Shown: piece after piece, positions 1 to 64,000 of the stretch
Position numbering within the stretch: position 1 is the first letter of the stretch
How the letters are laid out: each line of letters opens with the position of its first letter
Source of the DNA: a virus
Direction: 5' to 3' (one strand)
IMG/VR virus record: IMGVR_UViG_3300025096_000009
Coordinates: 15,618 to 79,617 of that record
Length of the DNA: 64,000 nucleotides
Notes under the pieces: generated by a model
The model's database searches: none
Seen by the model: only the letters and a program-made list of their open reading frames with translations
What the model was told of the DNA's origin: nothing
Position numbers and translations under genes: made by a program

Positions 1-15
1 CGCTGAAAAACCCCA

Positions 16-1161
16 ATGTTTATTGACAATGATTTCCCGAAGCTGTTGGGTGCGGAACTATACCGTCCCCATCCAGCTTATATAGTGGAAATGGCTGCAG
101 AGCCAGTCGTCGTACACGACTTTACTAAGCAACCGGGTCAAACTGTTCAGCTAGATCGTTACCGTTTCTTCGGTAACCCTGGCACGAAGACACAACGTGA
201 GCGTACTCAGGATCAAACCATCGGTACAGCAAACAGTAGGTCTATCGTTAAGGACAAAGTACTTGTATCTCTTCGTGAGTATACAGGTCCTGCTGACCCA
301 AATAATAACGCTCTCCCTAGCACATTCAAAATTGCTCGTGAGACATTAATGACCGCTCAGCGTTTGCTGCTTGATACTGGGAACCTTAATATGTTCCACC
401 AGTCAATAGGTAGCCTTACGCTTCTTGATGACTACCGGAGATGGAGAGATAGAGTCTTCATTGACGAACTTTTCAAGACTGAATCACGTGGTCAAAGTAG
501 TGATTCACAAGGTGGATACTACTACCCTAATAACAAGGCTAAGACAAACTCAACTACTCTTACTGCTTATACAGCTACAGAGTACGCTTCTGAGCGCTTT
601 AAGTTCAATGTAAAAACTGACCTTCTAGAAGTTGTTAAGAGTCTACGTAAGCGTCACGTACCAGTTTTCGCAGATGGCTACTATCGTTGCATAGCAGATC
701 CTTCACTTATGAAAGATCTTCGTGCTGATCAAGGCTTCCGTGAAGTTGCACGTTACCCAGGAATGGGCGCTCCTAACCCTCTTATGGGTGCACAAGCTCC
801 TAACTCAGCTATCTACGGTGGCGGCCAATTCGGTCAGGCACAATTCGTAGCTGGAGAGCCAGTTATGCCATCAGGCTTCGTTTTTGAAGGTGTAAGATTC
901 TTCGAATCTACAAACTTCCCAGGAAAAACTATCACGGTCGACATCGGTGATGGTAATGGAGCCGTTTCAAAAGACACTCCTGCAGGATTATTCTTCGGTC
1001 CTCAGGCAATCGGTGTAGGTATTGGTGGTCCAAATGCTCAAGTTCTAATTAATAACAACGATGACTTCTCAAGATTCATCATTCTTATTTGGCAGCTTTA
1101 TGCTGGTTTTGCGAACTTGAATAAGGACTTCATCACTACAGCCTTCACTGTATCTGAGTAA
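16..1161 (+). CDS. Major capsid protein (HK97 fold, N4-gp56-like)
   Basis: 381 aa; N-terminal 'KQPGQTVQLDRY' and C-terminal 'GxFEGVRFFES...LFFGPQAIG...DDFSRFIILIW' match the layout of N4-gp56-type capsid proteins; first gene of the structural block; strongly biased codons. Confidence 0.8.
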   Translation: MFIDNDFPKLLGAELYRPHPAYIVEMAAEPVVVHDFTKQPGQTVQLDRYRFFGNPGTKTQRERTQDQTIGTANSRSIVKDKVLVSLREYTGPADPNNNALPSTFKIARETLMTAQRLLLDTGNLNMFHQSIGSLTLLDDYRRWRDRVFIDELFKTESRGQSSDSQGGYYYPNNKAKTNSTTLTAYTATEYASERFKFNVKTDLLEVVKSLRKRHVPVFADGYYRCIADPSLMKDLRADQGFREVARYPGMGAPNPLMGAQAPNSAIYGGGQFGQAQFVAGEPVMPSGFVFEGVRFFESTNFPGKTITVDIGDGNGAVSKDTPAGLFFGPQAIGVGIGGPNAQVLINNNDDFSRFIILIWQLYAGFANLNKDFITTAFTVSE

Positions 1162-1176
1162 GGAGGTATTTAACTA

Positions 1177-1998
1177 ATGGCAACTTACAAATCTAGCGCT
1201 GGAGCTATTCTTCAGCCAGGTAACCAGATCAATAGACTATCTGGTTATAACGACGAAGGCGTTTTCGGCCTTCCCGGTGTTGAAGCATTCGAACTTGTTG
1301 GTTATGCAAAAGTTACTAACGTAGCTGCTGACAAAGCCTCTTACAAGAGTTTTAGCATCACAGTACCTTCTCCTGATCGCCGTAGTGGCGATAGAGTTCG
1401 GAATGATCGTACTAGCCTTGTTGTACAAGCTAGTGCTGAGCGTCCAGCTTATGTTTATGGCGCTTCAATCGCTATAGGACAGGATGTTCCTTCACTTGCT
1501 GCAGATCGCGCAGGCTTCCCTGCTGCACCTGTAACAGCTGATTTAGGAGCAACAAGTACTGAACTATTACTTCTAGGACCTGATAACAGTGGTGCACCAA
1601 TTGGTGTTCCAGCCACTCAACTATTAGGAAATGCTGCTGCTTCTAGTTCTATCACCGCTGCTTCTAGTGCTTTCGCTCAAGGAGCTTCTGACGTAACAAC
1701 AGGCAACCTACCATTCTGGTCAAGCGTAACTAGCACAATTGCTGCTGCTGACGCTGCTGATTCCATGATGTATAAGGTTGTAGCAGATACCACATTTAAG
1801 GTATACAACGTAAACGCAATCACTAACACTTCTGTGACTGGTGACGGTGTTTATATTAGTGCTGACGACTCAACTGCTGGTCGCGCTGGCTACATTCTGT
1901 GCCGCGTGAACTATCTACGTCCTGCTGCTGGTGTTTCTTGGAATGATATTCAAGGCTATATCGACTTTGCTTCTCAGCTAGGCGGTAACGACGAGTAA
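1177..1998 (+). CDS. Capsid-associated structural protein (decoration/minor capsid)
   Basis: Strong RBS (AGGAGG); sits between the MCP and a terminator; A/S/T/G-rich beta-type composition. Confidence 0.5.
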   Translation: MATYKSSAGAILQPGNQINRLSGYNDEGVFGLPGVEAFELVGYAKVTNVAADKASYKSFSITVPSPDRRSGDRVRNDRTSLVVQASAERPAYVYGASIAIGQDVPSLAADRAGFPAAPVTADLGATSTELLLLGPDNSGAPIGVPATQLLGNAAASSSITAASSAFAQGASDVTTGNLPFWSSVTSTIAAADAADSMMYKVVADTTFKVYNVNAITNTSVTGDGVYISADDSTAGRAGYILCRVNYLRPAAGVSWNDIQGYIDFASQLGGNDE

Positions 1999-2021
1999 TA
2001 TCTTTTTAGATTAAAAGAATT

Positions 2022-2050
2022 AGGCGGGTCCTTGTGGCTCGCTTTTTTCT
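2022..2050 (+). terminator. Intrinsic terminator of the capsid operon
   Basis: AGGCGGGTC-CTTGTG-GCTCGCTT followed by a T-tract, just after the second gene. Confidence 0.7.
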
Positions 2051-2082
2051 TGTCTATACTCTTTATATCTAGTTTCTCCTCT

Positions 2083-2175
2083 ATGATCTCCTTAGCTCTT
2101 GCTCTAATAATTGGAATTACTATTCTCTTTTGGATTTTGATTAATGATAATTCCCATCCGAATCACCCTGCGTGA
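2083..2175 (+). CDS. 30-aa single-TM peptide (not in ORF track)
   Basis: MISLALALIIGITILFWILINDNSHPNHPA; TATACT -10-like box upstream. Confidence 0.45.
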   Translation: MISLALALIIGITILFWILINDNSHPNHPA

Positions 2176-2230
2176 TGTTGAAAGCAAGGGTTTACTTTGG
2201 TAAGCTAATCAGAGACTAACAAATCGTTTT

Positions 2231-2671
2231 ATGTTGTACCAGTACAGAGTCACAGGTGGTCTTGTGGAAGTCATATCAAAACATGGCGATGGGATCATGA
2301 TGTGTCTTGATGCCCAAGATGAAGTTCTTTACGTAGACGAGGGAGATTTAACTCCCCATTTAGATGCTACTAATGAGAAGTTGCGTACAGAAGAGAGGCT
2401 TACTGCAGAGTTAGCAGCTGAAGGAGTAAAGCCTGCTAAGTTAACTACGCGAGAGACATTCCCAGTCGATGTACGTGTCAATATTAATAATGCTTCTGCA
2501 CGTCAAATTGCGGATGCATTACCTGGAGTTGGTCTTAAAACAGCTAGGGACATCAAAGATCTTCAAACTTCTCAGTCTGGAGAAAAGTTCCAAAAACTAG
2601 AGCAGTTGAGAAATATTAAAAGAGTAGATTGGGATCAGATTTTCAAAGAGAACTTAGTCCGAGTAGACTGA
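2231..2671 (+). CDS. Helix-hairpin-helix (ComEA/HHH_3-like) DNA-binding protein
   Basis: C-terminal 'VNINNASARQIADALPGVGLKTARDI...FQKLEQLRNIKRV'. Confidence 0.75.
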   Translation: MLYQYRVTGGLVEVISKHGDGIMMCLDAQDEVLYVDEGDLTPHLDATNEKLRTEERLTAELAAEGVKPAKLTTRETFPVDVRVNINNASARQIADALPGVGLKTARDIKDLQTSQSGEKFQKLEQLRNIKRVDWDQIFKENLVRVD

Positions 2672-2697
2672 TACTAGGCTCGTTTTAATGTTGATTA

Positions 2698-3177
2698 ATG
2701 AAGCTTGATACATATGTACAATCTAAAGTCCGTTGGCATTTAGGTTATAACTTAACTTCGGTCCCTGCTGGTGACCAAGCACGTCTTGAAGAAGCAATGA
2801 ATAATGTTCAAGACTCCTTTTGGTATGACAAAATTGTTGAGCAGATAGGTCGTTGTGACGAAGCTGAAAAGCGTACCGATATGACTGGTAGTGTCAATAA
2901 TGATTCAGTACCAAAAAGTCGTATTGAAAGTATTTTGGGTGACGTTGACCGTACAATTTCGACATCTGATTTCAAGGATACATTAAAGACTTGGACACAG
3001 ATTTATTTATATGAAACAGATCGTTTAGCATTACACTTATATGTTCCTAATTATAGGAATCCAGAGCAAGCTCGATATCGTTTTAATCGAGAAGGTGCTG
3101 AATTTATTCAGGCTTTACCTGGACCAGCAGATGTTGCTGTTGGTACAAGGATTGTTCTTGAAACCTCTCATCGTTAA
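2698..3177 (+). CDS. Hypothetical virion protein (possible head completion/adaptor)
   Basis: Helical 159 aa, 'SKVRWHLGY' start, position after the capsid genes. Confidence 0.35.
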   Translation: MKLDTYVQSKVRWHLGYNLTSVPAGDQARLEEAMNNVQDSFWYDKIVEQIGRCDEAEKRTDMTGSVNNDSVPKSRIESILGDVDRTISTSDFKDTLKTWTQIYLYETDRLALHLYVPNYRNPEQARYRFNREGAEFIQALPGPADVAVGTRIVLETSHR

Positions 3178-3192
3178 AGGAGATTTTTAATC

Positions 3193-4236
3193 ATGGCTAC
3201 TGGTCGACTTACTGAATCTGATTTTAGAAGAATGTCCGATGATGATCCTCGGAAACAGAGTTGGAATAAAGTTCAAAAGAAATATGGAGAACAAGGACGT
3301 CATCACGATAAGAAAAAAGATATGGAAGCGGCGAGAGCTCGTGCCGGTGGTTCTTCGCCTGAGAGTACTGAAGCATCTAGATCTGTAGGAATAGCTGCAG
3401 CTGAGAATACAGAGAGGAGGTCTACTGCTAAGGATTTAGCTGCTGGACACCGTGGAGCACAACAAGTGAAAAGTCGCGAAGCTGCTGATAGGAGAAATGT
3501 TAGACGAACCGAAATTGATAATAGTAGGTTCGAAAGGGGTAATCAAAGAAGATATGAAGATACAAAGTCAGCTTTAGAAGGTCAGACTGCAGGACGAGTT
3601 CAAGGTAGAACTGCTCAAGCGGCAGAAGGTCGTGGACGTGGAGGATATGGTAGACATGGAGAACTACTAGGAGGAGATCCTAGACAGATGAGAGATAGAG
3701 GAAGAGGAGGAGTTTCTTCTAATCCTTTTAGAAGAGGAGGAAGAGGAGGTAGTAGAGGAATGGTAGACCAAGCAACAGTAGATAATATTGGATCACATGT
3801 CTCAGATCAAATAAACAAGCAGAATCAAGCAAAAGGTGGACCAACATTTAAACATAAATCTTCTGGACCTGTAAGTAAAGAAAAACTTGATGCATTTGCA
3901 GATCATATGAAAGTGCAAATGGATAAAGCTAACAAAACGAATACAACTAGACAGAGTTGGCCGCCACCACCGAGAAAAGTTCCACAGAAGACTAAAACCA
4001 CTGGTCTTTCTTCTGATCAAGAGAGAAGGAATTTATTAACCGGTGGTGCATCACAATCTCCTCATGAGATTCTACAAAGTAAATATGGCGGTCTACAAAC
4101 ACAGAAGACTAAAGCCCCTGGTCTTTCTTCTGATCAAGAGAGAAGGAATTTATTAACCGGTGGTGCATCACAATCTTCTGATTACGATAGAGGAAAGAGT
4201 TTTATTAGTGATTATGTCTCTGGTTATCGTCGTTAG
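3193..4236 (+). CDS. Disordered R/G-rich protein with internal duplication (candidate internal virion protein)
   Basis: RGG-rich, few hydrophobics, two copies of GLSSDQERRNLLTGGASQS, C-terminal RGKSFISDY. Confidence 0.6.
   Translation: MATGRLTESDFRRMSDDDPRKQSWNKVQKKYGEQGRHHDKKKDMEAARARAGGSSPESTEASRSVGIAAAENTERRSTAKDLAAGHRGAQQVKSREAADRRNVRRTEIDNSRFERGNQRRYEDTKSALEGQTAGRVQGRTAQAAEGRGRGGYGRHGELLGGDPRQMRDRGRGGVSSNPFRRGGRGGSRGMVDQATVDNIGSHVSDQINKQNQAKGGPTFKHKSSGPVSKEKLDAFADHMKVQMDKANKTNTTRQSWPPPPRKVPQKTKTTGLSSDQERRNLLTGGASQSPHEILQSKYGGLQTQKTKAPGLSSDQERRNLLTGGASQSSDYDRGKSFISDYVSGYRR
3983..4176 (+). repeat. 77-bp direct repeat (3983-4059 and 4100-4176, 2 mismatches)
   Basis: CACAGAAGACTAAA..CTGGTCTTTCTTCTGATCAAGAGAGAAGGAATTTATTAACCGGTGGTGCATCACAATCT twice, in frame (period 117 nt). 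Confidence 0.95.
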
Positions 4237-4247
4237 AGGTACCTATT

Positions 4248-4553
4248 ATGCCACTTGATCCAGTTGCTAAAAGAGAAAGAGCTAAACGATTAGCTACAGA
4301 TTATTCTGCTTCTCAAAATGAAAGGGATAACCAAGACCGTGCAAGAGGTTCTCAAAGACGTGGTGCTATAGCGGAAGGTGCAGAAAGGATGAGTAGCGGG
4401 AGTATGGATAGGGAGACTGAAAGAGTTGATAGACCACCACTGAGTGAGACTACTGAAGTGGAACGTGAACTACATTCATCTAATAGGAATCCAAGGGTTG
4501 CAAGACCAACAACTACTAGACCTGAGATGTTAAAAAACAGGTCTCAACTCTAA
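4248..4553 (+). CDS. Small charged disordered protein
   Basis: ORF with RBS (AGAGGT); R/E-rich. Confidence 0.6.
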   Translation: MPLDPVAKRERAKRLATDYSASQNERDNQDRARGSQRRGAIAEGAERMSSGSMDRETERVDRPPLSETTEVERELHSSNRNPRVARPTTTRPEMLKNRSQL

Positions 4554-4563
4554 GGAGAAATTT

Positions 4564-4764
4564 ATGTCTATTATGGATGACCTCGACTGGGGTAGTGATG
4601 ATTATGGAACTAAGGATACTAAAAAGGATCCTAAATCTTTAGGTGGTTATAAGAGATGGACTTCCGATTCAGATAGGTCAGCTACCACTAAAAAAAGTAA
4701 GGGTAAAGAGTTTCTAGGTATTTTTAAATCTAAGTTTAAGAATAAGTTCCGTGATAGCAGGTAG
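4564..4764 (+). CDS. Small basic protein
   Basis: RBS AAGGAG; K-rich C-terminus with KGKEFLGIF. Confidence 0.6.
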   Translation: MSIMDDLDWGSDDYGTKDTKKDPKSLGGYKRWTSDSDRSATTKKSKGKEFLGIFKSKFKNKFRDSR

Positions 4765-4807
4765 CATTTCCCCCTGTTATTCTAGTTGGTAGGCTTAGTT
4801 TAATTTC

Positions 4808-5152
4808 ATGGCGATAACTTATTTTCAGGACACTATTTTCAGTATTGAGAGTACCTTAACTGCTCCAGCTGCTGGAACTGCTTTGCAGGTAGCCGTTAAT
4901 AACCTTTTTTCTACAAAAGATTACACTCTCATTGTTACTGTCGCTAGTGTAGATACAAATGTAATTGTTGGTTTAGAAGGTAGTGTTGATGGTACAACTT
5001 ATGCTCCAATTATTGCTAATCAAACAATAACTGCTAACGGTACGACTGTTTATAGTGTTTCTGGTAGACCAGTTAAATGGATTCGAACAAATTGGGTGAG
5101 TGAGTCAGGAGGAACTGCTGCCACTGTAACCTTCAATGTAGCGGCTGCATAA
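4808..5152 (+). CDS. Small beta-sandwich virion protein
   Basis: 'VGLEGSVDGTTY...VKWIR' pattern typical of phage structural beta domains. Confidence 0.55.
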   Translation: MAITYFQDTIFSIESTLTAPAAGTALQVAVNNLFSTKDYTLIVTVASVDTNVIVGLEGSVDGTTYAPIIANQTITANGTTVYSVSGRPVKWIRTNWVSESGGTAATVTFNVAAA

Positions 5153-5153
5153 G

Positions 5154-5477
5154 ATGGCAGGCCGTTTTAACGCTGTTCAACCTACGACTAGGAACGGCTA
5201 TCTGTTTGGTGCGAGAAGAGAAAATATACCTTGGGAATCTGAAGGACCTGACACTGGTAGACGTTTTCAACAAGGTAGGGCGACAAGAATGGCAGGGCAG
5301 AAAGATATCTCCGATCTTCAATTAGGATACAAAGATGCTCCTCAAGGTGTAGGACGTGGATTTGTTCCTAAAGATAGTGATGCTTGGGAAACACAGGAAA
5401 AGGATGATGCATATACCCAGGATGATCCTTGGAGAACCTTTGAAGAAGATTTAGATCCAAAAGTAGCTCGTTGGTAA
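5154..5477 (+). CDS. Hypothetical disordered protein
   Basis: Starts 1 nt after the previous stop; G/R/D-rich. Confidence 0.55.
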   Translation: MAGRFNAVQPTTRNGYLFGARRENIPWESEGPDTGRRFQQGRATRMAGQKDISDLQLGYKDAPQGVGRGFVPKDSDAWETQEKDDAYTQDDPWRTFEEDLDPKVARW

Positions 5478-5522
5478 AAAACCTTCGGCTATAATTAGTT
5501 CTAAGTCTATCTGTAAATAAAC

Positions 5523-6317
5523 GTGTCAAGCAGTAGTTCAAATAAACAGCCATTAATGGTGGATCGTCCGGCAACGGGTTCGACCTTACTGACTGTTGCT
5601 TCAGGACAATTATTCTCTACAAGTCTTATCCCAACTTCTGTTGGTAATGCGACAAAAATTTTCGACGTTGACTCTGCGTTAACTGATACATCTATTAGTG
5701 GAGCCTATATAGATGAAATTTGGTTTCGATATTCCAAACGAGTAAAGGAAGCTATTGATGCAAAGTCAGCTACTGCAGGTACATATTCTGCTGCTTCTAC
5801 AACGGTTACGGTAACTATTACTGCTGGACATAATATAGAAGTTGGTCAGGAAGTATTTTTAAATTTCACAAGTTATAACTCCGGTACTGTACCAATTGAT
5901 GGTAAGTTTACAGTTTTAACTATTACTTCTACTACATTTACAGCTACGATTCCTAATATTGCTAGTGGAACAATTACAGGTAACGTAGATGTTTATGTTC
6001 CTATTGATTTCTGTTTCTACTTAGTAAGTACCGGTATACTCACTAATATTAACCAATTTTTCCCTTTATTTGTCGCCAGTATTGAATCTGTTGCTTCAAA
6101 ACAGTCTTGCAGTTTGACTATGAAGGAGGTACTTCCTCTTATTAATCATCCTACTGTTCAGTCTGGTGCTGCAAACTGGGGATCGGCTAATAATGAGATA
6201 GCTCCTAAACAGAGAGGTTTAATGCTTAAGCGTGGACAAGCTTTGTATGTTTCTGCAAGTGGAACTGCGGCATTAACTAACGGTTTCTATTGTAATGTAC
6301 AAGGTGGATACTATTAA
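5523..6317 (+). CDS. Virion/tail structural protein
   Basis: T/S-rich; one 'GTYSAASTTVTVT..GHNIEVG' repeat also found in the next gene. Confidence 0.55.
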   Translation: MSSSSSNKQPLMVDRPATGSTLLTVASGQLFSTSLIPTSVGNATKIFDVDSALTDTSISGAYIDEIWFRYSKRVKEAIDAKSATAGTYSAASTTVTVTITAGHNIEVGQEVFLNFTSYNSGTVPIDGKFTVLTITSTTFTATIPNIASGTITGNVDVYVPIDFCFYLVSTGILTNINQFFPLFVASIESVASKQSCSLTMKEVLPLINHPTVQSGAANWGSANNEIAPKQRGLMLKRGQALYVSASGTAALTNGFYCNVQGGYY

Positions 6318-6325
6318 AGAGAACA

Positions 6326-8593
6326 ATGCCTTTCGGTGTAGGAAAGTTTGATAATTCATCGAAGTTAAAGTTCGATACTGATTTTTCAAAAAACATTGAT
6401 GGTAGTGGAGCTTTTTCTATTACCGAAAGTGGTGGAAGAAGTTATAAAAATAGTGAAGTTAGATTTTATAATACTGATTCTTTATGGAGTCGCTGGAGGC
6501 GTGGCTATGAATTATATTCTTTAACCCAAAGTTTATTAGGTTCTACAGCTGGCGAAAGACAACGCCGTGGAGATTATCGTTTATATTTTACTTTTCAGCA
6601 GTTTCCGGGTGTCTTTATACCAGCTAGGATTTTTACTTTTCCTTCTACTAATCAGGAATTAGGGGAACAAATGGTTGGAATGCGAGACACTGACGCATTT
6701 AGTTTTTATGATTATGGTCTTCCTATTCTTGGTGTTAGATATTTAGGTAAGTCGGTAAGTGCTACTTATAGTCAATCAGGTACAACATTAGTTGTCACTA
6801 AACTAGATCATGGATTATATCCAGGTGAGAGTGTTTGGCTAGATATTTCAACAGGAGGAGGTGTTGATGAAACACTTTTAATTGTTAGTACTACACAAAA
6901 TACATTTACTGTAACTACTTCTGCATCAGCTACAAACAATGGGAATGTCACTTATTATTTATCGACTACTTTTGGGGACTCACGTTGGACCACTACACGA
7001 ACTCGCCTTCGTTATTTGCCTACAGAACTTTCTTTCTTTTCAGGCGAACGTTTAGCTGATCGTATTATTGAAAAAGATCCAGGTCTTGCTTCTACGTATT
7101 CAAGGAGTGGGTCTACTGTTACAGTTGTTTGCCCTTCAGCTCATGGTTTATCTACAGGAAATAAGGTTTTTGTTGATGTTACTAGTGGCGACGTCGCTTC
7201 TGGTAGATATACAATTACTGTTACCAGTACTACTCAATTCACAGTAACAACAATAACGAGTGGAACTACGTCTGGAAATCTAACAGTTAGTAGATTATTG
7301 CGTGGTCGTGATTATAAAAACTATGTTGGCTACACGGTTACAGGACTTGATGCCGCCACAAAAGAAATAATTTTCCAAAGGAAGGATAGTTATGGTGCAA
7401 CAACTGCTGATGAAAAAACGTCAACTGTAGTTCCTGCTCATAGGGGTTTTACTATCGGGAGATATTTAACTACTGAATTGCGTTGGCAATGTTCTTGTCA
7501 AGATTTTGCAAGACGTGATAGCTATGACTTATATAGTGATCTACGCAATAAAAAGTTTCCTCGTACTTCAGTAAGGTCTACAAAACCTGGACAAGTTTTA
7601 CAGACTGATGGAACATTAAGTGATGAGAGAGATATTCCAGGTACTTTCCGAGATCTCGGTTTTGTAGCTATTAATAATTTTTATGAACTGCCTGAGTACG
7701 AAGATACGACTGATACTGACTTTCAAAGCTTAATGTATTACCAAATACGTTGGTGTAAACATATTTATGCAGCTATGTTCGCCATTACTCATGATGAAGG
7801 TAATGAACCTATTAAATTAGCGGCAAAATACACTCAGACTGGTCCAAATATCACTATTAACGTTGATAATCACGGTTTAGAAGTCGATACTAAGATTGAA
7901 CTAGCTTTTACAAGTGGAAATGCAGTTTCTGGTGAATATACGATCACTTCGGTACCTGATCCGAACAGTTTCACTGTTATTTATCCTTTTAGCGAGTCTG
8001 CTAGTGGTTATTGCAGTGTTACTAACCTAAAAAAACATGATTATGTGCGTTCTTGGTTGCTTGAACCAAGTGATAAGCCTATTGGGGATGGTTTAAAGCG
8101 CTTCGAGAAGACTTTTGAGAGAGAAAGAGAGCGTTTAGAAGGTGCTTTTGAATTATTGAAGCTAACTCAACAGAATACACCTTGGAGTGGGGGTAAAAAT
8201 GTTACTGGAAACAGAAATCAGCCTCAATCAGTCGCAGATTTTGATCCATCACTTATTGGGATGACTCTTACTGATGGTTTGAAGCGTGATGCTGATGGCA
8301 ATTTAAGTCGTAGTGGAAAAGCTGTTAATACTACTAATCGAATGATTACGTTAATTAATAAGTTGTTTAATCGATCTCCAACGCTGTTAGAAGATATAAA
8401 ACTGGGTATAGTTGATAAACCTGTTGATGAATATGGTACAAACTTTGAAGCAGGAGTTGTAGATGCAGGAGAATACCTTAATGGTACTCCTATTGAAGTA
8501 TTGGCTTCAAACAGTACAATAGACAGTAGTACTTACAGTCCTATTACCGATCAGGATGTAGTTGTTGATTCTGATCTATACATTAACGTTTAA
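6326..8593 (+). CDS. Large virion protein with 'TYSxSGxTxxV...HGL' beta repeats and a split SWIM-type Zn finger
   Basis: Three HGL repeats; WQCSCQDF...WCKHIYAAM. Confidence 0.6.
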   Translation: MPFGVGKFDNSSKLKFDTDFSKNIDGSGAFSITESGGRSYKNSEVRFYNTDSLWSRWRRGYELYSLTQSLLGSTAGERQRRGDYRLYFTFQQFPGVFIPARIFTFPSTNQELGEQMVGMRDTDAFSFYDYGLPILGVRYLGKSVSATYSQSGTTLVVTKLDHGLYPGESVWLDISTGGGVDETLLIVSTTQNTFTVTTSASATNNGNVTYYLSTTFGDSRWTTTRTRLRYLPTELSFFSGERLADRIIEKDPGLASTYSRSGSTVTVVCPSAHGLSTGNKVFVDVTSGDVASGRYTITVTSTTQFTVTTITSGTTSGNLTVSRLLRGRDYKNYVGYTVTGLDAATKEIIFQRKDSYGATTADEKTSTVVPAHRGFTIGRYLTTELRWQCSCQDFARRDSYDLYSDLRNKKFPRTSVRSTKPGQVLQTDGTLSDERDIPGTFRDLGFVAINNFYELPEYEDTTDTDFQSLMYYQIRWCKHIYAAMFAITHDEGNEPIKLAAKYTQTGPNITINVDNHGLEVDTKIELAFTSGNAVSGEYTITSVPDPNSFTVIYPFSESASGYCSVTNLKKHDYVRSWLLEPSDKPIGDGLKRFEKTFERERERLEGAFELLKLTQQNTPWSGGKNVTGNRNQPQSVADFDPSLIGMTLTDGLKRDADGNLSRSGKAVNTTNRMITLINKLFNRSPTLLEDIKLGIVDKPVDEYGTNFEAGVVDAGEYLNGTPIEVLASNSTIDSSTYSPITDQDVVVDSDLYINV

Positions 8594-8595
8594 TT

Positions 8596-9027
8596 ATGGC
8601 GGTACAAATTCTTTCTCGTCGTTCTAGTACTCTTTATGACCGGCCTTTTCCTATTCGTCTCGGTGCTGCTGAGCTGGCTATTAATAATAATGCAGGGGAG
8701 CCAGGACTATTTTTTGCTGACAACACTGCTTCTCCTTCGACAGGGTTAGTTAAAGTTGGTCCAATAGCTATAAGTTCTACAGCTCCTAATACTTCAGCGG
8801 TTGGTTTTACATCTTCTAGTAAAGGTGAATCATGGTTGGATACTGCCAGTACTCAGATACACAAAATCTTTGATGGATCAGCTTGGCAAACAGTAAAAGC
8901 TGTTGCGTCAGTTGCTGCAGGTTATCCAGCGAACCCTGTAGATGGTCAATTACACTACAACACATCCACTAGTAAGTTAACCATTTATCTACTTGCCAGT
9001 GCCTCTTGGGTTGTTATAGGTCCTTAG
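8596..9027 (+). CDS. Tail-associated structural protein
   Basis: 'QILSRRS...ELAINNN..EPGLFF', 'GESWLDT', 'NPVDGQLHYN' motifs common at fibre N-termini. Confidence 0.6.
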   Translation: MAVQILSRRSSTLYDRPFPIRLGAAELAINNNAGEPGLFFADNTASPSTGLVKVGPIAISSTAPNTSAVGFTSSSKGESWLDTASTQIHKIFDGSAWQTVKAVASVAAGYPANPVDGQLHYNTSTSKLTIYLLASASWVVIGP

Positions 9028-9269
9028 TGTTGAGATAGGAGATGATCTAGTATGCGGTCCAGTTTGTTATGAACTGCTTGCATTTCTCTTAGGAAGTCTT
9101 CTTTTAACACGTAATCACAAACAACACGATTTTGTAGGTTATCAAGATCACGTTCGATTACTTCAAAACGTTTATCTAGTTTTCTATTAAAATTAGAGAG
9201 TGCTCTAGTTATTCCTGCGAAAGCACCGATGCTTCCCGATATGATAGCTGCTAGGACTTCTGTTGACAT
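9024..9269 (-). CDS. Small TM plus coiled-coil protein (holin-like architecture)
   Basis: N-terminal hydrophobic helix, then 'YVLKEDF...KLDRI'. Confidence 0.5.
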   Translation of the reverse strand: MSTEVLAAIISGSIGAFAGITRALSNFNRKLDKRFEVIERDLDNLQNRVVCDYVLKEDFLREMQAVHNKLDRILDHLLSQH

Positions 9270-9336
9270 TTTAATTACCTATATTTCTATTCTAAAGGAG
9301 TTTACAAATTAAAATGATACTTAGTAAGTAAAGATT

Positions 9337-9870
9337 ATGGCTACAGGATACGAACCAAATGTAGAAGGGGCTATAACAGTCATGGTTGATCTGTTAGATG
9401 CAAACTCTTTTACCAAAACTAGACAACCTTATGAACCTAATTATCGTGGTCTAGTAGATGCATTAATCGATTTAAAAGAAGGATTCCCTACTTTTGCACC
9501 AACACGACTAAGTTTTGACGCGACTGCATTTGAAAATGTAGCGGAGGGAGATGCTTTATATATGAGAGCTGCGGATGGTCAGGTAGGAAAAGCTAGTGCT
9601 GCTAATGGTTCTTTAGAGAATTGTCACGTTATTGGACTTGCTGATGCAGCAACTTCTGCTTCAGGTACATGTAAAGTAATTACAACAGGTGTGAAAACGA
9701 TGCCTAGTACTGTTGATCCAGGAGATATTTATTATTTAAGTGCTTCAACTGCAGGAGCTATATCAACTACTATTCCTTCATCTTCTGGACAAGCTGTTGT
9801 AGTAATAGGTGAAGGTGCAACGACTTCTGTTTTTAGCATCCGTATAGAACCACCTATCAGGTTAGATTAA
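9337..9870 (+). CDS. Virion decoration/fibre-base protein, paralog 1
   Basis: 'AFENVAEGDALY...GQVGKA...GDIYYLS...' shared with the next gene. Confidence 0.55.
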   Translation: MATGYEPNVEGAITVMVDLLDANSFTKTRQPYEPNYRGLVDALIDLKEGFPTFAPTRLSFDATAFENVAEGDALYMRAADGQVGKASAANGSLENCHVIGLADAATSASGTCKVITTGVKTMPSTVDPGDIYYLSASTAGAISTTIPSSSGQAVVVIGEGATTSVFSIRIEPPIRLD

Positions 9871-10334
9871 TGTCAGGCGCAAAAGATCAAGAACCTTATG
9901 AATCTAATTTTGAAGGTTTAATAGGAGTCTTAATAGATTTAAAAACAACAATAGCTGGTAAGCAGGTTTACTCTGTTATAGGGTTTTCAGCTCCTGCGTT
10001 TGAGAATGTATCTCAAGGTGAGGCTTTATATTCACGTTCTAGTGATGGCAAAGTAGGTAAAGCAATAGCAAACGATACTGTTGATAAAGCAAGTTGTATA
10101 GGGTTTGCTCAGACTTCGAAGTTGACAGGTGAAACAGTAAACTGTGTAACTCTTGGTCAATTAGCCTCTTCAGGACTGACTAGAGCTAGTGATTACTATT
10201 TATCTGGGGCAAGCGCGGGTGGTATAACTACAACACCTCCAACTGGAAGTGATAAATATCTAGTCCGTGTAGGTAGAGCATCTAGTACAACTCAATTAAT
10301 TATCAAAATAGAAGCACCTATGGTTAGAAATTAA
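9870..10334 (+). CDS. Virion decoration/fibre-base protein, paralog 2
   Basis: 'PYESNFEGLIGVLIDLK...AFENVSQGEALY...GKVGKA' aligns with 9337-9870. Confidence 0.55.
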   Translation: MSGAKDQEPYESNFEGLIGVLIDLKTTIAGKQVYSVIGFSAPAFENVSQGEALYSRSSDGKVGKAIANDTVDKASCIGFAQTSKLTGETVNCVTLGQLASSGLTRASDYYLSGASAGGITTTPPTGSDKYLVRVGRASSTTQLIIKIEAPMVRN

Positions 10335-10408
10335 GGGCTATATCCTTGGTAAGATAGATAGAATAACAGTTCTTTTGAAATATATGCAGAACTGCGTTGG
10401 ATTGAGGT

Positions 10409-12700
10409 ATGGCAACTAGAAAGTCACTTGTAATAGTCAGTGGATTATTCCAGGAGTTAAATACTTCTTCGGATAAGTTAGATTTCGGTGGAAATACAAC
10501 AGCTGATCTTACTGAGAATACTAATCTTTATTACACAACTGCACGAGCACGGGGTGCTGTAAGTATTGCCTCTGGTGAGGGATTAACATATAACTCGTCT
10601 ACAGGTGTATTAGGAACAAGTGCAATTCCTAATGCTCAATTAGCTAATAGTTCGGTAACCATTGGTAGCACTGCTGTTGCTCTAGGTGCGACTGTTACTA
10701 CCTTTACTGGTATAACAGCGTTAACAGCAACGACTGGTAATGTCACCACGTTAAATATAGGTACAGATGCTGCTGCTAACTCTTTAAAGTTAACAACTAG
10801 TGGGCTGACTTTTGAAGGGGCTACGGCAGATGCTTATGAGACAACATTAACGGCTACTGATCCAACAGCTGATCGCACAATTACACTTCCAAATGAAACT
10901 GGAACTGTATTAACGAGTGCGACTTCGATTGGAAATAGTAACCTTGCAAATAGTGCAGTAACTATTGGTAGCACCAGTGTCAGTCTTGGTGCAACAGTAA
11001 CTACTTTTGTAGGACTCAGTTCTTTAACTTCGACTTCAGTAATAGGTACGACATTATATGCAGGAGCTATAGATGCTGCTAATACAATTAGCATTGGCAG
11101 TGGGAATATTATTTTTGAAGGTTCTACAGCGGATGCCTATGAAACGACCCTAACTGTTACAGATGCGACTGCAGATAGAACGATTACATTCCCTAATGCA
11201 ACCGGTACAGTTGCACTCCTTAGTTCTATTTCAGTTACAGATGCTGGTGGGGATGGAAGTCTTGCTTATAACAATTCAACAGGTGTTATCACATATACAG
11301 GACCTTCAGCTTCTGAAGTTAGGGCTCATATTAGTGTTGCTTCCGGTTCTGGGTTAACTTACTCCTCTGGAGAGATAGGAACAAATGCCATACCTAATGC
11401 CAAGTTAGCTAATAGCTCTATAACTATAGGTGGTTCAAGTGTTGCTTTAGGAAGCAGTCTTGCAACTATTACTGGTGTAACATCGATCACATCAGCGGCT
11501 GTAGTTACTGATGATAGTGGATTCAGAATTAGAGATAACTCAGACAATACAAAACAATTAGCTTTTGAATGTTCAGGAATATCTGGTAGTACTACTAGAA
11601 CTCTTACTGCACCAAACGTAAGCGGAACACTGTCTTTAATAGATGCAGCTGAGACTCTAACAAATAAGACATTAACTAGTGCTGTTCTAAACAGTACTAT
11701 TTCAGGAACATCTATTAAGGATGAGGATAATATGTCTAGCGACTCTGCTAGTCATTTAGCTACACAGCAGAGTATTAAGGCGTATGTAGACACGAAGATA
11801 ACAGCTGAAGATTTAGATATTCAAACTGATTCTGGAAATATTGATATTGATTTAGATTCAGAGGCTTTAGTTCTTACTGGTGGTACAGGTATTGATACCA
11901 GTGCTACGGGAACTACAGTTACTTACGCTATTGATTCCACAGTTGCTACGCTATCTGGATCACAGACTTTAACTAATAAGACATTAACTGCTCCTCTTGC
12001 TACTAGTATCCTTCTTACTGACTCAAATCTTATCTTTGAAGGGAATACTGCAGATGCTCATGAGACAACTCTGACCGTTTCTGATCCGACTGCAGATCGT
12101 ACAATCACGCTCCCGAATGCTACAGATACACTTGTTGGTAAGGCCACCACAGATACGCTAACAAATAAAACTTTAACCAGTGCTGTTTTAAATGACGCCA
12201 TATCAGGAACGTCTATTAAAGATGAAGATAATATGTCGAGTGATTCGGCTACTCATTTAGCTACTCAGCAAAGTATTAAGGCATATGTTGATACAAAAAT
12301 TACAGCTGAGGACTTAGATGTTCAATCTGATTCTGGATCAATATCTATTGATTTGGATTCAGCAACATTAGTTCTTACTGGTGGCACTGGAATTGATACT
12401 AGCGCTACAGGATCAACAGTTACTTATGCCATTGATTCCACAGTGGCAACGTTAACTGGATCACAAACTCTAACTAATAAATCATTAACTGCTCCTACAA
12501 TTACAGGTGCAGTTACTGCTACTAGTGCTGTATTTACAGGAGCTAGTCCTCTCGTATTCGAAGGAGCCACAGCTAACGCTTACGAAACTACTCTTGCAGT
12601 TACTGATCCAACTGCGGATCGAACTATTACATTACCAGATGATTCTGGAACTATGGCAACTGAAAGTTTCGCTACTGCAATAGCAGTTGCATTAGGATAG
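10409..12700 (+). CDS. Tail fibre protein with internal repeats
   Basis: Four FEGxTAxAxETTL..DxTADRTITxP repeats, LANSSVTIG repeats, two SIKDEDNMSSDSAxHLATQQSIKAYVD blocks, TLTNKTLT motifs. Confidence 0.8.
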   Translation: MATRKSLVIVSGLFQELNTSSDKLDFGGNTTADLTENTNLYYTTARARGAVSIASGEGLTYNSSTGVLGTSAIPNAQLANSSVTIGSTAVALGATVTTFTGITALTATTGNVTTLNIGTDAAANSLKLTTSGLTFEGATADAYETTLTATDPTADRTITLPNETGTVLTSATSIGNSNLANSAVTIGSTSVSLGATVTTFVGLSSLTSTSVIGTTLYAGAIDAANTISIGSGNIIFEGSTADAYETTLTVTDATADRTITFPNATGTVALLSSISVTDAGGDGSLAYNNSTGVITYTGPSASEVRAHISVASGSGLTYSSGEIGTNAIPNAKLANSSITIGGSSVALGSSLATITGVTSITSAAVVTDDSGFRIRDNSDNTKQLAFECSGISGSTTRTLTAPNVSGTLSLIDAAETLTNKTLTSAVLNSTISGTSIKDEDNMSSDSASHLATQQSIKAYVDTKITAEDLDIQTDSGNIDIDLDSEALVLTGGTGIDTSATGTTVTYAIDSTVATLSGSQTLTNKTLTAPLATSILLTDSNLIFEGNTADAHETTLTVSDPTADRTITLPNATDTLVGKATTDTLTNKTLTSAVLNDAISGTSIKDEDNMSSDSATHLATQQSIKAYVDTKITAEDLDVQSDSGSISIDLDSATLVLTGGTGIDTSATGSTVTYAIDSTVATLTGSQTLTNKSLTAPTITGAVTATSAVFTGASPLVFEGATANAYETTLAVTDPTADRTITLPDDSGTMATESFATAIAVALG

Positions 12701-12704
12701 TCTT

Positions 12705-13109
12705 ATGGCCACCCAAGTACAATTCCGTCGAGGATCAACAACTCAAACTTCCACCTTTATTGGTGCAGTCGGAGAAGTCACTGTAGATACAGATAAAAAA
12801 GTCTGTGTTGTTCATGATAACTCTACTAGTGGAGGTATAGCATTATTAAGAGAAGATGGTACCAATGCTTCTTTTGGACTCGGTTCGTTAACAAGCTGCG
12901 CTCTTAAATTTGCAAGTGATCCAAATACAGGACTTTATTCTCCTGGTTCTGATCAGGTAGCACTAGTTACTGGAGGTGTTGCTCAGCTTACAATAGATGG
13001 ATCGGGCTCAGTAACCATGCCAGGTAACGTTTCTATTACAGGAAGCTTAACTGTCAATGGGCTGTTTAATTCCAACGACAACATCGCTCTCATCGTCGCT
13101 CTAGGCTGA
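12705..13109 (+). CDS. Short tail fibre-type protein (Mtd/hyaluronidase-like N-terminus)
   Basis: MATQVQFRRG...GEVTVDTDK..VVHD; ends IALIVALG, like the previous gene (IAVALG). Confidence 0.7.
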   Translation: MATQVQFRRGSTTQTSTFIGAVGEVTVDTDKKVCVVHDNSTSGGIALLREDGTNASFGLGSLTSCALKFASDPNTGLYSPGSDQVALVTGGVAQLTIDGSGSVTMPGNVSITGSLTVNGLFNSNDNIALIVALG

Positions 13110-13110
13110 T

Positions 13111-13452
13111 ATGGCAAATACCTTCAAACAATCAACTAAATCTAGCTTGGTTACGGATGCTGTAAGTAGTTCGAACGCCAACATAGTAACTGCTGGTAAC
13201 ACTTCGACTCTTATTATTCTGAATGCACTTGTAGCTAATAAAACAAGTACTAGTGCCAACGTTGACGTCTATCTAGTCACTGACAGTGGCGATGATGTCT
13301 ATCTACTAAAGAGTGTACCAGTACCAGCTGGATCTTCTTTGGAGTTGATTACAGGAAGTAAAATTATTCTCGAATCTAGTGACGTACTAAGGGCGCGTGC
13401 AGATACGGCATCAGCTTTAGATCTGACAATTAGTTACTTAGATCAGACTTAA
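13111..13452 (+). CDS. Conserved 'MANTFK' tail-associated protein
   Basis: MANTFK...VPAGSSLEL..GSKIILE..DVLR pattern. Confidence 0.6.
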   Translation: MANTFKQSTKSSLVTDAVSSSNANIVTAGNTSTLIILNALVANKTSTSANVDVYLVTDSGDDVYLLKSVPVPAGSSLELITGSKIILESSDVLRARADTASALDLTISYLDQT

Positions 13453-13456
13453 TGTT

Positions 13457-13777
13457 ATGGGCTTATCTACTTTCGGAGATATAGGGGCTCTTCAAAGACA
13501 GTTTGAAGATATTAAAGTTGAGATTGACAAACAGTTTGATAAGGCGATTTTAAAATTAGATGAGACAAGTTGGGAGATTATTCGTAAGAAAAGGGATTTT
13601 TTAATACGGACTACTGATTGGACAATGACACCAGGTTGTACTGTTGATCAAGCTGCTTGGTCTGCCTATAGACAGTCTTTGAGAGACATCCCACAAACTT
13701 ATAGTGATTATGGAAGTGTCGTTTGGCCAAAAGCACCTACAACAAATGGTCCAAATACTAAATTTGAAGCGGAATAG
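13457..13777 (+). CDS. Tail fibre assembly chaperone
   Basis: IRKKRDFLIRTTDWT...WSAYRQSLRDIPQ...VWPKAP. Confidence 0.75.
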   Translation: MGLSTFGDIGALQRQFEDIKVEIDKQFDKAILKLDETSWEIIRKKRDFLIRTTDWTMTPGCTVDQAAWSAYRQSLRDIPQTYSDYGSVVWPKAPTTNGPNTKFEAE

Positions 13778-13826
13778 ATAAATAGACTTCAAATACAATA
13801 GAGGATATAAGGTTTACTAAATACAA

Positions 13827-16706
13827 ATGTATATTGGGAATGATCTGCAAGTTGCGGAATCAGGCAACAAAATTATTGATGATATAAGCTCTAGTTTTAA
13901 CGGGAGTACAACATCATTCGCGTTGCTGGTAGGTGGGGCAGCTCCTGTTCCTTTTCCAATCAATACTCAGCAGATTTATATATCGGTCAACGGTGTACTT
14001 CAGGAACCAGATCCAACTGGTAGCGCAGGTTTTAAACTATTAGGAAATAATATTGTATTCAGTTCAGCTCCAGCTAATGGACATGCTTTCTTTGGTGTCA
14101 TCTTATCTGGTGCAGATTACGTCACAGTAGGTACGGAGTTCCCTGCAGGCAGTGCTACCGCTCCCTCTATTACCTTTGGAAACGACGACAACACAGGACT
14201 ATATTCTGTAACTGGTGGAACAGTAGGTTTCACTTCAGATGGTGTTCAAACCTTCACCATGGATAGTAATGGTTTTAACTTCCCTGATAGTAAGAAAGTA
14301 AACCTTGGATCTTCGTCGGATTTACAGCTTTATCATGACGGCTCCAATTCATACATAGAGGAAGCAGGAACAGGTAGTTTGTTTCTCCGAGCAACACCTT
14401 CTATTGAATTTAGAAAGGCAGGTGGTACTGAAAAGATGCTCTATGCGGAGCCTGATGCTCAAGTAGAACTCTATTATGACAACACCAAGCGTTTTGAAAC
14501 CACTAACACAGGAACAAATGTTATCGGAATTCACGTAGACGATGGTGCTACACACGACGGAGATGTAACGTTTACTGGTGCAGCTGCTAGTGTTACGTGG
14601 GATAAGTCAGCAGATGATTTGATATTTAATGACAATGCAAAAGCCGCATTCGGTACTTCATCGGATTTAAATATCTATCATGATGGATCTCATAGCTATA
14701 TAGACAGTACTGGTACAGGTTATCTTCTTATACAAGACTCAGGAAACATATATATCAGAACTAATGATTTCCGTGTTCAAACATCAGGTGGCAGTGAAAC
14801 ATGTATTACCTGTAGTGCAAACGGAGCAGTATCACTTAATTTTGACAATAGCACAAAATTTGCCACTACTTCAAGTGGTGCAACGATAACAGGAGACCTA
14901 ATTGTTGGTCAAATAACATCATCAGGTAACATAACGTCTAATGGTACGTACTTAACATTAACGGGTAATAGTTATAACGCATGGTGGGACAAAGCTGCTA
15001 GTGCTCTTGAGTTTCAAGATAATGCTAAGGCAACTTTTGGGACAGCAAATGATCTTCAAATTTATCATGATGGATCTAACTCATATATAAAAGATGCAGG
15101 TACAGGTAATCTTTATATTTTCTCCGAAAACTTACGCATAGAAAATGCAGATGGAAGTGAGTCTTATATAGAAGCTAATGTTAATGGGTCCGTAGAACTT
15201 TATTACGACAACTCAAAGAAATTTGAGACAACTTCAACGGGGGCTAAGGTCTCTAATGTTCTGGAAATAAATAGTAATGGAACTTCAATTGCTGAAAATA
15301 ATTTAAACTTCGAACCTTCTGGAAATGTTTATATTGATCATAGGACTACTTCACAAGATATAATTTTTAGGATGTCTAATTCTTCGGCGTTAGACACAAC
15401 AGCATTAACAATAAAAGCTGACGGGTCTACTACACATCCCGATGCTATTAAGTCTAAATGGGGTGCTGGAGATGATCTTCAAATCTACCATGATGGATCT
15501 AATAGTTATGTTCATAATGATAATGGATCTGGTAACTTCTATATACAAGGCGATGCTATTAGACTCAGATCAAAAACTGGTACTGAAGATTATATAGTAG
15601 CTAATCATAATGGATCCGTAGAACTCTATTACGATAACGCTAAAACTTTTGAAACAGGTACAACAGGAGCAATCCTTAAAGGTGGTAATACAGGCGCAGC
15701 AACTGAATTACAAATTTTTGGTAATGAAGGTCAACGCGGTATATTACTGTTGGCTGCTGATGATGGAGATGATAATGCAGATTATTGGCATTTTGAAGCA
15801 GGAACTGATGGAAACTTAAATATTCAAAATTACAGTGGAGGTTCTTGGGAAAATAGTTTACTTTTAAAAAGTGGTGCAGCCGTAGAACTCTATTATGATG
15901 ACGCTAAGAAGTTAGAGACAACTTCAGCAGGTGCAACTGTAACAGGTAGTCAAAACTCAGCAGTTGAACTTAGGATAGAAAATACTAATAATAGTCAAAA
16001 TGCTGCAATTGCAAAATTAAGCCTACATGGTGGTGATGCTGCAAACCAAGGACCAATAATAGAATTAGATAGAAATGGTGCTTATCATCAAATAGAAGAA
16101 GATGCTTCTGGAAATTTAGATTTTAGTGATAACGGCACAGTTAAATATATAATGGAATCCGATGGTGATTTCCAAATATGTGATGGCGATCTAATCATAG
16201 GAACTTCTGGTCACGGTATTGACTTTAGTGCTACAGGTGGTCCTACTGGTACCGGGGCTTCAAGTGATTCAGAAGTTCTTTCGGACTATGAACATGGGAC
16301 ATGGGTTCCTCTTTTAAGGAATGGAACTAATGAGATTACCTATACAACTGGTAATGCTTCTACAAAGTTTACCTACGTAAAAATTGGTAGATTAGTCCAT
16401 TTAACTTTTTGCTTAAACAATGAAACTACAGCAGGAACTACAGGTGGTAGTAGCAGTTTCCAAATACTAAATGCTCCTTTTGCTCCCGCTGCTGAGAGGA
16501 TTATAAGTACACAAGTGCTTTGGTATGCTACTGGATTGCGTATAAACCAAACACCTATCTTTATGCACCTTCATACCGCTGGTAATTTTGAGGCATATAG
16601 AATGGTTTCTGCTACTGGTGGTTATACTTCAAATAATTGTGAAGTTGAGCAGGTCGGAGCTAGTAGTTATATGTTCTGGCGTATGAGTTATGAAACCAGT
16701 TCATAG
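13827..16706 (+). CDS. Long tail fibre (cyanophage type)
   Basis: DDISSSFNG N-terminus, repeated DLQIYHDGSNSY and VELYYDN units, GTSGHGIDFSA..DYExGTWxP tip. Confidence 0.85.
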   Translation: MYIGNDLQVAESGNKIIDDISSSFNGSTTSFALLVGGAAPVPFPINTQQIYISVNGVLQEPDPTGSAGFKLLGNNIVFSSAPANGHAFFGVILSGADYVTVGTEFPAGSATAPSITFGNDDNTGLYSVTGGTVGFTSDGVQTFTMDSNGFNFPDSKKVNLGSSSDLQLYHDGSNSYIEEAGTGSLFLRATPSIEFRKAGGTEKMLYAEPDAQVELYYDNTKRFETTNTGTNVIGIHVDDGATHDGDVTFTGAAASVTWDKSADDLIFNDNAKAAFGTSSDLNIYHDGSHSYIDSTGTGYLLIQDSGNIYIRTNDFRVQTSGGSETCITCSANGAVSLNFDNSTKFATTSSGATITGDLIVGQITSSGNITSNGTYLTLTGNSYNAWWDKAASALEFQDNAKATFGTANDLQIYHDGSNSYIKDAGTGNLYIFSENLRIENADGSESYIEANVNGSVELYYDNSKKFETTSTGAKVSNVLEINSNGTSIAENNLNFEPSGNVYIDHRTTSQDIIFRMSNSSALDTTALTIKADGSTTHPDAIKSKWGAGDDLQIYHDGSNSYVHNDNGSGNFYIQGDAIRLRSKTGTEDYIVANHNGSVELYYDNAKTFETGTTGAILKGGNTGAATELQIFGNEGQRGILLLAADDGDDNADYWHFEAGTDGNLNIQNYSGGSWENSLLLKSGAAVELYYDDAKKLETTSAGATVTGSQNSAVELRIENTNNSQNAAIAKLSLHGGDAANQGPIIELDRNGAYHQIEEDASGNLDFSDNGTVKYIMESDGDFQICDGDLIIGTSGHGIDFSATGGPTGTGASSDSEVLSDYEHGTWVPLLRNGTNEITYTTGNASTKFTYVKIGRLVHLTFCLNNETTAGTTGGSSSFQILNAPFAPAAERIISTQVLWYATGLRINQTPIFMHLHTAGNFEAYRMVSATGGYTSNNCEVEQVGASSYMFWRMSYETSS

Positions 16707-16737
16707 ACCGTAGCTAAATCTTTAAATAAGGAGAGTA

Positions 16738-17229
16738 ATGAAAGCACCAACTACTAATAATTGCTATAATTTTCGAGTTATATCGATAGATAAGATTGTA
16801 GATGGTGACACAATAGATGTCACTTTCGATTTAGGCTTTGGTATTTGTAAATCTGAAAGAATTAGAGTAGCTGGTATTGATAGTCCAGAGAAAAGAACAC
16901 GTAATCTTGAAGAGAAAGAATTAGGAATAGAAGCGAGTGAATGGCTTGAATGTCAATTAGAAGGCGCCATAGCAGGTGATGAAGATTTAGTGATTAAAAC
17001 TGAATTAGAAGGAGGTAAAGGTAAATTCGGAAGGCTTTTAGGTTGGCTTTATATTGGCTATCCTGAATGTGAAAAAGATTGTAAGTGTAATTGCCATCAT
17101 CAAGTCTCTATCAACGAGACAATGGTGGAAAAGGGATATGCATGGGAGTATGATGGCGGTACCAAATCCAAAGATCTCGAATCTTTAAGAGAAGTTCGTA
17201 GATCTCAGGGTACATTAATTTCTGAGTAA
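16738..17229 (+). CDS. Thermonuclease (SNase-like)
   Basis: IVDGDTIDV..DLGF...RIRVAGIDSPE...KFGRLLG...NETMVEKGYA. Confidence 0.85.
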   Translation: MKAPTTNNCYNFRVISIDKIVDGDTIDVTFDLGFGICKSERIRVAGIDSPEKRTRNLEEKELGIEASEWLECQLEGAIAGDEDLVIKTELEGGKGKFGRLLGWLYIGYPECEKDCKCNCHHQVSINETMVEKGYAWEYDGGTKSKDLESLREVRRSQGTLISE

Positions 17230-17232
17230 ATC

Positions 17233-17475
17233 ATGCAAAAAGTTGTTAACATCATCGCTATTTCGTCTGGTGTTGTATCTCTTGCCGTTATTGGGAGTGG
17301 TTTATTTATATACCTACAAAGAGATAAACTCGTTGATAGCGTTAAGACTCAAGTACTTAAATCAGTTGGTGGAGCACTACCTGGTTTAGTTGATACGAAG
17401 CTTCCCAGCATGACAGGACCTGCATTAGCTCCACCAGCTGCTCCTGCGCCTAAAGGCTTTGGTATACCTAGATAG
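17233..17475 (+). CDS. Cyanophage membrane-anchored small protein
   Basis: N-terminal TM, Pro-rich tail. Confidence 0.6.
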   Translation: MQKVVNIIAISSGVVSLAVIGSGLFIYLQRDKLVDSVKTQVLKSVGGALPGLVDTKLPSMTGPALAPPAAPAPKGFGIPR

Positions 17476-18242
17476 TGGACGAGATACCTGATATTCAGGT
17501 TGAACCAATAAATACATTTTTTGTTCCAGTAAGTACTCTTCCAACTGAGTTTCTACTTCCTGCTGCACCTCCTGTAACTGTAATTATTGGTATTCCTGTA
17601 GTAGAGATGCCGGGATGTGTTGAATGGCATCCTGATGATAAGAGAGCAGGTAATTTACCGATAGAAGATGATAAAGGCGTAAGAACTTTATGCCCCAATG
17701 GACAGTATCCAAGCTTTAATGCGATGGATTACTCTCCAGAGGATTTACTTTATACGTCGGAGGCGCCACCACCTGCATATAAGTCTCCACCACCTCCTGA
17801 AGCTCCTGAGACAGGCGTTCCTGAGATTCCTAAGGAAGAAGTACCATGCCCTGGTCCTAATGCTCCTCGTATAGGAGACGTTGCTCAGAACCAGAAAGAG
17901 AAGGTTTCAGGGTTCAAATTAAATGAGAGTAAAACTATTTGCATTACGTTGTACGAAGATATAGGACCCGTTGAACAATTCCTACCATCTCCTCAAGTTG
18001 TAGCAACAACTGCTACGATTGCGACGGTGGCCACGACATCGGCCCTCCTAGCAAAGCCTTTGGCTGATCTTCTTCTGAAGGTTGTGAAGCCTGCCGTGAA
18101 AAAGGCCATCGGAGCCATCCAAACCAAGCTTGGTCGGAAACCTCGGAAGTTATCTCTTTCGGAGATACAGGCGAATCGTTATCGGGAGAAGAAGGGTTTA
18201 CTTCCGTTGAAGGAGTTGAAGAAGAAGAAGAAGGTGAAATAG
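17475..18242 (+). CDS. Cyanophage Pro-rich membrane-associated protein
   Basis: GTG start overlapping the previous stop; 'PVVEMPGCV', 'AKPLADLLLKVVKP'. Confidence 0.6.
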   Translation: MDEIPDIQVEPINTFFVPVSTLPTEFLLPAAPPVTVIIGIPVVEMPGCVEWHPDDKRAGNLPIEDDKGVRTLCPNGQYPSFNAMDYSPEDLLYTSEAPPPAYKSPPPPEAPETGVPEIPKEEVPCPGPNAPRIGDVAQNQKEKVSGFKLNESKTICITLYEDIGPVEQFLPSPQVVATTATIATVATTSALLAKPLADLLLKVVKPAVKKAIGAIQTKLGRKPRKLSLSEIQANRYREKKGLLPLKELKKKKKVK

Positions 18243-19053
18243 TATGTTGGTGAGGACCTACTACACCTGGTGGATTTACTAATATTACGTCTGAACATAT
18301 CACTGCTGATTTGGATTTTGGATGAAAGCGTATTCCAGCCTTTAGGAGTTCAGCACAATTTTTAAGTCTTGCAATTTCGAAATCTAATCTTTTATTAGCA
18401 ACTAGTTGATTGGTATATTTAATTCTTGAATCCACGGCCCTTTTACATCTTGACTGCAATGATCCATCGAGGGGAATTGAGATGGTAGCGGAGAGCCCAT
18501 AATTAAAGTTGAACTGATCCTTCTGTCCTGTTCTTGTGGGTACATGATACAAGATGGATCCTGGATTATCGACGACCCCATCGTTATTGCCGTCAGAAAC
18601 GTCGTATACAGGATCATTATAGTAATATTCTCTTGGTTCCTGCCAGCTGGTGCTGTCGGTCAAAAATGGCGTGATGTTTAGAGTAGGACCCTGACAGCTG
18701 ATTCCGTCCCCATAGGTGTTGGTAATGTACGGTCCTTGCAAAACCTGGATGGCTTGGTTGGTAACAGAACCTGAGCTATTAGCCACAGGATTAGCAGTGG
18801 CGCTAACACCGCCAACGTCGCCCGCGCGTACTGCTGTGGGGAATAGTGCATTCGCATTGAGTAATACTAATAGAAGGTAGCTTAGTTGCTGAACGTTGAC
18901 GTTGTATCTGTGACGCTTTGGATCTCTGTGACTCTCTGAATTATTGTCTGGTTGACCATTCCGGGTGCTCGATACGTTTCGGTGAATTGGAAGCTGCCAC
19001 CAGGATTTGCTATCGTCCAATTGGGTTTGTTTGCAGCATCTAGACCCGTCCAT
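18013..19053 (-). CDS. Secreted cyanophage/cyanobacterial protein (true start probably near 18890)
   Basis: Signal peptide then 'VGGVSATANPVANSSGSVTNQAIQ', 'RLDFEIARLKNC'; the ORF 5' part overlaps the next gene. Confidence 0.6.
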   Translation of the reverse strand: MDGSRCCKQTQLDDSKSWWQLPIHRNVSSTRNGQPDNNSESHRDPKRHRYNVNVQQLSYLLLVLLNANALFPTAVRAGDVGGVSATANPVANSSGSVTNQAIQVLQGPYITNTYGDGISCQGPTLNITPFLTDSTSWQEPREYYYNDPVYDVSDGNNDGVVDNPGSILYHVPTRTGQKDQFNFNYGLSATISIPLDGSLQSRCKRAVDSRIKYTNQLVANKRLDFEIARLKNCAELLKAGIRFHPKSKSAVICSDVILVNPPGVVGPHQHTISPSSSSSTPSTEVNPSSPDNDSPVSPKEITSEVSDQAWFGWLRWPFSRQASQPSEEDQPKALLGGPMSWPPSQS

Positions 19054-19313
19054 GTCGAAGTAACGCCTTGAAGAGTGTTGCTATTTCCTGTTACTGAATC
19101 AGGAGATATACTTGCACCTGAATGCTGAACATTTGTGCCGGTCACAGTATACTGCCACCCTGTTTGGTAATCAATCGCATTAATTGTCTCTGTCACTTTC
19201 GATGTAGTTTCCGTATGGCTAGTCATACCTCCTTGCGTGAAGTTTGGAATTACGGGAACTGCTCCAGCTTCAGGTATAAACAGTAGTGATAAGAAGAATA
19301 ATAGCCGTTTCAT
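18882..19313 (-). CDS. Secreted protein (AVPVIPNFTQG family)
   Basis: Signal peptide; 'AVPVIPNFTQGGMTSHTET', 'FQFTETY..PG'. Confidence 0.65.
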   Translation of the reverse strand: MKRLLFFLSLLFIPEAGAVPVIPNFTQGGMTSHTETTSKVTETINAIDYQTGWQYTVTGTNVQHSGASISPDSVTGNSNTLQGVTSTWTGLDAANKPNWTIANPGGSFQFTETYRAPGMVNQTIIQRVTEIQSVTDTTSTFSN

Positions 19314-19322
19314 AGTAGCTCA

Positions 19323-19835
19323 TTAATCTCCGATAACTACCTCGCTAACGAATTGACCCGTAGCTGTAGTACCAGCGCCTCCAGCGGTTAGCGTAACCAC
19401 ACCAGCACTAGTAAGAGTCCCTGCCAAAGTACCTGCCACACCACCAGATTGCGTAGTCTGTACACCATATGCTGGCATGTCTGCTACAACTCCAGCCGTA
19501 ACGTCAACACCTGCACCCATTGCATTTATGGCGTCTCCTTGATTATAGCTAGTTGAAAAACTGAAGGCAGATCCTGCGGTATTTATGTCATAAGTACCTA
19601 CATCAAGAGTCGGTGCAGCAGTGGCGCTACCAGCAGTTAGAGCACCGAAGTGACCACTATTTGAAGTATCTACTTTTATATTTGATCCTGAGACTGTATA
19701 AGTTGAACCTAATCTAGTTCCACTTGTTGCTGCTCCATTAACTGTGAGCTGAGTACTTGTCGATAAGCGATGAACGAGATCTGCTCTTACCGGAGAGGCA
19801 CTAAACAATATTAATAATGGGATTAACTTCCACAT
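19323..19835 (-). CDS. Secreted G/T/A-rich protein
   Basis: Signal peptide; 'ADLVHRLSTSTQLTV', 'TAGGAGTTATGQFVSE'. Confidence 0.65.
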   Translation of the reverse strand: MWKLIPLLILFSASPVRADLVHRLSTSTQLTVNGAATSGTRLGSTYTVSGSNIKVDTSNSGHFGALTAGSATAAPTLDVGTYDINTAGSAFSFSTSYNQGDAINAMGAGVDVTAGVVADMPAYGVQTTQSGGVAGTLAGTLTSAGVVTLTAGGAGTTATGQFVSEVVIGD

Positions 19836-19906
19836 GATGAGTAATAATTCTTTGGCGCAATATAAGTTTACCTGAGGTTAAACTTAATACGTATTGCTAC
19901 TATACG

Positions 19907-20371
19907 ATGCCTGAGAATGTAATTAAAGATCCTATAAAAGAGGATAGTTCTAAGAAGAAAAGTGTTCTTGGAAAAATGAAAGATGCCCTTCTTCCTGATC
20001 AAGAAGAACAGGCCGCAATCATATCTACAGGTGTGAGAATCGTAGTACTTGGGTGGTCCGGTGCGATCTTGACTTTAAACTACGTTTCCATCCCAGGAAT
20101 ACCTCAACAGAAAATAGATCCAACCTTCATAGCTTCAGTGTTCACGGGGGTTTTGGCGTCTTTTGGGATCGCTACAGCTAGTAAAAAAGGCGATGGCACG
20201 ATGAAAATGAATGGTGATAGTAATGGGCAAGTAAGTAAGAAAGATATGGAGTCAATGATTGAAAAAGCAACTGCTAATTCTGCTGTACAAACTATTAGAA
20301 TTGAGCAAGCTCCGTTAGTAATTAAGGCTGAAAGTCCTAATTCTAAAGATCCTACAAAATATGAGTTGTAA
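19907..20371 (+). CDS. Two-TM cyanophage membrane protein
   Basis: 'VLGWSGAILTLNYV...IDPTFIASVFTGVLASFG'. Confidence 0.65.
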   Translation: MPENVIKDPIKEDSSKKKSVLGKMKDALLPDQEEQAAIISTGVRIVVLGWSGAILTLNYVSIPGIPQQKIDPTFIASVFTGVLASFGIATASKKGDGTMKMNGDSNGQVSKKDMESMIEKATANSAVQTIRIEQAPLVIKAESPNSKDPTKYEL

Positions 20372-20415
20372 TTGAGTAAGGTCTAGGTAATATATGGACA
20401 GCATTTCATCTTCAT

Positions 20416-21213
20416 GTGCCGAACCTTCATTGGGGATGGGTTTCTGTGGTGTCCAAGAGCCCTACTTGGTTAAAGAAGCGTCCTGTCGATGTAAGTGATC
20501 TTGAGTCCGATGAAAAAGCTGAAGTATGTCCAGCTAGGCCAATAAGGCGCTGTAAAGTTTTAGATCGTAAAAATGACCATACACAGTTAGAAACAGGTTT
20601 AGGGAAGTGGTGGATATCTGATGAGCATTGGTATGGTTTAACTGATGAGACGCCAGATGTCCCTTATTCAATAGATAGAGATTTGATCTATTTGAAGGAC
20701 TTTCCTTACTATTATCAAGAGTCTGATAAGTGGGATGATAGTGCAGTTTTTACATTTTCAATGTGTTTGAAATACCTTAAAACACCTAGTATTAACGGTG
20801 TTATGGATTATCTAGATGTCCTTAATAAGCATGGTAAGAGTACTTCTAGAGAGGCAAATATGAAGTCTTTAGTCGAGTTTGGTAGGAAAGCTACTTTCAC
20901 ATATTCTGCTGATCCTCAAGACGTTAAGGACCAGATAAATAGAGGGTTACCAGTAGCAGCTAGTCTCTTATCCAAGGGTGATATTACAAACCCAAATAGA
21001 GGAACACATCTTGTAGCTATTACTGGATATGGCGATGGATATTGGTTAGTTCAGGATCCTTTCGGAGAAATGGATCTAATTAATGGCTTATGGTCTGATA
21101 GAAGTCCTAGGTCTGGTCAGAATGTTAAATATAATTTTGAGCAGATGGATAGACGTTTATTTGCTAGTGGCGGGGCATCCGGTTGGTGTTGGGTTAATTT
21201 CCGAAAATGTTGA
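20416..21213 (+). CDS. C39-like peptidase fold with SH3-like N-terminus (nucleophile Cys apparently replaced)
   Basis: PYYYQ...; INRGLPV...THLVAITGY...LVQDPFGE. Confidence 0.7.
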   Translation: MPNLHWGWVSVVSKSPTWLKKRPVDVSDLESDEKAEVCPARPIRRCKVLDRKNDHTQLETGLGKWWISDEHWYGLTDETPDVPYSIDRDLIYLKDFPYYYQESDKWDDSAVFTFSMCLKYLKTPSINGVMDYLDVLNKHGKSTSREANMKSLVEFGRKATFTYSADPQDVKDQINRGLPVAASLLSKGDITNPNRGTHLVAITGYGDGYWLVQDPFGEMDLINGLWSDRSPRSGQNVKYNFEQMDRRLFASGGASGWCWVNFRKC

Positions 21214-21275
21214 GTCCTCTGTAAAGATTAGGGAGGGTTATTCTCATCTGAGATGTCAATTTACACTTTCGAATC

Positions 21276-21482
21276 ATGACCGACGCTCCGAAATCATTAG
21301 ATGATCAGTTACAAGATCAGCGTGAGCAACTAGAGACAACAATAAAAGATCTTGAAGCGCAGATTATGCGCGCTAAAGAAGCTTATTTGAAAATTTTAGG
21401 TGCTCAGGAATTCTCTGCAATTCAAAAACAACAAGCTGCAGCAGCTGAAGAAAACACCACTACCGAGGTCGTAGACCCCTAG
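21276..21482 (+). CDS. Small coiled-coil protein
   Basis: Heptads; 'KEAYLKILGAQE'. Confidence 0.6.
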   Translation: MTDAPKSLDDQLQDQREQLETTIKDLEAQIMRAKEAYLKILGAQEFSAIQKQQAAAAEENTTTEVVDP

Positions 21483-21486
21483 AACC

Positions 21487-21723
21487 ATGTTAGGCGAGTT
21501 GAACAAAAGTAGATATCGTGCCCTCGAGTTACTAGCGGAGCATGTACGTGCTCCATCTCGTGAACTCTCCATTAACGCAATCGTTAGTGATATTAGTGAC
21601 GAAGACCTCCGCTGGGTTACTGATCGTATTCATTACTATCTTCTTAAATTATTGGAAGATGCGGAGAATGATCCAATAGAAGAGGAAATTATAACTATTT
21701 CAGAAGAAGCAGAGATTTGTTAA
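21487..21723 (+). CDS. Hypothetical protein
   Basis: ORF in tandem with the previous gene. Confidence 0.55.
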   Translation: MLGELNKSRYRALELLAEHVRAPSRELSINAIVSDISDEDLRWVTDRIHYYLLKLLEDAENDPIEEEIITISEEAEIC

Positions 21724-21753
21724 ACTGAAGTATTCGATTAATTATTTTTTCTC

Positions 21754-21927
21754 GTGGAACCTAAACGTGATCCTTATGAATTTTTACGTGAGAGAGCGTT
21801 AAAAGTTGCTGATGAGATGGAAGATCATAGAAATGAGAGAGACGTGAATATTGGACGTCGGGCAATTGCAGGTGAAAAGCCATCTACTGTCAGAGAAAAG
21901 ATGGATGACAGAGTCATTACTACTTAA
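21754..21927 (+). CDS. 57-aa charged protein (not in ORF track)
   Basis: GTG start; MEPKRDPYEFLRERALKVADEMEDHRNERDVNIGRRAIAGE... Confidence 0.5.
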   Translation: MEPKRDPYEFLRERALKVADEMEDHRNERDVNIGRRAIAGEKPSTVREKMDDRVITT

Positions 21928-21941
21928 TTGAGGATAGTGCT

Positions 21942-22196
21942 ATGAATGAACCATTGTGGGGGCCATTAAAGAAAGAGCACAGTTCCGGTACGAATTCATG
22001 GGGGTCTAGTCAATGGGCTAAATCTTTAGGTGCTGCTAATGCATTTCAAAGTCTTCGCGCTAGCGATTTATTAAAACAAATGGATAGACAATATATTCCA
22101 AAGTCAACTCTTTTAGGACAATATTGGGATCAAGCCGGAAACCCTACAGATGGTCCAGCTTTGCACGAATCTGGTTTAACTAAGTTTGGATTCTAA
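21942..22196 (+). CDS. Hypothetical protein
   Basis: RBS GAGGA; G/S/W-rich. Confidence 0.5.
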   Translation: MNEPLWGPLKKEHSSGTNSWGSSQWAKSLGAANAFQSLRASDLLKQMDRQYIPKSTLLGQYWDQAGNPTDGPALHESGLTKFGF

Positions 22197-23003
22197 TTAA
22201 ATTAGTGACCAGCTCCTCCACCATTTAGTTATTACATACTTATTACCTTTTATTGGAGGTAAAGCTTCGTGCATAGTTTTATAGTTAGGTTTTCCATTTT
22301 GATATAAATTATTCCATGCAAGTAGAAGACCTTGTTCTGGCCGAACTTTTAGATTAAGGCGTTTGAAATAAGTTTCTCCTCCCTCTTCAACGTCATTTAA
22401 GTAAATCAGGGTTGTCCATGTACGTTGCCCCATCCATTCGCAATACACTTGATATTGTTTCTTACTCCTTGGTGGGAAGAAATCCCAATGCTCTTTATAA
22501 TACTGGCCTGGACTATATTTTTGAGCTTGTAAAGCTTCTCCTAAGAAAGGATCTAGCTCCATTAAGTCTTCTAGCTTCTCGTCTAAATCTAAAATTAACT
22601 CTGCTGGAAAGTCATGTAAATCTGCCGTTTCGCTAGTTCTATAGTCAGATGTTAGAGCTGAATCAGTGTCGTTTGCGAGAGTAGATTTTCTAGTAGATTT
22701 ATTTATACATTCAATTATGTCTTTGCATTCTCCAGGGGAGAGAAATTCATTATATGCATACACTTGTGTAAAGGGATAGTTAAGTTTATCTGCCTTTTCT
22801 TCTATGGGATTGTCATAGAATGCTCCATAGTTAATCCATTCAGGTTCCTCTTTGAAGTTACACAGTTGAAGTAGATCTTCAATATCTTGATCACTTAGTT
22901 CGTAGGCTTCTTTAAAAGATCTTAAGAGTTGTTTCTTAGTAACACCACATAATGCAGATCTAGTAAGAGGTTTGACTAATGATGCTAATTCAGAGGTATT
23001 CAT
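22197..23003 (-). CDS. 2OG-Fe(II) oxygenase, prolyl 4-hydroxylase type
   Basis: RTS..; E.LQ.QKY.PGQYYKEHWD; QRTWTTLIYLNDVEEGGETYF; MHEALPP..G.KYVITKW. Confidence 0.9.
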   Translation of the reverse strand: MNTSELASLVKPLTRSALCGVTKKQLLRSFKEAYELSDQDIEDLLQLCNFKEEPEWINYGAFYDNPIEEKADKLNYPFTQVYAYNEFLSPGECKDIIECINKSTRKSTLANDTDSALTSDYRTSETADLHDFPAELILDLDEKLEDLMELDPFLGEALQAQKYSPGQYYKEHWDFFPPRSKKQYQVYCEWMGQRTWTTLIYLNDVEEGGETYFKRLNLKVRPEQGLLLAWNNLYQNGKPNYKTMHEALPPIKGNKYVITKWWRSWSLI

Positions 23004-23052
23004 TTTTAAGTTCCATTACTCGTAGAATATGTGAGTGTAACTATATGTGCAA

Positions 23053-23193
23053 GTGGAGTTAATTGTTCTCAACTTCATAGTAATATTTGGAGGAAGCTAC
23101 GGAATAAGTACGCTTCTTCTTAGCCGTAGTGAAAAGAAACGCAGTGGTAGCCGTTCTAGGCGAGGAATTGCAGCGTCAGTTCATCGCTGGTAA
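23053..23193 (+). CDS. 46-aa single-TM protein with basic tail (not in ORF track)
   Basis: GTG start; MELIVLNFIVIFGGSYGISTLLLSRSEKKRS...; TAGAAT upstream. Confidence 0.45.
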   Translation: MELIVLNFIVIFGGSYGISTLLLSRSEKKRSGSRSRRGIAASVHRW

Positions 23194-23218
23194 TATAAAG
23201 ATAAGGTTCAAACTTTTT

Positions 23219-23434
23219 ATGGATGCATTAGAGCTTCCGGTTGACGTAGAATTCACTATTCACGCTGCCTCTCTAGCGATTCAAAATCTGGATCGCTCAG
23301 ATCTAGAGGAGGCTTTCGTTGAAATGCTCCACCAAAAAGCGTTAGATAAGCAGATGTTTTTTAACATTCTGAAGGACCACGGCATTGATGCCGACATTAA
23401 ATTCAACATCTCCACGATGGGACAGATCTCCTAA
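23219..23434 (+). CDS. nblA: NblA-like phycobilisome degradation adaptor
   Basis: From ATG 23219: LELPVDVEFTIHAASLAIQNLDRSDLEEAFVEMLHQKALDKQMFFNILK fits the NblA pattern LSLEQQF..I......MSREQ...L..L..Q.....Y..LLK. Confidence 0.65.
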   Translation: MDALELPVDVEFTIHAASLAIQNLDRSDLEEAFVEMLHQKALDKQMFFNILKDHGIDADIKFNISTMGQIS

Positions 23435-23439
23435 ATACC

Positions 23440-23823
23440 ATGGCTACTCGCACCATTGAAGGCACTCTAGACACACAAAGCGTTGACGCTGGCTCTGAGA
23501 TTACTTATCTCGGTTCTACAGCTGCAGCAAATCCTGGCGAAGCTATTAGAGGGTTTCGTATTAATCCAGGTGGCACTGGCGACATCAAGGTAACACTTGA
23601 CCGCAGTAACTCCATCAATACTATGGAGATTTTCCAAGAGGATGCTTATACAGGCGGAAGTGCACCTAACGGCTATAAAAAATTTACTAATATTGCTAGA
23701 GATGGAAAAGGTAAAGGGGCAGTAGCAGTAACAGTAACTAATGCAGCTAAGAATTATGTTGTTCTCTTGAAGTTAGACGGCTATTCTAGTGTTAGCTACA
23801 GCGGAAGCGTTGTCGTCCCATAA
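23440..23823 (+). CDS. Small beta-sandwich protein (likely virion)
   Basis: G/T/A-rich alternating beta pattern. Confidence 0.45.
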   Translation: MATRTIEGTLDTQSVDAGSEITYLGSTAAANPGEAIRGFRINPGGTGDIKVTLDRSNSINTMEIFQEDAYTGGSAPNGYKKFTNIARDGKGKGAVAVTVTNAAKNYVVLLKLDGYSSVSYSGSVVVP

Positions 23824-24556
23824 GAAAAAGAAAGTTCAAGATAGGTGGAAAGAACATCCTTTTCTCACCAGAAGGGGTATTAATTTAATAAAAACTCACT
23901 CAATGCCTCGTACTCACATCGGTATGGGGCGTTATGCTGCTTATAAGGACTATGGGGAGGATATTTGGCGTATTGGATATGGAAGTACAAAATTAGGGAA
24001 AAGATGGCTCAGTGCTTCAGATAAGGCTACTAGGGAAGAGATTGATTTACAGCTTGAAGAAGATTTAAAAGAGTTCTCTGATTTAGTAGCTAAATATGTT
24101 TTAGTACCTTTAAACCTTAATAGAAGAGCAGCTGTTCTTAGCTTTGCTCATAGCATTGGGATATCATCGTTAAAGACTTGTCGTTTATTAGAACTAATTA
24201 ACGGTTCTGCCAGTAAGAACACGCTTATTAAGGAGTGGAGTCCTTATATCAACAGAATTTGGATGTCTGGTGGGGATCTGATGAGAGATAGACGTCGGGT
24301 TGAGCTTGATACCTATTTTTCGGCGGATAAGGATATTCCCACTCTTGTTCCTCATCACTGTCGGTTGAAGAAATGCTTATTAAATCTCCCTGAGACTTAT
24401 ACTGGGGCTCCCAATCAGTTGAAAGCAATTGAATATCTTGAGAGAAAGTTACTTCAGTGGGATCCTTCTGAAGAGACTCTTCGTCAGTTTTTCCGGTATT
24501 GGACTCAGAAGCCCACTGGTCTAGGATCTCCGCCGCCTCGGGCTCGAAATGTTTAA
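23789..24556 (+). CDS. GH24 lysozyme-like protein with C-terminal accessory domain (catalytic residues altered)
   Basis: GINLIK...AYKD...IWRIGYGS...VPLNLNRRAAVLSFAHSIG...RRRVE. Confidence 0.75.
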   Translation: MLATAEALSSHKKKKVQDRWKEHPFLTRRGINLIKTHSMPRTHIGMGRYAAYKDYGEDIWRIGYGSTKLGKRWLSASDKATREEIDLQLEEDLKEFSDLVAKYVLVPLNLNRRAAVLSFAHSIGISSLKTCRLLELINGSASKNTLIKEWSPYINRIWMSGGDLMRDRRRVELDTYFSADKDIPTLVPHHCRLKKCLLNLPETYTGAPNQLKAIEYLERKLLQWDPSEETLRQFFRYWTQKPTGLGSPPPRARNV

Positions 24557-24623
24557 GCATGTCTAGTGCATCCATCAGTTGGAGTTCAGGAGTGTAATTT
24601 TCTATGAAGGTTTTGTACTGCAT
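24249..24623 (-). CDS. Hypothetical protein (antisense overlap with the lysozyme-like gene)
   Basis: Overlaps the end of the upstream minus-strand gene; N-terminal half looks helical, 3' part uncertain. Confidence 0.4.
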   Translation of the reverse strand: MQYKTFIENYTPELQLMDALDMLKHFEPEAAEILDQWASESNTGKTDEESLQKDPTEVTFSQDIQLLSTDWEPQYKSQGDLISISSTDSDEEQEWEYPYPPKNRYQAQPDVYLSSDPHQTSKFC

Positions 24624-24922
24624 GAAGGAAGAGCCTTTGGTTGATCTGCTTGATTCTTTAAACCTATTTTAAGCAGTACTAAATAGCCGATTAAGTCCAT
24701 AATGACGTCTTCATCCTCGCCAATCAACCCCACTCCTTTCTGAATTCGGTTTAATTTGTCGTCAATTCTGACTAATAACTGCTCAACTGCACTTGATTTA
24801 CTAAATATACGAGCTGGTTCAAGAGCAGAATTGCCATATTTCTTATTTTTGTACAGTAAAAGTTCTTTTACATCATCACAGACAGCTGCTATTTCAAGTT
24901 GAGTTCCTGTCATTTCTAACAT
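24602..24922 (-). CDS. Nucleotide-modification-associated domain 1 (DUF1599-like) protein
   Basis: LLLYKNKKYGNSAL...LLVRIDDKLNRI...EDVIMDLIGYLVLL. Confidence 0.75.
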   Translation of the reverse strand: MLEMTGTQLEIAAVCDDVKELLLYKNKKYGNSALEPARIFSKSSAVEQLLVRIDDKLNRIQKGVGLIGEDEDVIMDLIGYLVLLKIGLKNQADQPKALPSCSTKPS

Positions 24923-24940
24923 GGATCTTAAAATCTCAAT

Positions 24941-25567
24941 TTAGCAGATAACTCTGCCTAAATTAGAAAAAATTTCTTCAAATCTCTTGGTTTGATCAAA
25001 ACCAAACTCCAAACTTGGTAGATATATAAAGTAGCCCCAATACATTGGTGATTTCAAGGTATATAACTTCTTTCCATGTATAGTATTTGCCCTATCAGTC
25101 GGTATGCAGACTGGAAAATCCCACATTTCGGGACAAATTCTAATCATTTCCGGATAAATTGTATAAAAGAGAGCTTCTGGTATATTTCTGAGCTTCCATT
25201 CTTTTACTAAACGTCTAAACCAAATTACAGAGGGTGCTTTAGCGGCTGCACCAGCTCTTACGCTCCATCTCCACGTCCCTCTTTCCTTACTGAACGAACA
25301 ACGGCCAAATGTTGGTGGAAATAAGTATGTTTTACCTGTCCAAGGTTCTTGAATATTTAAACCATCTTCTTTTAGGGTATATATTTTTTTAGCCCTTAAA
25401 AACTCAGCATTTGCGCTGTGAGTGGAACATGGATCTAAGTCAATATCACCTAGAAGAGCATAGATATAGGGTAAATATTCAGCAGGAGTTAGCCAGTCGT
25501 CATTAAGGTGAGCTATTCGTCCTAAGACAAATTTATAATTCGCCCACCGTAGCTTTTTCTTATTCAC
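24941..25567 (-). CDS. Phage Dam-type N6-adenine methyltransferase homolog (non-canonical motif IV)
   Basis: DWLTP...DIDLDPCS...YTLKEDGL...W.GKTYLFPPTF. Confidence 0.7.
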   Translation of the reverse strand: MNKKKLRWANYKFVLGRIAHLNDDWLTPAEYLPYIYALLGDIDLDPCSTHSANAEFLRAKKIYTLKEDGLNIQEPWTGKTYLFPPTFGRCSFSKERGTWRWSVRAGAAAKAPSVIWFRRLVKEWKLRNIPEALFYTIYPEMIRICPEMWDFPVCIPTDRANTIHGKKLYTLKSPMYWGYFIYLPSLEFGFDQTKRFEEIFSNLGRVIC

Positions 25568-25971
25568 ATCATTTTTATAAAATCAGCCCCTTCATTGTCA
25601 TGTTTGTAGTGTATAAGTTCCATTTTCTCTTGATCTTGGATGATAAATAGTGATTCCTTACCAAATTCTAGTTTTTCAGCGTGAGTTATTGCCTTCTGCA
25701 TCACCTCTGCAACTCCAGTCATATCCCTGTTATTAAAGTCATTAAGAGCATTCATTAAGTGATCTACGGTTAAATAGAACATGCTTTTCTTCTCTGGTGC
25801 ATCTGGAACATAAACCATTGCTCCAGGTCCTTCTTTTTTATAGAACTCGGCATAGAACTCACACATATCGGCACAGATGCGCTCGATAGTTAATTTCAGT
25901 AGTTTTGCTTCATCGTCATTTTTCACCGTGTGAAGAAGTTTTTTTAGTAGCTTGTTACGTCTGTTTGTCAT
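25564..25971 (-). CDS. Hypothetical protein
   Basis: 4-nt overlap with the methyltransferase gene. Confidence 0.55.
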   Translation of the reverse strand: MTNRRNKLLKKLLHTVKNDDEAKLLKLTIERICADMCEFYAEFYKKEGPGAMVYVPDAPEKKSMFYLTVDHLMNALNDFNNRDMTGVAEVMQKAITHAEKLEFGKESLFIIQDQEKMELIHYKHDNEGADFIKMM

Positions 25972-25996
25972 AAGATTCTCTAACTGATTAAGTTTA

Positions 25997-26590
25997 TCAA
26001 GATTTTTCTTTATTTCCAGGCTTTTCTCTCAAGACTGATTTGATGAGGTGTCCTAATCCTGATTTTTTTAAGGTTTCTAAGAGCTTAGGTAGAGGTTGAT
26101 ATAGGACTACAGCTTTCTGCATGTTGCCAATTTTTTTTATTAATTTGCCATTTTCATCTCTTAATTTTGTCAATTCACCTTGGCGTATTAAATATTCTGC
26201 GACACATCGATAGCGACGTTTTTCTGCCAAGTTGATTTCTGGGTAGCGATCACAGATAGTACTTGTTCTCATATCGCTGAAGGTTAATCTGATTTGATCT
26301 GCTAAAGAGAGACCAAGCATTAAGTCTGTTGTACTCGTTTCATAGCTGCATATCAATTCAAGATACCTGTGTAGGTCTGCGTTTTCAAAGCTACCTGATG
26401 GAGGTATGAATATCTCTACTTGTTCGATTAGTGAATCTACTAAGAGGTCTCTATAGTTCTTAACTGTGACTGTGTTTATATCTAATTCGGAGAATCGATA
26501 ACTTTGATAGACATTTTCATCTGTATCTATCGGTTCATATTCTGTTTGATTTAAAGCTTCAATCCACGCCTCGTTTTTTATAACTGTCAT
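25997..26590 (-). CDS. Hypothetical protein (possible winged-helix C-terminus)
   Basis: 'RYRCVAEYLIRQGELTKL'. Confidence 0.5.
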   Translation of the reverse strand: MTVIKNEAWIEALNQTEYEPIDTDENVYQSYRFSELDINTVTVKNYRDLLVDSLIEQVEIFIPPSGSFENADLHRYLELICSYETSTTDLMLGLSLADQIRLTFSDMRTSTICDRYPEINLAEKRRYRCVAEYLIRQGELTKLRDENGKLIKKIGNMQKAVVLYQPLPKLLETLKKSGLGHLIKSVLREKPGNKEKS

Positions 26591-26607
26591 TCGAGGTCCG
26601 AGGTTAT

Positions 26608-26997
26608 CTAAAGCTTAGCGGAGTTTTTATAATTATTCCATTGTTGGCGATGATCTATTTGAAGAACATACTCATAATATTCTCGAATATCTGCCATATG
26701 TTCGTCTATTGAGGTAACTAAATACCATTTAGATCCGTGAATTTCTTTTAGTCTTTTTTCGCATTTGGTTCTTGATCCACCATAGTTTTCGGCTTCCCAT
26801 ATAGCTTTAGCAAAGTTTTTTTGAGTATGTGTAAGTAGGTTATTTTCCAAGTCATCTATAGACACTTGTGCTATAAGTTGGTTAAACTCTTTAAGGAAAG
26901 GATACTGTTTATCATGCGCCGACCCATTACTTATGCTGAGTTGCTCTTGATCCTCGCACTTTTGCCTGTTGGCGTTATCGGTGTTCAACATTTGCAC
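26608..26997 (-). CDS. Hypothetical protein
   Basis: ORF within the minus-strand run; start uncertain. Confidence 0.5.
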   Translation of the reverse strand: MQMLNTDNANRQKCEDQEQLSISNGSAHDKQYPFLKEFNQLIAQVSIDDLENNLLTHTQKNFAKAIWEAENYGGSRTKCEKRLKEIHGSKWYLVTSIDEHMADIREYYEYVLQIDHRQQWNNYKNSAKL

Positions 26998-27045
26998 GGG
27001 TTTGTGACAGATAGAATCAGTATAGAAGTTAAGCTTAAATAGACA

Positions 27046-27672
27046 ATGGGTAGGAAGTCACCTCCACCACCACAGGTTATAATGCCTCCACCACCGCCAC
27101 CTTCGACGATTGTGACGGATGTGACTCCTACGGAGACATACCAGGATGCAACGGATTATTTAAGACGTTTAGATGCACGTGAAGAAGCAATCGAGAAAAG
27201 AAGGTGGGATGCTGGAGAAACTCCTGGGAATATAAGATCCTCTCATGCAGCTATTAATTTACGAAATGCTGAATTAGCAAATAATTTAGATCGTGGATCT
27301 TCATTCCCTGGAACACCTAATTTTGGATCTCAGACTAATCCAGGACTAATGTCTGGTACAGGTGCTGTTATGAGTACTTTAGGTACAGGTGCTAATACTG
27401 GTAGTACTAGTAGACAAGCACGAATTAGACCAGATCAAATGTCACCTACTGCTCAGGCAGCTGCTGTTACTGGACCTGAGGCTCGTCTTGCTAATGCTCA
27501 AAAAGCCTATTGGTTAGCGGAGCAACAGAAGAACAATGAGCAGTTTTCTTATCCTGATTTTGAAGAGCCTTCATGGGCTGATCGTGACTGGTATCCAGTT
27601 GTTGATAAATGGAAAGAACGGAGCGATAAAATTGAAGTAGATGACTCTCCACCTAGAGTAGTTTCTATGTAA
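27046..27672 (+). CDS. Polyproline N-terminal protein (candidate internal virion protein)
   Basis: MGRKSPPPPQVIMPPPPPP; own TAGAAT box; inserted against the local strand. Confidence 0.6.
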   Translation: MGRKSPPPPQVIMPPPPPPSTIVTDVTPTETYQDATDYLRRLDAREEAIEKRRWDAGETPGNIRSSHAAINLRNAELANNLDRGSSFPGTPNFGSQTNPGLMSGTGAVMSTLGTGANTGSTSRQARIRPDQMSPTAQAAAVTGPEARLANAQKAYWLAEQQKNNEQFSYPDFEEPSWADRDWYPVVDKWKERSDKIEVDDSPPRVVSM

Positions 27673-27677
27673 TAGTC

Positions 27678-28355
27678 TTATTCGTCCACTTCTCCAAAGT
27701 TCAATATTTCATCATAGGTTTGTGTAATTAGGCCGAAGTTTATAGCTAAGTCATGACTATCTTTTACTAATCCCCAGTCGAGAACATTGACGTTAATACT
27801 GATTGAATAGGTGGTTTCGAGATAACGTATATCATTTGTAATTAAGAATAGATATTCCCCAGGGTTTAACTTAGTAATGGGATAGTCATCAGTTCCAATT
27901 TCGACCTCATCATCTAAGTAGTCAACAGCTCCTTCGTTATATACATAGCCATCATCATTAATTGGGAGTTCTTCTCGACGCTTATCTTCAGTTATGCGAT
28001 AAAAAGCTAGTAGTGTATTTTTATTTGTCTGCTCTTCGTAGGAAAATTGAGAATAATCTTGAGTAAATTGGACAGAGCGTGGCTCTACTAATTTTATTTT
28101 ATAGAAAGTTGTTTGCTTACGAGATAATCCTCCATGAGAGTTCTTGATCGTGAATGATCGAAACACAGATGAGAAATCCCCTAAGTCAATCGGGTTATTA
28201 AGGTTATCTCCGTGCTCTTGAGGAAGTGGATCTGAACCATAATATGAATTAGGACCATAAGCAGTAGGACCTGCTCCACCAGTAGGATACGCTTCAACTG
28301 TTCCTAAGTTATAGAAACCTGTATTATTCGGAATTGTTGTCAGATACCTGCTCAT
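27678..28355 (-). CDS. Beta-sandwich protein (possible virion protein)
   Basis: 'TTFYKIKL', 'LNPGEYLFLI' typical of PPC/Ig-like domains. Confidence 0.45.
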   Translation of the reverse strand: MSRYLTTIPNNTGFYNLGTVEAYPTGGAGPTAYGPNSYYGSDPLPQEHGDNLNNPIDLGDFSSVFRSFTIKNSHGGLSRKQTTFYKIKLVEPRSVQFTQDYSQFSYEEQTNKNTLLAFYRITEDKRREELPINDDGYVYNEGAVDYLDDEVEIGTDDYPITKLNPGEYLFLITNDIRYLETTYSISINVNVLDWGLVKDSHDLAINFGLITQTYDEILNFGEVDE

Positions 28356-28860
28356 ATTCTTCTTTTAAGCCAGTAAATAGTCCATGCATAGGATGATCAG
28401 GGTCATCTCTGCCGGATTCTGTATATCGTTCATACATTATTCTAACTCGTTCAGCCATAGCCTTAACTCCTTCTCTGCCGGTGCCTTCTTCTTGCATTGT
28501 GGGGTAAGAATCATAATCTAAGGCAATTTCTAAATGTTTTAAAGCCCATTCAGCCCTTTCCTGATCTTCTGAGTCAAACCAAGCAGTGTAATGTGATTCA
28601 CCACCTAATGTAACTACACCTGCATATTGTTTTTCATCTAAATGATAATTACTTGGGAAGACTTGACTACTTTTCGCTACTATTTTTGGCCTCTTTGTCC
28701 TTGTGGTGCTGGAAGATGTCTCCATGGTTGAGTCTGATTCTCTCAATTTCATTTGGCTCCGGATAATTTTTGAGTTCTTTGATTGTAAGGTGTGTTGGGT
28801 TACAACAGAAGGCTTTGCATGTTGGTCTGCTAAAAATCCTATATTTACCTGTATAGCCAC
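28324..28860 (-). CDS. Hypothetical protein (true start probably at METSS, ~28725)
   Basis: ORF; 5' part overlaps the HNH-like gene. Confidence 0.45.
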   Translation of the reverse strand: MAIQVNIGFLADQHAKPSVVTQHTLQSKNSKIIRSQMKLRESDSTMETSSSTTRTKRPKIVAKSSQVFPSNYHLDEKQYAGVVTLGGESHYTAWFDSEDQERAEWALKHLEIALDYDSYPTMQEEGTGREGVKAMAERVRIMYERYTESGRDDPDHPMHGLFTGLKEEYEQVSDNNSE

Positions 28861-29800
28861 GACTTAACCAGAACGCCACCCTTGATGCTGATTGGGTTTT
28901 AGCTGAGTGGAAAGGAGACCCAGGAAAATAAGCTGTTGATTCAGTATTGTTTTTTCTTGTAGCACCTTGCCATAGCCAGCATTCATCGATTTCTTTTATA
29001 TCAACTTGATCCCAGAAAGTTTTTACTTGCCAATACCAAGTTCGAAAATCAAAATTAGTGACATCTATGGAGCACCTTCCTTTTTTTATCTCCTCCATAC
29101 AGTCAAGGCACTCTCCCATGAGCCCAAAATTACCTTTGTGGGTTGATTCTCCTTTTTGATGCCAAGGGCACTCTAATTCTTGTGTCATGTGATAGGCGAG
29201 ATTAAATTTTTTAGCTTCAGTTGGGTAAGCAGTTGTTAGTTTTTCGCATGTTAGAAGCACTCCCTCCCAGATTTCCGTTAGATTATCGGACTTAGGAGCA
29301 TTTGCAACTTCTTCATATGTCTCATTATTACAGAGACGTCTAACAGTATGATAAGGAATTTTATAAACTTTAGATAATTTCAAACTACTTATCCCTTCTT
29401 CACTTTCCACTCTTAATTTAGTTATTAAGTCATTATTTAAACCTATTTCTCTTTTTTGTGCATTTTCATATGCCACATCATTCCTAGTTCCCCAATAGTA
29501 ATGAGATGGGTTTAAACAATACTGAGAGGTACAACAGGCTCTTCGAACAACTATTGAGTTATTTCCTTCACTATATTTTCCCGCCATTGAAAGCAATAGT
29601 GGTCGAGCATCTTTATTTTTATAGCGAAGTATCCTTGTTTTACTAGTTTTAAAACCTTGAAAGACAGCATTAGTATGCTTTTTCATGCACCAGCATTTAT
29701 CTTTTCCTACGCCTTGGAATAAGATTTGAAATGCTTTAGCAAAGGCGATTTGGTCCTCTGGTGTAAGGGAGTCATCTAAAAAAGGAGAAGATTGGCTCAT
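28667..29800 (-). CDS. Tandem HNH-like (Zn-binding loop) plus HTH DNA-binding protein
   Basis: Two CW.....C..xCxNPxH units flanking 'GISSLKLSKVYKIPYHTVRRLC'. Confidence 0.7.
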   Translation of the reverse strand: MSQSSPFLDDSLTPEDQIAFAKAFQILFQGVGKDKCWCMKKHTNAVFQGFKTSKTRILRYKNKDARPLLLSMAGKYSEGNNSIVVRRACCTSQYCLNPSHYYWGTRNDVAYENAQKREIGLNNDLITKLRVESEEGISSLKLSKVYKIPYHTVRRLCNNETYEEVANAPKSDNLTEIWEGVLLTCEKLTTAYPTEAKKFNLAYHMTQELECPWHQKGESTHKGNFGLMGECLDCMEEIKKGRCSIDVTNFDFRTWYWQVKTFWDQVDIKEIDECWLWQGATRKNNTESTAYFPGSPFHSAKTQSASRVAFWLSRGYTGKYRIFSRPTCKAFCCNPTHLTIKELKNYPEPNEIERIRLNHGDIFQHHKDKEAKNSSEK

Positions 29801-30168
29801 GCTGAGTAGGGTGAGGAATAGAGATTAACATAAAAGCCTGTCAGAGACAAGAAAATCATTCAACAGTCAAGTAGGAATTTTTTACCCCTATATTATTTAC
29901 TTCTAAGGATAGTGAGGTTAGGTACATGACTGTCAATATTTATATATACACTCTTATACCTAACCACAACATACACATACTTAAGTGAAACCCCCTTTAT
30001 TTTTTTAAACTTGGGTGTTGATATCAAATCAGTTGTTGTGGAATAAGTTTCGAAGGAAGTGGAGTTGTTTTGTCGAGTTCCCCTACCCTGTTTTTAGGGT
30101 ATTTTTAGCCTATTTTTAAATATCTGTACTTTGGGTTAGGTATTTGACTGTTAAATTTTGATTGAAAG
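29801..30168. other. Longest non-coding stretch noticed; candidate replication origin or packaging site
   Basis: AT-rich with GGTTAGGTA direct (29916, 30134) and inverted (29957) copies. Confidence 0.4.
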
Positions 30169-30369
30169 TTATATTACACTCAGGACCCTAACCTCAACAT
30201 GCTTTGAGAATTCTTCGAAGGTATCAGCAAATATAGTGGCTTCATCTTCGGTTTTTGCATAGCGGCACATTCCGCCTCCGTTAGAGCAGACTAAATGTCT
30301 TTTATGTCCTCTATTTTCAAAGACTTCTATTGTTGTTCCGTGCGGTAAGATTGTCATCTTATCTACCAT
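30169..30369 (-). CDS. Hypothetical protein
   Basis: ORF with 'VCS..GGMCRY'. Confidence 0.5.
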   Translation of the reverse strand: MVDKMTILPHGTTIEVFENRGHKRHLVCSNGGGMCRYAKTEDEATIFADTFEEFSKHVEVRVLSVI

Positions 30370-30418
30370 TTCCCGATGATAATATTATAAGAGAAACCTT
30401 ACGAATTATTGAGTAGAC

Positions 30419-31318
30419 ATGTCAGTATATGATAAATATCAAAAAGCCTGGGGTATTGAAAGCGGTTTACAAGCTGGTAAATCTTTTTTAAATAAATTTG
30501 TTCCTCGTGTTTTAGGTAACCCTGCTGTTAGAGGTGTTTTAAATAATCCAGTTGTAAGAGTAGGTGGTGGGGCTGCTTCAAAATTATTTAGTCTTCCTGC
30601 TCAATTGTTTATTCATGAAGTAGCTAAGCCTAATCCTTGGGGTGATAAGAATTCTCCAATGTATGGCAAAGGACCAGGGAGTTTGGAATATGCAGCAGCT
30701 ATAGAGAGGGCAAATGCAGCTGGTAGGAATAACCCTATTGAAGAAGATTATCTTATAACTCCCCCAGTAGAGGGATCAACGTCTGGGCCTAAAATATCTA
30801 ACATTGGTGAAACACCTAAAGAGTTTCAAGTAGGTGGTAAGTATGGTCCTAGTGAAGAGGCTTTAATAGATATTGCGGATGATGCAACTCTTTATAATGC
30901 GAAGGGTGACTATACAGGCGGTGTTTTACCAGAAGGAGATGGTATAGATCATCGTGCTACTTGGCTACACAATAGTCGTAATAGTCCGGCTGCTAAAGCG
31001 GGTCTTTCAGAAGATGCTAGATGGGGAACATATCTAGGGAATCAGGCATGGAGAAAAGATCAAGGTAGAAGCTATGACACATCTATAGATCATTTATTAA
31101 AGCCTTCTTCTGAGAATAAGAGACATTGGGATGTATTTGGTAATAAAGTTGTAATGGATGATAATCAGTCTGCTGTATCCCAGAAGGTAGATGCTTTTTT
31201 AGATACTGTTCCTGCAGAGGTTATTGAAGCAAATATAGCTAAGAATGATGCGGATAAAGCTAAGGTTAATAGTGGTGCGATGACTGCTGCGGAATACTTC
31301 GGAACTAATATAAGATAG
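30419..31318 (+). CDS. Low-complexity protein (candidate internal virion protein)
   Basis: G/A-rich; AGKSFLNKF and KVDAFLDTV motifs. Confidence 0.55.
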   Translation: MSVYDKYQKAWGIESGLQAGKSFLNKFVPRVLGNPAVRGVLNNPVVRVGGGAASKLFSLPAQLFIHEVAKPNPWGDKNSPMYGKGPGSLEYAAAIERANAAGRNNPIEEDYLITPPVEGSTSGPKISNIGETPKEFQVGGKYGPSEEALIDIADDATLYNAKGDYTGGVLPEGDGIDHRATWLHNSRNSPAAKAGLSEDARWGTYLGNQAWRKDQGRSYDTSIDHLLKPSSENKRHWDVFGNKVVMDDNQSAVSQKVDAFLDTVPAEVIEANIAKNDADKAKVNSGAMTAAEYFGTNIR

Positions 31319-31356
31319 TTATAGCCTTATAATTAGTATAAATAGTTAATAAAGTA

Positions 31357-31578
31357 ATGAACGGCGCAGGATTTGATCCATCTGGTTTTGACATGACTGA
31401 TATTGGTGATCCTCGGCGCCAATCGAAGTTACCTGGTGGGTATGCAACTCAGGGACAAGCAGTTAGTGCACCTTATGCGGATGCAAATAAGGCAGCAGCT
31501 GCAAAAACTAATCCTATGAATGCTGCTTCCCAAGGGATAGGCGATAGGGTTGATCATTTTCTTAGTCAATTGGGCTAA
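31357..31578 (+). CDS. Small disordered protein
   Basis: Ends GDRVDHFLSQLG; TATAAT upstream. Confidence 0.55.
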   Translation: MNGAGFDPSGFDMTDIGDPRRQSKLPGGYATQGQAVSAPYADANKAAAAKTNPMNAASQGIGDRVDHFLSQLG

Positions 31579-31805
31579 TGGGCGATAATGATTTCCCAGC
31601 AGTAATGGCCAACGGTGGTTGGGATGAAGCCAAAGATAAGGCATCTAAATGGAAGTCATATAGAAGTGGTTCATCTTCATATAGTCAATCTGGTACAGAT
31701 ATTCCTACTGGAGGCATGTATTCGAGGGGTGAAGCTACTGATGGATCCGACATAGCACCATATGGATATGAGGAATTTGGAGTTACTCCTAGTTTGTTAG
31801 GGTAA
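31578..31805 (+). CDS. Small G/S/Y-rich protein
   Basis: TAATG overlap with the previous gene. Confidence 0.55.
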   Translation: MGDNDFPAVMANGGWDEAKDKASKWKSYRSGSSSYSQSGTDIPTGGMYSRGEATDGSDIAPYGYEEFGVTPSLLG

Positions 31806-31861
31806 GTAGTAGGTTTTCTAAGCGTAAAATTAGATATATAGACTAAAGATTAGGCTGGTAG

Positions 31862-34027
31862 ATGTCACAAACAAAAGCACAATTACTTGACAATATCAAG
31901 GACAATGTTCAGCTAGATGCACGAAACTCTTTACGGTTCGCTGATACTGACTCAAGTCATTACGTAGCTTTCAAGGCTCCAGCTACAGTTTCGAGTAATG
32001 TTACTTGGACTTTACCTGCAGCAGATGGCAGTGCAAATTACGTATTAGCTACGGATGGTAGTGGAACTTTAAGTTGGATTGCTGATCCAGCTGGGCAATG
32101 GGTTACTAGTGGAAGCAATATTTATTTCACCGGAGGCAATGTAGGAATAGGAGATAGTTCGCCAAGTAATCCTCTATCCGTGACAGGTGTTGCAGCTTTT
32201 AATGGAGATGTAACTTTTACTGGTGCGAGTTATAACGCTCTTTGGGATAAATCGGATAACGCTCTTGAGTTTGCGGATAATGTGAAAGTGATTTTGGGGA
32301 GTGGAGACGACACACATCTTTACCACAACGGTAGCCATACTTATATTTCACATAGAGGTACAGGTGATTTAATTCTTGAACCTAAAGAAGGTGAAAATGG
32401 TGTAGTTTTAAAAGCTGACGGAGCCGTAGAACTCTATTACGATAATTCTCGAATGTTACGCACCACTGCAACAGGGGGCATTCTTTCGGGTAACTGGTCT
32501 CTAACAGATGACAATAAAATGATGTTCGGGACAGGGGATGATTTATATGTTTATCATGATGGATCTACAAATATAATTGATGGTCGATATCATCCTATTG
32601 AACTAAGACATCAATCAGAAGTACATATCAAATGTGTAGATGATGGAGCCGTAGAACTCTATTACGATAACAGTAAGAAATTTGAAACTGATTCAAATGG
32701 TATCTGGGTTAGCGGAGCGTTACGTGGTGAGTCTGTTGACTTAGCAGATGACAAGAAAATTCTATTAGGTTCTGGAGATGATCTTGAAATCTATCATAGT
32801 GGTAATCAGAACCTTATTAAATCTACTAATGGAAGGATTAATTTATTAGCTGCTGAAACTCGTATGGAGTCAGCTAGTGGTTCTGAAGTTCTAGCAAAGT
32901 TTATTGAAAACGGAGCCGTAGAACTCTTTCATGACAATGTAAAGAAATTAGAGACAGCGAGTACTGGTATAGAAGTAAACGGTGGAAAAATAGAACTTAA
33001 AGGTGCTGAAGGTGGAGAAGCTCAACTACAATTAAAAGCTGACGAAGGTGATGATAATGATGATTCTTGGCGAATTGTAGCAAATACAGATAATAATTTA
33101 ATTCTTGGCAACTTAGCTTCTGGTACTTGGGAAAATTCTATAAAAGCTATTGGTAATGGAGCCGTAGAACTCTATTACGACAACTCAAAGAAATTAGAGA
33201 CAGATTCAAGCGGAGTTTCCGTTTGGGGCAACTTAATGCTTGAGAGTGATGATGATATTCTTTATATTGGTCATGGTTCAGATATAAGGATCTGGCATGA
33301 TGGGGCTAACTCTCACTTTCGTAGTTATACAGGTGAATTGAGAATAGAACCTGATAATGGGCAAACTTTAAGTATTAATAATCAAGCTAATACTGTAGAT
33401 TCAGCTAAATTTATTATCGGTGGATCCGTAGAACTCTATTACGACAACTCAAAGAAATTAGAGACAGATAGTTTTGGGACCTCTATTCAAGGTGATTGTT
33501 TAAAAGTTCCTGATGGTACAGCTGGTAGTCCTGGCTTTACTTGGAATAATGAGGGTAATGCTGATACAGGTATTTTCCGTCCAGGTGCTAATATTATCGC
33601 GTTTAGTAACGCTGGTACTGAAAATTTCCGTATTGCAGCTAACGGTGATCTAACAGCTACTGATACTACTATTGGGTCTAATTCTGACCAAAGATTGAAA
33701 ACTAATATTAATGATTTTACCTATGATTTAGCTAAATTTAAGCAATTTAAACCTAAAACATTTGATTGGAAAAATCCTGGTGAACATGGAAACAAAACAG
33801 GTCAGAGAGGATTCTTAGCACAAGATGTTGAATCTATTGATAACTATTTAGTTGGAGAATGTTTCATACATGATGATGATCCAGATCGCTCATTAGTAGA
33901 TTCAGATGGAAAATTTAAAACATCTAAATTAGGTAAGAATGATGCTATGTATATTTCAGTTATAAATCAATTGATAACAAAAATAGAAACCTTAGAAACA
34001 AAAGTAGCTGCGTTAGAAAGTGCATAA
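31862..34027 (+). CDS. Tail fibre with C-terminal intramolecular chaperone (peptidase S74-like)
   Basis: Five GxVELxxDN repeats; NSDQRLKTNI...KPKTFDWK...GFLAQDV; terminal coiled coil. Confidence 0.85.
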   Translation: MSQTKAQLLDNIKDNVQLDARNSLRFADTDSSHYVAFKAPATVSSNVTWTLPAADGSANYVLATDGSGTLSWIADPAGQWVTSGSNIYFTGGNVGIGDSSPSNPLSVTGVAAFNGDVTFTGASYNALWDKSDNALEFADNVKVILGSGDDTHLYHNGSHTYISHRGTGDLILEPKEGENGVVLKADGAVELYYDNSRMLRTTATGGILSGNWSLTDDNKMMFGTGDDLYVYHDGSTNIIDGRYHPIELRHQSEVHIKCVDDGAVELYYDNSKKFETDSNGIWVSGALRGESVDLADDKKILLGSGDDLEIYHSGNQNLIKSTNGRINLLAAETRMESASGSEVLAKFIENGAVELFHDNVKKLETASTGIEVNGGKIELKGAEGGEAQLQLKADEGDDNDDSWRIVANTDNNLILGNLASGTWENSIKAIGNGAVELYYDNSKKLETDSSGVSVWGNLMLESDDDILYIGHGSDIRIWHDGANSHFRSYTGELRIEPDNGQTLSINNQANTVDSAKFIIGGSVELYYDNSKKLETDSFGTSIQGDCLKVPDGTAGSPGFTWNNEGNADTGIFRPGANIIAFSNAGTENFRIAANGDLTATDTTIGSNSDQRLKTNINDFTYDLAKFKQFKPKTFDWKNPGEHGNKTGQRGFLAQDVESIDNYLVGECFIHDDDPDRSLVDSDGKFKTSKLGKNDAMYISVINQLITKIETLETKVAALESA

Positions 34028-34094
34028 AAGTTGACGGGTTAGAAAGTGCATAAAAGTTGACGGGTTAGAAAGTGCATAAAAGTTGACGGGTTAG
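34012..34094 (+). repeat. 26-bp tandem repeat x3.2
   Basis: GTTAGAAAGTGCATAAAAGTTGACGG at 34012, 34038 and 34064, plus partial GTTAG. Confidence 0.95.
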
Positions 34095-34155
34095 TGATCT
34101 TACAATGAATAGAAAGCTCTGCAAAGGGTAAGTATCATTTTTGTTTGATATCTAA

Positions 34156-35775
34156 ATGGCATACATTGGTAGACAACTTGTACGAGGTCAGAATCGTGTT
34201 CTTGATGACATCTCAAGTAGTTTTAATGGCAGTACGACTGCTTTCAACTTAACGGTTTCGAGTTCATCGTCTCCTCCAGCGAGTGTTAATCAACTCTGGA
34301 TAATTCTCGGTGGTGTTATACAGAAGCCAGGGACTGACTTTACGGTTGCCGATGCTGTTATTACATTTACGACTGCTCCAGCTTCTACTTTAAGTTTCTG
34401 GGGGATGATTCAAGGTGATACTTCAGACATTAACTCACCAGCTGATGCTTCAGTCACGCCTTCTAAGATTGCTAATAGTGGGGATTTTGCTTTTCCGGCT
34501 GACGTTAGATTTAAAGATGCAGATGCCTCACATTATGTAGGTTTACAAGCACCATCTACTGTAAGTAGTAATTTAGTTTGGACATTACCTGCGGCGGATG
34601 GCTCGGCTAATCAAGTACTTAAAACAGATGGATCAGGGGCATTAGGGTGGGCTTCTGATGCTAATGCACCGGAAGGTACAGCTGTATTGTCTACTGGTGA
34701 AACTGGAACGACTAAATATTTAAGAGTAGATGGAGATAATACTTGTTCTTGGCAACTCGCAGTCGATGCAACAAAGATGCCTCTTGCTGGTGGTACGTTC
34801 ACAGGAGATGTCACATTTACAGGTGATAGCAGTAATGGGTTATGGGATAAGTCAGCGAATGCGTTTGTTGCAAACTTAACTGGTACGGCCTCTGGAAATG
34901 CTGTTCTAACAGGTTCGACTAATAATACCATTACTACGGTTACCGGAGCCGATGCAATTCAAGGAGAGGCCAATCTTACTTTTGATGGTAATAATTTAAC
35001 TCAAACTATTGATGCAGATGGTGAAGGAATTGTTATTACAGGAGGATCATCAAATATTAAGGCGATGCTTACTGGTAATACAAATAGATCCTCCGCTAAT
35101 AACACTATATTTGGAGTAAGTGGAAAATGGAATAGTACCGAAGTAGGTAGGATTGCTTTTGAGGCTGGTGCTGATACAACCAATAAAGATGATGGACATA
35201 TAAATTTTTATACAACTCCTTCTGGTGGAAGTCTTACATCAAGATTTGATATACAAGCTGATGGTAATGTAAAAATAGCTGACGGTGATCTAGTAATAGG
35301 AACGTCTGGTCACGGTATTGACTTTAGTGCTAACTCTCACGCTGGAGGTATGACAAGTGAGACGTTGGACGCGTATGAAGAAGGAACATTTACACCTACA
35401 TACGTATTTCATAGTAGTACAGGAACATTTGGGTATAGTACTCAGACTGGTACATACACCAAAATAGGTAATAGGGTTTTCTTTTCAGTAGTTATCATTG
35501 CAAGTTCACATAGTGGTACAAGTACTGGAAACCTTATGTTAGCTGGTTTACCTTATGCAGTACCTTCGACAACACCTATTCCCGGTAGTTGTTTCTTTAT
35601 TATTGGTGGTAATTTTACTACAGATTATGGTGTTGCTCTACAAACAAATCAAAGTGAGAGAATAGAATTCTATAGACAAGTACAAAGCACAGGTGCTAAT
35701 TATTCTCCTGTAGACGCTTCTGAGGTAAGTTTAGGTAGTTTATATATAAAATGCCAAGGACAATATCTAACCTAA
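34156..35775 (+). CDS. Tail fibre (cyanophage type)
   Basis: DDISSSFNG N-terminus, TLPAADG linker, GTSGHGIDFSA..DAYEEGTFTP..YTKIGNRV tip. Confidence 0.85.
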   Translation: MAYIGRQLVRGQNRVLDDISSSFNGSTTAFNLTVSSSSSPPASVNQLWIILGGVIQKPGTDFTVADAVITFTTAPASTLSFWGMIQGDTSDINSPADASVTPSKIANSGDFAFPADVRFKDADASHYVGLQAPSTVSSNLVWTLPAADGSANQVLKTDGSGALGWASDANAPEGTAVLSTGETGTTKYLRVDGDNTCSWQLAVDATKMPLAGGTFTGDVTFTGDSSNGLWDKSANAFVANLTGTASGNAVLTGSTNNTITTVTGADAIQGEANLTFDGNNLTQTIDADGEGIVITGGSSNIKAMLTGNTNRSSANNTIFGVSGKWNSTEVGRIAFEAGADTTNKDDGHINFYTTPSGGSLTSRFDIQADGNVKIADGDLVIGTSGHGIDFSANSHAGGMTSETLDAYEEGTFTPTYVFHSSTGTFGYSTQTGTYTKIGNRVFFSVVIIASSHSGTSTGNLMLAGLPYAVPSTTPIPGSCFFIIGGNFTTDYGVALQTNQSERIEFYRQVQSTGANYSPVDASEVSLGSLYIKCQGQYLT

Positions 35776-35842
35776 CATCTTAGACCGTCGCTAAGTCTCT
35801 AAACTAAGCCATAAACCTGTTTCGTTCGGAGAACGTCCCTAA

Positions 35843-36142
35843 ATGGCAATCACAAAAACAACTGAAAACGACAAAATAGAGGTCGTTTCAAAATGGAACA
35901 TACAAGTTAGAACTGCAACCGTTATCAAAGAAGATGGCACAGAACTGACTCGTTCATTCCATAGAAAGGTACTTACACCTGGAACACTTAAAGGTGGTTC
36001 AGGATCTGATAAAGATGATCTAGTAGCTACTGATCTATCTGGAGAAGATGCAGATGTTCAGGCAATCTGTAATGCAGCTTGGACTAGTCAAGTGAAGACA
36101 GATTTTACTGCCTTCCTTGTAGCCAATAAAGCTGCTGAATAG
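35843..36142 (+). CDS. Tail-fibre-associated small protein
   Basis: MAITKTTENDKIEVV..IQVRTATVIKEDG.ELTRSFHR..VQAICNAAWT. Confidence 0.7.
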   Translation: MAITKTTENDKIEVVSKWNIQVRTATVIKEDGTELTRSFHRKVLTPGTLKGGSGSDKDDLVATDLSGEDADVQAICNAAWTSQVKTDFTAFLVANKAAE

Positions 36143-36143
36143 A

Positions 36144-36335
36144 TTACCAGATTCCTGGAATAATTTGCCCTGTGAAGGCATAGGTTCCTAGAGCTGCAAA
36201 AATACCAATCATTGCCCAACGGCCATTAGCCTTTTCTGCTGCTTCAATGTAGGAGGATTCTCCTTCCATTACAGCGATTTGAGGCTCTTTGCCGAATATA
36301 TTCTGGCGTCCACCAGATTCATTAGTAACTGTCAT
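36144..36335 (-). CDS. hli: High-light-inducible protein
   Basis: AEKANGRWAMIG...YAFTGQIIPGIW (ExxNGRxAMxG, TGQIIPG). Confidence 0.95.
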   Translation of the reverse strand: MTVTNESGGRQNIFGKEPQIAVMEGESSYIEAAEKANGRWAMIGIFAALGTYAFTGQIIPGIW

Positions 36336-36404
36336 TTGTAGTAGAGAAATTGACTCTTCTATATTACATGAAGTTTTGTTAAGTTTGAGTATAAATACCT
36401 ATTA

Positions 36405-36689
36405 CTATATCTTATAAAATGTATATTTCAAAAATAACTCTTCGCCTTTTTTTATAGTTTTGATAGTTCTTATAAAGTAGAAATCATCCTCACAATATTT
36501 CAGGCAATTAGGTTCATCAGAATGATTTATAAATCCACCTAAAGGTGTTCTATATATCAGCTCATCTATGACGATATGAGACATACCTAAGTAGGTTCCG
36601 GAAGGGATCTCCTCCTTAGCGAAAAGACCTTGACCTGCTATGGGGCTGTCTTGTATATGTAGACTTTCTGGTAGTGCTTGATAGCTCAT
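36405..36689 (-). CDS. Minimal SET-domain protein
   Basis: SPIAGQGLFAK..I..G; GGFINHSDEPNC; IKKGEELFLKY. Confidence 0.9.
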   Translation of the reverse strand: MSYQALPESLHIQDSPIAGQGLFAKEEIPSGTYLGMSHIVIDELIYRTPLGGFINHSDEPNCLKYCEDDFYFIRTIKTIKKGEELFLKYTFYKI

Positions 36690-36720
36690 AAAAATACCCT
36701 ACTAAAGAAGATTAGCAGGG
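36690..36720 (-). terminator. Intrinsic terminator after the beta-barrel gene
   Basis: Minus strand CCCTGCTAA-TCTTCT-TTAGTAGGG then TATTTT. Confidence 0.55.
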
Positions 36721-36744
36721 CACCTTTTGTTTTTTAAAGTTTGA

Positions 36745-37131
36745 TTAGAACTTATATTTGGCTCCTAACTTAGTTCCCCAAGAAGAGTCATCTGAAGTGT
36801 CTGAATCAGCAGTTAGTAGTGATACTTCACCGTAGAAGTTTAGCTTTTCAGTAGCGTCAACATTGGCGCCAACCTTACCAGAGAATCTCCAGTCGCTATC
36901 AACACCATCAGCAGCAACGATTGCTGGACCACCTTGAACATAATATCCAAAACCTTCATTACCACCTTCATACCCTACGTGCAGGTCGGTAGTTGTGTTT
37001 GTATAATTGCTCCCACTATATGAGGAGTTGGCTTCAGTATTAACATAAAGTCCACCAGCAAAAGCAGCAGGGGCAGCTATAGAAGCAGCAGCTGCAAGCA
37101 TTAAAGGTTTAATCATTGTTTTTTTGATCAA
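36745..37131 (-). CDS. Small outer-membrane beta-barrel protein
   Basis: Signal peptide (AAFA), alternating beta strands, C-terminal GAKYKF beta-signal. Confidence 0.75.
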   Translation of the reverse strand: MIKKTMIKPLMLAAAASIAAPAAFAGGLYVNTEANSSYSGSNYTNTTTDLHVGYEGGNEGFGYYVQGGPAIVAADGVDSDWRFSGKVGANVDATEKLNFYGEVSLLTADSDTSDDSSWGTKLGAKYKF

Positions 37132-37190
37132 AAAATTTTAAGATACTGCTACGCTAACATCCCAAAACCCAGATGTAGGAAGGGTTTTGC

Positions 37191-39779
37191 TTATGCCAAT
37201 TTATTTTCTGGCAGTATGGTAGGAGCATCCTCATGTTTCTGATCTGATTTTCTGACGGCTAAACCTTTGATAAAAGGTCGTCCCTGCTTGGTGAAATGGC
37301 TTATATTTTTCATATCTAATTGGTTCTTACAGCAGTCAAGCAGTAGTGCAATAAAACGTTTTTGACCTACCGGTTTTGATCCTGTGTCCTCACAGTAAGA
37401 GCAATAGCTTGCATAGAGATGATAGCTACTATTGCAATAACGCTCCTTAGCATCTTTCGCAGCTGGTATTTTTTTACCAACGGAAGAAACGACGTCAGGA
37501 TTGTGAATTACTTCAGACTGGAGCCATTCAATTAGGTTGTTGCTATTGAGAAGAATCTCATTACGAACTCTCTTTAATGAATGTACTTTTTCGTAGGTAT
37601 CGAGGAGATATTCGCGCATCGATTCGGTCTTCATTTCCAAAACCCAGTTAACTAATCCTGGTAAATAGTTCTTCCATAAGCCTTTTACAACACCACTTTC
37701 GAGTTTGATCATCTCTTTGGCTTCAGAATTTTTATCCCATAATGACCGGTTAAACTCGACAGTTAGGCGGCGACGTGTCAGGCCAGAAGTGTTGTCGGTT
37801 GTCTGGATTGGTTCATTGGCGCAGACCATAACCATGCCTGTATAGACGAAAGGTTCACCAACATTTTTATTTTTTTCTTCAAATCTTAGATTGTCTCCTC
37901 CAGTTAGAGCTTTGAAAATTTGAGCTGATCCTCCATAACGTTCTGAGTCATTAATTAGAGTTAGCCGCTTACCTTTAATGGATGCAACTTCGAAACGACT
38001 TTGCTCTAGCTGATTCAATGTTGTACTGGCATAGTTACCATTTCCAACGAGTGCACAGCATAAATTGGCGAAGGTTGACTTTCCTCTACCACCTGGACCT
38101 ATGACTTCTAAGAATCGTTGTAGCTCATGCCCCTGACCGATCAGGCATGCCTTTAACCAAGCTCGTAGAACTTGTACCCTTTCTTCATCTCCGAACTGTG
38201 TACGCTTCAACCAGTCGATGATGGGACCGGGGGTTGCATTTGGATCATAGTCAAAATCTAATCCCCAAGTTAGGTAATGTTCGGCGTTGTGCTCGAGAAA
38301 TTCTCCAGTACTTACTTCGAGTACTCCATTACGGAAGGCGAGACGATCATCATCGTCATCCCAGTAGGTGTGAGTGATATAAGCCTGTGTCAGATTAACT
38401 ACATCGTTGAGTAAATGAGATGTAAAACCACCTGGGGTAGGGATATTTTCCCTTAAAAAGAGGTCCTGTACGAAGTGTTTGTATTCTTGTCGATAGTCTT
38501 CACGTCTCCATGTTCCTTTACTGTTCTGATAGAACATGAAGGTGTCGAATTTAGGGTCATAGCGCCAACCACATTCGATCACCATTCCAGTAACGAATTC
38601 GGCTAGTTCGGAGGCGGGTGGTGTCTTTGGTTTTCTTCTACCTTTGACAGCTTGTTCTATCTCTGAGACATCTTCTTTCGTTGGCGTACCAATTATTTCT
38701 TTTAGTGCGGTGTTTAAATCTTGGATCTGTTTTTTCTGTGGAGTTCCTTTCTCCTTAAAGAGAGCTTTAGCGCGTTGAGCTAATACTTCAGGGGAAGATT
38801 CGACAACAAAGCCACCAAATTCAACGAATCCATCTTCTTTAGCTTTTGCTCTGAGTGTTTGTAGTCCTGCACCTCCTTCTGGGTTTGGTCCACCAGGCAT
38901 TCTCTCAAAAGTTTCCCATTTTTGTTCACAGACACCGACTTCAAAGTTAGGTGCCTCAGAAGACCATTCGACCCATTCTGCTAATAAGGTTTCATCAATT
39001 TGATGTAGGGCAGCTCCTACAGTTATCCATTCTTCATAGTCAATTGCTCGTTCTGGTTTGAGGTGGTCCAGATAGACTTTAGTTTCAGCTAGTAAGTCCT
39101 CTTTCTGATATTCAGATCCGTCTTCATAGCTGATATTAACTTGTTGAGTAACAACGCCAGATGATGGAGTTTTGCGATACTTATTAGTTGGGAAACTCTT
39201 AGCAATTGCTTGATATAGCCATTCTGGTAGTTCAGGAGGATTCTTTGCATGTTCAAATCCACCATTAGTAGTAGTGTGATAGCCCTCTGTATCAGGGTGA
39301 CTACCCATAATTGCTCCCTGACGAGAGCGGAAGAGTATTTCGAATGCTGGAATATCAATCTTAATAGTTGCTTTATCTGGTAATAAGCGAATCTTTGAAG
39401 ATGGAATGCTATATAGCATCCTCTGACGTCCTGGTTTTCCAGATGAGATTGTTAAGGTTGGAGGAAATATTGCATCTAATGGAGCCCCACCTAATTTTTC
39501 AAGTTCAGGGATAGCTTCAGGTCCATCTATATCAATCCAAATAAGACCGCCTTCATTAGAGCATTGACCGCTAATTAGACCTACACCAGTTGCATTTCCG
39601 GCTTCTAGTTCTTGTTTTATGCGCTCTACAGAGTAAGGATGGGACGTCCAGCCAGCTATATAAGCTCTCTTATCTTTTAAAGGAGTCAACGGCCAATGAG
39701 CCGGAATCAGGTCGAGATTGATCTCTCCTGGCTTTAAATTGCTATCAGGTTTTTGCGGATCTGGTGAGGCGATTGGCAC
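37191..39779 (-). CDS. PrimPol-PriCT2-D5-type SF3 primase-helicase
   Basis: GLIWIDID primase motif; YEEWITVGAALH/WVEWS PriCT-2; LAFRNGVL D5_N; Walker A GPGGRGKST. Confidence 0.9.
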   Translation of the reverse strand: MPIASPDPQKPDSNLKPGEINLDLIPAHWPLTPLKDKRAYIAGWTSHPYSVERIKQELEAGNATGVGLISGQCSNEGGLIWIDIDGPEAIPELEKLGGAPLDAIFPPTLTISSGKPGRQRMLYSIPSSKIRLLPDKATIKIDIPAFEILFRSRQGAIMGSHPDTEGYHTTTNGGFEHAKNPPELPEWLYQAIAKSFPTNKYRKTPSSGVVTQQVNISYEDGSEYQKEDLLAETKVYLDHLKPERAIDYEEWITVGAALHQIDETLLAEWVEWSSEAPNFEVGVCEQKWETFERMPGGPNPEGGAGLQTLRAKAKEDGFVEFGGFVVESSPEVLAQRAKALFKEKGTPQKKQIQDLNTALKEIIGTPTKEDVSEIEQAVKGRRKPKTPPASELAEFVTGMVIECGWRYDPKFDTFMFYQNSKGTWRREDYRQEYKHFVQDLFLRENIPTPGGFTSHLLNDVVNLTQAYITHTYWDDDDDRLAFRNGVLEVSTGEFLEHNAEHYLTWGLDFDYDPNATPGPIIDWLKRTQFGDEERVQVLRAWLKACLIGQGHELQRFLEVIGPGGRGKSTFANLCCALVGNGNYASTTLNQLEQSRFEVASIKGKRLTLINDSERYGGSAQIFKALTGGDNLRFEEKNKNVGEPFVYTGMVMVCANEPIQTTDNTSGLTRRRLTVEFNRSLWDKNSEAKEMIKLESGVVKGLWKNYLPGLVNWVLEMKTESMREYLLDTYEKVHSLKRVRNEILLNSNNLIEWLQSEVIHNPDVVSSVGKKIPAAKDAKERYCNSSYHLYASYCSYCEDTGSKPVGQKRFIALLLDCCKNQLDMKNISHFTKQGRPFIKGLAVRKSDQKHEDAPTILPENKLA

Positions 39780-39893
39780 TTTGTCGTTCTTCGTATATTA
39801 GGTAATTACACCAGCAGTAGCGTAGCTCTTTTTCGCCGATGCGCTAGGTGTGCTGCATCACTAATTTATAGGGAGTGCATTTATCCTTCAATT

Positions 39894-40727
39894 TTAGGCG
39901 GCATCTCCATCTATTCCTTCCATTTCAACTTTTGCTGCTTCTTGAGCTGGAAGGATCTCGTTGTAGTACTTGTTGACTGCCTCAAGCCACTTTTGTTTGT
40001 ATTTTTCGATCGTTGTGTTTTGGATTACAAATACTTGACTGCTATCTCGTGTTGCAACGAACGTCATACACAATTCAGGTTTAAAACCAATGGTGTGTTC
40101 TAGGGCTAATGCATAAGCTGCAAGTTGTAATTGACACTTTGTATATTTCATAAATCCTGCTCGTCTCTTCCCATACTCTGCTTTAGGAGTATCGGATCCT
40201 GGCCATCTGGAGTAGTACGGCCCATTACTTGTTTTCAAATCTCCGAGTACTAATTGACCCTTATATTCAGCGACAATATCGGGTGCACCTGCCCATCCTT
40301 GTTTTTGCTCTTCATCCATCCCTGGATGCCATACACGGGAGATTCCATCGCCTCCCATTGTCCAACCATAGTCATCAGGTTTAACAGGATTCTCTGCCCA
40401 TATAACGTTCTCTAATTTATCAAGATTATCTGATAGTCCATCCCAAAATTCTGCAATTTCTGGATTATCAATTTGAGGATTTTTTTCAACGCCTAATAAA
40501 TATTCTTCCATGAGCGAGTGAACTTTTGTTCCTCTAGCTGCAGCTGCTTCTCTTCCACCAGGATTCTTTTTAGCCCATCTTTCTAAGGCTGCTTTACTTC
40601 CAGAGGTAGCTGAAAGAATTGTAGTAACAGAAGGTAGTGCTCCATAGGGAGTTTTGTAGTGTCTTGACCCACCAATTGTTACTCGAGTGTCTCCTTTGGA
40701 GCGATAATCCAAATCATTACTAGACAC
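39894..40727 (-). CDS. PD-(D/E)XK exonuclease
   Basis: LPSVTTIL; RGTKVH; AGAPDIV...LGDLKTS; QLAAY. Confidence 0.85.
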   Translation of the reverse strand: MSSNDLDYRSKGDTRVTIGGSRHYKTPYGALPSVTTILSATSGSKAALERWAKKNPGGREAAAARGTKVHSLMEEYLLGVEKNPQIDNPEIAEFWDGLSDNLDKLENVIWAENPVKPDDYGWTMGGDGISRVWHPGMDEEQKQGWAGAPDIVAEYKGQLVLGDLKTSNGPYYSRWPGSDTPKAEYGKRRAGFMKYTKCQLQLAAYALALEHTIGFKPELCMTFVATRDSSQVFVIQNTTIEKYKQKWLEAVNKYYNEILPAQEAAKVEMEGIDGDAA

Positions 40728-40782
40728 GTCGCTCGATATATAGATCTAAAGGAGAATAACCCTCCTAAATCTTGGCTATCTT

Positions 40783-40980
40783 CTATGCTCTATACATATC
40801 CTCTTCAAGTTGTAAATCAACTAGATGTTCTTTAGCTTCTTCTATGTTGTTAAAGAATTTACAGATACCTGTGTAGCAACTTAGATATCTCTCGAATGTT
40901 GTCTTTCCGCCTGTTAAAGGATAGCTATGAACTGTACCTCCTTTAGGGGTTGTTAGTAGTAGTTGTGGCATGTCATTCAT
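40783..40980 (-). CDS. Hypothetical protein
   Basis: TGATG-coupled ORF. Confidence 0.55.
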   Translation of the reverse strand: MNDMPQLLLTTPKGGTVHSYPLTGGKTTFERYLSCYTGICKFFNNIEEAKEHLVDLQLEEDMYRA

Positions 40981-41309
40981 CAGTCATGCTCCACTTCTGG
41001 TGGTCTTTCTTTTGGACCTTCTTTCGGTCCTTCTACAAAGCAGTTTTCAATGTTTTGGGCAAATTGCATACTTTGAAATTGTCCTACGTGTGCTTGTATT
41101 CTTGCATGGATGTCAAATGCTGACTTAATAGCGTCTTCTGGACTAATCATTAGCTTTGAGTTAGCAAGTAGACCGGAAGTTAAGATCGTGATTGCTAATT
41201 CCTGAGAATTAATGGTGAAAGCACGGAGAGATTTACCATTATCAGTGAAGGATGATACTAAAAAATCTAGGTGTTCCAGATTTGGATCAGGGGTGGCATG
41301 TTCGGGCAT
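40980..41309 (-). CDS. Hypothetical protein
   Basis: Tightly packed ORF. Confidence 0.55.
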   Translation of the reverse strand: MPEHATPDPNLEHLDFLVSSFTDNGKSLRAFTINSQELAITILTSGLLANSKLMISPEDAIKSAFDIHARIQAHVGQFQSMQFAQNIENCFVEGPKEGPKERPPEVEHD

Positions 41310-41311
41310 AA

Positions 41312-41554
41312 TTAGTCTTCTAAATTGCGAATGTGATATAGAGCGATGGTACTTCTTCTAATTACAGGGGTTAAGAGTCCTTCGTCTTTAAGGGCATGGA
41401 TTCGACGTTGAATAGTCCTGTGATTGCGACCAAATTTTTTAACTACTTCCGTTATAGGTATGAGCACTAAGTGATTCCCTTCGAAATCAGTGGATACTTC
41501 TAGGAGGTAGGTATGGATATCCTTGGCCAGATCATCCATGAGATTTGCCATCAT
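41312..41554 (-). CDS. Winged-HTH DNA-binding protein
   Basis: 'ITEVVKKFGRNHRTIQRRIHALKDEGLL'. Confidence 0.75.
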   Translation of the reverse strand: MMANLMDDLAKDIHTYLLEVSTDFEGNHLVLIPITEVVKKFGRNHRTIQRRIHALKDEGLLTPVIRRSTIALYHIRNLED

Positions 41555-41588
41555 TTTTTTCTCGTGTATTTTTGATTCTACGGTTGTC

Positions 41589-41816
41589 TTACTCTTCTTC
41601 TTCTGAACGTTGCTGGTACTTCAGTACGTTATTTTTAGCTGTTTGAAGATCCATGGTCCAACAGTCTTCCCAGTCATAGACTTTGCTGGGATATTTAAAG
41701 AGGACGTGGCCTGTGTTTCCATGTTTTAAACTTTTTATTTCGTAATCAGAGAATATTACTGAATCGAGGATTTCCGATGGTCCTCCTCGATAGCGGAGTT
41801 TTTTCGAATGTCTCAC
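41589..41816 (-). CDS. Hypothetical protein
   Basis: GTG-start ORF. Confidence 0.5.
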   Translation of the reverse strand: MRHSKKLRYRGGPSEILDSVIFSDYEIKSLKHGNTGHVLFKYPSKVYDWEDCWTMDLQTAKNNVLKYQQRSEEEE

Positions 41817-41858
41817 TGTTGAGCTGCAACAACAAGACTACAATATCTGGCCTAATCT

Positions 41859-42104
41859 TTACCGGTCGTAGAGATCATACTGATCTTCAAGACTTCTGTT
41901 TGACTGAGCCATTTTGATGGCTTTTTGACTAGGTCTATTAGGTGGAGTCAGATCCCACTTAGACTTTTCGTTTTTCTTTTTTGCAGAGTTCTCGATGAGG
42001 TCGTGCATTCTTTTCCTATGCGGTTCCATTGATTTTAGTAACAGTGAATGTGTAATCACCTTTAGGTTTTTTGTATCTTTATTAATAATATGGGATTGAT
42101 ACAA
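41859..42104 (-). CDS. Hypothetical protein (start probably MEPHRK)
   Basis: ORF; start uncertain. Confidence 0.4.
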   Translation of the reverse strand: MYQSHIINKDTKNLKVITHSLLLKSMEPHRKRMHDLIENSAKKKNEKSKWDLTPPNRPSQKAIKMAQSNRSLEDQYDLYDR

Positions 42105-42120
42105 GTTGCCAATTATTTCT

Positions 42121-42723
42121 TTACACTCCTTTTTTTATTCTCTTTCTCAAGCCATAAATAAGTGAGACTCTTTGGACTAGACGTGAGGATTCTGGTGCTT
42201 CTTTTGGATGATTTGATAGGACTTTTCGGATTTGATCTCGGTCTGGAAGTTCCTCTTGTTTTTGATCAAGTATTGAATTATCGATCGCTCTGGAGATTAC
42301 GGTTCTTTTGTAGAGGCTATATTTTTCTTTCTCGGTACGAGACCATTTATCGAAGTTGTCTACGAGTTTTGATTTGACTGGTCTGATTGTTGCTTGATAC
42401 TTGCTTCCAGTAGGTTTTGAGCTTATTAATTGTCTTTCATATGCCATTTTAATAATGTTAATAACATTCTTTCTTTTCTTTTTCCAGTACTCATAGGTAT
42501 TTTTGATCTCCCGAGATTCCTTTTCTAGTTGATCTAAGCATTTATCACATTCTTTAATAACACCAATAATGGCGTCAAATTTCGACTCTTCTCGAGATTT
42601 TAGAGCTTGCCAGACTTCTTCTAGCTCAGCTTTTTCTTCTTCATTTAGGTCCGGTAGTTCTAATAGGTAGTCAATTTGTTTGCCCTGTTCTAAAAGCTGT
42701 AGATAGGAGACTGGATCTGCCAT
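42121..42723 (-). CDS. Siphovirus gp157-like coiled-coil protein
   Basis: 'ESKFDAIIGVIKE...LEKE' coiled coil within the recombination cluster. Confidence 0.55.
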   Translation of the reverse strand: MADPVSYLQLLEQGKQIDYLLELPDLNEEEKAELEEVWQALKSREESKFDAIIGVIKECDKCLDQLEKESREIKNTYEYWKKKRKNVINIIKMAYERQLISSKPTGSKYQATIRPVKSKLVDNFDKWSRTEKEKYSLYKRTVISRAIDNSILDQKQEELPDRDQIRKVLSNHPKEAPESSRLVQRVSLIYGLRKRIKKGV

Positions 42724-42840
42724 CTATTTTCCTTGACCTCTATACTTCTTTTTACCTTTCCATGCATAGGAGCCTCTTTTACGTCTACCATTTCCGATAG
42801 AGGTTTTTTTAGGTACACTATCTGAGACTTTCTTAAGCAT
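42724..42840 (-). CDS. 38-aa basic 'KKYRGQG' protein (not in ORF track)
   Basis: MLKKVSDSVPKKTSIGNGRRKRGSYAWKGKKKYRGQGK. Confidence 0.7.
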   Translation of the reverse strand: MLKKVSDSVPKKTSIGNGRRKRGSYAWKGKKKYRGQGK

Positions 42841-42927
42841 TCTTTACTAAAAGATGTGCATTAATCTTAGAGTTTGTTCGGGGTATGTCAATAACCTTAG
42901 GTAGACTTAGTAATAGGTCTTTTATTT

Positions 42928-43176
42928 ATGGCATCTTTTCAGCTAATAGAACTTTCCTTTGAGCCCATCGATTTCGAACCTACTTTGGAAGATGAGTTCA
43001 CTATGAAAGCAGTCTCAAATGAGATTGAAGCGGTGGAAGATATTGAACATTTACGTACTGGCGCAATGAATTTATTAAAGATTTCAATGCATCGTCAGGC
43101 TGTTATCCGTGGCCTCTGTAGGAGGTTGGCAGAGCTAGAAACTAAGGGCGTTACTACAACACAACATAGAGATTGA
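42928..43176 (+). CDS. nblA: Second NblA-like protein
   Basis: PTLEDEFTMKAVSNEIEAVEDIEHLRTGAMNLLKISMHRQAVIRGL fits the marine-phage NblA pattern. Confidence 0.55.
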   Translation: MASFQLIELSFEPIDFEPTLEDEFTMKAVSNEIEAVEDIEHLRTGAMNLLKISMHRQAVIRGLCRRLAELETKGVTTTQHRD

Positions 43177-43313
43177 ATCCAAAAAAACAGCATAAAAAAT
43201 TGGTCAGATTAACGACCAAAGCAGAGTTATGTCTTTCTAGGAAAGAAGCAAAGAAGATTATTAGTAAAGCCGATAAGGCTCAATCTAAGTTATCTTCCTC
43301 AGTTAATCCTTGA
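43173..43313 (+). CDS. 46-aa basic protein (not in ORF track)
   Basis: TTGA overlap; 'KAELCLSRKEAKKIISKADKA'. Confidence 0.5.
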   Translation: MNPKKQHKKLVRLTTKAELCLSRKEAKKIISKADKAQSKLSSSVNP

Positions 43314-43387
43314 AGCGAAAGTCCAATTAAGCTCACGATCAAGACAGCAGCCCCTGCTCCTATGGATAGGAACAGAAGCTTTGTCAT
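43280..43387 (-). CDS. 35-aa single-TM peptide (not in ORF track)
   Basis: MTKLLFLSIGAGAAVLIVSLIGLSLQGLTEEDNLD. Confidence 0.4.
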   Translation of the reverse strand: MTKLLFLSIGAGAAVLIVSLIGLSLQGLTEEDNLD

Positions 43388-43417
43388 GACAACGTATAGA
43401 GTTGTTTCTTGAAGCAT

Positions 43418-44464
43418 TTACTTCAGGCCACCAGCGAGTGCACCGGTTTCGTCTCGTTCTCCTATGGATGGAGCAAGGATTGCTACAGTCCCTTGAGGTT
43501 GTAATGCTGGAACTCCATCAGCAATTCCATAAGCACCTGCAAGTTTTGCAGCTTCTTGTGCACTATGCTTATTAATATAATCGCTTAGAAAATCATCTTT
43601 TTGTTGTTGCCAAGCTAACTCCCAATCTTTTTTATGAAGAGTATATTTAAATACCTCTTGTTCTGCTGATTTTCTATCTGTATATTCAGGAGTCAATACA
43701 CTTTCAACGCCAGCATAAGAATATGTTTTTCCAGTTAGCTCATTTGTATCTTTGATAATTTTAAATCTAGGGCAAAAAGCATAGATAACGTGTGCTTCTT
43801 TGGAGAATTTTGCTGCAGCTCCTAGATCTTGTGCTCTGCTCATACATTTATCCATGTTGTTATAGAATTTTGTTAGAGATTCGCTAACACTGCGACTTAC
43901 TGAAGGACTAAGTGTTAGAACAATAGGAACTTCATGTGCTAATTCATTCTCTTTGGTAAGAATGTTAACTAGATATTTCCGTCTAGTACTATATTTTGAT
44001 TGTCTTGGATTGGGTTTTGCGTTAGCAGCTGCAATTTTCTCTGCGTTAAATGCGTCTTTTATAGGCTCCATACTGAGATCACCGACGGTAATATTCATGC
44101 TTCTCCCCTTATTGTTTTTAATAGAATTATCAATTACGAGTATTCCAGAGGCATGAATAATTTGGAGACGTGGAGCAACAAAGCAATGCATTGTTTCTCT
44201 ATCTCCTCCGTCGAAAATATGTACACGATTCCAATGAACCGTATTTTCTTCAAAATCGTCTTCTTTAGCAGTCCATTTACATCCTTTTAGATCTGATTCT
44301 CTAATAGCAAGATAAGCAAGGTCGTCTCTTGTATCATAAAGAGGCTGTAATGTTCCTAGACCTTGGATACCTTCTCTGTATTCTGGACTATTGAACATTG
44401 CAAAGTCGTCAAAACTGCGTGTTTCAAGAGAAGAGTTGTTTTTAGTTGTTTTAGCTGGGGTCAT
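43418..44464 (-). CDS. Hypothetical replication/recombination-cluster protein
   Basis: 348 aa next to ssb; no motif firmly recognised. Confidence 0.5.
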   Translation of the reverse strand: MTPAKTTKNNSSLETRSFDDFAMFNSPEYREGIQGLGTLQPLYDTRDDLAYLAIRESDLKGCKWTAKEDDFEENTVHWNRVHIFDGGDRETMHCFVAPRLQIIHASGILVIDNSIKNNKGRSMNITVGDLSMEPIKDAFNAEKIAAANAKPNPRQSKYSTRRKYLVNILTKENELAHEVPIVLTLSPSVSRSVSESLTKFYNNMDKCMSRAQDLGAAAKFSKEAHVIYAFCPRFKIIKDTNELTGKTYSYAGVESVLTPEYTDRKSAEQEVFKYTLHKKDWELAWQQQKDDFLSDYINKHSAQEAAKLAGAYGIADGVPALQPQGTVAILAPSIGERDETGALAGGLK

Positions 44465-44512
44465 TGCTTGGATGATTAGTGTTTGTTAAAAGGATAGCGA
44501 TGTTTGGGATTT

Positions 44513-45232
44513 TTAGAAAGGGATATCATCCTTAGGAGGATTTTTAATATCCACAGGTTTTGCAATTGCTTGTTGATGAGGTGAGTCAAAAATCTCAGCC
44601 TTATCAAAGGATGCAATTGGTGGATTCTTTTCTTCAGTCTTTTGATTCTTACCAAAGAAGGAATACTGAGCAGATCTAACTCTGATTTTGTAGTTAGTTC
44701 TTACATTGCCTTCTTTGTCAGTCCAATGATCAAATTTAAGAGTTCCTCCTAAGGACATTTGTCTACCTACAAAGAGGAATTTCTTCATACGTCCTGCATC
44801 GTCACCCCAGCTTTCAATACGGAAGCCAAGACTGTCTTGCCAATCATGCTTAAGGGTTTTCTGTTTAGGAGCTTGGCACATTAAGCCAAAGTTAAAGCAG
44901 TCTTCTCTGCGTTGTTCTCCTATAAAACCAACTCCACCTGCTAGGTGAACATGATTCAGAGTTGTGCCTTCTTTGATTATCTGTAGAGGCTGAACTGGGA
45001 CGATATACATCTTTTGATCTTCATTCGGATAAAGACGTCCATTTATTAGTACGTTTAAACCTTCTGTGAAGGCACCCGGAGCACAGCTATCTCCAGCTGC
45101 ATAACTAGGGATAACGAAGATCGGTATTATAGGAGTTTTTCCAGTACTTGGAATTTCAAAGCGCAGTGTTCGTAGACCTGACTCCATTGCGGAATCTCCG
45201 GTGTACTTGGCGCATGCATTAATAATGTTCAT
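44513..45232 (-). CDS. ssb: Single-stranded DNA-binding protein (tandem OB folds)
   Basis: 'FRIESWG..A','GTLKFDHWTDKEGNVRT' and C-terminal DDIPF. Confidence 0.85.
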   Translation of the reverse strand: MNIINACAKYTGDSAMESGLRTLRFEIPSTGKTPIIPIFVIPSYAAGDSCAPGAFTEGLNVLINGRLYPNEDQKMYIVPVQPLQIIKEGTTLNHVHLAGGVGFIGEQRREDCFNFGLMCQAPKQKTLKHDWQDSLGFRIESWGDDAGRMKKFLFVGRQMSLGGTLKFDHWTDKEGNVRTNYKIRVRSAQYSFFGKNQKTEEKNPPIASFDKAEIFDSPHQQAIAKPVDIKNPPKDDIPF

Positions 45233-45234
45233 AG

Positions 45235-45405
45235 TTAGGCAACTAGGTCAAATTTTTTTTCTAATCGAGATTGGAACTCTCTCAAGATTGCTTCAATGTT
45301 GAAGTTTGCATGATCTCGCAGATCTAGAAAACCTTCTTGGAGCGAGTTTAATTCTTCATCAGACATTTCGGAGAGTGAGTGGTGCTTTTTGGTTCGTGGT
45401 GGCAT
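45235..45405 (-). CDS. 56-aa hypothetical protein (not in ORF track)
   Basis: MPPRTKKHHSLSEMSDEELNSLQE...; stops 2 nt before the ssb start. Confidence 0.45.
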   Translation of the reverse strand: MPPRTKKHHSLSEMSDEELNSLQEGFLDLRDHANFNIEAILREFQSRLEKKFDLVA

Positions 45406-45476
45406 GAGATATTTTTGTTCATAAGGACTGTACTTGGATAATCTAAAATAAACAAGAGATATTAATTAAAAAAATA

Positions 45477-45899
45477 ATGACTGAAGGATTTAACAGGGTT
45501 GCATCTCTTTTAGACCGATTACCAGGGATGGAGGATGACAAATGGGGAAAGGTAGGACCGATTGGTACTGCACCAATTAGGAAAAGTGAAATGGAAGGTG
45601 TAGAGCCAATTGGTGTTGCACCTTTCGGTGAACGCAAGCTTCAACCAGCACATCCGGGTTTTGGATCGAACTCGATTGTAGCTCCTCAGCCATTGCCTCT
45701 TCCTTACCCCCGTCGTAAACCTGAAGGATTTCCACCTATAGGTAAAGATGGGGGTGAATGGAAAATGGAATGTCGACAGGTACCTTCATCAGGACCTTGG
45801 GGAAGAGCCCCTGGAAGAACACCTGACTTTAATCCAAGACTACCTGATTATGGTGGAGTGTTTAATCCAACGTTTAATAATGTCCAATCCAATTACTGA
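45477..45899 (+). CDS. Pro/Gly-rich disordered protein
   Basis: PIG repeats; starts MTEGFNRVASLLDRL; TAAAAT upstream. Confidence 0.55.
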   Translation: MTEGFNRVASLLDRLPGMEDDKWGKVGPIGTAPIRKSEMEGVEPIGVAPFGERKLQPAHPGFGSNSIVAPQPLPLPYPRRKPEGFPPIGKDGGEWKMECRQVPSSGPWGRAPGRTPDFNPRLPDYGGVFNPTFNNVQSNY

Positions 45900-46203
45900 T
45901 TGGTTCTTTAGAGGGCAGAATACACGTATTCCCAATGAGGCTGCTGCTAGTTTAGGCGAGCTTTTTAGGGATGATTGGGCTCAAAGAGGTAAGTTTGGAA
46001 AAGATGGATCTCAAGGTGGTTGGGATTTTACAAGAGGATTTAGACCTGGGGTATCCGCTGATGAAGGAGGATTTACATCCGGCCCAACTCCATTAGCTCG
46101 TCAAGCTGTTTTGCGAAGTTTAAATGCTGTACTTGGTCAAAATAATCCTTTAACTGATCACCCTGATCTACCACCTGGTGAAGACGATAATAGGTTTTCT
46201 TAA
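45880..46203 (+). CDS. Gly-rich small protein
   Basis: Probable ATG at 45880 (MSNPITDWFF). Confidence 0.5.
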   Translation: MSNPITDWFFRGQNTRIPNEAAASLGELFRDDWAQRGKFGKDGSQGGWDFTRGFRPGVSADEGGFTSGPTPLARQAVLRSLNAVLGQNNPLTDHPDLPPGEDDNRFS

Positions 46204-46520
46204 ATTCTCGGGATTCTATTTAAGGCTGGTGCTAAATCTCTTTCTACAATTGTCTTAGTTTTCTCTGCAATATCGTCCAAGATATTAACGTCAATATCCA
46301 TGAATGGTGGAATGATACCAAGTATGCGAAGTAGTCCATCAACAAATAGTGCTAAACAAATAAATCCCAAAATCATACTAATAATAGTGGCCTTGAAATT
46401 ATGCTCTGCCATTGAAGCTTCATCAATTGCTCTAGCTTCTTCAAGAGCAGCTGCAACCATGGCATCTACTTCACCTTTGGTGTAAAAGTCACCTATAAAA
46501 GGTATGTCGTGCTTGTCCAT
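46200..46520 (-). CDS. Cyanophage membrane protein
   Basis: 'EARAIDEASMAEHN..ATIISMILGF..LALFVDGLLRILGIIPPFM'. Confidence 0.65.
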   Translation of the reverse strand: MDKHDIPFIGDFYTKGEVDAMVAAALEEARAIDEASMAEHNFKATIISMILGFICLALFVDGLLRILGIIPPFMDIDVNILDDIAEKTKTIVERDLAPALNRIPRI

Positions 46521-46670
46521 ATTATTTCTTTATATTTTTTTGAGAACTTTTACTCATGACTTTTTTACCTCTTTAACGATAAAGTGTTGAGATGAACACA
46601 CATGATCCAGTCGAAACTTACTTTGAATGCATTTCTCATTGTTACATAGACGATGAGGAAGAAAAATGTC

Positions 46671-46868
46671 TCAACGTTTGCGTGGAGCGTCTGAAGGAGG
46701 ATCAAATCGGAGTACACCCTGTTTGATTGTCTCTGACATTTCTCTATAGCCAGTTCCAACATAAATTTGTCCAGCTACTACGGAAGCTGACATAATGCTC
46801 CAAAAGATGTAGTACCAAGAAGATTTGACTTGGTGCTTCTTTTTTTTCATTAGTGAGTCTCCATCCAA
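46671..46868 (-). CDS. Small single-TM protein
   Basis: 'WYYIFWSIMSASVVAGQIYVGTGY'. Confidence 0.55.
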   Translation of the reverse strand: MDGDSLMKKKKHQVKSSWYYIFWSIMSASVVAGQIYVGTGYREMSETIKQGVLRFDPPSDAPRKR

Positions 46869-48682
46869 TTTTTACCTTCTTTAGCTTCACCAGTTAGAGG
46901 GCATTTCAAGTTGTAATACTCTCCAGCTTTACGGAATGAGTCAATCGCTAAGCTTTTATAAAGGTCTTCAAACTGGGGCTTAACAAGAGATTGAATCTCA
47001 TCATGGATGTGAGCAACAAAGGCAAAGTGACAAGCCCATCTTAAACCGGCTTCGTACAAATCTTTGTATAGGATACATGTAGCTTTTTTAACTGCAATAG
47101 CACCGGTTGATTGCAATAACTGGTTTAATGCGGAATGTCGTGATCTGATTTGTAGATGTCTACCATCTATCCCAGTTAAATATCCTCGTTGTGTGACACG
47201 TTCATCAACTTTGTCTTTTAGTTGTTTAATAGCAGGAAGATTTTTATAGAAAGTATTGATAGTTTCATAACCTAATTCTTTTTGTTTATGTTCACTTAAA
47301 GAGACATCTAATATAGAACCTAACTTCTGGGCCCCGGCTCCATAAAGTACCGCATAAATCATAGTCTTCGCAAGCTCTCTCGTCTTTTTATCTATTTTTC
47401 CTTTACCATCAAATATGCCAAATAGTTTTGCATTATGGGTATGAATATCAAAGTCATCAGTACTAACTAACTTCGCATATTCTCCTTCATCAAAGTAAGC
47501 TAATTGGGCACCTAGACCACGCAGTTCTAAACCACTAGCATCGGCTCCTATTAGTAGCCAACCTGGTGTTGCATAGAATAGGGCTCTACATTCTGCGCCA
47601 TATTGGTGACCAACTCTCGGAATTTGAGCCATATTGGGACCTCGATGGCTACATCTACCGCTGACACAGGCATTTGTAATAACTGATCCATGTATTCGTC
47701 CATCTTTATATTTTTGACTATGCTTCAACCATGCTTCCTTGCCTTCTGCAATTTGGCCTAATCTTTTGTTGAGTAATTGATATTCAGCTAGAAGAGCAGC
47801 TTCTGGATATTTTTTACCCAAGATCTCCAAGACGTCATCATCGACCTTAACATTCCCTTTTTCCGTCTTGTTGAATCGTATCTCAGGGTATTTCTCCCGT
47901 AGTCGCTCGGCAGTCTGCTTCCTTGAAGCGGGATTAAACGTTGTGACTTTGTCCTTAAGTCGCTTCCCCGTTTTCGTCGAAATACGTTCTTCCGTAATGG
48001 GAGGGAAAACCTTTTGTAGCTGTTCATCAATCTCCGTATGTCGTGTTTTAAGAGTGTTAACCAGAGCGAACGCTGCCTTTTCGTCAAAAGGAAATCCATA
48101 ATCCTCTTGCAAGGTCATAAGGATGGCGAAGGAGTGTTCTAGCTCGTAGCATCGTGGGTCTAGTTCCTGAGCGTTGAGGTAATTGTAGAGTTCTAATGAG
48201 ACTAGGGTGTCATTTTCACAATACGTTTGCATTTCAGGAGTCCACTTATCCCACTTGTCAGCTCCAGCCTCTACTGGAAAATCAGATTTATTGACATTCA
48301 GTCTTGCACCCCATGCACCTAGAGAATGCTTACCTTTATATTTAGCTTCAATATGAGAGAACTTTTGCTCATCTACTGGCTCTAATTCAGGCCATAGAAC
48401 ACGACTCATGATGAGAGTGTCACAGATCTGGGAACCCTTCTTCTTAGTCAGATGTGGATAGACCTTAGCTAATGCTCTGAAGTCAAAATTGATTATATTG
48501 TGACCAATAAGTAAATCTGCCTGAGAAATCAGGTGAATACCATTAACAATTGGTTCATAGCCTTCCTCGTTAGAGCAGCTATAAACATGGCCTGTGTCAA
48601 TATCTCTGAGCACAAGGCTGTGTACTTTATCCAACTGATGGACTAGACCGTTGGTCTCACAGTCCAGTACTAATCTCAACAT
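46850..48682 (-). CDS. DNA polymerase family A, T7 gp5-like (3'-5' exonuclease plus polymerase)
   Basis: ExoI DCETNG, GHNIINFD, YCEND; motif A DASGLELR, motif B RELAKTMIYAVLYG, motif C HDE. Confidence 0.95.
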   Translation of the reverse strand: MLRLVLDCETNGLVHQLDKVHSLVLRDIDTGHVYSCSNEEGYEPIVNGIHLISQADLLIGHNIINFDFRALAKVYPHLTKKKGSQICDTLIMSRVLWPELEPVDEQKFSHIEAKYKGKHSLGAWGARLNVNKSDFPVEAGADKWDKWTPEMQTYCENDTLVSLELYNYLNAQELDPRCYELEHSFAILMTLQEDYGFPFDEKAAFALVNTLKTRHTEIDEQLQKVFPPITEERISTKTGKRLKDKVTTFNPASRKQTAERLREKYPEIRFNKTEKGNVKVDDDVLEILGKKYPEAALLAEYQLLNKRLGQIAEGKEAWLKHSQKYKDGRIHGSVITNACVSGRCSHRGPNMAQIPRVGHQYGAECRALFYATPGWLLIGADASGLELRGLGAQLAYFDEGEYAKLVSTDDFDIHTHNAKLFGIFDGKGKIDKKTRELAKTMIYAVLYGAGAQKLGSILDVSLSEHKQKELGYETINTFYKNLPAIKQLKDKVDERVTQRGYLTGIDGRHLQIRSRHSALNQLLQSTGAIAVKKATCILYKDLYEAGLRWACHFAFVAHIHDEIQSLVKPQFEDLYKSLAIDSFRKAGEYYNLKCPLTGEAKEGKNWMETH

Positions 48683-48685
48683 GGA

Positions 48686-48919
48686 TCAATAGGAATACTT
48701 ATAAAGTCTTGCGATATTCACTATATCAAGATCTTCGATTAAGCCAAGCTTTTTGAATTTTTCGTTTATGCTTTTAATAGCAGTTAAGTTTGGTAGGCAC
48801 AAGGCTCTATTCAAGCCATTTGTTTCTTTCAACTCAATAAGTTCTACACTTTTCCCATCTTCAGAGATGCATAGAACTTTGTCACATTCGGGAGTGCATA
48901 AGACGTATCCTGTATGCAT
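48686..48919 (-). CDS. Hypothetical protein
   Basis: Tight operon packing. Confidence 0.55.
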   Translation of the reverse strand: MHTGYVLCTPECDKVLCISEDGKSVELIELKETNGLNRALCLPNLTAIKSINEKFKKLGLIEDLDIVNIARLYKYSY

Positions 48920-48922
48920 GGT

Positions 48923-49207
48923 TCAATCCTTGATCGAATCGGCATCAGGTATAGCCCGCATTAAGAAGATATCTAATGCAATGTGAACAAGAAGCGGTAC
49001 CATTTTAAATGCTTCTGGAGGTAATCCTCCAAAGAGAGCACTTAGTTTGTCACTTAAATCAGTCCTGTGAAGTTCTTCAAATTCGACTGATAGCATGTTT
49101 GCCACATTAAGAAAGAAATCTGCAGGTTCCTCATCTTGATGTTTTAGTTGCTCAACTATTTCCCAGAGCTTAGGATCTGATTGAATCAGTTTTAGTAATT
49201 CTTCCAC
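48923..49207 (-). CDS. Hypothetical acidic helical protein
   Basis: Tight operon packing. Confidence 0.55.
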   Translation of the reverse strand: MEELLKLIQSDPKLWEIVEQLKHQDEEPADFFLNVANMLSVEFEELHRTDLSDKLSALFGGLPPEAFKMVPLLVHIALDIFLMRAIPDADSIKD

Positions 49208-49208
49208 G

Positions 49209-49802
49209 ATGACTTATCGAGTACGCCGCAAGTTTACAAGTTCTACATTTTATATTGATGATCAAATCTGCAAAATCTGGTTTGATCCTGAGAGAGAATA
49301 TCGAAAAGGCTATTGGTTTTGGAAGGTTGGTTTTGCTGTTGGTAAATCTAAACGTCAATTAAATGATTGGTTTAATGAAAGAAATAATAAAAGGACTCGT
49401 CATATTCATAAGAAGATAACTGGCCGAACTGGTATGAAAGCTATTCGTAAAGGCTTTCAAGAAGTATTGAAATTACGCTGGATTGTTCAACCAGGAGACT
49501 GTATAGAGCTGGATTGCACATCCGGAGATCCTGAGAGGCAGTTTCATGCTTGGAGCCGCTGGCATAGATATCATCCCGAATGGGTTATTAATTATGAGAA
49601 GAAAATCTTTTATTGGTATCGTCCTCCTTATTACGATGACACAATTTGGAAGTCATTTAATATAGTTCCTATTACACCAGTTGATTGGGCAGCTAACACT
49701 GCTGGCGATGCTTATTTCAATTGTTTTCGTGCTTATCCTAAAGGAGGGGAATTATCCATGGAGCAAACTCTTGAGTTAGTTGGTCAGGTACTTCCTAGTT
49801 AA
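49209..49802 (+). CDS. Hypothetical protein
   Basis: 197 aa, W/R-rich. Confidence 0.55.
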   Translation: MTYRVRRKFTSSTFYIDDQICKIWFDPEREYRKGYWFWKVGFAVGKSKRQLNDWFNERNNKRTRHIHKKITGRTGMKAIRKGFQEVLKLRWIVQPGDCIELDCTSGDPERQFHAWSRWHRYHPEWVINYEKKIFYWYRPPYYDDTIWKSFNIVPITPVDWAANTAGDAYFNCFRAYPKGGELSMEQTLELVGQVLPS

Positions 49803-49992
49803 AATGACTTTTGATAATTACAGATCTATCGATCTATATCCACATAAGTGTGGAGTTAATCCCATTGCTCATGGATATCTAAGTAAGTACAAACCTTGGT
49901 ATTTTGATGGTAAATCAGTTTGGTGGGGCAGGAGTTATGAATTACGTAGTGAGGCTGAAGAAGCCGCATTAGTTTTGAAAGACAAGGTATAG
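49780..49992 (+). CDS. Hypothetical protein (start probably MTFDN, 49804)
   Basis: ORF following the previous stop. Confidence 0.5.
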   Translation: MVRYFLVKMTFDNYRSIDLYPHKCGVNPIAHGYLSKYKPWYFDGKSVWWGRSYELRSEAEEAALVLKDKV

Positions 49993-50010
49993 CAAGTTTA
50001 ATATATCCGG

Positions 50011-50120
50011 TGGGCCGCAGAAGAACAGTGTCAGGCCCTGGGGGGAGGTGTAGTTTTTACTGTTTCCTGCACCTAGCGAACGAGAGCCTTGCCGAGAGAC
50101 AGCGGTGGGGCTACTCCCCT
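50011..50120 (+). ncRNA. Unassigned structured RNA (hairpin plus three-way junction, possible kissing loop)
   Basis: GC-rich island; stems complete only with G-U on +; preceded by TTGAAA-N18-TAATAT. Confidence 0.65.
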
Positions 50121-50166
50121 TCAATATCTTAAGATTTTCTTTACATTTAATGTATCCGCATAAACT

Positions 50167-50194
50167 GTATCAATGACTACTAAATAGTTATAAT
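50167..50194 (+). promoter_or_regulatory. NtcA box next to a -10 element
   Basis: GTA-TCAATGAC-TAC (50167-50180), 8 nt before TATAAT (50189-50194). Confidence 0.65.
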
Positions 50195-50220
50195 TAACTT
50201 ATCTACACACGGAGAAAACC

Positions 50221-50361
50221 ATGAGGCGTCTTACTTATCGCGGCATCGGATACCAGAAACCTGAAGTTCTAGTTGATAGAAAGACTGTTTCGGATGAAAA
50301 GCATACTTATCGTGGAATTAAATTTCACTATGAAGCTATGAAGAAAAAAGTAGTTGCTTAA
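50221..50361 (+). CDS. DUF4278-like 46-aa peptide (not in ORF track)
   Basis: MRRLTYRGIGYQ...HTYRGIKF: doubled TYRG motif; GGAG RBS. Confidence 0.8.
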   Translation: MRRLTYRGIGYQKPEVLVDRKTVSDEKHTYRGIKFHYEAMKKKVVA

Positions 50362-50415
50362 ATTAAGCGATTGATATAAGCTTTTTCTGGGTTACTGCTC
50401 TGCCCAAAAAACATT

Positions 50416-50446
50416 AAAGCCTCACTGTCATAGGTGGGGCTTTTTT
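50416..50446 (+). terminator. Intrinsic terminator
   Basis: AAAGCCTCACT-GTCATA-GGTGGGGCTTT-TTT. Confidence 0.75.
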
Positions 50447-50484
50447 GATGTTTTGCTTTAAACTAAGTTAGTTATTTTTTTGTT

Positions 50485-50985
50485 ATGGATTACCCCTTTT
50501 TAGAAACATTAGAGGGGAATTGGCAAGATATTAAGCAGGAGCTTGATGATCTTTTATTTGATGAGGTTGATAAGGACGAAGACTACTTTCAACCGTGGCC
50601 AGAGAAGAATCTTTACTTAGGTACTTGGGATGTTTTTGGTTTATATAATTGGGACGAGAAATGCGAAGAGAACTGTGAGAGATGTCCTAAAACTACTGCA
50701 TTAGTTGAAGAGATTCCAGGCTTAAAGACTGCTGGTTTTTCAGCACTAGCACCTCATTCTCATATAAAACCTCATCAAGGATATTTAGATAATCCTGTTT
50801 TACGTGGGCATTTGGGTTTAATTACACCAAAGAACACTAGGACTTGTTGGCTCCGAGTAGATGAGACTACACACTATTGGGAACCTGGTAAAGCTTTTGT
50901 ATTTGACGACCACTTATGGCACGAGGCTCATAATGAAGGTAACACTTGGCGCTTTATCTTATTGTTTGATTTTTTACGCTCATAA
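50485..50985 (+). CDS. Aspartyl/asparaginyl beta-hydroxylase family 2OG oxygenase
   Basis: NWQDIKQE; CPKT; AGFSAL.P.SHIKPH; LRGHLGL; FDD...HEAHN. Confidence 0.9.
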   Translation: MDYPFLETLEGNWQDIKQELDDLLFDEVDKDEDYFQPWPEKNLYLGTWDVFGLYNWDEKCEENCERCPKTTALVEEIPGLKTAGFSALAPHSHIKPHQGYLDNPVLRGHLGLITPKNTRTCWLRVDETTHYWEPGKAFVFDDHLWHEAHNEGNTWRFILLFDFLRS

Positions 50986-51268
50986 TTTTTTCTTTAGTTT
51001 CATTTTGTCCAAGGAGGATTTTTTTTATGAGTTCATCTCTCTTGTGTCTGTTTTCAGGTTGAGAATAAAAGCTGTCTTGATAAATTTCTTTTATTGTCTC
51101 CTGATTATTGTCATGGGTCATCTGTCTCGCGTTTGAATTAGTGGTTCACGGACTAGATAGAACTATTGCGGCTGTTAAAAATACTTTAGGTTCATAAGCT
51201 TATCTAGCCCATGTAGACTTATGCTAAGCCATCTAACAGGCTTAATGATCTCTTAATTAATCATTATC

Positions 51269-52360
51269 ATGGGCACAGCCATTCAGCAGCGGGAGCAAGA
51301 ATCCGCGCTGCTACAGGGATGGCCGCAGTTCACTGATTGGGTTACATCTACAAACAACCGTCTCTACGTGGGATGGTTTGGTGTATTAATGATTCCCTGT
51401 CTTTTGACGGCGGCAACCTGTTTTATTATTGCTTTTATAGCTGCTCCTCCTGTTGATATTGACGGGATTCGTGAACCAGTCGCAGGATCTCTTCTCTATG
51501 GAAACAACATCATCTCAGGAGCAATCGTACCAAGCTCGAACGCCATCGGCATGCATTTTTACCCAATATGGGAAGCTGCGTCGCTTGATGAGTGGCTCTA
51601 CAACGGAGGGCCTTATCAACTCGTCATCTTCCACTTCCTCATTGGTATCGCTGCTTACATGGGACGACAATGGGAACTTAGCTATAGATTAGGAATGCGC
51701 CCTTGGATTTGTGTTGCTTATTCAGCACCAGTCTCAGCCGCATTTGCAATCTTCTTAATTTATCCGTTTGGTCAGGGAAGTTTTTCTGACGGTATGCCTC
51801 TAGGTATATCCGGTACATTTAACTTTATGTTTGTCTTTCAGGCAGAACATAATATTCTTATGCATCCATTCCACATGTTGGGTGTAATAGGCATGTTTGG
51901 TGGGGCTTTGTTTTCCGCTATGCATGGTTCTTTGGTCACTTCTTCCATTATTCGAGAGACTACAGATTCTGAGTCTCAAAATTATGGATATAAGTTTGGC
52001 CAAGAGGAAGAAACTTATAACATCGTTGCAGCGCACGGTTATTTTGGACGTTTAATCTTCCAATATGCCAGCTTCAACAACAGCCGGTCTCTTCACTTCT
52101 TCCTCGCTGCGTTTCCTGTTGTATGCGTTTGGTTCACTTCAATGGGAGTTTCAACTATGGCGTTCAATTTGAATGGTTTTAATTTTAACCAGTCAATTGT
52201 TTCTGCCGATGGAAAAGTGGTACCTACTTGGGCAGATGTTCTTAACCGAGCAAACCTAGGTATGGAAGTTATGCACGAGCGTAATGCTCACAACTTCCCA
52301 CTTGATTTAGCAGCTGCTGAGACATCTGAAGTTGCGCTTATTGCTCCGGCAATAGGTTGA
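51269..52360 (+). CDS. psbA: Photosystem II D1 protein
   Basis: [46 protein letters not shown]. Confidence 0.99.
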
Positions 52361-52390
52361 CCTCTTTAGAGTTACTCGGCTAAATTAAAC

Positions 52391-52458
52391 AAGGTGCATG
52401 GTTTTACCGTGTGCGTGTGTGCAAGATCTAGACCTGGGGGTGGTTCCTCAGGTCTTTT
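52391..52458 (+). ncRNA. Two-hairpin element after psbA (sRNA or psbA 3'UTR) ending in a terminator
   Basis: GTGCATGGT-TTT-ACCGTGTGC hairpin, then AGACCTGGGGG-TGGT-TCCTCAGGTCT-TTT. Confidence 0.5.
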
Positions 52459-52506
52459 CTTATGGTTATTACAAGTAGAATTAAAGAAAATATTTTTAAT
52501 TTTCAA

Positions 52507-53067
52507 ATGTCATATCAATATCAAGACGCTCAAGGTAATCCTTATGTGAGAGGCTGGGGAAATGACTTTACTGATGCGGAGAAGCAGAAATACAAGATTG
52601 GGCAATATAGAGAGGATTTACCCACTACTATGACTGGTGATACTAATCCTAATAGAATACCTTTTCCTGGTCCTGGTTTTGGTACAGGTGTAATGACCCA
52701 AGGTCCTGCTGGTCAGCAGCAAGCACCACGTCCAGAAGGATTTCAGAGAGTTGCTACTGGGATAGCTGATTGGTTAACTGGTAATAACTGGGACTTTGAC
52801 CAACGTGGAACAGGTGCAAAATTTTTAAATGAGATTACTAAAGTAGGTAAGGATCCAAATGGCAATACATTTTCAGAGAATGTTCCTAATATGGCTCCTC
52901 TTCCTGAGCTTGGAATTGATCCACTTGATATTTTAATGCAGGTTCCTGCACCTGGACAAGGAACAGGTGGTGGAAAACGTTATAACCCATATGAAGGACA
53001 AACGATCACACTTCCAGATGGAAGAGTAGTTGAAAGGACTCCTGAGAACTCAGTACCTGGACCTTAA
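52507..53067 (+). CDS. G/P-rich disordered protein
   Basis: Probable ATG 52507 after TAGAAT; contains GIADWLTGNNWDFDQRG. Confidence 0.55.
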   Translation: MSYQYQDAQGNPYVRGWGNDFTDAEKQKYKIGQYREDLPTTMTGDTNPNRIPFPGPGFGTGVMTQGPAGQQQAPRPEGFQRVATGIADWLTGNNWDFDQRGTGAKFLNEITKVGKDPNGNTFSENVPNMAPLPELGIDPLDILMQVPAPGQGTGGGKRYNPYEGQTITLPDGRVVERTPENSVPGP

Positions 53068-53069
53068 TA

Positions 53070-53699
53070 ATGGCAAGTCCGTTAGAGTTTTTAAAAAATA
53101 AAGCGAAGGATGTAGCAGCGGCTGGTCTTAATAAATTACCAGATCGTGGTAATCTTTTTCTTCGTTATATGACTGGTTTAGGGGATAGAAATTTAGATTT
53201 AGATGATTCAACTTTAAGTGGTCTTAGAGATAGTACTGTTGGACTTCCATCAGAACTTCGTGAAGAAAGAGTACATGGTCCAACTGGAACTACTTGGGAT
53301 GAAGCAAAGCCAGGTCCTTGGGCGCATGTTCCCCAATCTGGGGCTATTAATCCTTATGGGAGAGGATATGGTACAGATGTTACTCATACATTAGGTCGTT
53401 TTATGTCTAAGGTAAATCCTGCCAAGACGTTCATTAATTTAAAAGATACTTATGACATGGTGAATGAAGTAGAGGATCCAGATTTAGTTTCAGGAAAATT
53501 TCAACCAATTAAAGCATTAGGATCTTTACATGGTGCTGTGAAGAATATTAATTTTAATTCTGGATTGAAAGGTTTCTATCCAGAGGAAGTAGCTAGAGCT
53601 GGTATGTATTTATCTCCTTGGAAACCTAAACCTTATGAGGTTAATATAGATGTCCCATATTCAGGTGATATTAATAATAGAGAAGTTTATAATCGCTAG
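53070..53699 (+). CDS. Hypothetical protein (possible virion protein)
   Basis: 'TLGRF...LKDTYDM' motif; starts MASPLEFLKNK. Confidence 0.55.
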   Translation: MASPLEFLKNKAKDVAAAGLNKLPDRGNLFLRYMTGLGDRNLDLDDSTLSGLRDSTVGLPSELREERVHGPTGTTWDEAKPGPWAHVPQSGAINPYGRGYGTDVTHTLGRFMSKVNPAKTFINLKDTYDMVNEVEDPDLVSGKFQPIKALGSLHGAVKNINFNSGLKGFYPEEVARAGMYLSPWKPKPYEVNIDVPYSGDINNREVYNR

Positions 53700-53787
53700 T
53701 CTTCGTCCTTAGGAAAGAGTCCTTGTAAAAATAAAGCCAATAATAAATTAGTTACTAGCGTCCACATTATTAAATAGGTAAAATCGT

Positions 53788-53952
53788 TCACTCTTCTATT
53801 AGAACTGATTCGATGTAATTTGGGTGTTCTTGCAAAGCCTTGATATCTGATTTTGCTACTTGGATAGCTTCATAAGAGTCTGTGGCGTAGGTACAGATGT
53901 CTCTGTGTGACTGATCAGCTACGTGATAGCCGATAGTGTAGTGTTTAACCAT
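53788..53952 (-). CDS. 54-aa picocyanobacterial-type small protein (not in ORF track)
   Basis: MVKHYTIGYHVADQSHRDICTYATDSYEAIQVAKSDIKALQEHPNYIESVLIEE. Confidence 0.6.
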   Translation of the reverse strand: MVKHYTIGYHVADQSHRDICTYATDSYEAIQVAKSDIKALQEHPNYIESVLIEE

Positions 53953-54000
53953 TACTAGAACCGTGATTAGTTCTACTTTATGTGAGCGTATTTCTTGTTG

Positions 54001-54261
54001 TTAGCAATCGTAGACGACAAGGTCTTTACGAAAATCGTTAAGTCCTCTGGATAAGCACTCAATAGTAAATTCTCCTGTACTCATGTTGATCGGTACAATA
54101 TTTTCTTCTTTTAGTTCTGTTAAAAGTGAGCGTATTTCATTACGTTCATCTCGGTTATTCGTCATCGGATAAAGGTCAGGTGTGATGATTACTTCCATAC
54201 CGTTAATTCTACCCCTACCGATCGTCTTCAAACAATAGAAATTTCTTGACATCCTTATCAT
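54001..54261 (-). CDS. Hypothetical protein (start uncertain)
   Basis: ORF. Confidence 0.4.
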   Translation of the reverse strand: MIRMSRNFYCLKTIGRGRINGMEVIITPDLYPMTNNRDERNEIRSLLTELKEENIVPINMSTGEFTIECLSRGLNDFRKDLVVYDC

Positions 54262-54466
54262 CTGCCGTTGCTACATTCAAAATAGTTTTTAATTTTCTTT
54301 CTGCACTGAGTGCACGATCGCTCCAATGAGACATGGCTTTACCTGTGTTAGCCAATTCAGTCTCTAAGGCTGTCTGAAAGAGTGCAGAGGGGCTTATATT
54401 CTTGCCCGACTGCTTCCATCTCGTAGCCAATTCATCTGGCACAGAGACGCTTATAACGGAAGCCAT
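54215..54466 (-). CDS. Ribbon-helix-helix DNA-binding protein
   Basis: VISVSVPDELATRWK...NISPSALFQTALE. Confidence 0.65.
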   Translation of the reverse strand: MASVISVSVPDELATRWKQSGKNISPSALFQTALETELANTGKAMSHWSDRALSAERKLKTILNVATADDKDVKKFLLFEDDR

Positions 54467-54502
54467 TTCTTAATTAGTTATATGCCTACCAAAGATAGCA
54501 CG

Positions 54503-54769
54503 TTACTTATGTAAGTCAGCCACCCTTGGTTTATGAGATTCAGTAGCAGTAACCGCTATTGGTTCACTAACAGTGAGATTATTGGATATAGCTCTTAAAT
54601 CGTTAGCAAATTTTTCAGCTTCATCTATCGAGGAGAACTGGGGATGATGTGAACCTACATCTATGTGATAAACAAAAACGACGTAGCCAATTACTGGAAA
54701 TCCCATAGATAAGTCTTTATACCGATCAAACTTAACAGGTCTTGTGCCTAAAGCAAGTACATCAATCAA
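54503..54769 (-). CDS. Hypothetical protein
   Basis: ORF. Confidence 0.45.
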   Translation of the reverse strand: MIDVLALGTRPVKFDRYKDLSMGFPVIGYVVFVYHIDVGSHHPQFSSIDEAEKFANDLRAISNNLTVSEPIAVTATESHKPRVADLHK

Positions 54770-55004
54770 GATTGTCTAGTTCTTTACCTGGTCTGTATAG
54801 TCTGAAATACTTGTCGATCATTGAGATTTGATCATCCCACCTAGCAATTTTGTCTAGTTCTTCCTGCATGGCATGGGTTATATCAGGATGTTCACCAATA
54901 CCAACTGGGTTGGCCAGATAAACTTCTATATTTGCTTTGTGCATCTCAATTTCGCCTTGAGCATGGGATCTCAAAGCTTTCAATAACGTTTCTCTCATTT
55001 TCAT
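54762..55004 (-). CDS. Conserved marine phage small protein
   Basis: ALRSHAQGEIEMHKANIEVYLANPVGIGEHPDI. Confidence 0.65.
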   Translation of the reverse strand: MKMRETLLKALRSHAQGEIEMHKANIEVYLANPVGIGEHPDITHAMQEELDKIARWDDQISMIDKYFRLYRPGKELDNLD

Positions 55005-55192
55005 GCCAGTAAGAATGGACCTGACTTGTAATATACCTCTGGGTTATCTTTAACGGTCTGATCTGCTTCTTCGTGATCTGTAACTTTGATTACTTCACTA
55101 GTGCTTGTTGGTGATCCTTTGGTCAGTACAGCCCATGCAAGGCGTTTAGCTGGCTTAGATCCATTCATGTTTATCATGAGATTATTTTTCAT
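55001..55192 (-). CDS. Hypothetical protein
   Basis: ATGA-coupled ORF. Confidence 0.5.
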   Translation of the reverse strand: MKNNLMINMNGSKPAKRLAWAVLTKGSPTSTSEVIKVTDHEEADQTVKDNPEVYYKSGPFLLA

Positions 55193-55512
55193 TCGCGTAT
55201 TTAATTATGGAGGGAATAAACCTTTACAGTACAAACTGCTGTGCAATAAAAAACCACTGCTATGACTAGGTTTAGAAATCCCAGTCTAGTAGTGGTAAGG
55301 GTTTTGTCTTCTTAGAAATCTTTAGATTTGCTGTTATTCTTTTTTGTTTATTAGAGCTTGAAGTGCTTGCTGATCATTCTTTTCTAGAGCATTTGCTATT
55401 TGCTGTGAAACGTGATCATAATCACGGGACTTTGATCTTGTCCGACGCCTATATTCAAGACTTCTTTTGAAAGAACTTGGAGTAGTCATTAGATGGTGTG
55501 CAGTTGACCTAC

Positions 55513-55791
55513 TTAGGATATATCAATTTGGCTATTAGCGTGTAAAGGATCTACCTCTGGCGTTACATTCAGTGGTATAAATTGCTCTTTGATTGCTTTG
55601 AAGAGTTCTACAGTCTGATCCAGACTAAGTTCTTGCTCTCCATGAATATTATCGATGAAGAGAGGATCCTCCATCAATATATCCAAATTAATCAATATCG
55701 AATCTAATTTACTAACTATTGATTTATGGTGCTTGACCATATCTTTAGTCTGTTTCATGGCAGTGATCATATAAGTATATAAGTTTGCCAT
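55513..55791 (-). CDS. Hypothetical helical protein
   Basis: ORF. Confidence 0.5.
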   Translation of the reverse strand: MANLYTYMITAMKQTKDMVKHHKSIVSKLDSILINLDILMEDPLFIDNIHGEQELSLDQTVELFKAIKEQFIPLNVTPEVDPLHANSQIDIS

Positions 55792-55812
55792 GTAACTTTA
55801 CATCTAATTATC

Positions 55813-57237
55813 TTAGAGATATCCCTGCCAGCTATTGGATCCGGATTGTCCTCTACTGCTACCTTTATCTGTATTTAAGAATGAATAGTCACCTGTTAAA
55901 AGAGCCTGTCTTTCTGCATCACTTGAGAGTCCACTTGTATTAGATCCTCCAGGAACATTACTACGGCGTTCAGGTCTATTAGAACTTCCATATTGACTTG
56001 GTCTACCTTCATTAGGACTACCACCAAAGGTAGATCTACGTCTGCCAGTTCTTTCTCTACCTAAGGATCTACCTCTTTCGTCAAAACGACTTCTTAAGGT
56101 GTCATATTCGCCACCTCTTGTGTCATATCGACCTTGTAGTTCGCCATATTTACCTTGGAGATTGCCATAATCTGCATAGGTTTTATCATATTTACTTTGT
56201 AGTTCTCCATGTCTACCTCTTAGAGCATCAAATCTGGTACTTCTTTCGTCATACCGACCTTGTAGTTTTCCATGTCTACCCCTTAGATCATCTAATCTGG
56301 TACCTCTGTCTTGATACTGACCTTGGAGATCATCATATCTGGTACCTCTTTCTTTGTACTGACCTTGTAGGTCGCCATATTGACTTTGTAGGTCACCATA
56401 TTTGGTTGATTGGGTATCATATTGTCCCTGCAAGGTTCCATACTTTTTGTTGAACTCTTCTTGTGTTGCTGCTGCCTTCTTGTCGGCTTCACTTTGCCAC
56501 GTTCCTTTAGCTGTATCTAACCTGGTGCCATACCGTTTTTCAGCTTGATCATGCCAACCAGTTCTAGCTTCGCCTAAACGTGCATCATACCTAGCATCAG
56601 CTGCTGTTCTCCATTCACCTCTGGCAGTTTTTAGTCTGTCATCATAGAGATTACGCTGTTCGTTGATGTATTCAGCTTTTCTCTGTCCTTCTTGTGCAGT
56701 CCAGAGGTCTCTTTGACCAGCTAAGCGTGTATCATATTTGGCTTCACGCTCAGTGTGCCATCCTTTCTTTAGCTCATCTACTTCTTTTTGAGTATATGTT
56801 TTTGGAGGAGGAGGAGGAGGTGAACCGCCGCCGCCTTTATTATGTAGTAGTACTAGTTCATCACTTAAGACATAAGTATGAGCACCATTAACGGTTAATT
56901 CAATAGATTCCCCTGTACCAAGCTTTTCAGAACCCTCAACTTCTACTTCACCTTCTAATTTAGATATCTTATCTCCTTTTTTGAGGTCAGTTGCCTTTAA
57001 CCAGCTGCTTTTTGCAGGTGAATAAAATACATCTTCTTCTGAACAATTAAATGTCTTACCTGATAGCTTAAGAGCTAATAAGGGAGATTCAATAACTCTT
57101 ACGTAAGTTACCTCATGTTCACCACGTTCAAGAGTATGCTGATGGAGAGTATCTAGCTTATCTCCTACTTCTATTTCTCTAGCAGGTTTAGTTGTTCCTC
57201 CTGCTAAGAGGATTTCCATATCAGGTATGTGACCCAT
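55813..57237 (-). CDS. Hint-domain (intein-like) autoprocessing protein fused to a repeat coiled coil
   Basis: 'EILLAGG..KPAREIEVGD', 'WLKATDLKKGD', 'ELTVNGAHTYV...LLHN|K'; then polyPro, 19-aa repeats and about 18 heptads. Confidence 0.8.
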   Translation of the reverse strand: MGHIPDMEILLAGGTTKPAREIEVGDKLDTLHQHTLERGEHEVTYVRVIESPLLALKLSGKTFNCSEEDVFYSPAKSSWLKATDLKKGDKISKLEGEVEVEGSEKLGTGESIELTVNGAHTYVLSDELVLLHNKGGGGSPPPPPPKTYTQKEVDELKKGWHTEREAKYDTRLAGQRDLWTAQEGQRKAEYINEQRNLYDDRLKTARGEWRTAADARYDARLGEARTGWHDQAEKRYGTRLDTAKGTWQSEADKKAAATQEEFNKKYGTLQGQYDTQSTKYGDLQSQYGDLQGQYKERGTRYDDLQGQYQDRGTRLDDLRGRHGKLQGRYDERSTRFDALRGRHGELQSKYDKTYADYGNLQGKYGELQGRYDTRGGEYDTLRSRFDERGRSLGRERTGRRRSTFGGSPNEGRPSQYGSSNRPERRSNVPGGSNTSGLSSDAERQALLTGDYSFLNTDKGSSRGQSGSNSWQGYL

Positions 57238-57292
57238 GGTCTTACTTAAGGTTATTGTCTTTATCGATTCTATCGGTACTAATTATTTAGGT

Positions 57293-57997
57293 TTAGCGTC
57301 TATTCAAAATTGCCATCATTAAGTCTCTGCCTAAGCTTCGGGTAGGAGATGTATTTACACCTCTTCTAGTTCTAGTGCTTCTTTCTCTTCTCTGTCCAGG
57401 ACCTCTTTGATAACGATCATCGGTTCGATCTCCATCACTATCAATGAAATCTGCAGTACCAATGGTTCCAGGCTCCCAGTCTATTCTTTCACCCCATCGT
57501 CCTTCACTTGGACTACTACGTATTGGTTGAATAGTTACTTCTCTTTCTTTTGGCATTTCAGTTTCACGCCAATCTCCATAGACAGGTTGAATACTTACTT
57601 CTTTTTCTTTTCTAGGTAGTTGTCTTTCACGCCAATCTACCCCTTCTTTCTTTGCTTGATCTGCAAGTTCTCTAGCTCTTTCTCTACGCTGTTCTTTTTC
57701 TGTAGCCATATACTGATAGTCTCTTTGACCTTGTTTAAAGCCAGGTTTATCGGGTTTCCATGCATCGGGTTTCCAGTCTCCTTCTCTTGGTAGAGTTACT
57801 ACTACGTCTGATCCACCCCAATCATCTCTATCCCATGGACGAACATACTCTTGAGGAACATAATCTGAACGTCCTAGATCCCATTCAATATCATCATGGA
57901 TAGATGGTTTTTTATCAGATATTAATCTAGGCATGCCTCCTGTCAACGAGTCAGGCTCATAAATACTTAGATCAGTTCCAGGCGCGAATCTTGACAT
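57293..57997 (-). CDS. Disordered R/D/E/W-rich protein with short repeats
   Basis: EV(S/T)IQP twice, WKPD repeats, DSDGDRTDD. Confidence 0.55.
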   Translation of the reverse strand: MSRFAPGTDLSIYEPDSLTGGMPRLISDKKPSIHDDIEWDLGRSDYVPQEYVRPWDRDDWGGSDVVVTLPREGDWKPDAWKPDKPGFKQGQRDYQYMATEKEQRRERARELADQAKKEGVDWRERQLPRKEKEVSIQPVYGDWRETEMPKEREVTIQPIRSSPSEGRWGERIDWEPGTIGTADFIDSDGDRTDDRYQRGPGQRRERSTRTRRGVNTSPTRSLGRDLMMAILNRR

Positions 57998-58075
57998 TAC
58001 TTCTATTAATAACTATTCAATCTATTCTATCTTCCTTATATATAGTCTTTGACAGTGGCGCAAACACGTGGTTTA

Positions 58076-58297
58076 TTATTTTAAGACGAGTATTAAACCT
58101 CTAATAAACATTGCAGCGAATACTACATAGTAGGTCCACATGATCCACATACCTATTTTGTTGTGGCGTGAACCTTTGACGTAATTAACTTCGACGTTAT
58201 TATCCCAACCTTTGACCATATAGTCATCAGTTGTTATTTTTCTCTTTGGTTTTCTTTCCCAAGGGCGTGGTTCTGAAAGGTTTAACCAATCCTTCAT
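58076..58297 (-). CDS. Small C-terminal TM protein
   Basis: 'GSRHNKIGMWIMWTYY'. Confidence 0.55.
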   Translation of the reverse strand: MKDWLNLSEPRPWERKPKRKITTDDYMVKGWDNNVEVNYVKGSRHNKIGMWIMWTYYVVFAAMFIRGLILVLK

Positions 58298-58635
58298 TTT
58301 TTAGCTTGTGCTTGATCTACCCATGTTTTAGCTGATTTACCTAGCTCTTTGGTTTTATCAATGGCTTTTGTAATATACGGACTAGCTTCTTCAGCTATCC
58401 ATTGGCAGTCTTGTAGAAATTCTGAGAAGTGTAGGGTGTGTACTTTCCACCTGGTTTTAGCATCTGCAACATAGTCCTTAAGAGGAATTACTTTAATCTT
58501 CTTAGGAGGTGCAATTTTAATTTTGAAATCGTCAGTCATTGTTTCGGAGGGCTGTGAGAGTTTGTTTAAGAAGGCGTCAGTTCTAGCCCTAGGGCTTAGT
58601 GTAGCTTCAATAGCCATAGCCGGTTCCATCATCAT
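58294..58635 (-). CDS. Hypothetical protein
   Basis: ORF; RTDAFLNKL. Confidence 0.5.
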   Translation of the reverse strand: MMMEPAMAIEATLSPRARTDAFLNKLSQPSETMTDDFKIKIAPPKKIKVIPLKDYVADAKTRWKVHTLHFSEFLQDCQWIAEEASPYITKAIDKTKELGKSAKTWVDQAQAKK

Positions 58636-58691
58636 CTTCGCCTAATATTAATACCCAAAGCCAAATTAAGCCAAGGATTAACATAATTGAT

Positions 58692-58889
58692 TCAAAGATT
58701 GGAGTCGGCATCATTGATAATCTTTACTTTGTAGATAGTAGTTTTCGCAGCTTTCTTTGCGAATGAAAGGTCAATCCTTTTCTTTAACCAATATAAGAAT
58801 GTCAGGACAAGGATAAATTGAATACCCTCTCCCCAGGACATGTCCCATGCGTCTACAAGATCGAGACTAGCTGCTGCAAATAAGTGCAT
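58692..58889 (-). CDS. Small TM protein
   Basis: 'LVDAWDMSWGEGIQFILVL..LYWLK'. Confidence 0.55.
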   Translation of the reverse strand: MHLFAAASLDLVDAWDMSWGEGIQFILVLTFLYWLKKRIDLSFAKKAAKTTIYKVKIINDADSNL

Positions 58890-59095
58890 TAGAGATAAGC
58901 CTTAGATATGTTCGTGGCAAATCCTACAACTGTTACACCTGCTGCTAAGACCGCAGCTGCTCCTATTACCCATTTTTCTACAACTTTTAATCGTTCTCGG
59001 AGTTCTTCTTGTTTCTCCTCCAGACGTTCTACTTTATTTTGAAGGAGGACAATTCTGACCTCCTGTCTGGTATCAAGACTTAGTTCGTCGCTCAT
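58889..59095 (-). CDS. Coiled coil plus TM small protein
   Basis: 'RLKVVEKWVIGAAAVLAAG'. Confidence 0.6.
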   Translation of the reverse strand: MSDELSLDTRQEVRIVLLQNKVERLEEKQEELRERLKVVEKWVIGAAAVLAAGVTVVGFATNISKAYL

Positions 59096-59316
59096 TGTAC
59101 ATATTGATCGACGGTATCTACTTCACGATTCCTAATTGCCTTAGCTACTTGTTCGAATAGCTGATCATCAATGTCAGTTTTAGTTGACTTGACTGCTTTA
59201 GCTAAGACTACTAAACAGATTTCAATTAATCTTTCTCCAATATCTGAGTCATCGGGTATTGCTTTCACTGCATCCTTGATGATTTTTGATGCAAATGGTA
59301 GGAACGATTTAAACAT
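59092..59316 (-). CDS. Conserved cyanophage small protein
   Basis: 'LAKAVKSTKTDIDDQLFEQV'. Confidence 0.6.
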   Translation of the reverse strand: MFKSFLPFASKIIKDAVKAIPDDSDIGERLIEICLVVLAKAVKSTKTDIDDQLFEQVAKAIRNREVDTVDQYVQ

Positions 59317-59396
59317 TGATAAGAGTACTGACTAGTTGTCGATACTTTATAGGGTGTCAACTTTAACTATATTTTCTAATTCTAAAATAAGAGTTA

Positions 59397-60440
59397 TTGA
59401 TTATTAATGTTGTGAATACTGACGAGTTTTTAGATAAATTTAAAAATTCTCTTGCAGAGGAGATAGCAGGTTTTGGTGCTAAGGAAGGAGAAAGAAGGTT
59501 TGTTAAACACTTTAGTAATGATGAACGAGTTCAAAATATTGATGAAGATGAATTAGGTGGTTCTCTTTCAGGTTTAACAAAAGAAGAATATACTCCTATA
59601 AGAAATAAGGTATTTGATACAGCGTTTGGTACAGGTTTTTCTGAACAGTATGATCGACATCCTCTTGTTGGACAAGGAGGCTTTGGTACAGTTTTTGAAA
59701 AACCTGGTGATCCTAGGCGTGTTTTAAAAGTTCAACGATTAGATCAGGATACTGATAGAGCCAAAGCAGACTATGAAGTTGAAAGGCAAATGGAAGCAGC
59801 AGAGTTTGGTTTAGCACCTCGTGTTCATGCTGTTGAAACTGCTCCTAGTTCTTATCAGCATCGTAACTCAAATTGGAAGGCTAATTTACACACTATTGAG
59901 ATGGATAAAGTACCTACAGAAAATATAGAACGTGGTAATCGTGAACAAGCTTTAGCTCTTGCAAAATCTAGATTAAAGTTAGCTAGTAAGACTGGTATTG
60001 TTCATGATGATTTAAATACTCCTTATGGTAAGAGAGAAGATCATATGTCTTATGACCCAGTTACTAAAACAATGAGTTTTATTGATTATGGAAAGACAGA
60101 AAAATATGATCATGCTCAAGATTTACATGACCATGATAAATATGGCCGAGAATTTAATAAAGCTACTGGTAGAGCAGAACACTTTTTAGATCATAAAGTT
60201 GATGCTATTTATGACGGTATGCAAGCAGTTGGTAATCAGGAAGAGGCAACTATTTTTTATGAGACATATAAAGATTTAAAAAATACAGATTTAAGGTCTG
60301 CTAGTGATCTAGTAGATCAAGGGGAATCTTTAATAAATAGACATAGTATGGCTGATACAGTTTTAACTAAGGTCGATAAGAGAGGCCATAAGTACGAAAT
60401 TAATAATCCTACTGCGTCCGATGTTTTGAGAGACTTTTGA
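59397..60440 (+). CDS. Protein-kinase-like fold protein (probable GTG start 59412)
   Basis: GQGGFGTVF P-loop, VLKV, EVE, GLAPRV, IEM, GIVHDDL, FIDYG. Confidence 0.8.
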   Translation: MIINVVNTDEFLDKFKNSLAEEIAGFGAKEGERRFVKHFSNDERVQNIDEDELGGSLSGLTKEEYTPIRNKVFDTAFGTGFSEQYDRHPLVGQGGFGTVFEKPGDPRRVLKVQRLDQDTDRAKADYEVERQMEAAEFGLAPRVHAVETAPSSYQHRNSNWKANLHTIEMDKVPTENIERGNREQALALAKSRLKLASKTGIVHDDLNTPYGKREDHMSYDPVTKTMSFIDYGKTEKYDHAQDLHDHDKYGREFNKATGRAEHFLDHKVDAIYDGMQAVGNQEEATIFYETYKDLKNTDLRSASDLVDQGESLINRHSMADTVLTKVDKRGHKYEINNPTASDVLRDF

Positions 60441-60502
60441 GTTTATCTTAAGTTTTACTTACCCTGAAAAACGAAAGTAAAATGCCCAAAACGAAAGTAA
60501 AT

Positions 60503-60727
60503 TTACTTAGTATGTTTGTACCAAGGATGGATATATTCACCTCTTGTTGTTTCTTCTCCTCTTTTGCCACTTATTGACCATGTTCTGAACCAATCAGCAT
60601 CACTTTTTAAGATACTTGGATCTGCTTTATTGATAGCTTCTTGTAGCTCCATCATACTGGCGCAATGATAAGGACATCCTGGATCAAAGTGTTCGAAGAA
60701 GTCTCTAATTACTAGGTCATATTTCAT
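60503..60727 (-). CDS. Stand-alone copy of a cyanophage endolysin-associated helical domain
   Basis: IRDFFEHF...H.ASMMELQEAINKADPSIL..DADWFRTW. Confidence 0.5.
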   Translation of the reverse strand: MKYDLVIRDFFEHFDPGCPYHCASMMELQEAINKADPSILKSDADWFRTWSISGKRGEETTRGEYIHPWYKHTK

Positions 60728-60909
60728 TTGCTTTTTAATTCAAGCCGATGATCTTCGTGCATCTTTTCTAACTGTTGAAAAATAACATTTAGATCTTCAC
60801 AGATGCTCTTTGTTGAGGTTCCTAATGTACAAAGATCTCTTTGCATTAGTGCAATTTTCTCTTTGCAATCTAATAAGACTCGGCATTGAATAGTTGAAGG
60901 TTCGTACAT
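60724..60909 (-). CDS. Hypothetical protein
   Basis: Coupled ORF. Confidence 0.5.
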   Translation of the reverse strand: MYEPSTIQCRVLLDCKEKIALMQRDLCTLGTSTKSICEDLNVIFQQLEKMHEDHRLELKSK

Positions 60910-61238
60910 TAATCGAGGTGTTTCCAGACTTTTCTGGACTTTATTGCTTGGATGTAGCCAACATCAATGTCATGCTTTTCTGCTAGTGCCACCCGCGTTA
61001 GTTTATCAGGATTATTTCTTATATCTCTTACTTGATCTGCTCTTAATTTTGAATGCTTTGGTATTCCTAATTCTGAGTTGTATTTAACAACGTGTTCTTC
61101 TGTTTTAAAACTCTCTCCGCACTCTAAACATCTTCGATAACGAGTTACATGATCTGTACGATGATCAACACTTACGATCTTTGCACTTCGTTTTTTACAG
61201 TTAGGACATTTGAAACTGGCATGAGGGCTATTAGCCAT
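60909..61238 (-). CDS. NrdR-like Zn ribbon plus HTH protein
   Basis: KCPNC...RYRRCLECGESFKTEE; KLRADQVRDIR...LAEKHDI...KVWKHL. Confidence 0.75.
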   Translation of the reverse strand: MANSPHASFKCPNCKKRSAKIVSVDHRTDHVTRYRRCLECGESFKTEEHVVKYNSELGIPKHSKLRADQVRDIRNNPDKLTRVALAEKHDIDVGYIQAIKSRKVWKHLD

Positions 61239-61539
61239 TAGTTTTTACTGTTGAGTCGTTTTGATTATAGTCTTTTTCCCATTTGAGTTGATTTTGTCTG
61301 ATTGGATCGGTATGTGTGTTGCCATCCCATAGAACGTCATAGACAAAATGTCTTTTACCTCCTTTATCTCTACAGATCTTCTTATCGGTATATCCATTAC
61401 TCATTAATATTCCTCTTCTTACTTTGTACGTCTTCTTATCCTTCTTAAAAGATTGGCTTGATGTTGTCAATGGAATGTGATTTCTATGTACAACTCGGTC
61501 GCCTTTTGTGTAGTTAGGTTTTTTTGGAGGATTAGCCAT
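61231..61539 (-). CDS. Basic SH3-like hypothetical protein
   Basis: 'YTKGDRVV','YDVLWD'. Confidence 0.5.
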   Translation of the reverse strand: MANPPKKPNYTKGDRVVHRNHIPLTTSSQSFKKDKKTYKVRRGILMSNGYTDKKICRDKGGKRHFVYDVLWDGNTHTDPIRQNQLKWEKDYNQNDSTVKTNG

Positions 61540-61561
61540 GGTGTAAAAGAGAGATGTTTGT

Positions 61562-61755
61562 GGGGGCTTACGAGTACATGCTTAGTGTCAACCTATGATG
61601 GACGCTTACTTAACGCCCTTGAGACCGCTGACACTCTTCGATGAGAACCCATTTACTTAGAGATTGAAAGCTCGAAAAATTACCAGTTAGTCCGACCAGT
61701 AAAAATTCTTTCTCTAGGGCAGCATGATACGGAAAGGTCTTTTCCACTCCGCCCC
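61562..61755 (-). ncRNA. About 195-nt multi-stem pseudoknotted RNA, possibly the manA motif
   Basis: Closing GGGGC/GCCCC; CATGCT/AGCATG; AGTGTCAGC/GTTGACACT; GGGCGTT/AGCGTCC; loop AGACC pairs with GGTCT; G-U pairs favour the minus strand. Confidence 0.65.
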
Positions 61756-61759
61756 TTGT

Positions 61760-62335
61760 TTAAAATGGAATGTCGTCTTTAGGATCTAGCTTGGGAAGAC
61801 CTGTTATGTCAAGTCCCTTCTTTTCCCATTCCTTGATTTCTTCTTCAGTAGCATTGGTTGTCCATCCAGTCCCTATAGATTCTTTAGGGATCTTTCCTTT
61901 ACGTGGCTTAAGTGCTTCATCAACATATTCAATAGCTGATTTACACATGTGCTCACTTAATTTTTTATCCCAACAACCTCCTGGATCGATAGTTCTAGAC
62001 ATATCAATATGCTTTAGACGAGTTTTATCAATACTCGCTACAGCAGTCCAATCTTCTTTATCGATGGCCCGTAGGCGATCATCTTTAAGATCATTTAATA
62101 AGGAGAAGTACTCGCAGTTGATTGCATCAGCTACTGTTTCTCCTTCATCATATTGATCCTGTAGGAAGAGTTTTCTACCTTCTCTGGCGTAAGTTCTACA
62201 TTGTTGAGCTGACTTCTCAGTCAAATCGATTAGATAGCTAACTATTTTACTGTTAGGCCAAGATGCAGCAATTAGATCTCGTGCTATCTCACAGCGTTTA
62301 TTAAACTCTGTGTCTGTTGCTCGTTCATTTGTCAT
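61760..62335 (-). CDS. HTH-type protein with SSB-like DDIPF tail
   Basis: 'ARDLIAASWPNSKIVSYL...SAQQCRTYAREGR'; ends PKDDIPF. Confidence 0.55.
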   Translation of the reverse strand: MTNERATDTEFNKRCEIARDLIAASWPNSKIVSYLIDLTEKSAQQCRTYAREGRKLFLQDQYDEGETVADAINCEYFSLLNDLKDDRLRAIDKEDWTAVASIDKTRLKHIDMSRTIDPGGCWDKKLSEHMCKSAIEYVDEALKPRKGKIPKESIGTGWTTNATEEEIKEWEKKGLDITGLPKLDPKDDIPF

Positions 62336-62699
62336 CAGTTTTCTCCTGATTGATTAGTGAGTTTCGGAAGTCATCTAGTTTGCCACTTTCAGTGAATGCA
62401 TAGAAAGAGCGTGGTAGTTGTTCTAGGTATTTGAGAGCGTTCGCATGCGTCATATCATATTCGTTATAGAAGCCAGACTTAGGGTCTTTAAGTTCATTAA
62501 TTACTCTTACTTTGTCCTCAGTGCAGCAGAGCATTATTGATTCACCTTCTCTTACGAAGGGATCATTTACATGAAGGTAGAAGTGTGGTTCCCCTTCTCC
62601 AATAGCTTGTGAGCCATTTAGCTTGTCATCATATTGAAGGTATGGAATCCATGTCTTCTCTAGAGAAGGGATAGTTTTCATCCAGTCAGTTCTATTCAT
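62325..62699 (-). CDS. Hypothetical protein
   Basis: Coupled ORF. Confidence 0.55.
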   Translation of the reverse strand: MNRTDWMKTIPSLEKTWIPYLQYDDKLNGSQAIGEGEPHFYLHVNDPFVREGESIMLCCTEDKVRVINELKDPKSGFYNEYDMTHANALKYLEQLPRSFYAFTESGKLDDFRNSLINQEKTDDK

Positions 62700-63148
62700 T
62701 AAGCTGCCTCCTTTTTCTGCTTCTTGTCATATTCTTTACCTAGTCTTTCTTCATCACTAGCTCTTCTCATTATTGTTAGTGAATCTTCAAAACTATGGCT
62801 GTCTATAGCAGCTTGAAGATTTGCTATCTCGATAGACAAAGAAATCGAAGTTTTTCTTAGAGCTTCTATTCCATCATCAAAGATTTCAGAACATACTTGC
62901 TCTGTCTCAAACCAGCCAGTGAGTCCTTCTAGTTCCTCTGAATAATCTCCTCCTTTACATTCCCACTTCATTTTCTGATGCGTGAGAAAATGCTCAGAAA
63001 CGTAAAGAGAATTAGTTCTCGATAACTTTTTATCAATTTCTGAATTTAATCTGCTGATGCGATCCATATTTGCGTGGTGTACTTTCACAGCTTTGTCATG
63101 CTGCTCTTGTACCCACTTTTCTTTTGCAGTTGGATTGTTGTTAGGCAT
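62699..63148 (-). CDS. Hypothetical coiled-coil protein
   Basis: Coupled ORF. Confidence 0.55.
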   Translation of the reverse strand: MPNNNPTAKEKWVQEQHDKAVKVHHANMDRISRLNSEIDKKLSRTNSLYVSEHFLTHQKMKWECKGGDYSEELEGLTGWFETEQVCSEIFDDGIEALRKTSISLSIEIANLQAAIDSHSFEDSLTIMRRASDEERLGKEYDKKQKKEAA

Positions 63149-63173
63149 TGGTCTGTGTGGTAAAGGTGTGTGT

Positions 63174-63446
63174 TTAAGAAATGGTCAGAGGTGGTGGAAT
63201 CTCTGGGGTGAAAGTCCAAGCTATGTAGCCATGCTCAGAAGATCGTCTTGCCTTTTCTAATGGAAAGACATACCAGCCAGTGTCTTCATGGAAGCATAGA
63301 ATTTTTCCATGCTTGTCAGTATGATCTTCTGTCGGTAGTCCATCTGCTAGGTAGAAGATGTTTTCTCCAAGGATCACGTTTGTCTTTAATGTGTCCATTA
63401 CTCCATCTACGTGAATAGCTCCGAATGGATCTCTTGTGTTAGACAT
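63174..63446 (-). CDS. Hypothetical protein
   Basis: 'LPTEDHTDKHGKILCF'. Confidence 0.5.
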   Translation of the reverse strand: MSNTRDPFGAIHVDGVMDTLKTNVILGENIFYLADGLPTEDHTDKHGKILCFHEDTGWYVFPLEKARRSSEHGYIAWTFTPEIPPPLTIS

Positions 63447-63693
63447 CTTTAGCTTCTTTGTGAAAGTTGATTTTTTCCAAAGTTCTTTTTGATGTAACTT
63501 TCTGTAAGTCCTCTATAGAAAAACCAGTCTGATGAAATTCGTTTTCTTTAATCAAATCAGACAAGATCTTTTTATATAGAATTTCAGTTTCATTAGTCAT
63601 TAGTCTCGACCTTCTTGTGAAAGTTGTACATAATTGGATTGAATGTAGTTGGTGAGATGTAATTCTCAGGGAAGTGATCGATGACTCTATCAA
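63439..63693 (-). CDS. Hypothetical protein (start probably MTNET, 63600)
   Basis: ORF; 5' part overlaps its neighbour. Confidence 0.45.
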   Translation of the reverse strand: MIESSITSLRITSHQLHSIQLCTTFTRRSRLMTNETEILYKKILSDLIKENEFHQTGFSIEDLQKVTSKRTLEKINFHKEAKDV

Positions 63694-63883
63694 CTTGTAT
63701 TGGAGGAAGTTGATATACCCCTGTGAGGTAGTCTTGGATGTCTTCTTTAGTCCAACTGATGTCGATATTGGGGAAAATATCTAGCAGGATTGTTGCTGCT
63801 TCTTCCCCTTTAATTCCTCCGTCAGCTATTAAGCTGAGAAGTGCGGCTTGTTCCATATCTTTTTCAGTAGGTTCGTAGATCAT
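63593..63883 (-). CDS. Hypothetical protein
   Basis: ORF. Confidence 0.5.
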   Translation of the reverse strand: MIYEPTEKDMEQAALLSLIADGGIKGEEAATILLDIFPNIDISWTKEDIQDYLTGVYQLPPIQVDRVIDHFPENYISPTTFNPIMYNFHKKVETND

Positions 63884-64000
63884 TTAGATATGAGAGGGGA
63901 TACATAGACCGTAATGTCTTGTGTAGTTTTGCCTGTGTCAATAGCAATCTGCTTTTCAGCTTCAAGTTCGTGTTCTAAACGAACGATGTCAGCTTCAAAT

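Follow-up and report, generated by a model that had tools for sequence, protein, structure and literature searches.

Short conserved blocks as probable borders of exchangeable fibre heads in a marine S-EIV1-like cyanophage

Two short conserved DNA blocks were found on either side of the C-terminal heads of two fibre genes in a marine cyanophage, and these blocks probably delimit, on the left and on the right, a receptor-binding head cassette that is exchanged by homologous recombination. On the evidence of sequence comparisons, cassette exchange at these short anchors appears well supported. The window, a stretch of 64,000 nt, comes from a marine virus record of 79.6 kb. The virus was assigned from its genes to the S-EIV1-like cyanophage lineage, since it carries both an S-EIV1-related portal-like protein and the photosystem gene psbA. 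By portal protein, S-EIV1 is the sole cultured relative and the sole GenBank phage match (52% aa identity over 97% of the query).

How many Synechococcus and Prochlorococcus cells die in the ocean depends in part on the host range of their cyanophages. The locus offers a precisely bounded natural cassette, comprising a coding anchor, a head of about 150 aa and a post-stop module, and dozens of environmental genomes supplied junction-level evidence of its exchange. The use of standard sockets where two domains meet would represent a design principle, which could guide host-range prediction and the engineering of fibres for phages of laboratory cyanobacteria.

Fibre genes, conserved blocks and heads

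The relevant features of the window were as follows.

12705..13109: ORF with an Mtd_N domain, a protein separate from the fibres
13827..16706, + strand: fibre gene 1, 959 aa, with N-terminal attachment domain, repeat shaft, anchor and head (from ORF, translation and PHROG tail-fibre families)
16197..16233, + strand: left anchor copy 1, encoding IGTSGHGIDFSA, with the 24-nt core at 16209-16232
16233..16703, + strand: head (tip) cassette 1, a linker and a predicted beta-sandwich beginning at the SDYEHGTW motif
16704..16726, + strand: right module copy 1, AGAC, loop and TCT, then TAAA; its TAG serves as the stop codon of fibre 1
28667..29800: HNH-like ORF
34156..35775, + strand: fibre gene 2, 539 aa (ORF)
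35296..35332, + strand: left anchor copy 2, core at 35308-35331
35332..35772, + strand: head (tip) cassette 2 (from a structure model and a match to the Det7 tailspike C-terminal domain)
35781..35808, + strand: right module copy 2 (TAGACCGTCGCTAAGTCTCTAAACTAAG), first base 6 nt past the fibre-2 stop
35809..35842, + strand: conserved spacer and hairpin (hairpin at 35823-35835, CGTTC-GGA-GAACG)
35843..36142, + strand: conserved 99-aa gene, phrog_6228, with a confident model
51269..52360: psbA, photosystem gene

An earlier note on this DNA had described a left block, identical at 36 of 37 nt, before each tip. The copies at 16197-16233 and 35296-35332 indeed differed by a single base, and the pattern occurred at these two places only when both strands were checked (0 expected from 100 shuffles). 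The block lies at the neck between the shaft and the beta-sandwich head, and the similarity around it reached 78 nt at 83% (16156-16233 vs 35255-35332). The claim that identity at silent positions exceeds protein constraint also held: over the identical 12-residue peptide, 11 codons were identical vs 4.7 expected from the codon usage of the genome (P(>=11) = 1.8e-4).

The same bias was seen in 23 distinct sequences, namely 21 relatives and the two copies of the window, which were found via the neighbouring 99-aa gene rather than via the fibre. The 24-nt core encodes GHGIDFSA, and its codons were, in order, GGT (22/23), CAC (18/18), GGT (23/23), ATT (21/23), GAC (21/23), TTT (22/23), AGT (21/22) and GCT (21/22), the binomial tails of the codon test treating the sequences as independent. 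The invariant CAC and GAC are minority codons, with shares of 27% and 26% in this genome. At the equally conserved Gly of the nearby YEEG motif, GGA was used 9 times, GGT 6, GGG 5 and GGC 3. The anchor peptide is conserved far beyond the lineage, in cyanomyo- and podovirus fibres, and some heads of the family have the alternative necks GAGISFD, GHGINFAA and FNGDTAAANALDDYEEG. The anchor pattern had 0 matches in species-representative genomes of prokaryotes; among GenBank phages, a 52-nt anchor query gave no match at E<=1 and no near-identical DNA was found for window positions 13000-37000. In S-EIV1 itself, both the anchor and the head profile were absent.

The right block at or just past each stop codon, for which the earlier note had given 20 identical bases in 23, was recovered at 16704-16726 and 35781-35803 with 0.01 matches expected. 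A third match at 48459 had 3 mismatches and unrelated surroundings, and was treated as chance. For each block, the two copies have the same (direct) orientation, on the + strand. The AGAC/GTCT stem of the module was invariant in 53 of 53 aligned relatives, and its loop was conserved as well as the stem. Among 95 distinct heads of this type, the module was located 3' of 63, with its TAG serving as the stop codon in 15; 8 heads were followed by a different module and 24 by neither type (pattern-based; 4 with degenerate copies). In the relative L178, a module occupies the same place as the fibre-1 module. Long-range pairing between anchor and module was considered by eye and set aside, since matches spanned only 5 nt and the loop variants did not covary with the anchor.

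The heads comprise about 135-170 aa and are predicted to form a beta-sandwich. The tips had been called divergent, which is correct in that the two heads of the window differ throughout; they are nevertheless homologous, with 32% aa identity in a 166-aa alignment that takes in the anchor (BLASTP E 9e-17), and the C-terminal ~130 aa of both match phrog_17970 (E 8.9e-9 and 3.6e-16). Mean column identity among the heads was 26%, and for the two heads of the window the best match elsewhere in the sampled set was 42% identical (aa). The head 2 model (pLDDT 81.5) showed a low-confidence linker after the block and a beta-sandwich from DYEEG. Its best match among solved structures was the C-terminal domain of the Det7 tailspike gp208 (PDB 6F7D/6F7K; Foldseek E 3e-5, TM 0.55 on the query, 28% identity over 141 columns), a match that covers the sandwich only, with the anchor outside it; a profile match to gp208 was also obtained (E 3.6e-4, residues 411-514). 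BFVD yielded 105 head matches at E<=1e-3, and many of these carry a tail-fibre annotation. A repeat search detected no second copy of either head. Silent promoterless cassettes were rejected as well, since the shortest anchor ORFs (205-250 aa) all had their own N-terminal domains and start codons.

Shafts, heads and junctions among relatives

Co-conservation of the anchors in other phages and the congruence of tip and shaft histories had been named as the decisive observations. The 23-nt core pattern was present in 88 IMG/VR stretches, and tip and shaft histories proved largely decoupled. The relatives were all metagenome-assembled contigs, and pairs were compared by BLASTN because global nucleotide alignment had a noise floor near 0.6. 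Near-identical shafts carried unrelated heads and near-identical heads sat on unrelated shafts: of 13 pairs with shafts at least 60% identical (aa), only 2 had the tip in common, and of 10 pairs with tips at least 60% identical, only 2 had the shaft in common. Nearest neighbours by shaft and by tip agreed in 5 of 82 cases. In the pair L327 vs L334, for example, the shafts were 97% identical over 370 nt and the downstream DNA 95% over 358 nt, with heads that could not be aligned.

The junctions coincided largely with the edges of the blocks. In 10 of 11 shaft-shared pairs, identity was lost in an alignment interval starting 14-26 nt past the first base of the core, that is, at its 3' edge. Conversely, 6 of 7 tip-shared pairs had heads 77-96% identical together with unrelated shafts and unrelated downstream DNA; in five of these six, identity started at the core or a little upstream of it, and in L007/L023 only at the DYEEG motif. 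At the right end, identity stopped just past the hairpin module in three of the six (L329/L334, L016-480/L272 and L007/L023), past a second module type in L280/L305, and near the stop codon in L311/L326 and L302/L305. In flank-shared pairs, identity resumed at the TAGACC of the module. The right flank of the fibre-2 locus is fixed, being formed by the phrog_6228 gene in 188 viral stretches; the model of this gene product (pLDDT 92.8) had no fold match (best structural Z 3.6).

Other junctions were also observed. The N-terminal ~200 aa of fibre 2 are common to other contigs at 89-94% nt identity, and this similarity breaks near 34755. Because of this junction, the DYEEG junction in one pair and a second anchor class, the anchors are not the only crossover sites. 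This genome itself displayed only the pattern of alignable flanks with unalignable heads. An exact 40-nt stretch of its distal shaft had 0 matches in metagenome contigs, and a protein-based scan returned only relatives at most 63% identical (aa); consequently, no recent swap is demonstrable on the window's own shaft.

The metagenome run X2 was examined as contigs of the k-mer-based Logan assembly rather than as raw reads, and its uncovered parts were left uninterpreted. Depth was 284 in the anchor bin and 202 in the module bin, 20-28x the 10.3 found inside head 2, and was even at about 10 over the window's own shaft, head and flank. One contig covered 35303-35818 exactly, and other contigs diverged from the window immediately past 35331, continuing into different heads.

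Proposed mechanism and alternative readings

The preferred reading is that the left border is formed by the 24-37 coding nucleotides of the neck (GHGIDFSA), which are kept identical at silent positions too, and the right border by the module of about 25 nt with its AGAC/GTCT stem at or just past the stop codon. Since the same two blocks recur in direct orientation in many fibre genes, both within one genome and across the marine S-EIV1-like lineage, annealing-type homologous recombination could cross over inside them during co-infection or between paralogues. A head of ~135-170 aa would thereby be replaced, leaving the shaft and the downstream genes undisturbed. The decoupling of tips from shafts and the junctions at block edges thus support the earlier proposal that tips are swapped by homologous recombination between fixed anchors; from these comparisons we infer the recombination mechanism itself, the role of the heads in setting host range, and the maintenance of the invariance because of exchange.

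A further-reaching version is unlikely: that anchor and module constitute a selected RT-free diversity system, with standard sockets that five or more fibre architectures, and two or three of the fibre genes in each genome, have in common, and in which recognition at the loop or core lifts head replacement well above background recombination. If true, marine cyanophages would hold a population-wide library of interchangeable receptor-binding heads.

The invariance at silent sites could serve another function. The blocks might be kept by a neck peptide for folding or trimer registry together with a nucleic-acid constraint, and by a module acting as an RNA or protein-binding signal for expression of the fibre or the downstream gene, with crossovers falling there incidentally because only these stretches are identical. 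Taken together, we consider this decidedly unlikely. The surroundings of the module do look regulatory, as a conserved leader containing a covarying hairpin adjoins it in 67 of 74 loci; this hairpin carries the GGAG Shine-Dalgarno sequence of the next gene, and compensatory changes affected three of its stem pairs (26, 21 and 31 of 53 sequences), none of which was broken. The conservation of loop letters beyond the stem and of the peptide in distant fibres points the same way. However, peptide constraint leaves the invariant minority codons unexplained, and the module also occurs alone behind other fibre genes, with different leaders and different downstream DNA. After module copy 1, a Shine-Dalgarno sequence and the ATG of an SNase-like gene follow. 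Rfam gave no match at 35700-35900, and a crude consensus scan of 33900-36300 revealed neither a sigma-70 promoter nor an intrinsic terminator at the module, whose only two copies in 79.6 kb both directly follow heads. Such functions would, moreover, leave exchange at the blocks undisputed.

It is very unlikely that frequent head replacement is driven by dedicated sequence-recognising machinery, such as a phage or host nuclease or an unusual recombinase acting at core and module, instead of by general homology-dependent recombination. The very strict conservation of the two blocks, loop letters included, the sharp limitation of junctions to the blocks, and the presence of an SNase-like nuclease gene directly 3' of the fibre-1 module and of the HNH-like ORF would be in keeping with it. 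Against this, the SNase-like gene is common in cyanophages and occurs in T4-like phages within other contexts, and junctions were found at other motifs too, as homology-driven exchange predicts. Pfam scans of the whole 79.6-kb record (ORFs of at least 80-90 aa) detected no RT, invertase, integrase or transposase, in line with the earlier statement that RT and invertase are lacking. S-H68 was dismissed as a relative, being a partial T4-like genome with only the SNase-like gene in common.

Finally, it is most unlikely that the mosaic pairs are chimeric assemblies at shared blocks, or that diversifying selection made the heads diverge where they stand. The relatives are known only as metagenome contigs, in which contigs wrongly joined at a shared block would look like a swap. 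The X2 contigs end inside the anchor (34966-35316, 35303-35818) and just beyond the module (35818), and none of the pieces listed spans either block, which indicates ambiguity for assemblers there. However, most of the exact shared stretches measure 24-37 nt, less than reads and the large k-mers of current assemblers. Some mosaic forms were recovered in separate assemblies (L277 = L297, L035 ~ L191), and the even X2 depth of about 10 over the window's own shaft, head and flank also speaks against mis-joins. The shared heads differ by 4-23% and so represent diverged lineages rather than copies of one sample's sequence, and divergence in place is unable to put such similar heads on unrelated shafts.

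Comparison with known systems

A search of main texts returned nothing relevant to the anchor or head peptide motifs among the matches listed, and a search on cyanophage tail-fibre hypervariability and recombination yielded no paper on this subject.

In T-even phages, crossovers within small conserved motifs of gp38 were obtained experimentally, as set out by Trojet et al. 2011 (PMC3157838), a study that cites Tetart et al. 1998. The gp37/gp38 motifs given there are glycine-rich motifs and His boxes, and recombinants arose without extended homology and had a changed host range (PMC3157838). The present case is similar in that receptor-binding segments lie between short conserved motifs, here the invariant core and the module around variable heads, and in that crossover points fall inside the motifs. 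Unlike in T-even phages, the unit is an entire head of ~150 aa and not a set of loops in a single domain, the non-coding right border is able to supply the stop codon, and exchange was deduced from comparison instead of from crosses. The proteins and the fold are also unrelated, fibres 1 and 2 having no gp37/gp38 family match in Pfam or PHROG.

The PeSLs of T4-type phages consist of sigma-70-like early promoters and terminator stem-loops flanking non-essential ORFs (Arbiol et al. 2010, PMC2839356; Comeau et al. 2014, PMC4122927). They share with the module the feature of a repeated intergenic motif at the borders of swapped DNA. Compared with PeSLs as described there, the module showed no such promoter or terminator pattern in the crude scan, lies next to fibre heads and has a coding anchor as its partner.

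Det7 gp208 is the tailspike of a Salmonella myovirus, and the likeness of its C-terminal domain to the heads concerns the sandwich only. DGRs act on Mtd-type tail-fibre tips, diversifying the C-terminal receptor-binding end next to a conserved hairpin-bearing sequence 3' of the variable part. The fibres described here likewise vary at the C-terminal end and have a conserved hairpin sequence at its 3' end. A DGR was nevertheless rejected, since the Pfam scans of the whole record found no RT, no template repeat was found, and differences between the heads are spread over their whole length instead of being confined to selected sites. Invertible fibre segments of the Gin/Cin/Min type were rejected because no recombinase domain was detected and the block copies are direct, both on the + strand. 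The proposed exchange of head cassettes resembles the motif crossovers of T-even adhesins and the PeSLs.

Fibre heads and the blocks that bracket them

The window, bases 15618-79617 of a 79,617-bp IMG/VR virus record with a completeness rating of 93%, encodes psbA, a family-A DNA polymerase, a primase-polymerase/D5-type helicase, SSB, an exonuclease and terminase. No near-identical DNA was present among 50,697 GenBank phage records, and the portal-like 752-aa protein had a single GenBank phage match, Synechococcus phage S-EIV1 (52% aa identity over 97% of the query), which carries neither the anchor described below nor the head profile. The features analyzed were as follows.

13827-16706, + strand: fibre 1
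34156-35775, + strand: fibre 2
16197-16233 and 35296-35332: left block (anchor), upstream of each C-terminal head
16209-16232 and 35308-35331: 24-nt codon-invariant core of the anchor
16704-16726 and 35781-35803: right block, part of a post-stop hairpin module of about 25 nt (to 35808 at fibre 2) with an AGAC/GTCT stem
35809-35842: leader, with a hairpin at 35823-35835
35843-36142: gene of a 99-aa protein (phrog_6228), right flank of the fibre-2 locus

An earlier note had placed both pairs of blocks at these positions, which were confirmed, and all copies lie in direct orientation. The left copies differ at a single base, are unique on both strands where chance predicts none, and sit within a 78-nt stretch of 83% identity. 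The right copies agree at 20/23 bases (0.01 matches expected); a third, weak match at 48459 was rejected, its surrounding sequence being unrelated. The same note held that this identity exceeds protein constraint, and the codon counts bear it out: the two copies of the 12-residue peptide share 11 codons, against 4.7 expected from the codon usage of the window genome (P = 1.8e-4).

Fibres 1 and 2 have in common an N-terminal domain and the C-terminal ~166 aa. The tips, described earlier as divergent, are divergent members of a single head family, because they are 32% identical over the C-terminal ~166 aa; both match phrog_17970. The left block encodes IGTSGHGIDFSA. A structure predicted for the C-terminal 175 aa of fibre 2 from 91 sequences (pLDDT 81.5) has the anchor peptide, next a low-confidence linker and then a beta-sandwich starting at the DAYEEGTF motif. 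The best solved structure for this head was the C-terminal domain of Det7 tailspike gp208 (Foldseek E 3e-5, TM 0.55, 28% identity), also found by profile (E 3.6e-4), with weaker structural matches to the receptor-binding heads of TP901-1, PSA and reovirus sigma-C. Among predicted viral structures, 105 matched the head at E<=1e-3, many of them, by annotation, cyanophage or T7-like phage tail fibres. The model and these matches therefore put the anchor exactly at the shaft-head domain boundary.

A second case of nucleotide-level conservation within fibre genes is the VELYYDN shaft repeat (14463-15936 and 32386-33482), whose DNA core (GTAGAACTCTATTACGA...) is constant in 10 copies spread over fibre 1 and a third fibre. 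A 134-aa ORF (12705-13109) carries an Mtd_N domain (major tropism determinant N-terminal, E 2e-11) in a genome without reverse transcriptase. Immediately downstream of fibre 1 (16738-17475) come an SNase-like endonuclease and a small gene resembling 'plasmid stability' genes. The endonuclease matched 252 records in total, with 66-71% nt identity to the cyanomyovirus records among the matches listed; the two genes also adjoin each other in P-TIM68 and S-H68, and the pair is common to different phage lineages.

Conservation of the anchor core and of the post-stop module

Anchors were collected through the neighbouring 99-aa gene, giving 23 distinct sequences, of which two are the window's and 21 come from relatives. 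Codon use in the core was nearly fixed: GGT 22/23, CAC 18/18, GGT 23/23, ATT 21/23, GAC 21/23, TTT 22/23, AGT 21/22 and GCT 21/22, with binomial tails that assume independent sequences and are hence optimistic. CAC (27%) and GAC (26%) are minority codons in the window genome, and the DNA 60 nt either side of the core is at or near saturation. As a control, the Gly of the nearby YEEG motif, itself invariant, was spread freely over four codons, as were the Gly residues of KIG and GLP, in a set to which loci retrieved with the exact block contributed. The same core occurred in 10/19 metagenome loci retrieved via a distal-shaft peptide. The search for anchors in other viruses that the earlier note had proposed found the core pattern in 88 IMG/VR stretches, at no more than three per contig; it was absent from the GenBank phages searched, with 0 hits in the prokaryote genomes scanned.

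For fibre-independent sampling of the right side, IMG/VR was searched with the 99-aa gene, which yielded 188 relatives, and 79 loci were fetched. The module was present in 67 of the 74 loci whose upstream ORF reached 150 aa or more (manual count). In nearly all 67 it opens a conserved ~59-nt leader, made up of the module, (T)AGACCGTTAGCA.GTCT..AAACTA.GC, then a spacer and a GGAG hairpin just 5' of the ATG, and this leader was found with every type of fibre C-terminus. The GGAG in the loop and 3' arm of the leader hairpin is the Shine-Dalgarno sequence of the 99-aa gene. Among 53 sequences, three of its pairs showed compensatory changes (in 26, 21 and 31), with 0 broken, and the AGAC/GTCT stem of the module was invariant. 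The covariation of the leader hairpin is strong; this hairpin may be a translational control element. Nothing in Rfam matched the module/leader region, and a consensus scan gave no promoter or terminator at the module.

The first ~25 nt also stand alone, directly after the stop of other fibre genes and followed by different downstream DNA, as is the case for fibre 1 of the window. Extraction from all collected loci gave 139 heads, 95 of them distinct, all from assembled contigs. The module followed 63/95 distinct heads, its TAG serving as the stop codon in 15 of the 63; a second module type followed 8/95, and 24/95 had neither type by pattern, including 4 degenerate copies.

The second module, ATATCTAAATGTA[C/G]TACGAATAAAAT, lies at the right end of shared heads in L280, L305, L013, L326 and L302 (L-numbers denote loci of related metagenome-assembled viral contigs), and L302 has both kinds in tandem. 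For the loop of the first module (16709-16717, 35786-35794) there are two versions: most relatives have CGTTAGCAC, and the window has CGT(A/C)GCTAA together with L020, L042, L094, L327, L329 and L334. In tip-shared pairs the loop version travels with the head. The 99-aa protein is 70-92% identical (aa) beside the fibre in 188 viral stretches, and its model (pLDDT 92.8) is a long three-stranded beta-meander with two helices, with a best PDB Z of only 3.6.

Probable head exchange among related loci

L327 and L334 share their shafts (97%, 370 nt) and downstream DNA (95%, 358 nt), with unalignable heads between; L277/L297 versus L324 and L056 versus L287 likewise combine shared flanks with a different head, at lower identity. 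Conversely, six pairs share heads on unrelated shafts and downstream DNA.

Table. Pairs of loci with shared heads: head identity; right end of the identity
L329/L334: 91%; through stop and module, divergence just beyond
L016/L272 (L016-480/L272 at the right end): 93%; through stop and module, divergence just beyond
L007/L023: 92%; through stop and module, divergence just beyond
L280/L305: 90%; divergence right after the second module type
L311/L326: 86%; identity lost near the stop
L302/L305: 82%; identity lost near the stop

At the left junction, identity collapsed in an interval starting 14-26 nt past the first base of the core in 10/11 shaft-shared pairs; indels in the eleventh make the ungapped comparison unusable. 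In tip-shared pairs identity begins at the core or just upstream, except for L007/L023, where it begins only from DYEEG, and in flank-shared pairs it resumes at TAGACC. Tip and shaft histories, whose congruence would have spoken against exchange, were not congruent among 82 fibres (Mantel r 0.15, nearest neighbours agreeing in 5/82): at the protein level, heads were shared in only 2/13 pairs with shafts at least 60% identical, and shafts in only 2/10 pairs with heads at least 60% identical. The window's own two heads had no close copy in the sampled set, and relatives of its distal shaft were at most 63% identical.

Runs X1 and X2 are from samples in which the window is present. Logan contigs of run X2 were placed on 33900-36400, where the depth, summed over all sequences at least 88% alike, was 10.3 in the head interior, 284 in the anchor bin and 202-213 where the module lies and the 99-aa gene begins. 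Because the data are contigs and depth is pooled at that likeness, this shows many sequences with the same blocks, not copy numbers. One 516-nt X2 contig covers exactly 35303-35818. Three X2 contigs and one contig of another run, X3, match to 35331 and continue into a different head. That the window's own join is real is supported by an X2 depth close to 10 throughout its shaft, head and flank.

The anchors are preferred sockets and not the sole ones, since junctions occur elsewhere and heads sit on other necks. The first ~200 aa of fibre 2 (34156-34755) are 89-94% identical (nt) to contigs with wholly different distal parts, with a break near 34755. In L034, L041, L050, L066, L078, L080, L086, L088, L178, L179, L348 and L423, heads of the window's family follow a second class of neck, FNGDTAAANALDDYEEG; in its DNA, TTT AAC GGN GAT ACA GCA GCG GCG AAT GCT, silent sites are nearly invariant save for the Gly codon, and rare GCG codons are kept.

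The fibre-2 break falls just past the motif DGDNTCSWQ; beyond it, L098 for instance has a long shaft of NTAVG repeats and L102 a short, unrelated end. Dozens of metagenome contigs that have nothing further in common with fibre 2 contain the shaft motif LTGSTNNTITTVTGA.AIQGEANLTFDG (34897-35010) at 81-91% aa, and this motif is probably another module junction. Upstream of fibre 2, a perfect 26-nt tandem repeat (34012-34094; 3.2 copies, 100% identity) has a unit that runs from the 3' end of the third fibre ORF (31862-34027), stop codon included, into the first intergenic bases. The relative L104 has a single copy, and the repeat has the look of a duplication that arose very recently by slippage between two GTTAG microhomologies.

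Mechanism and comparison with known systems

DGR and inversion systems, as defined, are excluded, because no RT, invertase or integrase was found in Pfam scans of the genome, in agreement with the earlier reading as to RT and invertase, and the block copies are direct. The proposal that tips are swapped by homologous recombination at the anchors fits the contig comparison: homology-dependent crossovers inside 24-37 nt of identity would produce the observed junctions. The genome carries a T7-like replication set including exonuclease and SSB. In T7, functions of the exonuclease and SSB type can support annealing-type recombination, and by this analogy the window's exonuclease and SSB could do the same.

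In the literature searched, no description of the anchor or module motifs was found. The closest precedents are T-even gp38, with crossovers within small glycine-rich motifs (PMC3157838), and the PeSL cassettes (PMC2839356, PMC4122927). New relative to these is that a codon-invariant coding anchor, placed at a domain boundary, is paired with a post-stop module, and that this pairing spans several fibre architectures in an uncultured cyanophage lineage.

Follow-up and report, generated by a model that had tools for sequence, protein, structure and literature searches.

A predicted structured RNA gene of uncultured cyanophages carrying the CyVA-1 kissing-loop module in a permuted scaffold

A short stretch of cyanophage DNA had been described as encoding an RNA of its own, assigned to no family, and the question it raises is whether such an RNA exists, to what it is related, and whether it acts as a molecule in its own right or on behalf of the gene that follows it. 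The window analyzed here, a stretch of 64,000 nt, covers positions 15,618 to 79,617 of the 79.6-kb IMG/VR record IMGVR_UViG_3300025096_000009. It was recognized as cyanophage DNA by its content of genes for psbA, T7-type DNA polymerase A, primase, Asp/Arg hydroxylase, and a 46-aa DUF4278 protein. The G+C content of the element forms a local peak (0.55, against about 0.35 to 0.40 around it), and sequence conservation among homologous loci ends at both of its borders. Judged from the comparative sequence data given below, the element is a genuine, tightly folded structured RNA gene on the + strand (Table 1). Just upstream of it lies an ORF of 197 aa (window 49209 to 49802), corresponding to phrog_38455 and without a Pfam family. 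This ORF is conserved across the lineage, is ∼47 to 49% identical over ∼139 aa to proteins of the T7-like cyanophages S-SBP1, S-RIP2, and KBS-P-1A, and carries the invariant motifs RQ(L/I)NDW and WHR(Y)HPEW.

The 197-aa ORF served as the search anchor, and the element was found in 8/8 related viral loci. A covariance model made from nine copies gave 67 matches in loci reached via the anchor protein, all but one of them full-length. The conserved core supplied a degenerate DNA pattern, by which at least 119 loci were retrieved from IMG/VR and at least 120 from JGI metagenomes; the model matched 78 of the 79 searched in the former and 78 of the 80 searched in the latter. In total, at least 223 covariance-model matches (67 + 78 + 78) were obtained from viral and metagenome contigs, representing 163 distinct sequences and full-length except for three that ended at contig ends. 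Each contig carried a single copy, the long contigs measuring 78 to 87 kb, and all matches came from uncultured S-EIV1-like cyanophages of ∼80 kb in marine and fresh waters. The psbA cluster contained phage and metagenome members only.

Among 185,579 species genomes, only six true matches were found, all on contigs of metagenome-assembled genomes (MAGs) in noncyanobacterial bins. Since the degenerate pattern recovered 45/56 independently found copies, the lack of the RNA in cyanobacterial genomes carries some weight. The six contigs (L090, L098, L095, L100, L103, and L091) had been binned as Bacteroidetes, Acidimicrobiales, Phycisphaerae, Planctomycetaceae, and Oceanicoccus MAGs, and they are probably misbinned phage contigs. 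One contig, PBAY01000001.1 (29,650 bp), is equal in base pairs to an IMG/VR virus record bearing an equally scoring copy of the RNA. The capsid protein adjoining the RNA in one subgroup shared 68% identity with its counterpart in Synechococcus phage S-EIVl, the sole cultured relative. When the whole S-EIVl genome was searched with filters off, no copy of the RNA was found (best score, 14 bits); therefore, the RNA is dispensable for the lineage. A blastn search of 50,697 cultured-phage records with three family members returned nothing but one chance match of 33 nt, and an exact 26-mer from the RNA had no match in IMG/VR.

The deduced architecture comprises five helices, namely, P1, a 7-bp kissing pseudoknot, P2, P3, and P4. 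In two independent alignments, 97% of the cells held standard pairs, and compensatory changes were observed in all five helices, including the loop-loop helix. None of 500 shuffles attained the observed pairing and covariation values, and slid controls were only 42 to 54% paired. It is these comparative data that are decisive for the structure, folding energy by itself being weak evidence: the minimum free energy fold of the + strand reproduced P1 to P4 at -48.1 kcal/mol with a z score of -1.72, and the minus strand, with a z score of +1.04, showed no gain over shuffles. The assignment to the + strand, for which G-U pairs had been invoked in the preliminary description, follows from the G15.U68 pair that opens the pseudoknot, which is invariant, and from the tandem U.G/G.U in P4, which is near-invariant. 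The stems P1, P3, and P4 and the two complementary loops proposed there were recovered at the same coordinates and strand with support from covariation, as were the three-way junction and the kissing-loop contact, through P2, P3, P4, and the pseudoknot. The closing helix, drawn as GGGGGA/TCCCCT at 50041 to 50120, was retained in part. P2 is present at approximately this place, whereas A50046 had been assigned to both P2 and P3, and the pairing register of P2 is ambiguous inside the G-run. In most homologs the base of P4 is lengthened by ∼2 bp, seen as two extra pairs by mutual information, and mutual information gave no additional long-range pair beyond the pseudoknot. The purine-rich linker that had been noted turned out to be only semiconserved, and no site for its complement was detected elsewhere in the window.

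Table 1. Positions of the RNA, its predicted structural elements, and adjacent features (window coordinates)
Feature	Position	Strand	Evidence or remark
Promoter-like site TTGAAA-N18-TAATAT	-35, 49975-49980; -10, 49999-50004	+	Consensus scan
RNA as delimited by the covariance model	50009-50123	+	∼115 nt; cmsearch, 129.5 bits for the window copy
P1 hairpin, GGGCC/GGCCC	50012-50016/50034-50038	+	17-nt purine loop GCAGAAGAACAGUGUCA; 5/5 pairs covary; 99% of cells paired
Pseudoknot 5' strand, GAACAGU	50023-50029	+	Pairs with 50059-50065
P2, closing helix of the three-way junction	50041-50044/50116-50119	+	2/4 pairs covary; 91 to 93% of cells paired
P3 hairpin, AGGUGUAG/CUGCACCU	50046-50053/50067-50074	+	Loop UUUUU-ACUGUUU-C; 8/8 pairs covary
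U-tract, candidate triple-helix third strand	50054-50058	+	In-register C/G-C co-occurrence
Pseudoknot 3' strand, ACUGUUU	50059-50065	+	Pairs with 50023-50029; covariation, mutual information
J3/4 linker	50075-50084	+	Consensus urG.rA.yGA (100 representatives)
P4 hairpin	50085-50094/50103-50112	+	Conserved tandem U.G/G.U; 6 to 8 of 8 pairs covary
NtcA-like GTA-N8-TAC box and -10	GTA, 50167-50169; TAC, 50178-50180; TATAAT, 50189-50194	+	Conserved spacer
DUF4278 (IF17-like) 46-aa gene	50221-50361	+	Next gene after the RNA in the window

In the 7-bp loop-loop helix, double changes were seen in 5/7 pairs, with up to four pair types and 99.6 to 99.7% of the cells paired, and the strongest mutual-information pair of the whole alignment lies within it. 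The composition of the U-tract preceding its 3' strand was found to depend on the pseudoknot. The tract was UUUUU in all 127 sequences with A at both pseudoknot positions 16 and 17; UUUCU occurred only together with G-C at pair 17-66 (21/31 such sequences) and UUCUU only together with G-C at pair 16-67 (2/5), the sequences being related, so that the independent events are fewer than these counts. The tract runs parallel to the purine strand, as expected of a major-groove third strand. From this in-register three-way covariation we infer that the U-tract likely occupies the major groove of the pseudoknot as U.A-U and C+.G-C triples.

Covariation cannot separate intramolecular from intermolecular pairing, and the combination, in one RNA of a phage, of a three-way junction and two complementary loops is reminiscent of the phi29 packaging RNA (pRNA). 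The loops might therefore pair between molecules to give dimers or rings, as in pRNA or in ornate RNA-only assemblies. We consider this very improbable. The linker lengths fit an intramolecular contact, and in CyVA-1 (RF02965), the known motif most relevant here, a single closing stem encloses the two hairpins side by side. In addition, relatives encode a large terminase (S-EIVl annotation), and the pRNA model (RF00044) gave no match at E ≤ 10.

A promoter of its own with a start near 50011 had also been claimed for the RNA. The proposed site was found by the scan, and the position of its -10 hexamer, though not its -35, proved to be conserved. A TANNNT hexamer lay 9 to 10 nt before the start of the model in 85 of 103 distinct flanks, compared with 0 to 5 at other offsets. 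This fixed -10 is kept in three upstream contexts: what precedes it is an ORF on the + strand, the case in the window, or an ORF on the minus strand that diverges from the RNA, or a LAGLIDADG gene. Given the fixed distance between the box and P1, the RNA very probably starts at about 50010 to 50012, with the first bases of P1. At several loci (L032, L039, and others), the box, ∼10 nt ahead of the RNA, has the sequence TATTAT on the strand of the RNA and TATAAT on the opposite one. The latter precedes a divergent 76-aa ORF, ∼25 nt from its start codon, and the box may be a shared bidirectional -10 element. At the other end, no U-tract, hairpin, or terminator was conserved after the 3' strand of P2 across homologs. 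The first intrinsic terminator in the window, a strong one at 50416 to 50443, lies beyond the DUF4278 gene, and for these two reasons the RNA could form the leading portion of a longer message.

With a fold that sets in right at the 5' terminus, the RNA might protect a message from the 5'-end-dependent decay that depends on RNase E or J, or it might be a processing "punctuation" mark that is cut, like a tRNA, by a structure-specific RNase. Such a role appears unlikely, as conservation of the loop nucleotides exceeds what a plain stabilizer would require and the loci with a convergent downstream gene leave nothing to protect.

The neighboring genes bear directly on whether the RNA serves the next gene. 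In the group of the window, the DUF4278 ORF lies 60 to 110 nt downstream of the RNA, and at the homologous loci read, the spacer between them keeps a TAAAC-N-GTA-N8-TAC box 8 to 9 nt ahead of a -10. The DUF4278 gene thus appears, from these conserved motifs, to have its own promoter bearing an NtcA-like box. The layout of GTA-N8-TAC and -10 resembles that in the NtcA-repressed promoters of the host genes gifA and gifB. In a G+C-rich S-EIV1-like group, LAGLIDADG endonuclease ORFs lie ahead of the RNA, and after it come a CP12-like ORF, a 270-aa ORF, and a gp80-like fiber gene; 20 to 75 nt separate the RNA from the CP12-like ORF, and here too a -10-like box occupies the gap. Small CP12-like ORFs following the RNA (L115, 494 to 706; L125; L158; and others) are each preceded by TAGCAT or TACAAT. 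The one in L115 has a C-terminal CP12 motif (Pfam PF02672) scoring barely above the cutoff, and the others were grouped with it by BLAST clustering. By crude ORF calls, a same-strand gene, mostly DUF4278 or CP12-like, begins within 350 nt of the RNA at about 72 of 105 loci, and a convergent gene (thyX or Asp/Arg hydroxylase) lies downstream at about 30 of the 105 (∼30%), in two cases only 8 nt away.

The variable next gene, the apparent promoters of these genes, and the convergent loci together make an obligate riboswitch for the next gene unlikely, and an obligate 5'-untranslated-region role is excluded for part of the RNA family. The earlier judgment, that a riboswitch for that gene is improbable, was therefore upheld. 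A weaker form of the idea is that the RNA acts in cis as a leader, either a riboswitch-like sensor or a processive antiterminator, for the DUF4278/IF17-like or CP12-like gene and then for psbA, its cue being a metabolite or RNA polymerase. The pseudoknot-and-triplex core proposed here is reminiscent of the ligand pockets found in such small riboswitches as SAM-II and preQ1-II. The RNA begins at the transcription start, the terminator of the window sits between the DUF4278 gene and the hydroxylase and psbA genes, and glutamine riboswitches are the usual regulators of DUF4278 genes in the hosts (PMC6212724). Against these points, the DUF4278 and CP12 genes each retain a -10 box of their own, situated after the RNA and ahead of the start codon, about 30 loci have a convergent gene downstream, and the classes of downstream gene share no common pathway. 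Neither a conserved expression platform nor a competing pairing that involves the ribosome-binding site was found, and when the RNA was folded together with the leader that follows it, no alternative structure reached significance (z -0.75). Because most loci have a close same-strand gene with no conserved terminator intervening, we leave the leader hypothesis a minor but real share of the probability.

In the G+C-rich S-EIV1-like group, at L158 (3282 to 4464) and ∼30 similar loci, two overlapping LAGLIDADG-type ORFs lie between the capsid gene and the RNA. The family match was to PF03161 (E = 4.5e-7 in L129), and the end of the ORFs overlaps the -10 box of the RNA. The RNA gene may be a homing target of these endonucleases. 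Their position directly upstream in one phage group, together with the compact pseudoknotted junction, would also suit a self-cleaving ribozyme or the fragment of a mobile intron. This was considered the least probable of the alternatives, as no ribozyme or intron model matched, the core motifs of hammerhead, twister, pistol, and hatchet ribozymes were not found, the RNA interrupts no gene, and the endonuclease genes are absent from the group to which the window belongs.

Searched against Rfam at gathering score, the whole window gave no match, and an 801-nt scan on the element gave none at E ≤ 10, CyVA-1 included, so that no family is reached at its threshold. The description of the RNA as unassigned to any known family was nevertheless revised, because its kissing loops are those of CyVA-1 set in a permuted scaffold. 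In the genome search, positions 40 to 66 of the RF02965 model aligned to P1 (window 50012 to 50038) with 14 bits. On the P1 hairpin of homologs, the model scored 24 to 25 bits in 2/13, which is subthreshold, and the gathering score of 41.4 bits was not reached by the window RNA or by any of the homologs tested. The 17-nt-loop hairpin characteristic of CyVA-1, GAAGGAGAaCGACGUCA, is present, with the P1 loop of the window corresponding to it and a family consensus of g.AGAAGArC.ry G.CA. Also present is its partner, a hairpin whose GUUUU-rich loop pairs with the P1 loop in a covarying 7-bp pseudoknot. The CyVA-1 scaffold, in which one closing stem of an RNA of ∼77 nt encloses the U-loop hairpin first, is not found in the phage RNA. 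On these sequence features the RNA is a permuted, extended variant on the CyVA-1 kissing-loop module and not a member of RF02965, the likeness lying below the Rfam cutoff and within the two loops.

The CyVA-1 motif was discovered by Weinberg et al. in 2017 and mentioned there only in passing (PMC5737381). Its Rfam type is "Gene; sRNA," and a metatranscriptome preprint reported its detection in halite cyanobacteria (10.1101/761684). Two copies in viral contigs were examined, L357, with 43 bits by Rfam, and L369, identified by pattern and pairing only. Their 7-bp loop helices are GAGCGAC/GUCGCUU and GAACGAU/AUCGUUU, and the U/C rule is obeyed in both. The L357 copy (1330 to 1560 of a 66-kb viral contig) is flanked on both sides by a hairpin and U-run that are terminator-like by eye, a layout that looks like a free-standing sRNA gene. 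The loop pattern of canonical CyVA-1 hit 13 contigs in IMG/VR, of which 12 were apparent chance matches that reached no Rfam cutoff and in which no partner loop was seen. In 151 genomes from the phylum of a MAG titled Luteolibacter sp., RF02965 gave a single match, below the cutoff and without loop-loop pairing.

Taken as a whole, the evidence favors a stable phage RNA that is transcribed on its own and whose kissing-loop/triplex core serves as a recognition surface, a reading to which we assign a probability of roughly 0.6. The conserved -10, a few bases before P1, probably serves to start transcription of the host type, and the transcript folds into the 5' hairpin P1 and then the P2/P3/P4 three-way junction. 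The loops of P1 and P3 join as the 7-bp kissing pseudoknot, and the U-tract of the P3 loop would settle in the groove of that helix through the base triples proposed above. A conserved partner, be it a small ligand or a protein of the host or the phage, would recognize the core thus locked. The RNA would act as a stable molecule itself, possibly as a stand-in for host CyVA-1, and not as a switch for a neighboring gene.

A bolder extension, which we put forward tentatively and regard as rather improbable, is that the core common to host CyVA-1 and the phage RNA is a binding pocket or docking surface for some conserved factor of cyanobacteria, which the phage copy hijacks or titrates during infection; alternatively, the core could be a new aptamer for ligand sensing, mounted in several scaffolds. 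If true, this would add an RNA mimic for host takeover to the IF17-like and CP12-like metabolic brakes of these phages.

Several known RNAs invite comparison with the phage RNA. The glutamine riboswitches RF01739 (type 1, glnA RNA) and RF01704 (type 2, Downstream-peptide) are likewise cyanobacterial or cyanophage elements upstream of DUF4278/IF17-like genes, and they are also pseudoknotted multistem RNAs (PMC6212724). Neither matched at E ≤ 10, their conserved core sequences are absent, and the phage RNA is twice their size and lies upstream of the DUF4278 gene's own promoter or, elsewhere, before CP12-like or convergent genes. The phi29 pRNA shares a size of ∼120 nt, its own promoter, the three-way junction, and the two complementary loops, but its loops pair between molecules over 4 nt, whereas the contact in the phage RNA spans 7 bp and is probably intramolecular. 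Small self-cleaving ribozymes and group I introns were rejected, there being no Rfam match and no CUGAUGA...GAAA core in the junction. The manA, wcaG, and PhotoRC-II RNAs (Weinberg 2010, PMC2864571) are likewise structured RNAs of marine cyanophages, and they lie close to metabolic genes of host origin. Unlike the phage RNA, they are 5'-untranslated-region elements, and none of them had a gathering-score match anywhere in the window.

With CyVA-1, the phage RNA shares a hairpin loop of the form GAAG(G/A)AGA(A/G)C-NNN-GUCA, a partner loop of GUUU(U/C)U followed by 7 nt (GUUUU being the opening of the CyVA-1 partner loop), and a 7-bp loop-loop helix opening with G.U. In both, a U-to-C change in the U-tract goes with a G-C pair in the pseudoknot, and both are present in viral contigs. 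The two differ in how these loops are mounted. CyVA-1 has 77 nt, with the U-loop hairpin first and both hairpins adjacent inside a single closing stem, whereas in the phage RNA the purine-loop hairpin P1 stands outside and 5' of the junction, which holds the U-loop hairpin and an extra arm, P4, of 10 to 12 bp with its conserved tandem G.U. They also differ in frequency, canonical CyVA-1 being rare in IMG/VR (2 copies by the loop pattern) and the permuted phage form numbering at least 119. CyVA-1 has been an orphan motif since 2017, and its core can now be described as a kissing helix of 7 bp that covaries and probably has a base-triple strand. In the phage RNA this core is mounted on another scaffold, and in that form it abounds in a cyanophage lineage that is widespread and has hardly been cultured, where it adjoins genes throttling host nitrogen and carbon metabolism. 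The retention of the module in permuted scaffolds suggests that the functional site lies in the loops rather than the stems, and the loops offer a concrete target for pulldowns, ligand screens, and structural work.

Follow-up and report, generated by a model that had tools for sequence, protein, structure and literature searches.

A putative small RNA gene behind psbA in an ~80-kb cyanophage and its predicted pairing with the start region of a DUF4278 gene

Directly downstream of psbA, the cyanophage genome in IMG/VR record IMGVR_UViG_3300025096_000009 has a short sequence that is complementary to the ribosome-binding site and start codon of a small DUF4278 gene in the same genome. The question that this locus raises is what the sequence is: a small RNA gene of its own, the tail of the psbA messenger, or a terminator with a fortuitous match. 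A first-pass annotation had proposed that a trans-acting phage sRNA, or the psbA 3' UTR, silences the DUF4278 peptide and thereby links the expression of a photosynthesis gene to nitrogen control. The best explanation overall is, in our opinion, an independently transcribed phage small RNA of ~66 nt that most likely would pair with translation initiation regions, and we lean towards it, if only slightly.

The phage and its relatives

The virus record is 79,617 bp long with 39.8% G+C, and the window, by which we mean the whole stretch of DNA that was analysed, covers 64 kb of it. The phage encodes a family A DNA polymerase with at best ~45% identity to the polymerases of a phage collection, and a search of that collection with the locus gave matches to psbA alone. 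A block of + strand genes contains a lineage-specific 197-aa protein (49209-49802), the DUF4278 gene, an Asp/Arg hydroxylase-like protein (50485-50985) and psbA, which encodes D1 (51269-52360). Since D1 has its nearest cellular relatives in Prochlorococcus, with 89% amino acid identity, a host of Prochlorococcus type is likely.

Relatives were found by three routes. The hydroxylase led to three IMG/VR contigs, an alignment of the 197-aa protein (A1) to 71 metagenome loci and one further IMG/VR contig, and a search with the terminator pattern added one 87-kb contig. The 71 loci, as judged partly by sample codes, are from marine and other aquatic samples. The downstream 201-aa protein and the DUF4278 peptide found no close relatives as queries in IMG/VR or the phage collection, and the DUF4278 peptide gave 4 clusters only in a large protein collection. 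The element behind psbA was found in 12 lineages (the window with L008; L077; L002/L003/L028/L029; L013; L017; L019; L023; L031-L033; L081; L012, partial; L040; L057), of which L040 and L057 are distant relatives with higher GC and without psbA. Three complete genomes could be compared, namely this phage and its relatives G001 and G002. Together they belong to a family of ~80-kb cyanophages that is widespread but little studied.

Promoter, structure and distribution of the RNA

A pattern scan finds a -35 box, TTGACC, on the + strand at 52357-52362, where it overlaps the last glycine codon of psbA and its TGA stop (52358-52360), and 18 nt 3' of it a -10 box, TAAATT, at 52381-52386. The latter had been noted before but called weak; it is present as TAGATT, TACGTT or TAAGTT in relatives, with T-A kept as the first two and T-T as the last two bases, and a constant 6 nt separate it from the first G of the RNA, while the sequence of the 18-nt spacer has diverged. 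The whole layout, TTGACN-18 nt-TANNTT-6 nt-G, is kept in 10 of the 12 lineages, psbA-less L040 and L057 included, and is predicted to be a promoter of sigma-70 type. In psbA-bearing phages the TTGAC is formed by the final codon of psbA and its stop (GGT TGA C), and in L040 and L057 the same promoter is placed behind a divergent minus-strand gene. In L013 psbA is a remnant of ~19 codons, with the -10 box and the RNA retained. In L012, where the psbA stop is TAA, the 5' part of the RNA has been deleted, and with neither a -10 box nor the first hairpin present the terminator alone remains.

Because relatives without psbA have the same promoter, and because L013 has kept the RNA without psbA, the RNA gene is older than psbA at this locus and independent of it. 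It looks as if psbA was inserted ahead of an sRNA gene that was already there, and not as if the sRNA had evolved from a 3' UTR. Whatever the target of the RNA, it is of interest in itself that the stop codon of psbA is placed so as to provide an sRNA gene older than psbA with its -35 box. The proposed link to photosynthesis-gene expression is in our view unsupported, since the RNA appears to have its own promoter, shared with the relatives that have no psbA, and to predate psbA at the site. Absent an earlier terminator, psbA transcripts should extend across the sRNA to a common terminator, and as the second hairpin would also terminate psbA, the sequence is at the same time psbA mRNA's 3' end.

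The predicted small RNA is ~66 nt long (52393 to ~52459, + strand), with its ends placed by means of the -10 box (5') and the T-run (3'). It starts with hairpin 1 (GUGCAUGGU / ACCGUGUGC, 52394-52414), in which 52394-52402 fold with 52406-52414 in 9 pairs, 3 of them G-U, and which holds both arms of the proposed pairing with DUF4278. Then follows, according to alignments and fold, a single-stranded linker, GUGUGUGCAAGAUCU (52415-52429), and its GU-rich core CGUGUGUG(C/U), counting in the last base of hairpin 1, is present in 12 of 12 lineages. Hairpin 2 (52430-52455; 11 pairs, 6 of them G-C), with its T-run at 52456-52459, is a G+C-rich stem-loop followed by a U-run and in the window thus has the form of an intrinsic terminator, common to the RNA and psbA. 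A + strand hairpin followed by a terminator, as first annotated, is indeed what the locus holds. The apex of hairpin 2, GGGGGUGGU(U/G)CC, is conserved, with TTTCTT directly 3' of the hairpin. Marine relatives have the T-run right after hairpin 2, mostly with at least 5 T and with 4 in L008, L077 and the window, and hairpin 2 of L040 and L057 has no clear U-run.

When 10 sequences are aligned (A3), 96.6% of the cells in the two helices are paired and 6 pairs have both of their bases changed, values matched by 0 of 500 shuffles, with 21-74% of cells paired in slid controls, and RNAalifold predicts the same two helices independently. Seven outer pairs of hairpin 1 are kept in the 10 sequences, where one pair has A-U or U-A in place of G-U and others have U-A in place of U-G, and L023 retains a 9-bp hairpin 1 despite its different sequence. 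In hairpin 2, five pairs are altered on both sides in L040 and L057, with the apex unchanged. The covariation of helix 2 comes mostly from these two distant members, and within the marine group alone the conservation is mainly at the sequence level, with 1 double change. The G-U pairs in both helices are possible on the + strand only and thereby fix the + (sense) strand as that of the RNA.

Between lineages the RNA is 80-92% identical, compared to 50-65% for the third positions of psbA. Its loop indels have lengths that are not multiples of 3, and an internal ORF of 26 codons (52398-52478) is not conserved, with 3 codons left in L023; since the indels break the frame and the ORF is cut, the element is non-coding. 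A short non-coding transcript bounded by its own promoter and terminator is a mark of the sRNA class, and the locus has this layout at the sequence level only. Very probably it is a real, phage-specific RNA gene. One metatranscriptome (X1) had 5% of sampled words in common and over the region contained generic psbA of other organisms; besides psbA there was one 169-nt contig at 49944-50111 and none over 52344-52700, but it consists of contigs only and so says nothing on absence.

A covariance model of the RNA (R1), built with L023 left out, recovers L023 at 51.6 bits and gives 90 bits at the window locus, which is the single copy in the window. Rfam, including PhotoRC-I/II, glnA RNA, Downstream-peptide and Yfr, has no match at gathering score in the 64-kb window and, with E allowed up to 10, none of relevance across 49900-52700, and the L040 and L057 copies have no Rfam matches. 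The terminator pattern has no exact match among 185k species genomes. With R1 there was no hit closer than 600 nt to psbA at 36 picocyanobacterial loci, none in 4 whole picocyanobacterial genomes and one weak match in 151 Cyanobiaceae genomes, that is one across 155 picocyanobacterial genomes, so the sampled host-type genomes appear to hold no convincing copy. Among cultured phages, blastn with the RNA gave no match, and neither did R1 in S-SBP1 and S-EIV1. Judged from these searches, the RNA belongs to no described family.

These findings bear on two explanations that need no pairing at all. The psbA gene moves between cyanophages and hosts, and from this known mobility it could be argued that the element serves termination only, that it is conserved through recent exchange of a psbA cassette and that the complementarity, a gapped 16-bp match inside the genome-wide range, is chance. 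However, the promoter spacer and the silent sites of psbA have strongly diverged and the RNA has not, the psbA-less relatives carry the element with compensatory changes in the stems, and it is absent downstream of host psbA at the 36 picocyanobacterial loci, which leaves this explanation close to excluded. The element could also act only in cis, as terminator or 3' stabiliser of the psbA mRNA and/or as 5' leader or attenuator of the variable genes that follow it. An intrinsic terminator is something that psbA needs and hairpin 2 is a textbook example of one, and the element is located at the boundary of conserved and variable DNA. In L040 and L057, moreover, a + strand gene follows within ~150 nt of a hairpin without clear U-run, so that the RNA there would be the 5' UTR of that gene. 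We nevertheless find a role in cis alone unlikely, since the promoter is conserved with or without psbA upstream, the element has outlived the deletion of psbA in L013, and the sequence of hairpin 1 and linker is conserved far beyond the needs of a terminator. A gene-specific leader would also fit poorly with the gene 3' of the element, which varies by lineage (p186-type, p161-type and 224-aa type), and the inspected folds contain no evident alternative anti-terminator pairing.

Pairing with the DUF4278 leader

The pairing itself, as first annotated, is confirmed by direct reading. The sequence at 52397-52413 is CATGGTTTTACCGTGTG and that at 50206-50223 is CACACGGAGAAAACCATG, and the reverse complement of the latter, CATGGTTTT-CT-CCGTGTG, gives a match of 9 + 7 bp with a 1x2 internal loop, which spans the GGAG and the ATG of the DUF4278 ORF with a duplex energy of -21.8 kcal/mol and needs hairpin 1 to be opened. 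Of 1000 dinucleotide shuffles of the DUF4278 leader, 1 reaches -24.2 kcal/mol (p = 0.001). When the leader is compared to every 30-nt window on both strands of the 79.6-kb genome, the RNA site comes second, in a tail that is continuous (-27.7, -25.2, -24.8, -24.2, -24.2). Among 130 putative start regions of this genome, the DUF4278 leader is likewise second by duplex energy, after a 9-bp match (AACCAUGCA/UGCAUGGUU) at a 77-aa gene starting at 48919(-), and first by net binding energy, with -12.4 compared to -11.2 and -11.1 for the following ones. The match is real and top-ranked, yet it is no outlier in a post-hoc search, because the genome-wide tail is continuous and another start region is better by duplex energy. 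Pairing of the RNA with a structured RNA of ~110 nt at 50011-50120 is no better than for shuffles (p = 0.42), and it is poor with the start regions of psbA and the hydroxylase.

The DUF4278 gene (50221-50361, + strand) encodes 46 aa with a double TYRG motif (Pfam PF14105, 27.1 bits, E = 5.4e-6) and resembles the N-terminal part of IF17. Its predicted promoter (50167-50194) consists of GTA-N8-TAC (50167-50180), 8 nt and TATAAT (50189-50194), an arrangement that is conserved in all relatives listed, and homologues stand behind the same type of promoter in ~27 lineages. The leader is ~20 nt, and the proposed target site (50206-50223) takes in leader, GGAG and the AUG at 50221. The motif CACAC(A/G)(C)G by the SD is kept in most marine lineages and absent from the estuarine ones; it occurs in 14 of 27 DUF4278 leaders, all marine and none estuarine. 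At positions -2/-1, 15 of 27 distinct DUF4278 leaders have CC, compared to 10 of the 130 start regions of this genome. L040 and L057 have a DUF4278-like gene behind a GTA-N8-TAC promoter, with a GU-rich motif in the leader and no CACAC. The DUF4278 domain corresponds to IF17 (gifB) in its N-terminal part, a part that Synechocystis does not need for the inactivation of GS, and marine IF17-like peptides have no proven function (PMC6316151, PMC6212724).

A part of the comparative evidence points to the DUF4278 mRNA as the target. Among 8-12 conserved neighbour genes, its leader is the best partner in 7 of 9 lineages, with a mean net energy over the nine of -9.6 compared to -5.9 for the next gene. 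It ranks first among 64 gene families that the three complete genomes share (Fisher p = 0.0054 to 0.0076), although this first rank fails correction (0.0054 x 64 = ~0.35) and the same test without the discovery genome gives p ~0.07. Matched changes are found in two lineages. In L077 an insertion specific to the RNA, with AGGAUC, corresponds to a leader-specific GAUCCU at the colinear position, and in L023 the RNA sequence CAUGAUUAGUU and the leader sequence GGAUUAAUCAUG pair over 11 bp, and compared to the window two of the positions differ in both partners.

Other parts of it do not. The leader that ranks first or second of 130 start regions in this phage ranks 19-20 of 149 in G001 and 13-16 of 160 in G002, and cognate pairs of RNA and leader have no advantage over swapped ones (p = 0.24 and 0.17). 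With the GU-rich linker alone, the DUF4278 leader ranks 8/130, 10/149 and 40/160 in the three complete genomes. Of the 9-bp arm across the AUG, only CAUGG/CCAUG recurs, 5 bp of which 3 are the start codon, and the arm as a whole is not conserved. In 6 of 9 lineages the optimal interaction keeps hairpin 1 closed and consists of 6-8 bp between the linker and CACACAC(G) just 5' of the SD. L040 and L057 have both the RNA and a DUF4278-like gene, with a predicted net binding of only ~-2.4 kcal/mol, and L012 has retained the CACACGG leader although the 5' half of the RNA is lost. A part of the pairing signal is also generic, because CAU pairs with every AUG, and CAUGG with every CCAUG, and because CA-rich, SD-poor leaders are common in these phages. 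The silencing of DUF4278 is thus suggestive, and on these comparisons it is the best candidate function for the RNA, but that the DUF4278 mRNA is its true physiological target we consider rather doubtful.

It may also be that the RNA is a genuine trans-acting sRNA and that the match to DUF4278 is fortuitous, the partners being other phage leaders or host mRNAs. This alternative is nested in the explanation that we prefer, with the target as the sole difference, and many SD-less, CA-rich leaders of minus-strand genes are candidate partners. The top predicted partners in the relatives are indeed other CA-rich leaders ending in ACCAUG (-15.4 and -14.2 in G002, -11.4 and -11.3 in G001), and 6-mers complementary to the GU core occur in leaders 17 times in sense and 3 times in the opposite orientation over the three genomes (P = 0.0016, 0.0005 and 0.01), an enrichment that fits either a broader regulon or a general style of leader. 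The native RNA has 7-12 start regions at or below -20 kcal/mol, compared to 2-4 for its shuffles. The lack of an advantage for cognate pairs, and the conservation of the RNA in L040 and L057 despite an unmatched DUF4278 leader, point the same way. On the other hand, no conserved family other than DUF4278 has good scores throughout the three complete genomes, the matched changes in L077 and L023 are specific to its leader, and relatives lack homologues of the genes behind the other top leaders. One such gene, a candidate with a CA-rich leader that encodes 149 aa at 62699-63148(-), has no homologue in 4 related records. We hold a fortuitous DUF4278 match to be possible rather than probable.

A further alternative is that the element is a structured RNA whose action is mediated by a protein or by some route other than pairing. 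It could, for instance, be a decoy that binds a nuclease or RNA-binding protein of the host, or a transcript that serves as primer for replication close to the replication module. Invariant loops with covarying stems are typical of recognition motifs, and here the stems show covariation, with no change in the GU core or in the hairpin 2 apex (GGGGGUGGUGCC); that no single conserved pairing partner was found would also fit. However, nothing positive speaks for a protein partner, and the profile of GC skew, checked with a replication origin in mind, has nothing specific at the element. Pairing sRNAs are, moreover, usually built as a 5' hairpin, an unpaired stretch and a terminator, which is the layout found here, and we judge this alternative very unlikely.

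A trans-acting pairing RNA is consequently the reading to which we give a modest preference. The phage sRNA of the first-pass annotation has gained a conserved promoter, two conserved helices and a conserved linker, while its action in trans is something that we infer. In the mechanism that we propose, a promoter with its -35 box from the end of psbA would drive an RNA that begins with a hairpin rich in G-U pairs, continues with a single-stranded GU-rich stretch (CGUGUGUGCAA) and ends in a strong hairpin with U-run. If it accumulates, this RNA would most likely act in trans on translation initiation regions through base pairing, between its GU-rich stretch and CA-rich leader sequence, and in some lineages the 5' arm CAUGG(U) may pair as well with (A)CCAUG at the start codon once hairpin 1 opens. 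In this phage the DUF4278 leader would be the best predicted partner, with the SD and AUG covered by the pairing and initiation blocked. A wider version, in which the RNA is a riboregulator of the whole phage family with a small regulon, and GU core and CAUGG arm recognise SD-poor, CA-rich leaders ending in CCAUG, seems to us quite unlikely. Such a regulon would include the NtcA-controlled IF17-like gene in the marine psbA-bearing lineage, with the RNA made from its own promoter and as tail of the psbA mRNA.

Significance and comparison with known systems

We know of no report of a conserved, separately promoted small RNA in a cyanophage. In our literature search no trans-acting pairing sRNA had been demonstrated for any cyanophage, and the cyanophage non-coding RNAs reported there were cis-regulatory motifs and one antisense RNA, CfrI. 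If the regulon outlined above exists, no cyanophage would have had a trans-acting sRNA regulon described before it, and a nitrogen-status gene of the phage would be tied to a phage RNA. The R1 model can be used for annotating the RNA in viromes, and a concrete RNA is provided for testing in this family of phages.

CfrI is described as a ~225-nt antisense RNA at the psbA 3' end of cyanomyovirus S-PM2, linking psbA to a homing-endonuclease gene (Millard et al. 2010, as cited in PMC12197685). CfrI resembles our RNA in being a non-coding RNA that adjoins the 3' end of a cyanophage psbA, and differs from it in that the phage RNA studied here is ~66 nt long, lies on the sense strand with no endonuclease ORF nearby, and belongs to an unrelated phage family. 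DicF, IpeX and 24B_1 are trans-acting sRNAs encoded by phages or prophages, and the known phage sRNAs of the DicF type come from enterobacterial phages and have mostly host-gene targets (PMC12197685). If our RNA is trans-acting it would, like them, be short, carried by a phage, provided with a terminator hairpin and active through pairing with mRNAs.

The arrangement at the end of psbA also has parallels among bacterial sRNAs. DapZ and MicL of enterobacteria are 3'-end sRNAs that have a promoter of their own, inside the upstream coding region or where it ends, and a terminator in common with the upstream gene. ApcZ of Synechocystis is an sRNA of the same 3'-end, own-promoter type (PMC8136909). 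The phage RNA is similar to these in that its -35 box overlaps the psbA stop and its terminator is common with psbA, so that it is predicted to be both a 3' UTR and a separate transcript. It is unlike them in that its promoter is older at the site than the upstream gene.

Control at the RNA level is also found at the DUF4278 genes of hosts, which are preceded by glutamine riboswitches (glnA RNA and the Downstream-peptide motif; PMC6212724). The likeness is that of RNA-level control at a DUF4278 translation start, which in the phage is predicted. The host riboswitches, however, are cis-acting aptamers in long 5' UTRs, whereas the phage leader of ~20 nt matches neither Rfam model, and any control in the phage would come from a separate RNA.

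The closest parallel in regulatory logic is NsiR4, by which beta-cyanobacteria repress gifA, the gene for IF7 (Klaehn et al. 2015, in the summary of PMC6316151). NsiR4 is reported absent from marine picocyanobacteria and from alpha-cyanobacteria, and its promoter is activated by NtcA with an NtcA box at -41.5 (PMC6316151). In both systems a small RNA pairs, in the phage by proposal, with the 5' UTR of an mRNA for a small nitrogen-related peptide, and the promoter of this mRNA has an NtcA box in repressing position. The analogy, which was drawn already in the first-pass annotation, is a loose one. The promoter of the phage RNA has a plain TTGACC as -35 box and no GTA-N8-TAC upstream of 52393, and the RNA matches nothing in Rfam at E up to 10, although Rfam may hold no NsiR4 model. 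The phage peptide resembles the N-terminal part of IF17 (DUF4278) and not IF7, the RNA is encoded by the phage, and the interaction is predicted only. A complete regulatory circuit carried by the phage, as had been suggested, is a reasonable hypothesis with mixed comparative support, and unproven. If the IF17-like peptide is repressed by the RNA, a nitrogen-related gene would be under control in two layers, with an NtcA box on its promoter and an sRNA on its leader, and this would resemble the NtcA-NsiR4-gifA circuit of the host, built from unrelated parts.

The border behind the small RNA

The small RNA predicted behind psbA marks a border between conserved and variable DNA. Positions 52462-53699 of the window and the matching regions of the related loci L003, L017, L031 and L040 form a lineage-dependent mosaic of low-complexity or disordered proteins, and the true start of the gene downstream of the small RNA is likely 52507 (MSYQYQ...) and not 52462. 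Immediately 3' of the terminator there is a conserved motif, TACAAGTAGAATTAAAG (52470-52486, the equivalent spot in L002, L012, L017, L023 and L031, and about 9360-9385 in L057), which includes a -10-like TAGAAT or TAAAAT. This motif may serve as promoter for the variable genes that follow, or it may be an anchor for cassette exchange.

The locus also has natural deletion variants. The psbA gene of L013 (2230-2380) has shrunk to about 19 codons and is joined to the -10 box of the small RNA, and L012 (7560-7640) has a TAA stop and retains the terminator, with neither a -10 box nor hairpin 1 nor a GU core.

In a Cyanobiaceae genome (G012, locus L174) we found two weak matches to R1, the covariance model of the small RNA, lying 1.1 kb apart on the minus strand. 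The match at 1501-1552 scores 29 bits, has a U-run and carries the apex GGGGGUGGUGCC, identical to that of the small RNA, and in the one at 2610-2684 a hairpin comes after UUGUGUGCAGAAAA. The two matches may represent a relative of the small RNA in a host, or they may be due to chance.

Start regions and phage kinship

Many minus-strand genes have CA-rich leaders (CACACAC, CCACC, ACCATG) with no Shine-Dalgarno sequence, for instance at 63149-63173 and 55490-55512, and likewise in the related complete genomes G001 and G002. Sense-orientation 6-mers of the CACAC type are over-represented in the leaders of all three complete genomes, this phage included. The start region of a 77-aa gene (48905-48925, minus strand) contains AACCAUGCA, a perfect 9-bp complement of UGCAUGGUU in the 5' arm of the small RNA. 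The CCAUGCA at this start is retained in most lineages and falls inside the overlap with the end of the upstream gene; a compensatory change between the start region and the small RNA was absent in L023 and L013.

The phage encodes a lineage-specific 197-aa protein (49209-49802), homologues of which are found in T7-like cyanopodoviruses such as S-SBP1 (24289-24708) and S-RIP2, with 47-49% identity and immediately behind tail tubular protein B. A 35% match is present in S-EIV1 (4835-5152), which like this phage has a genome of about 79 kb and a family A polymerase.

The DNA upstream of the DUF4278 gene

A structured-looking region of about 110 nt lies upstream of the DUF4278 promoter (50005-50125; L003:3598-3715) and is kept even in distant relatives without psbA (L040:5490-5600; L057:5485-5600), with apparent compensatory changes (AGGTG..CACCT versus AGCGC..GCGCT). 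One metatranscriptome contig of 169 nt matches 49944-50111 with 2 mismatches. The region matched no Rfam family, and its computed pairing with the small RNA was nothing special.

In the estuarine or freshwater loci L039, L040, L044, L045 and L057, GUAUGUGG(U/C) replaces CACACACGG in the DUF4278 leader, and can fold back on (A/G)CCAUG into a possible cis hairpin over the start codon. Such a hairpin would resemble, mirror-like, hairpin 1 of the small RNA. The promoter itself (50167-50194, also in about 27 related loci) has GTA-N8-TAC 6-9 nt 5' of its -10 box, an arrangement kept family-wide in both marine and estuarine phages. So placed, the GTA-N8-TAC overlaps the core promoter, which is also the case in the NtcA-repressed gif genes.
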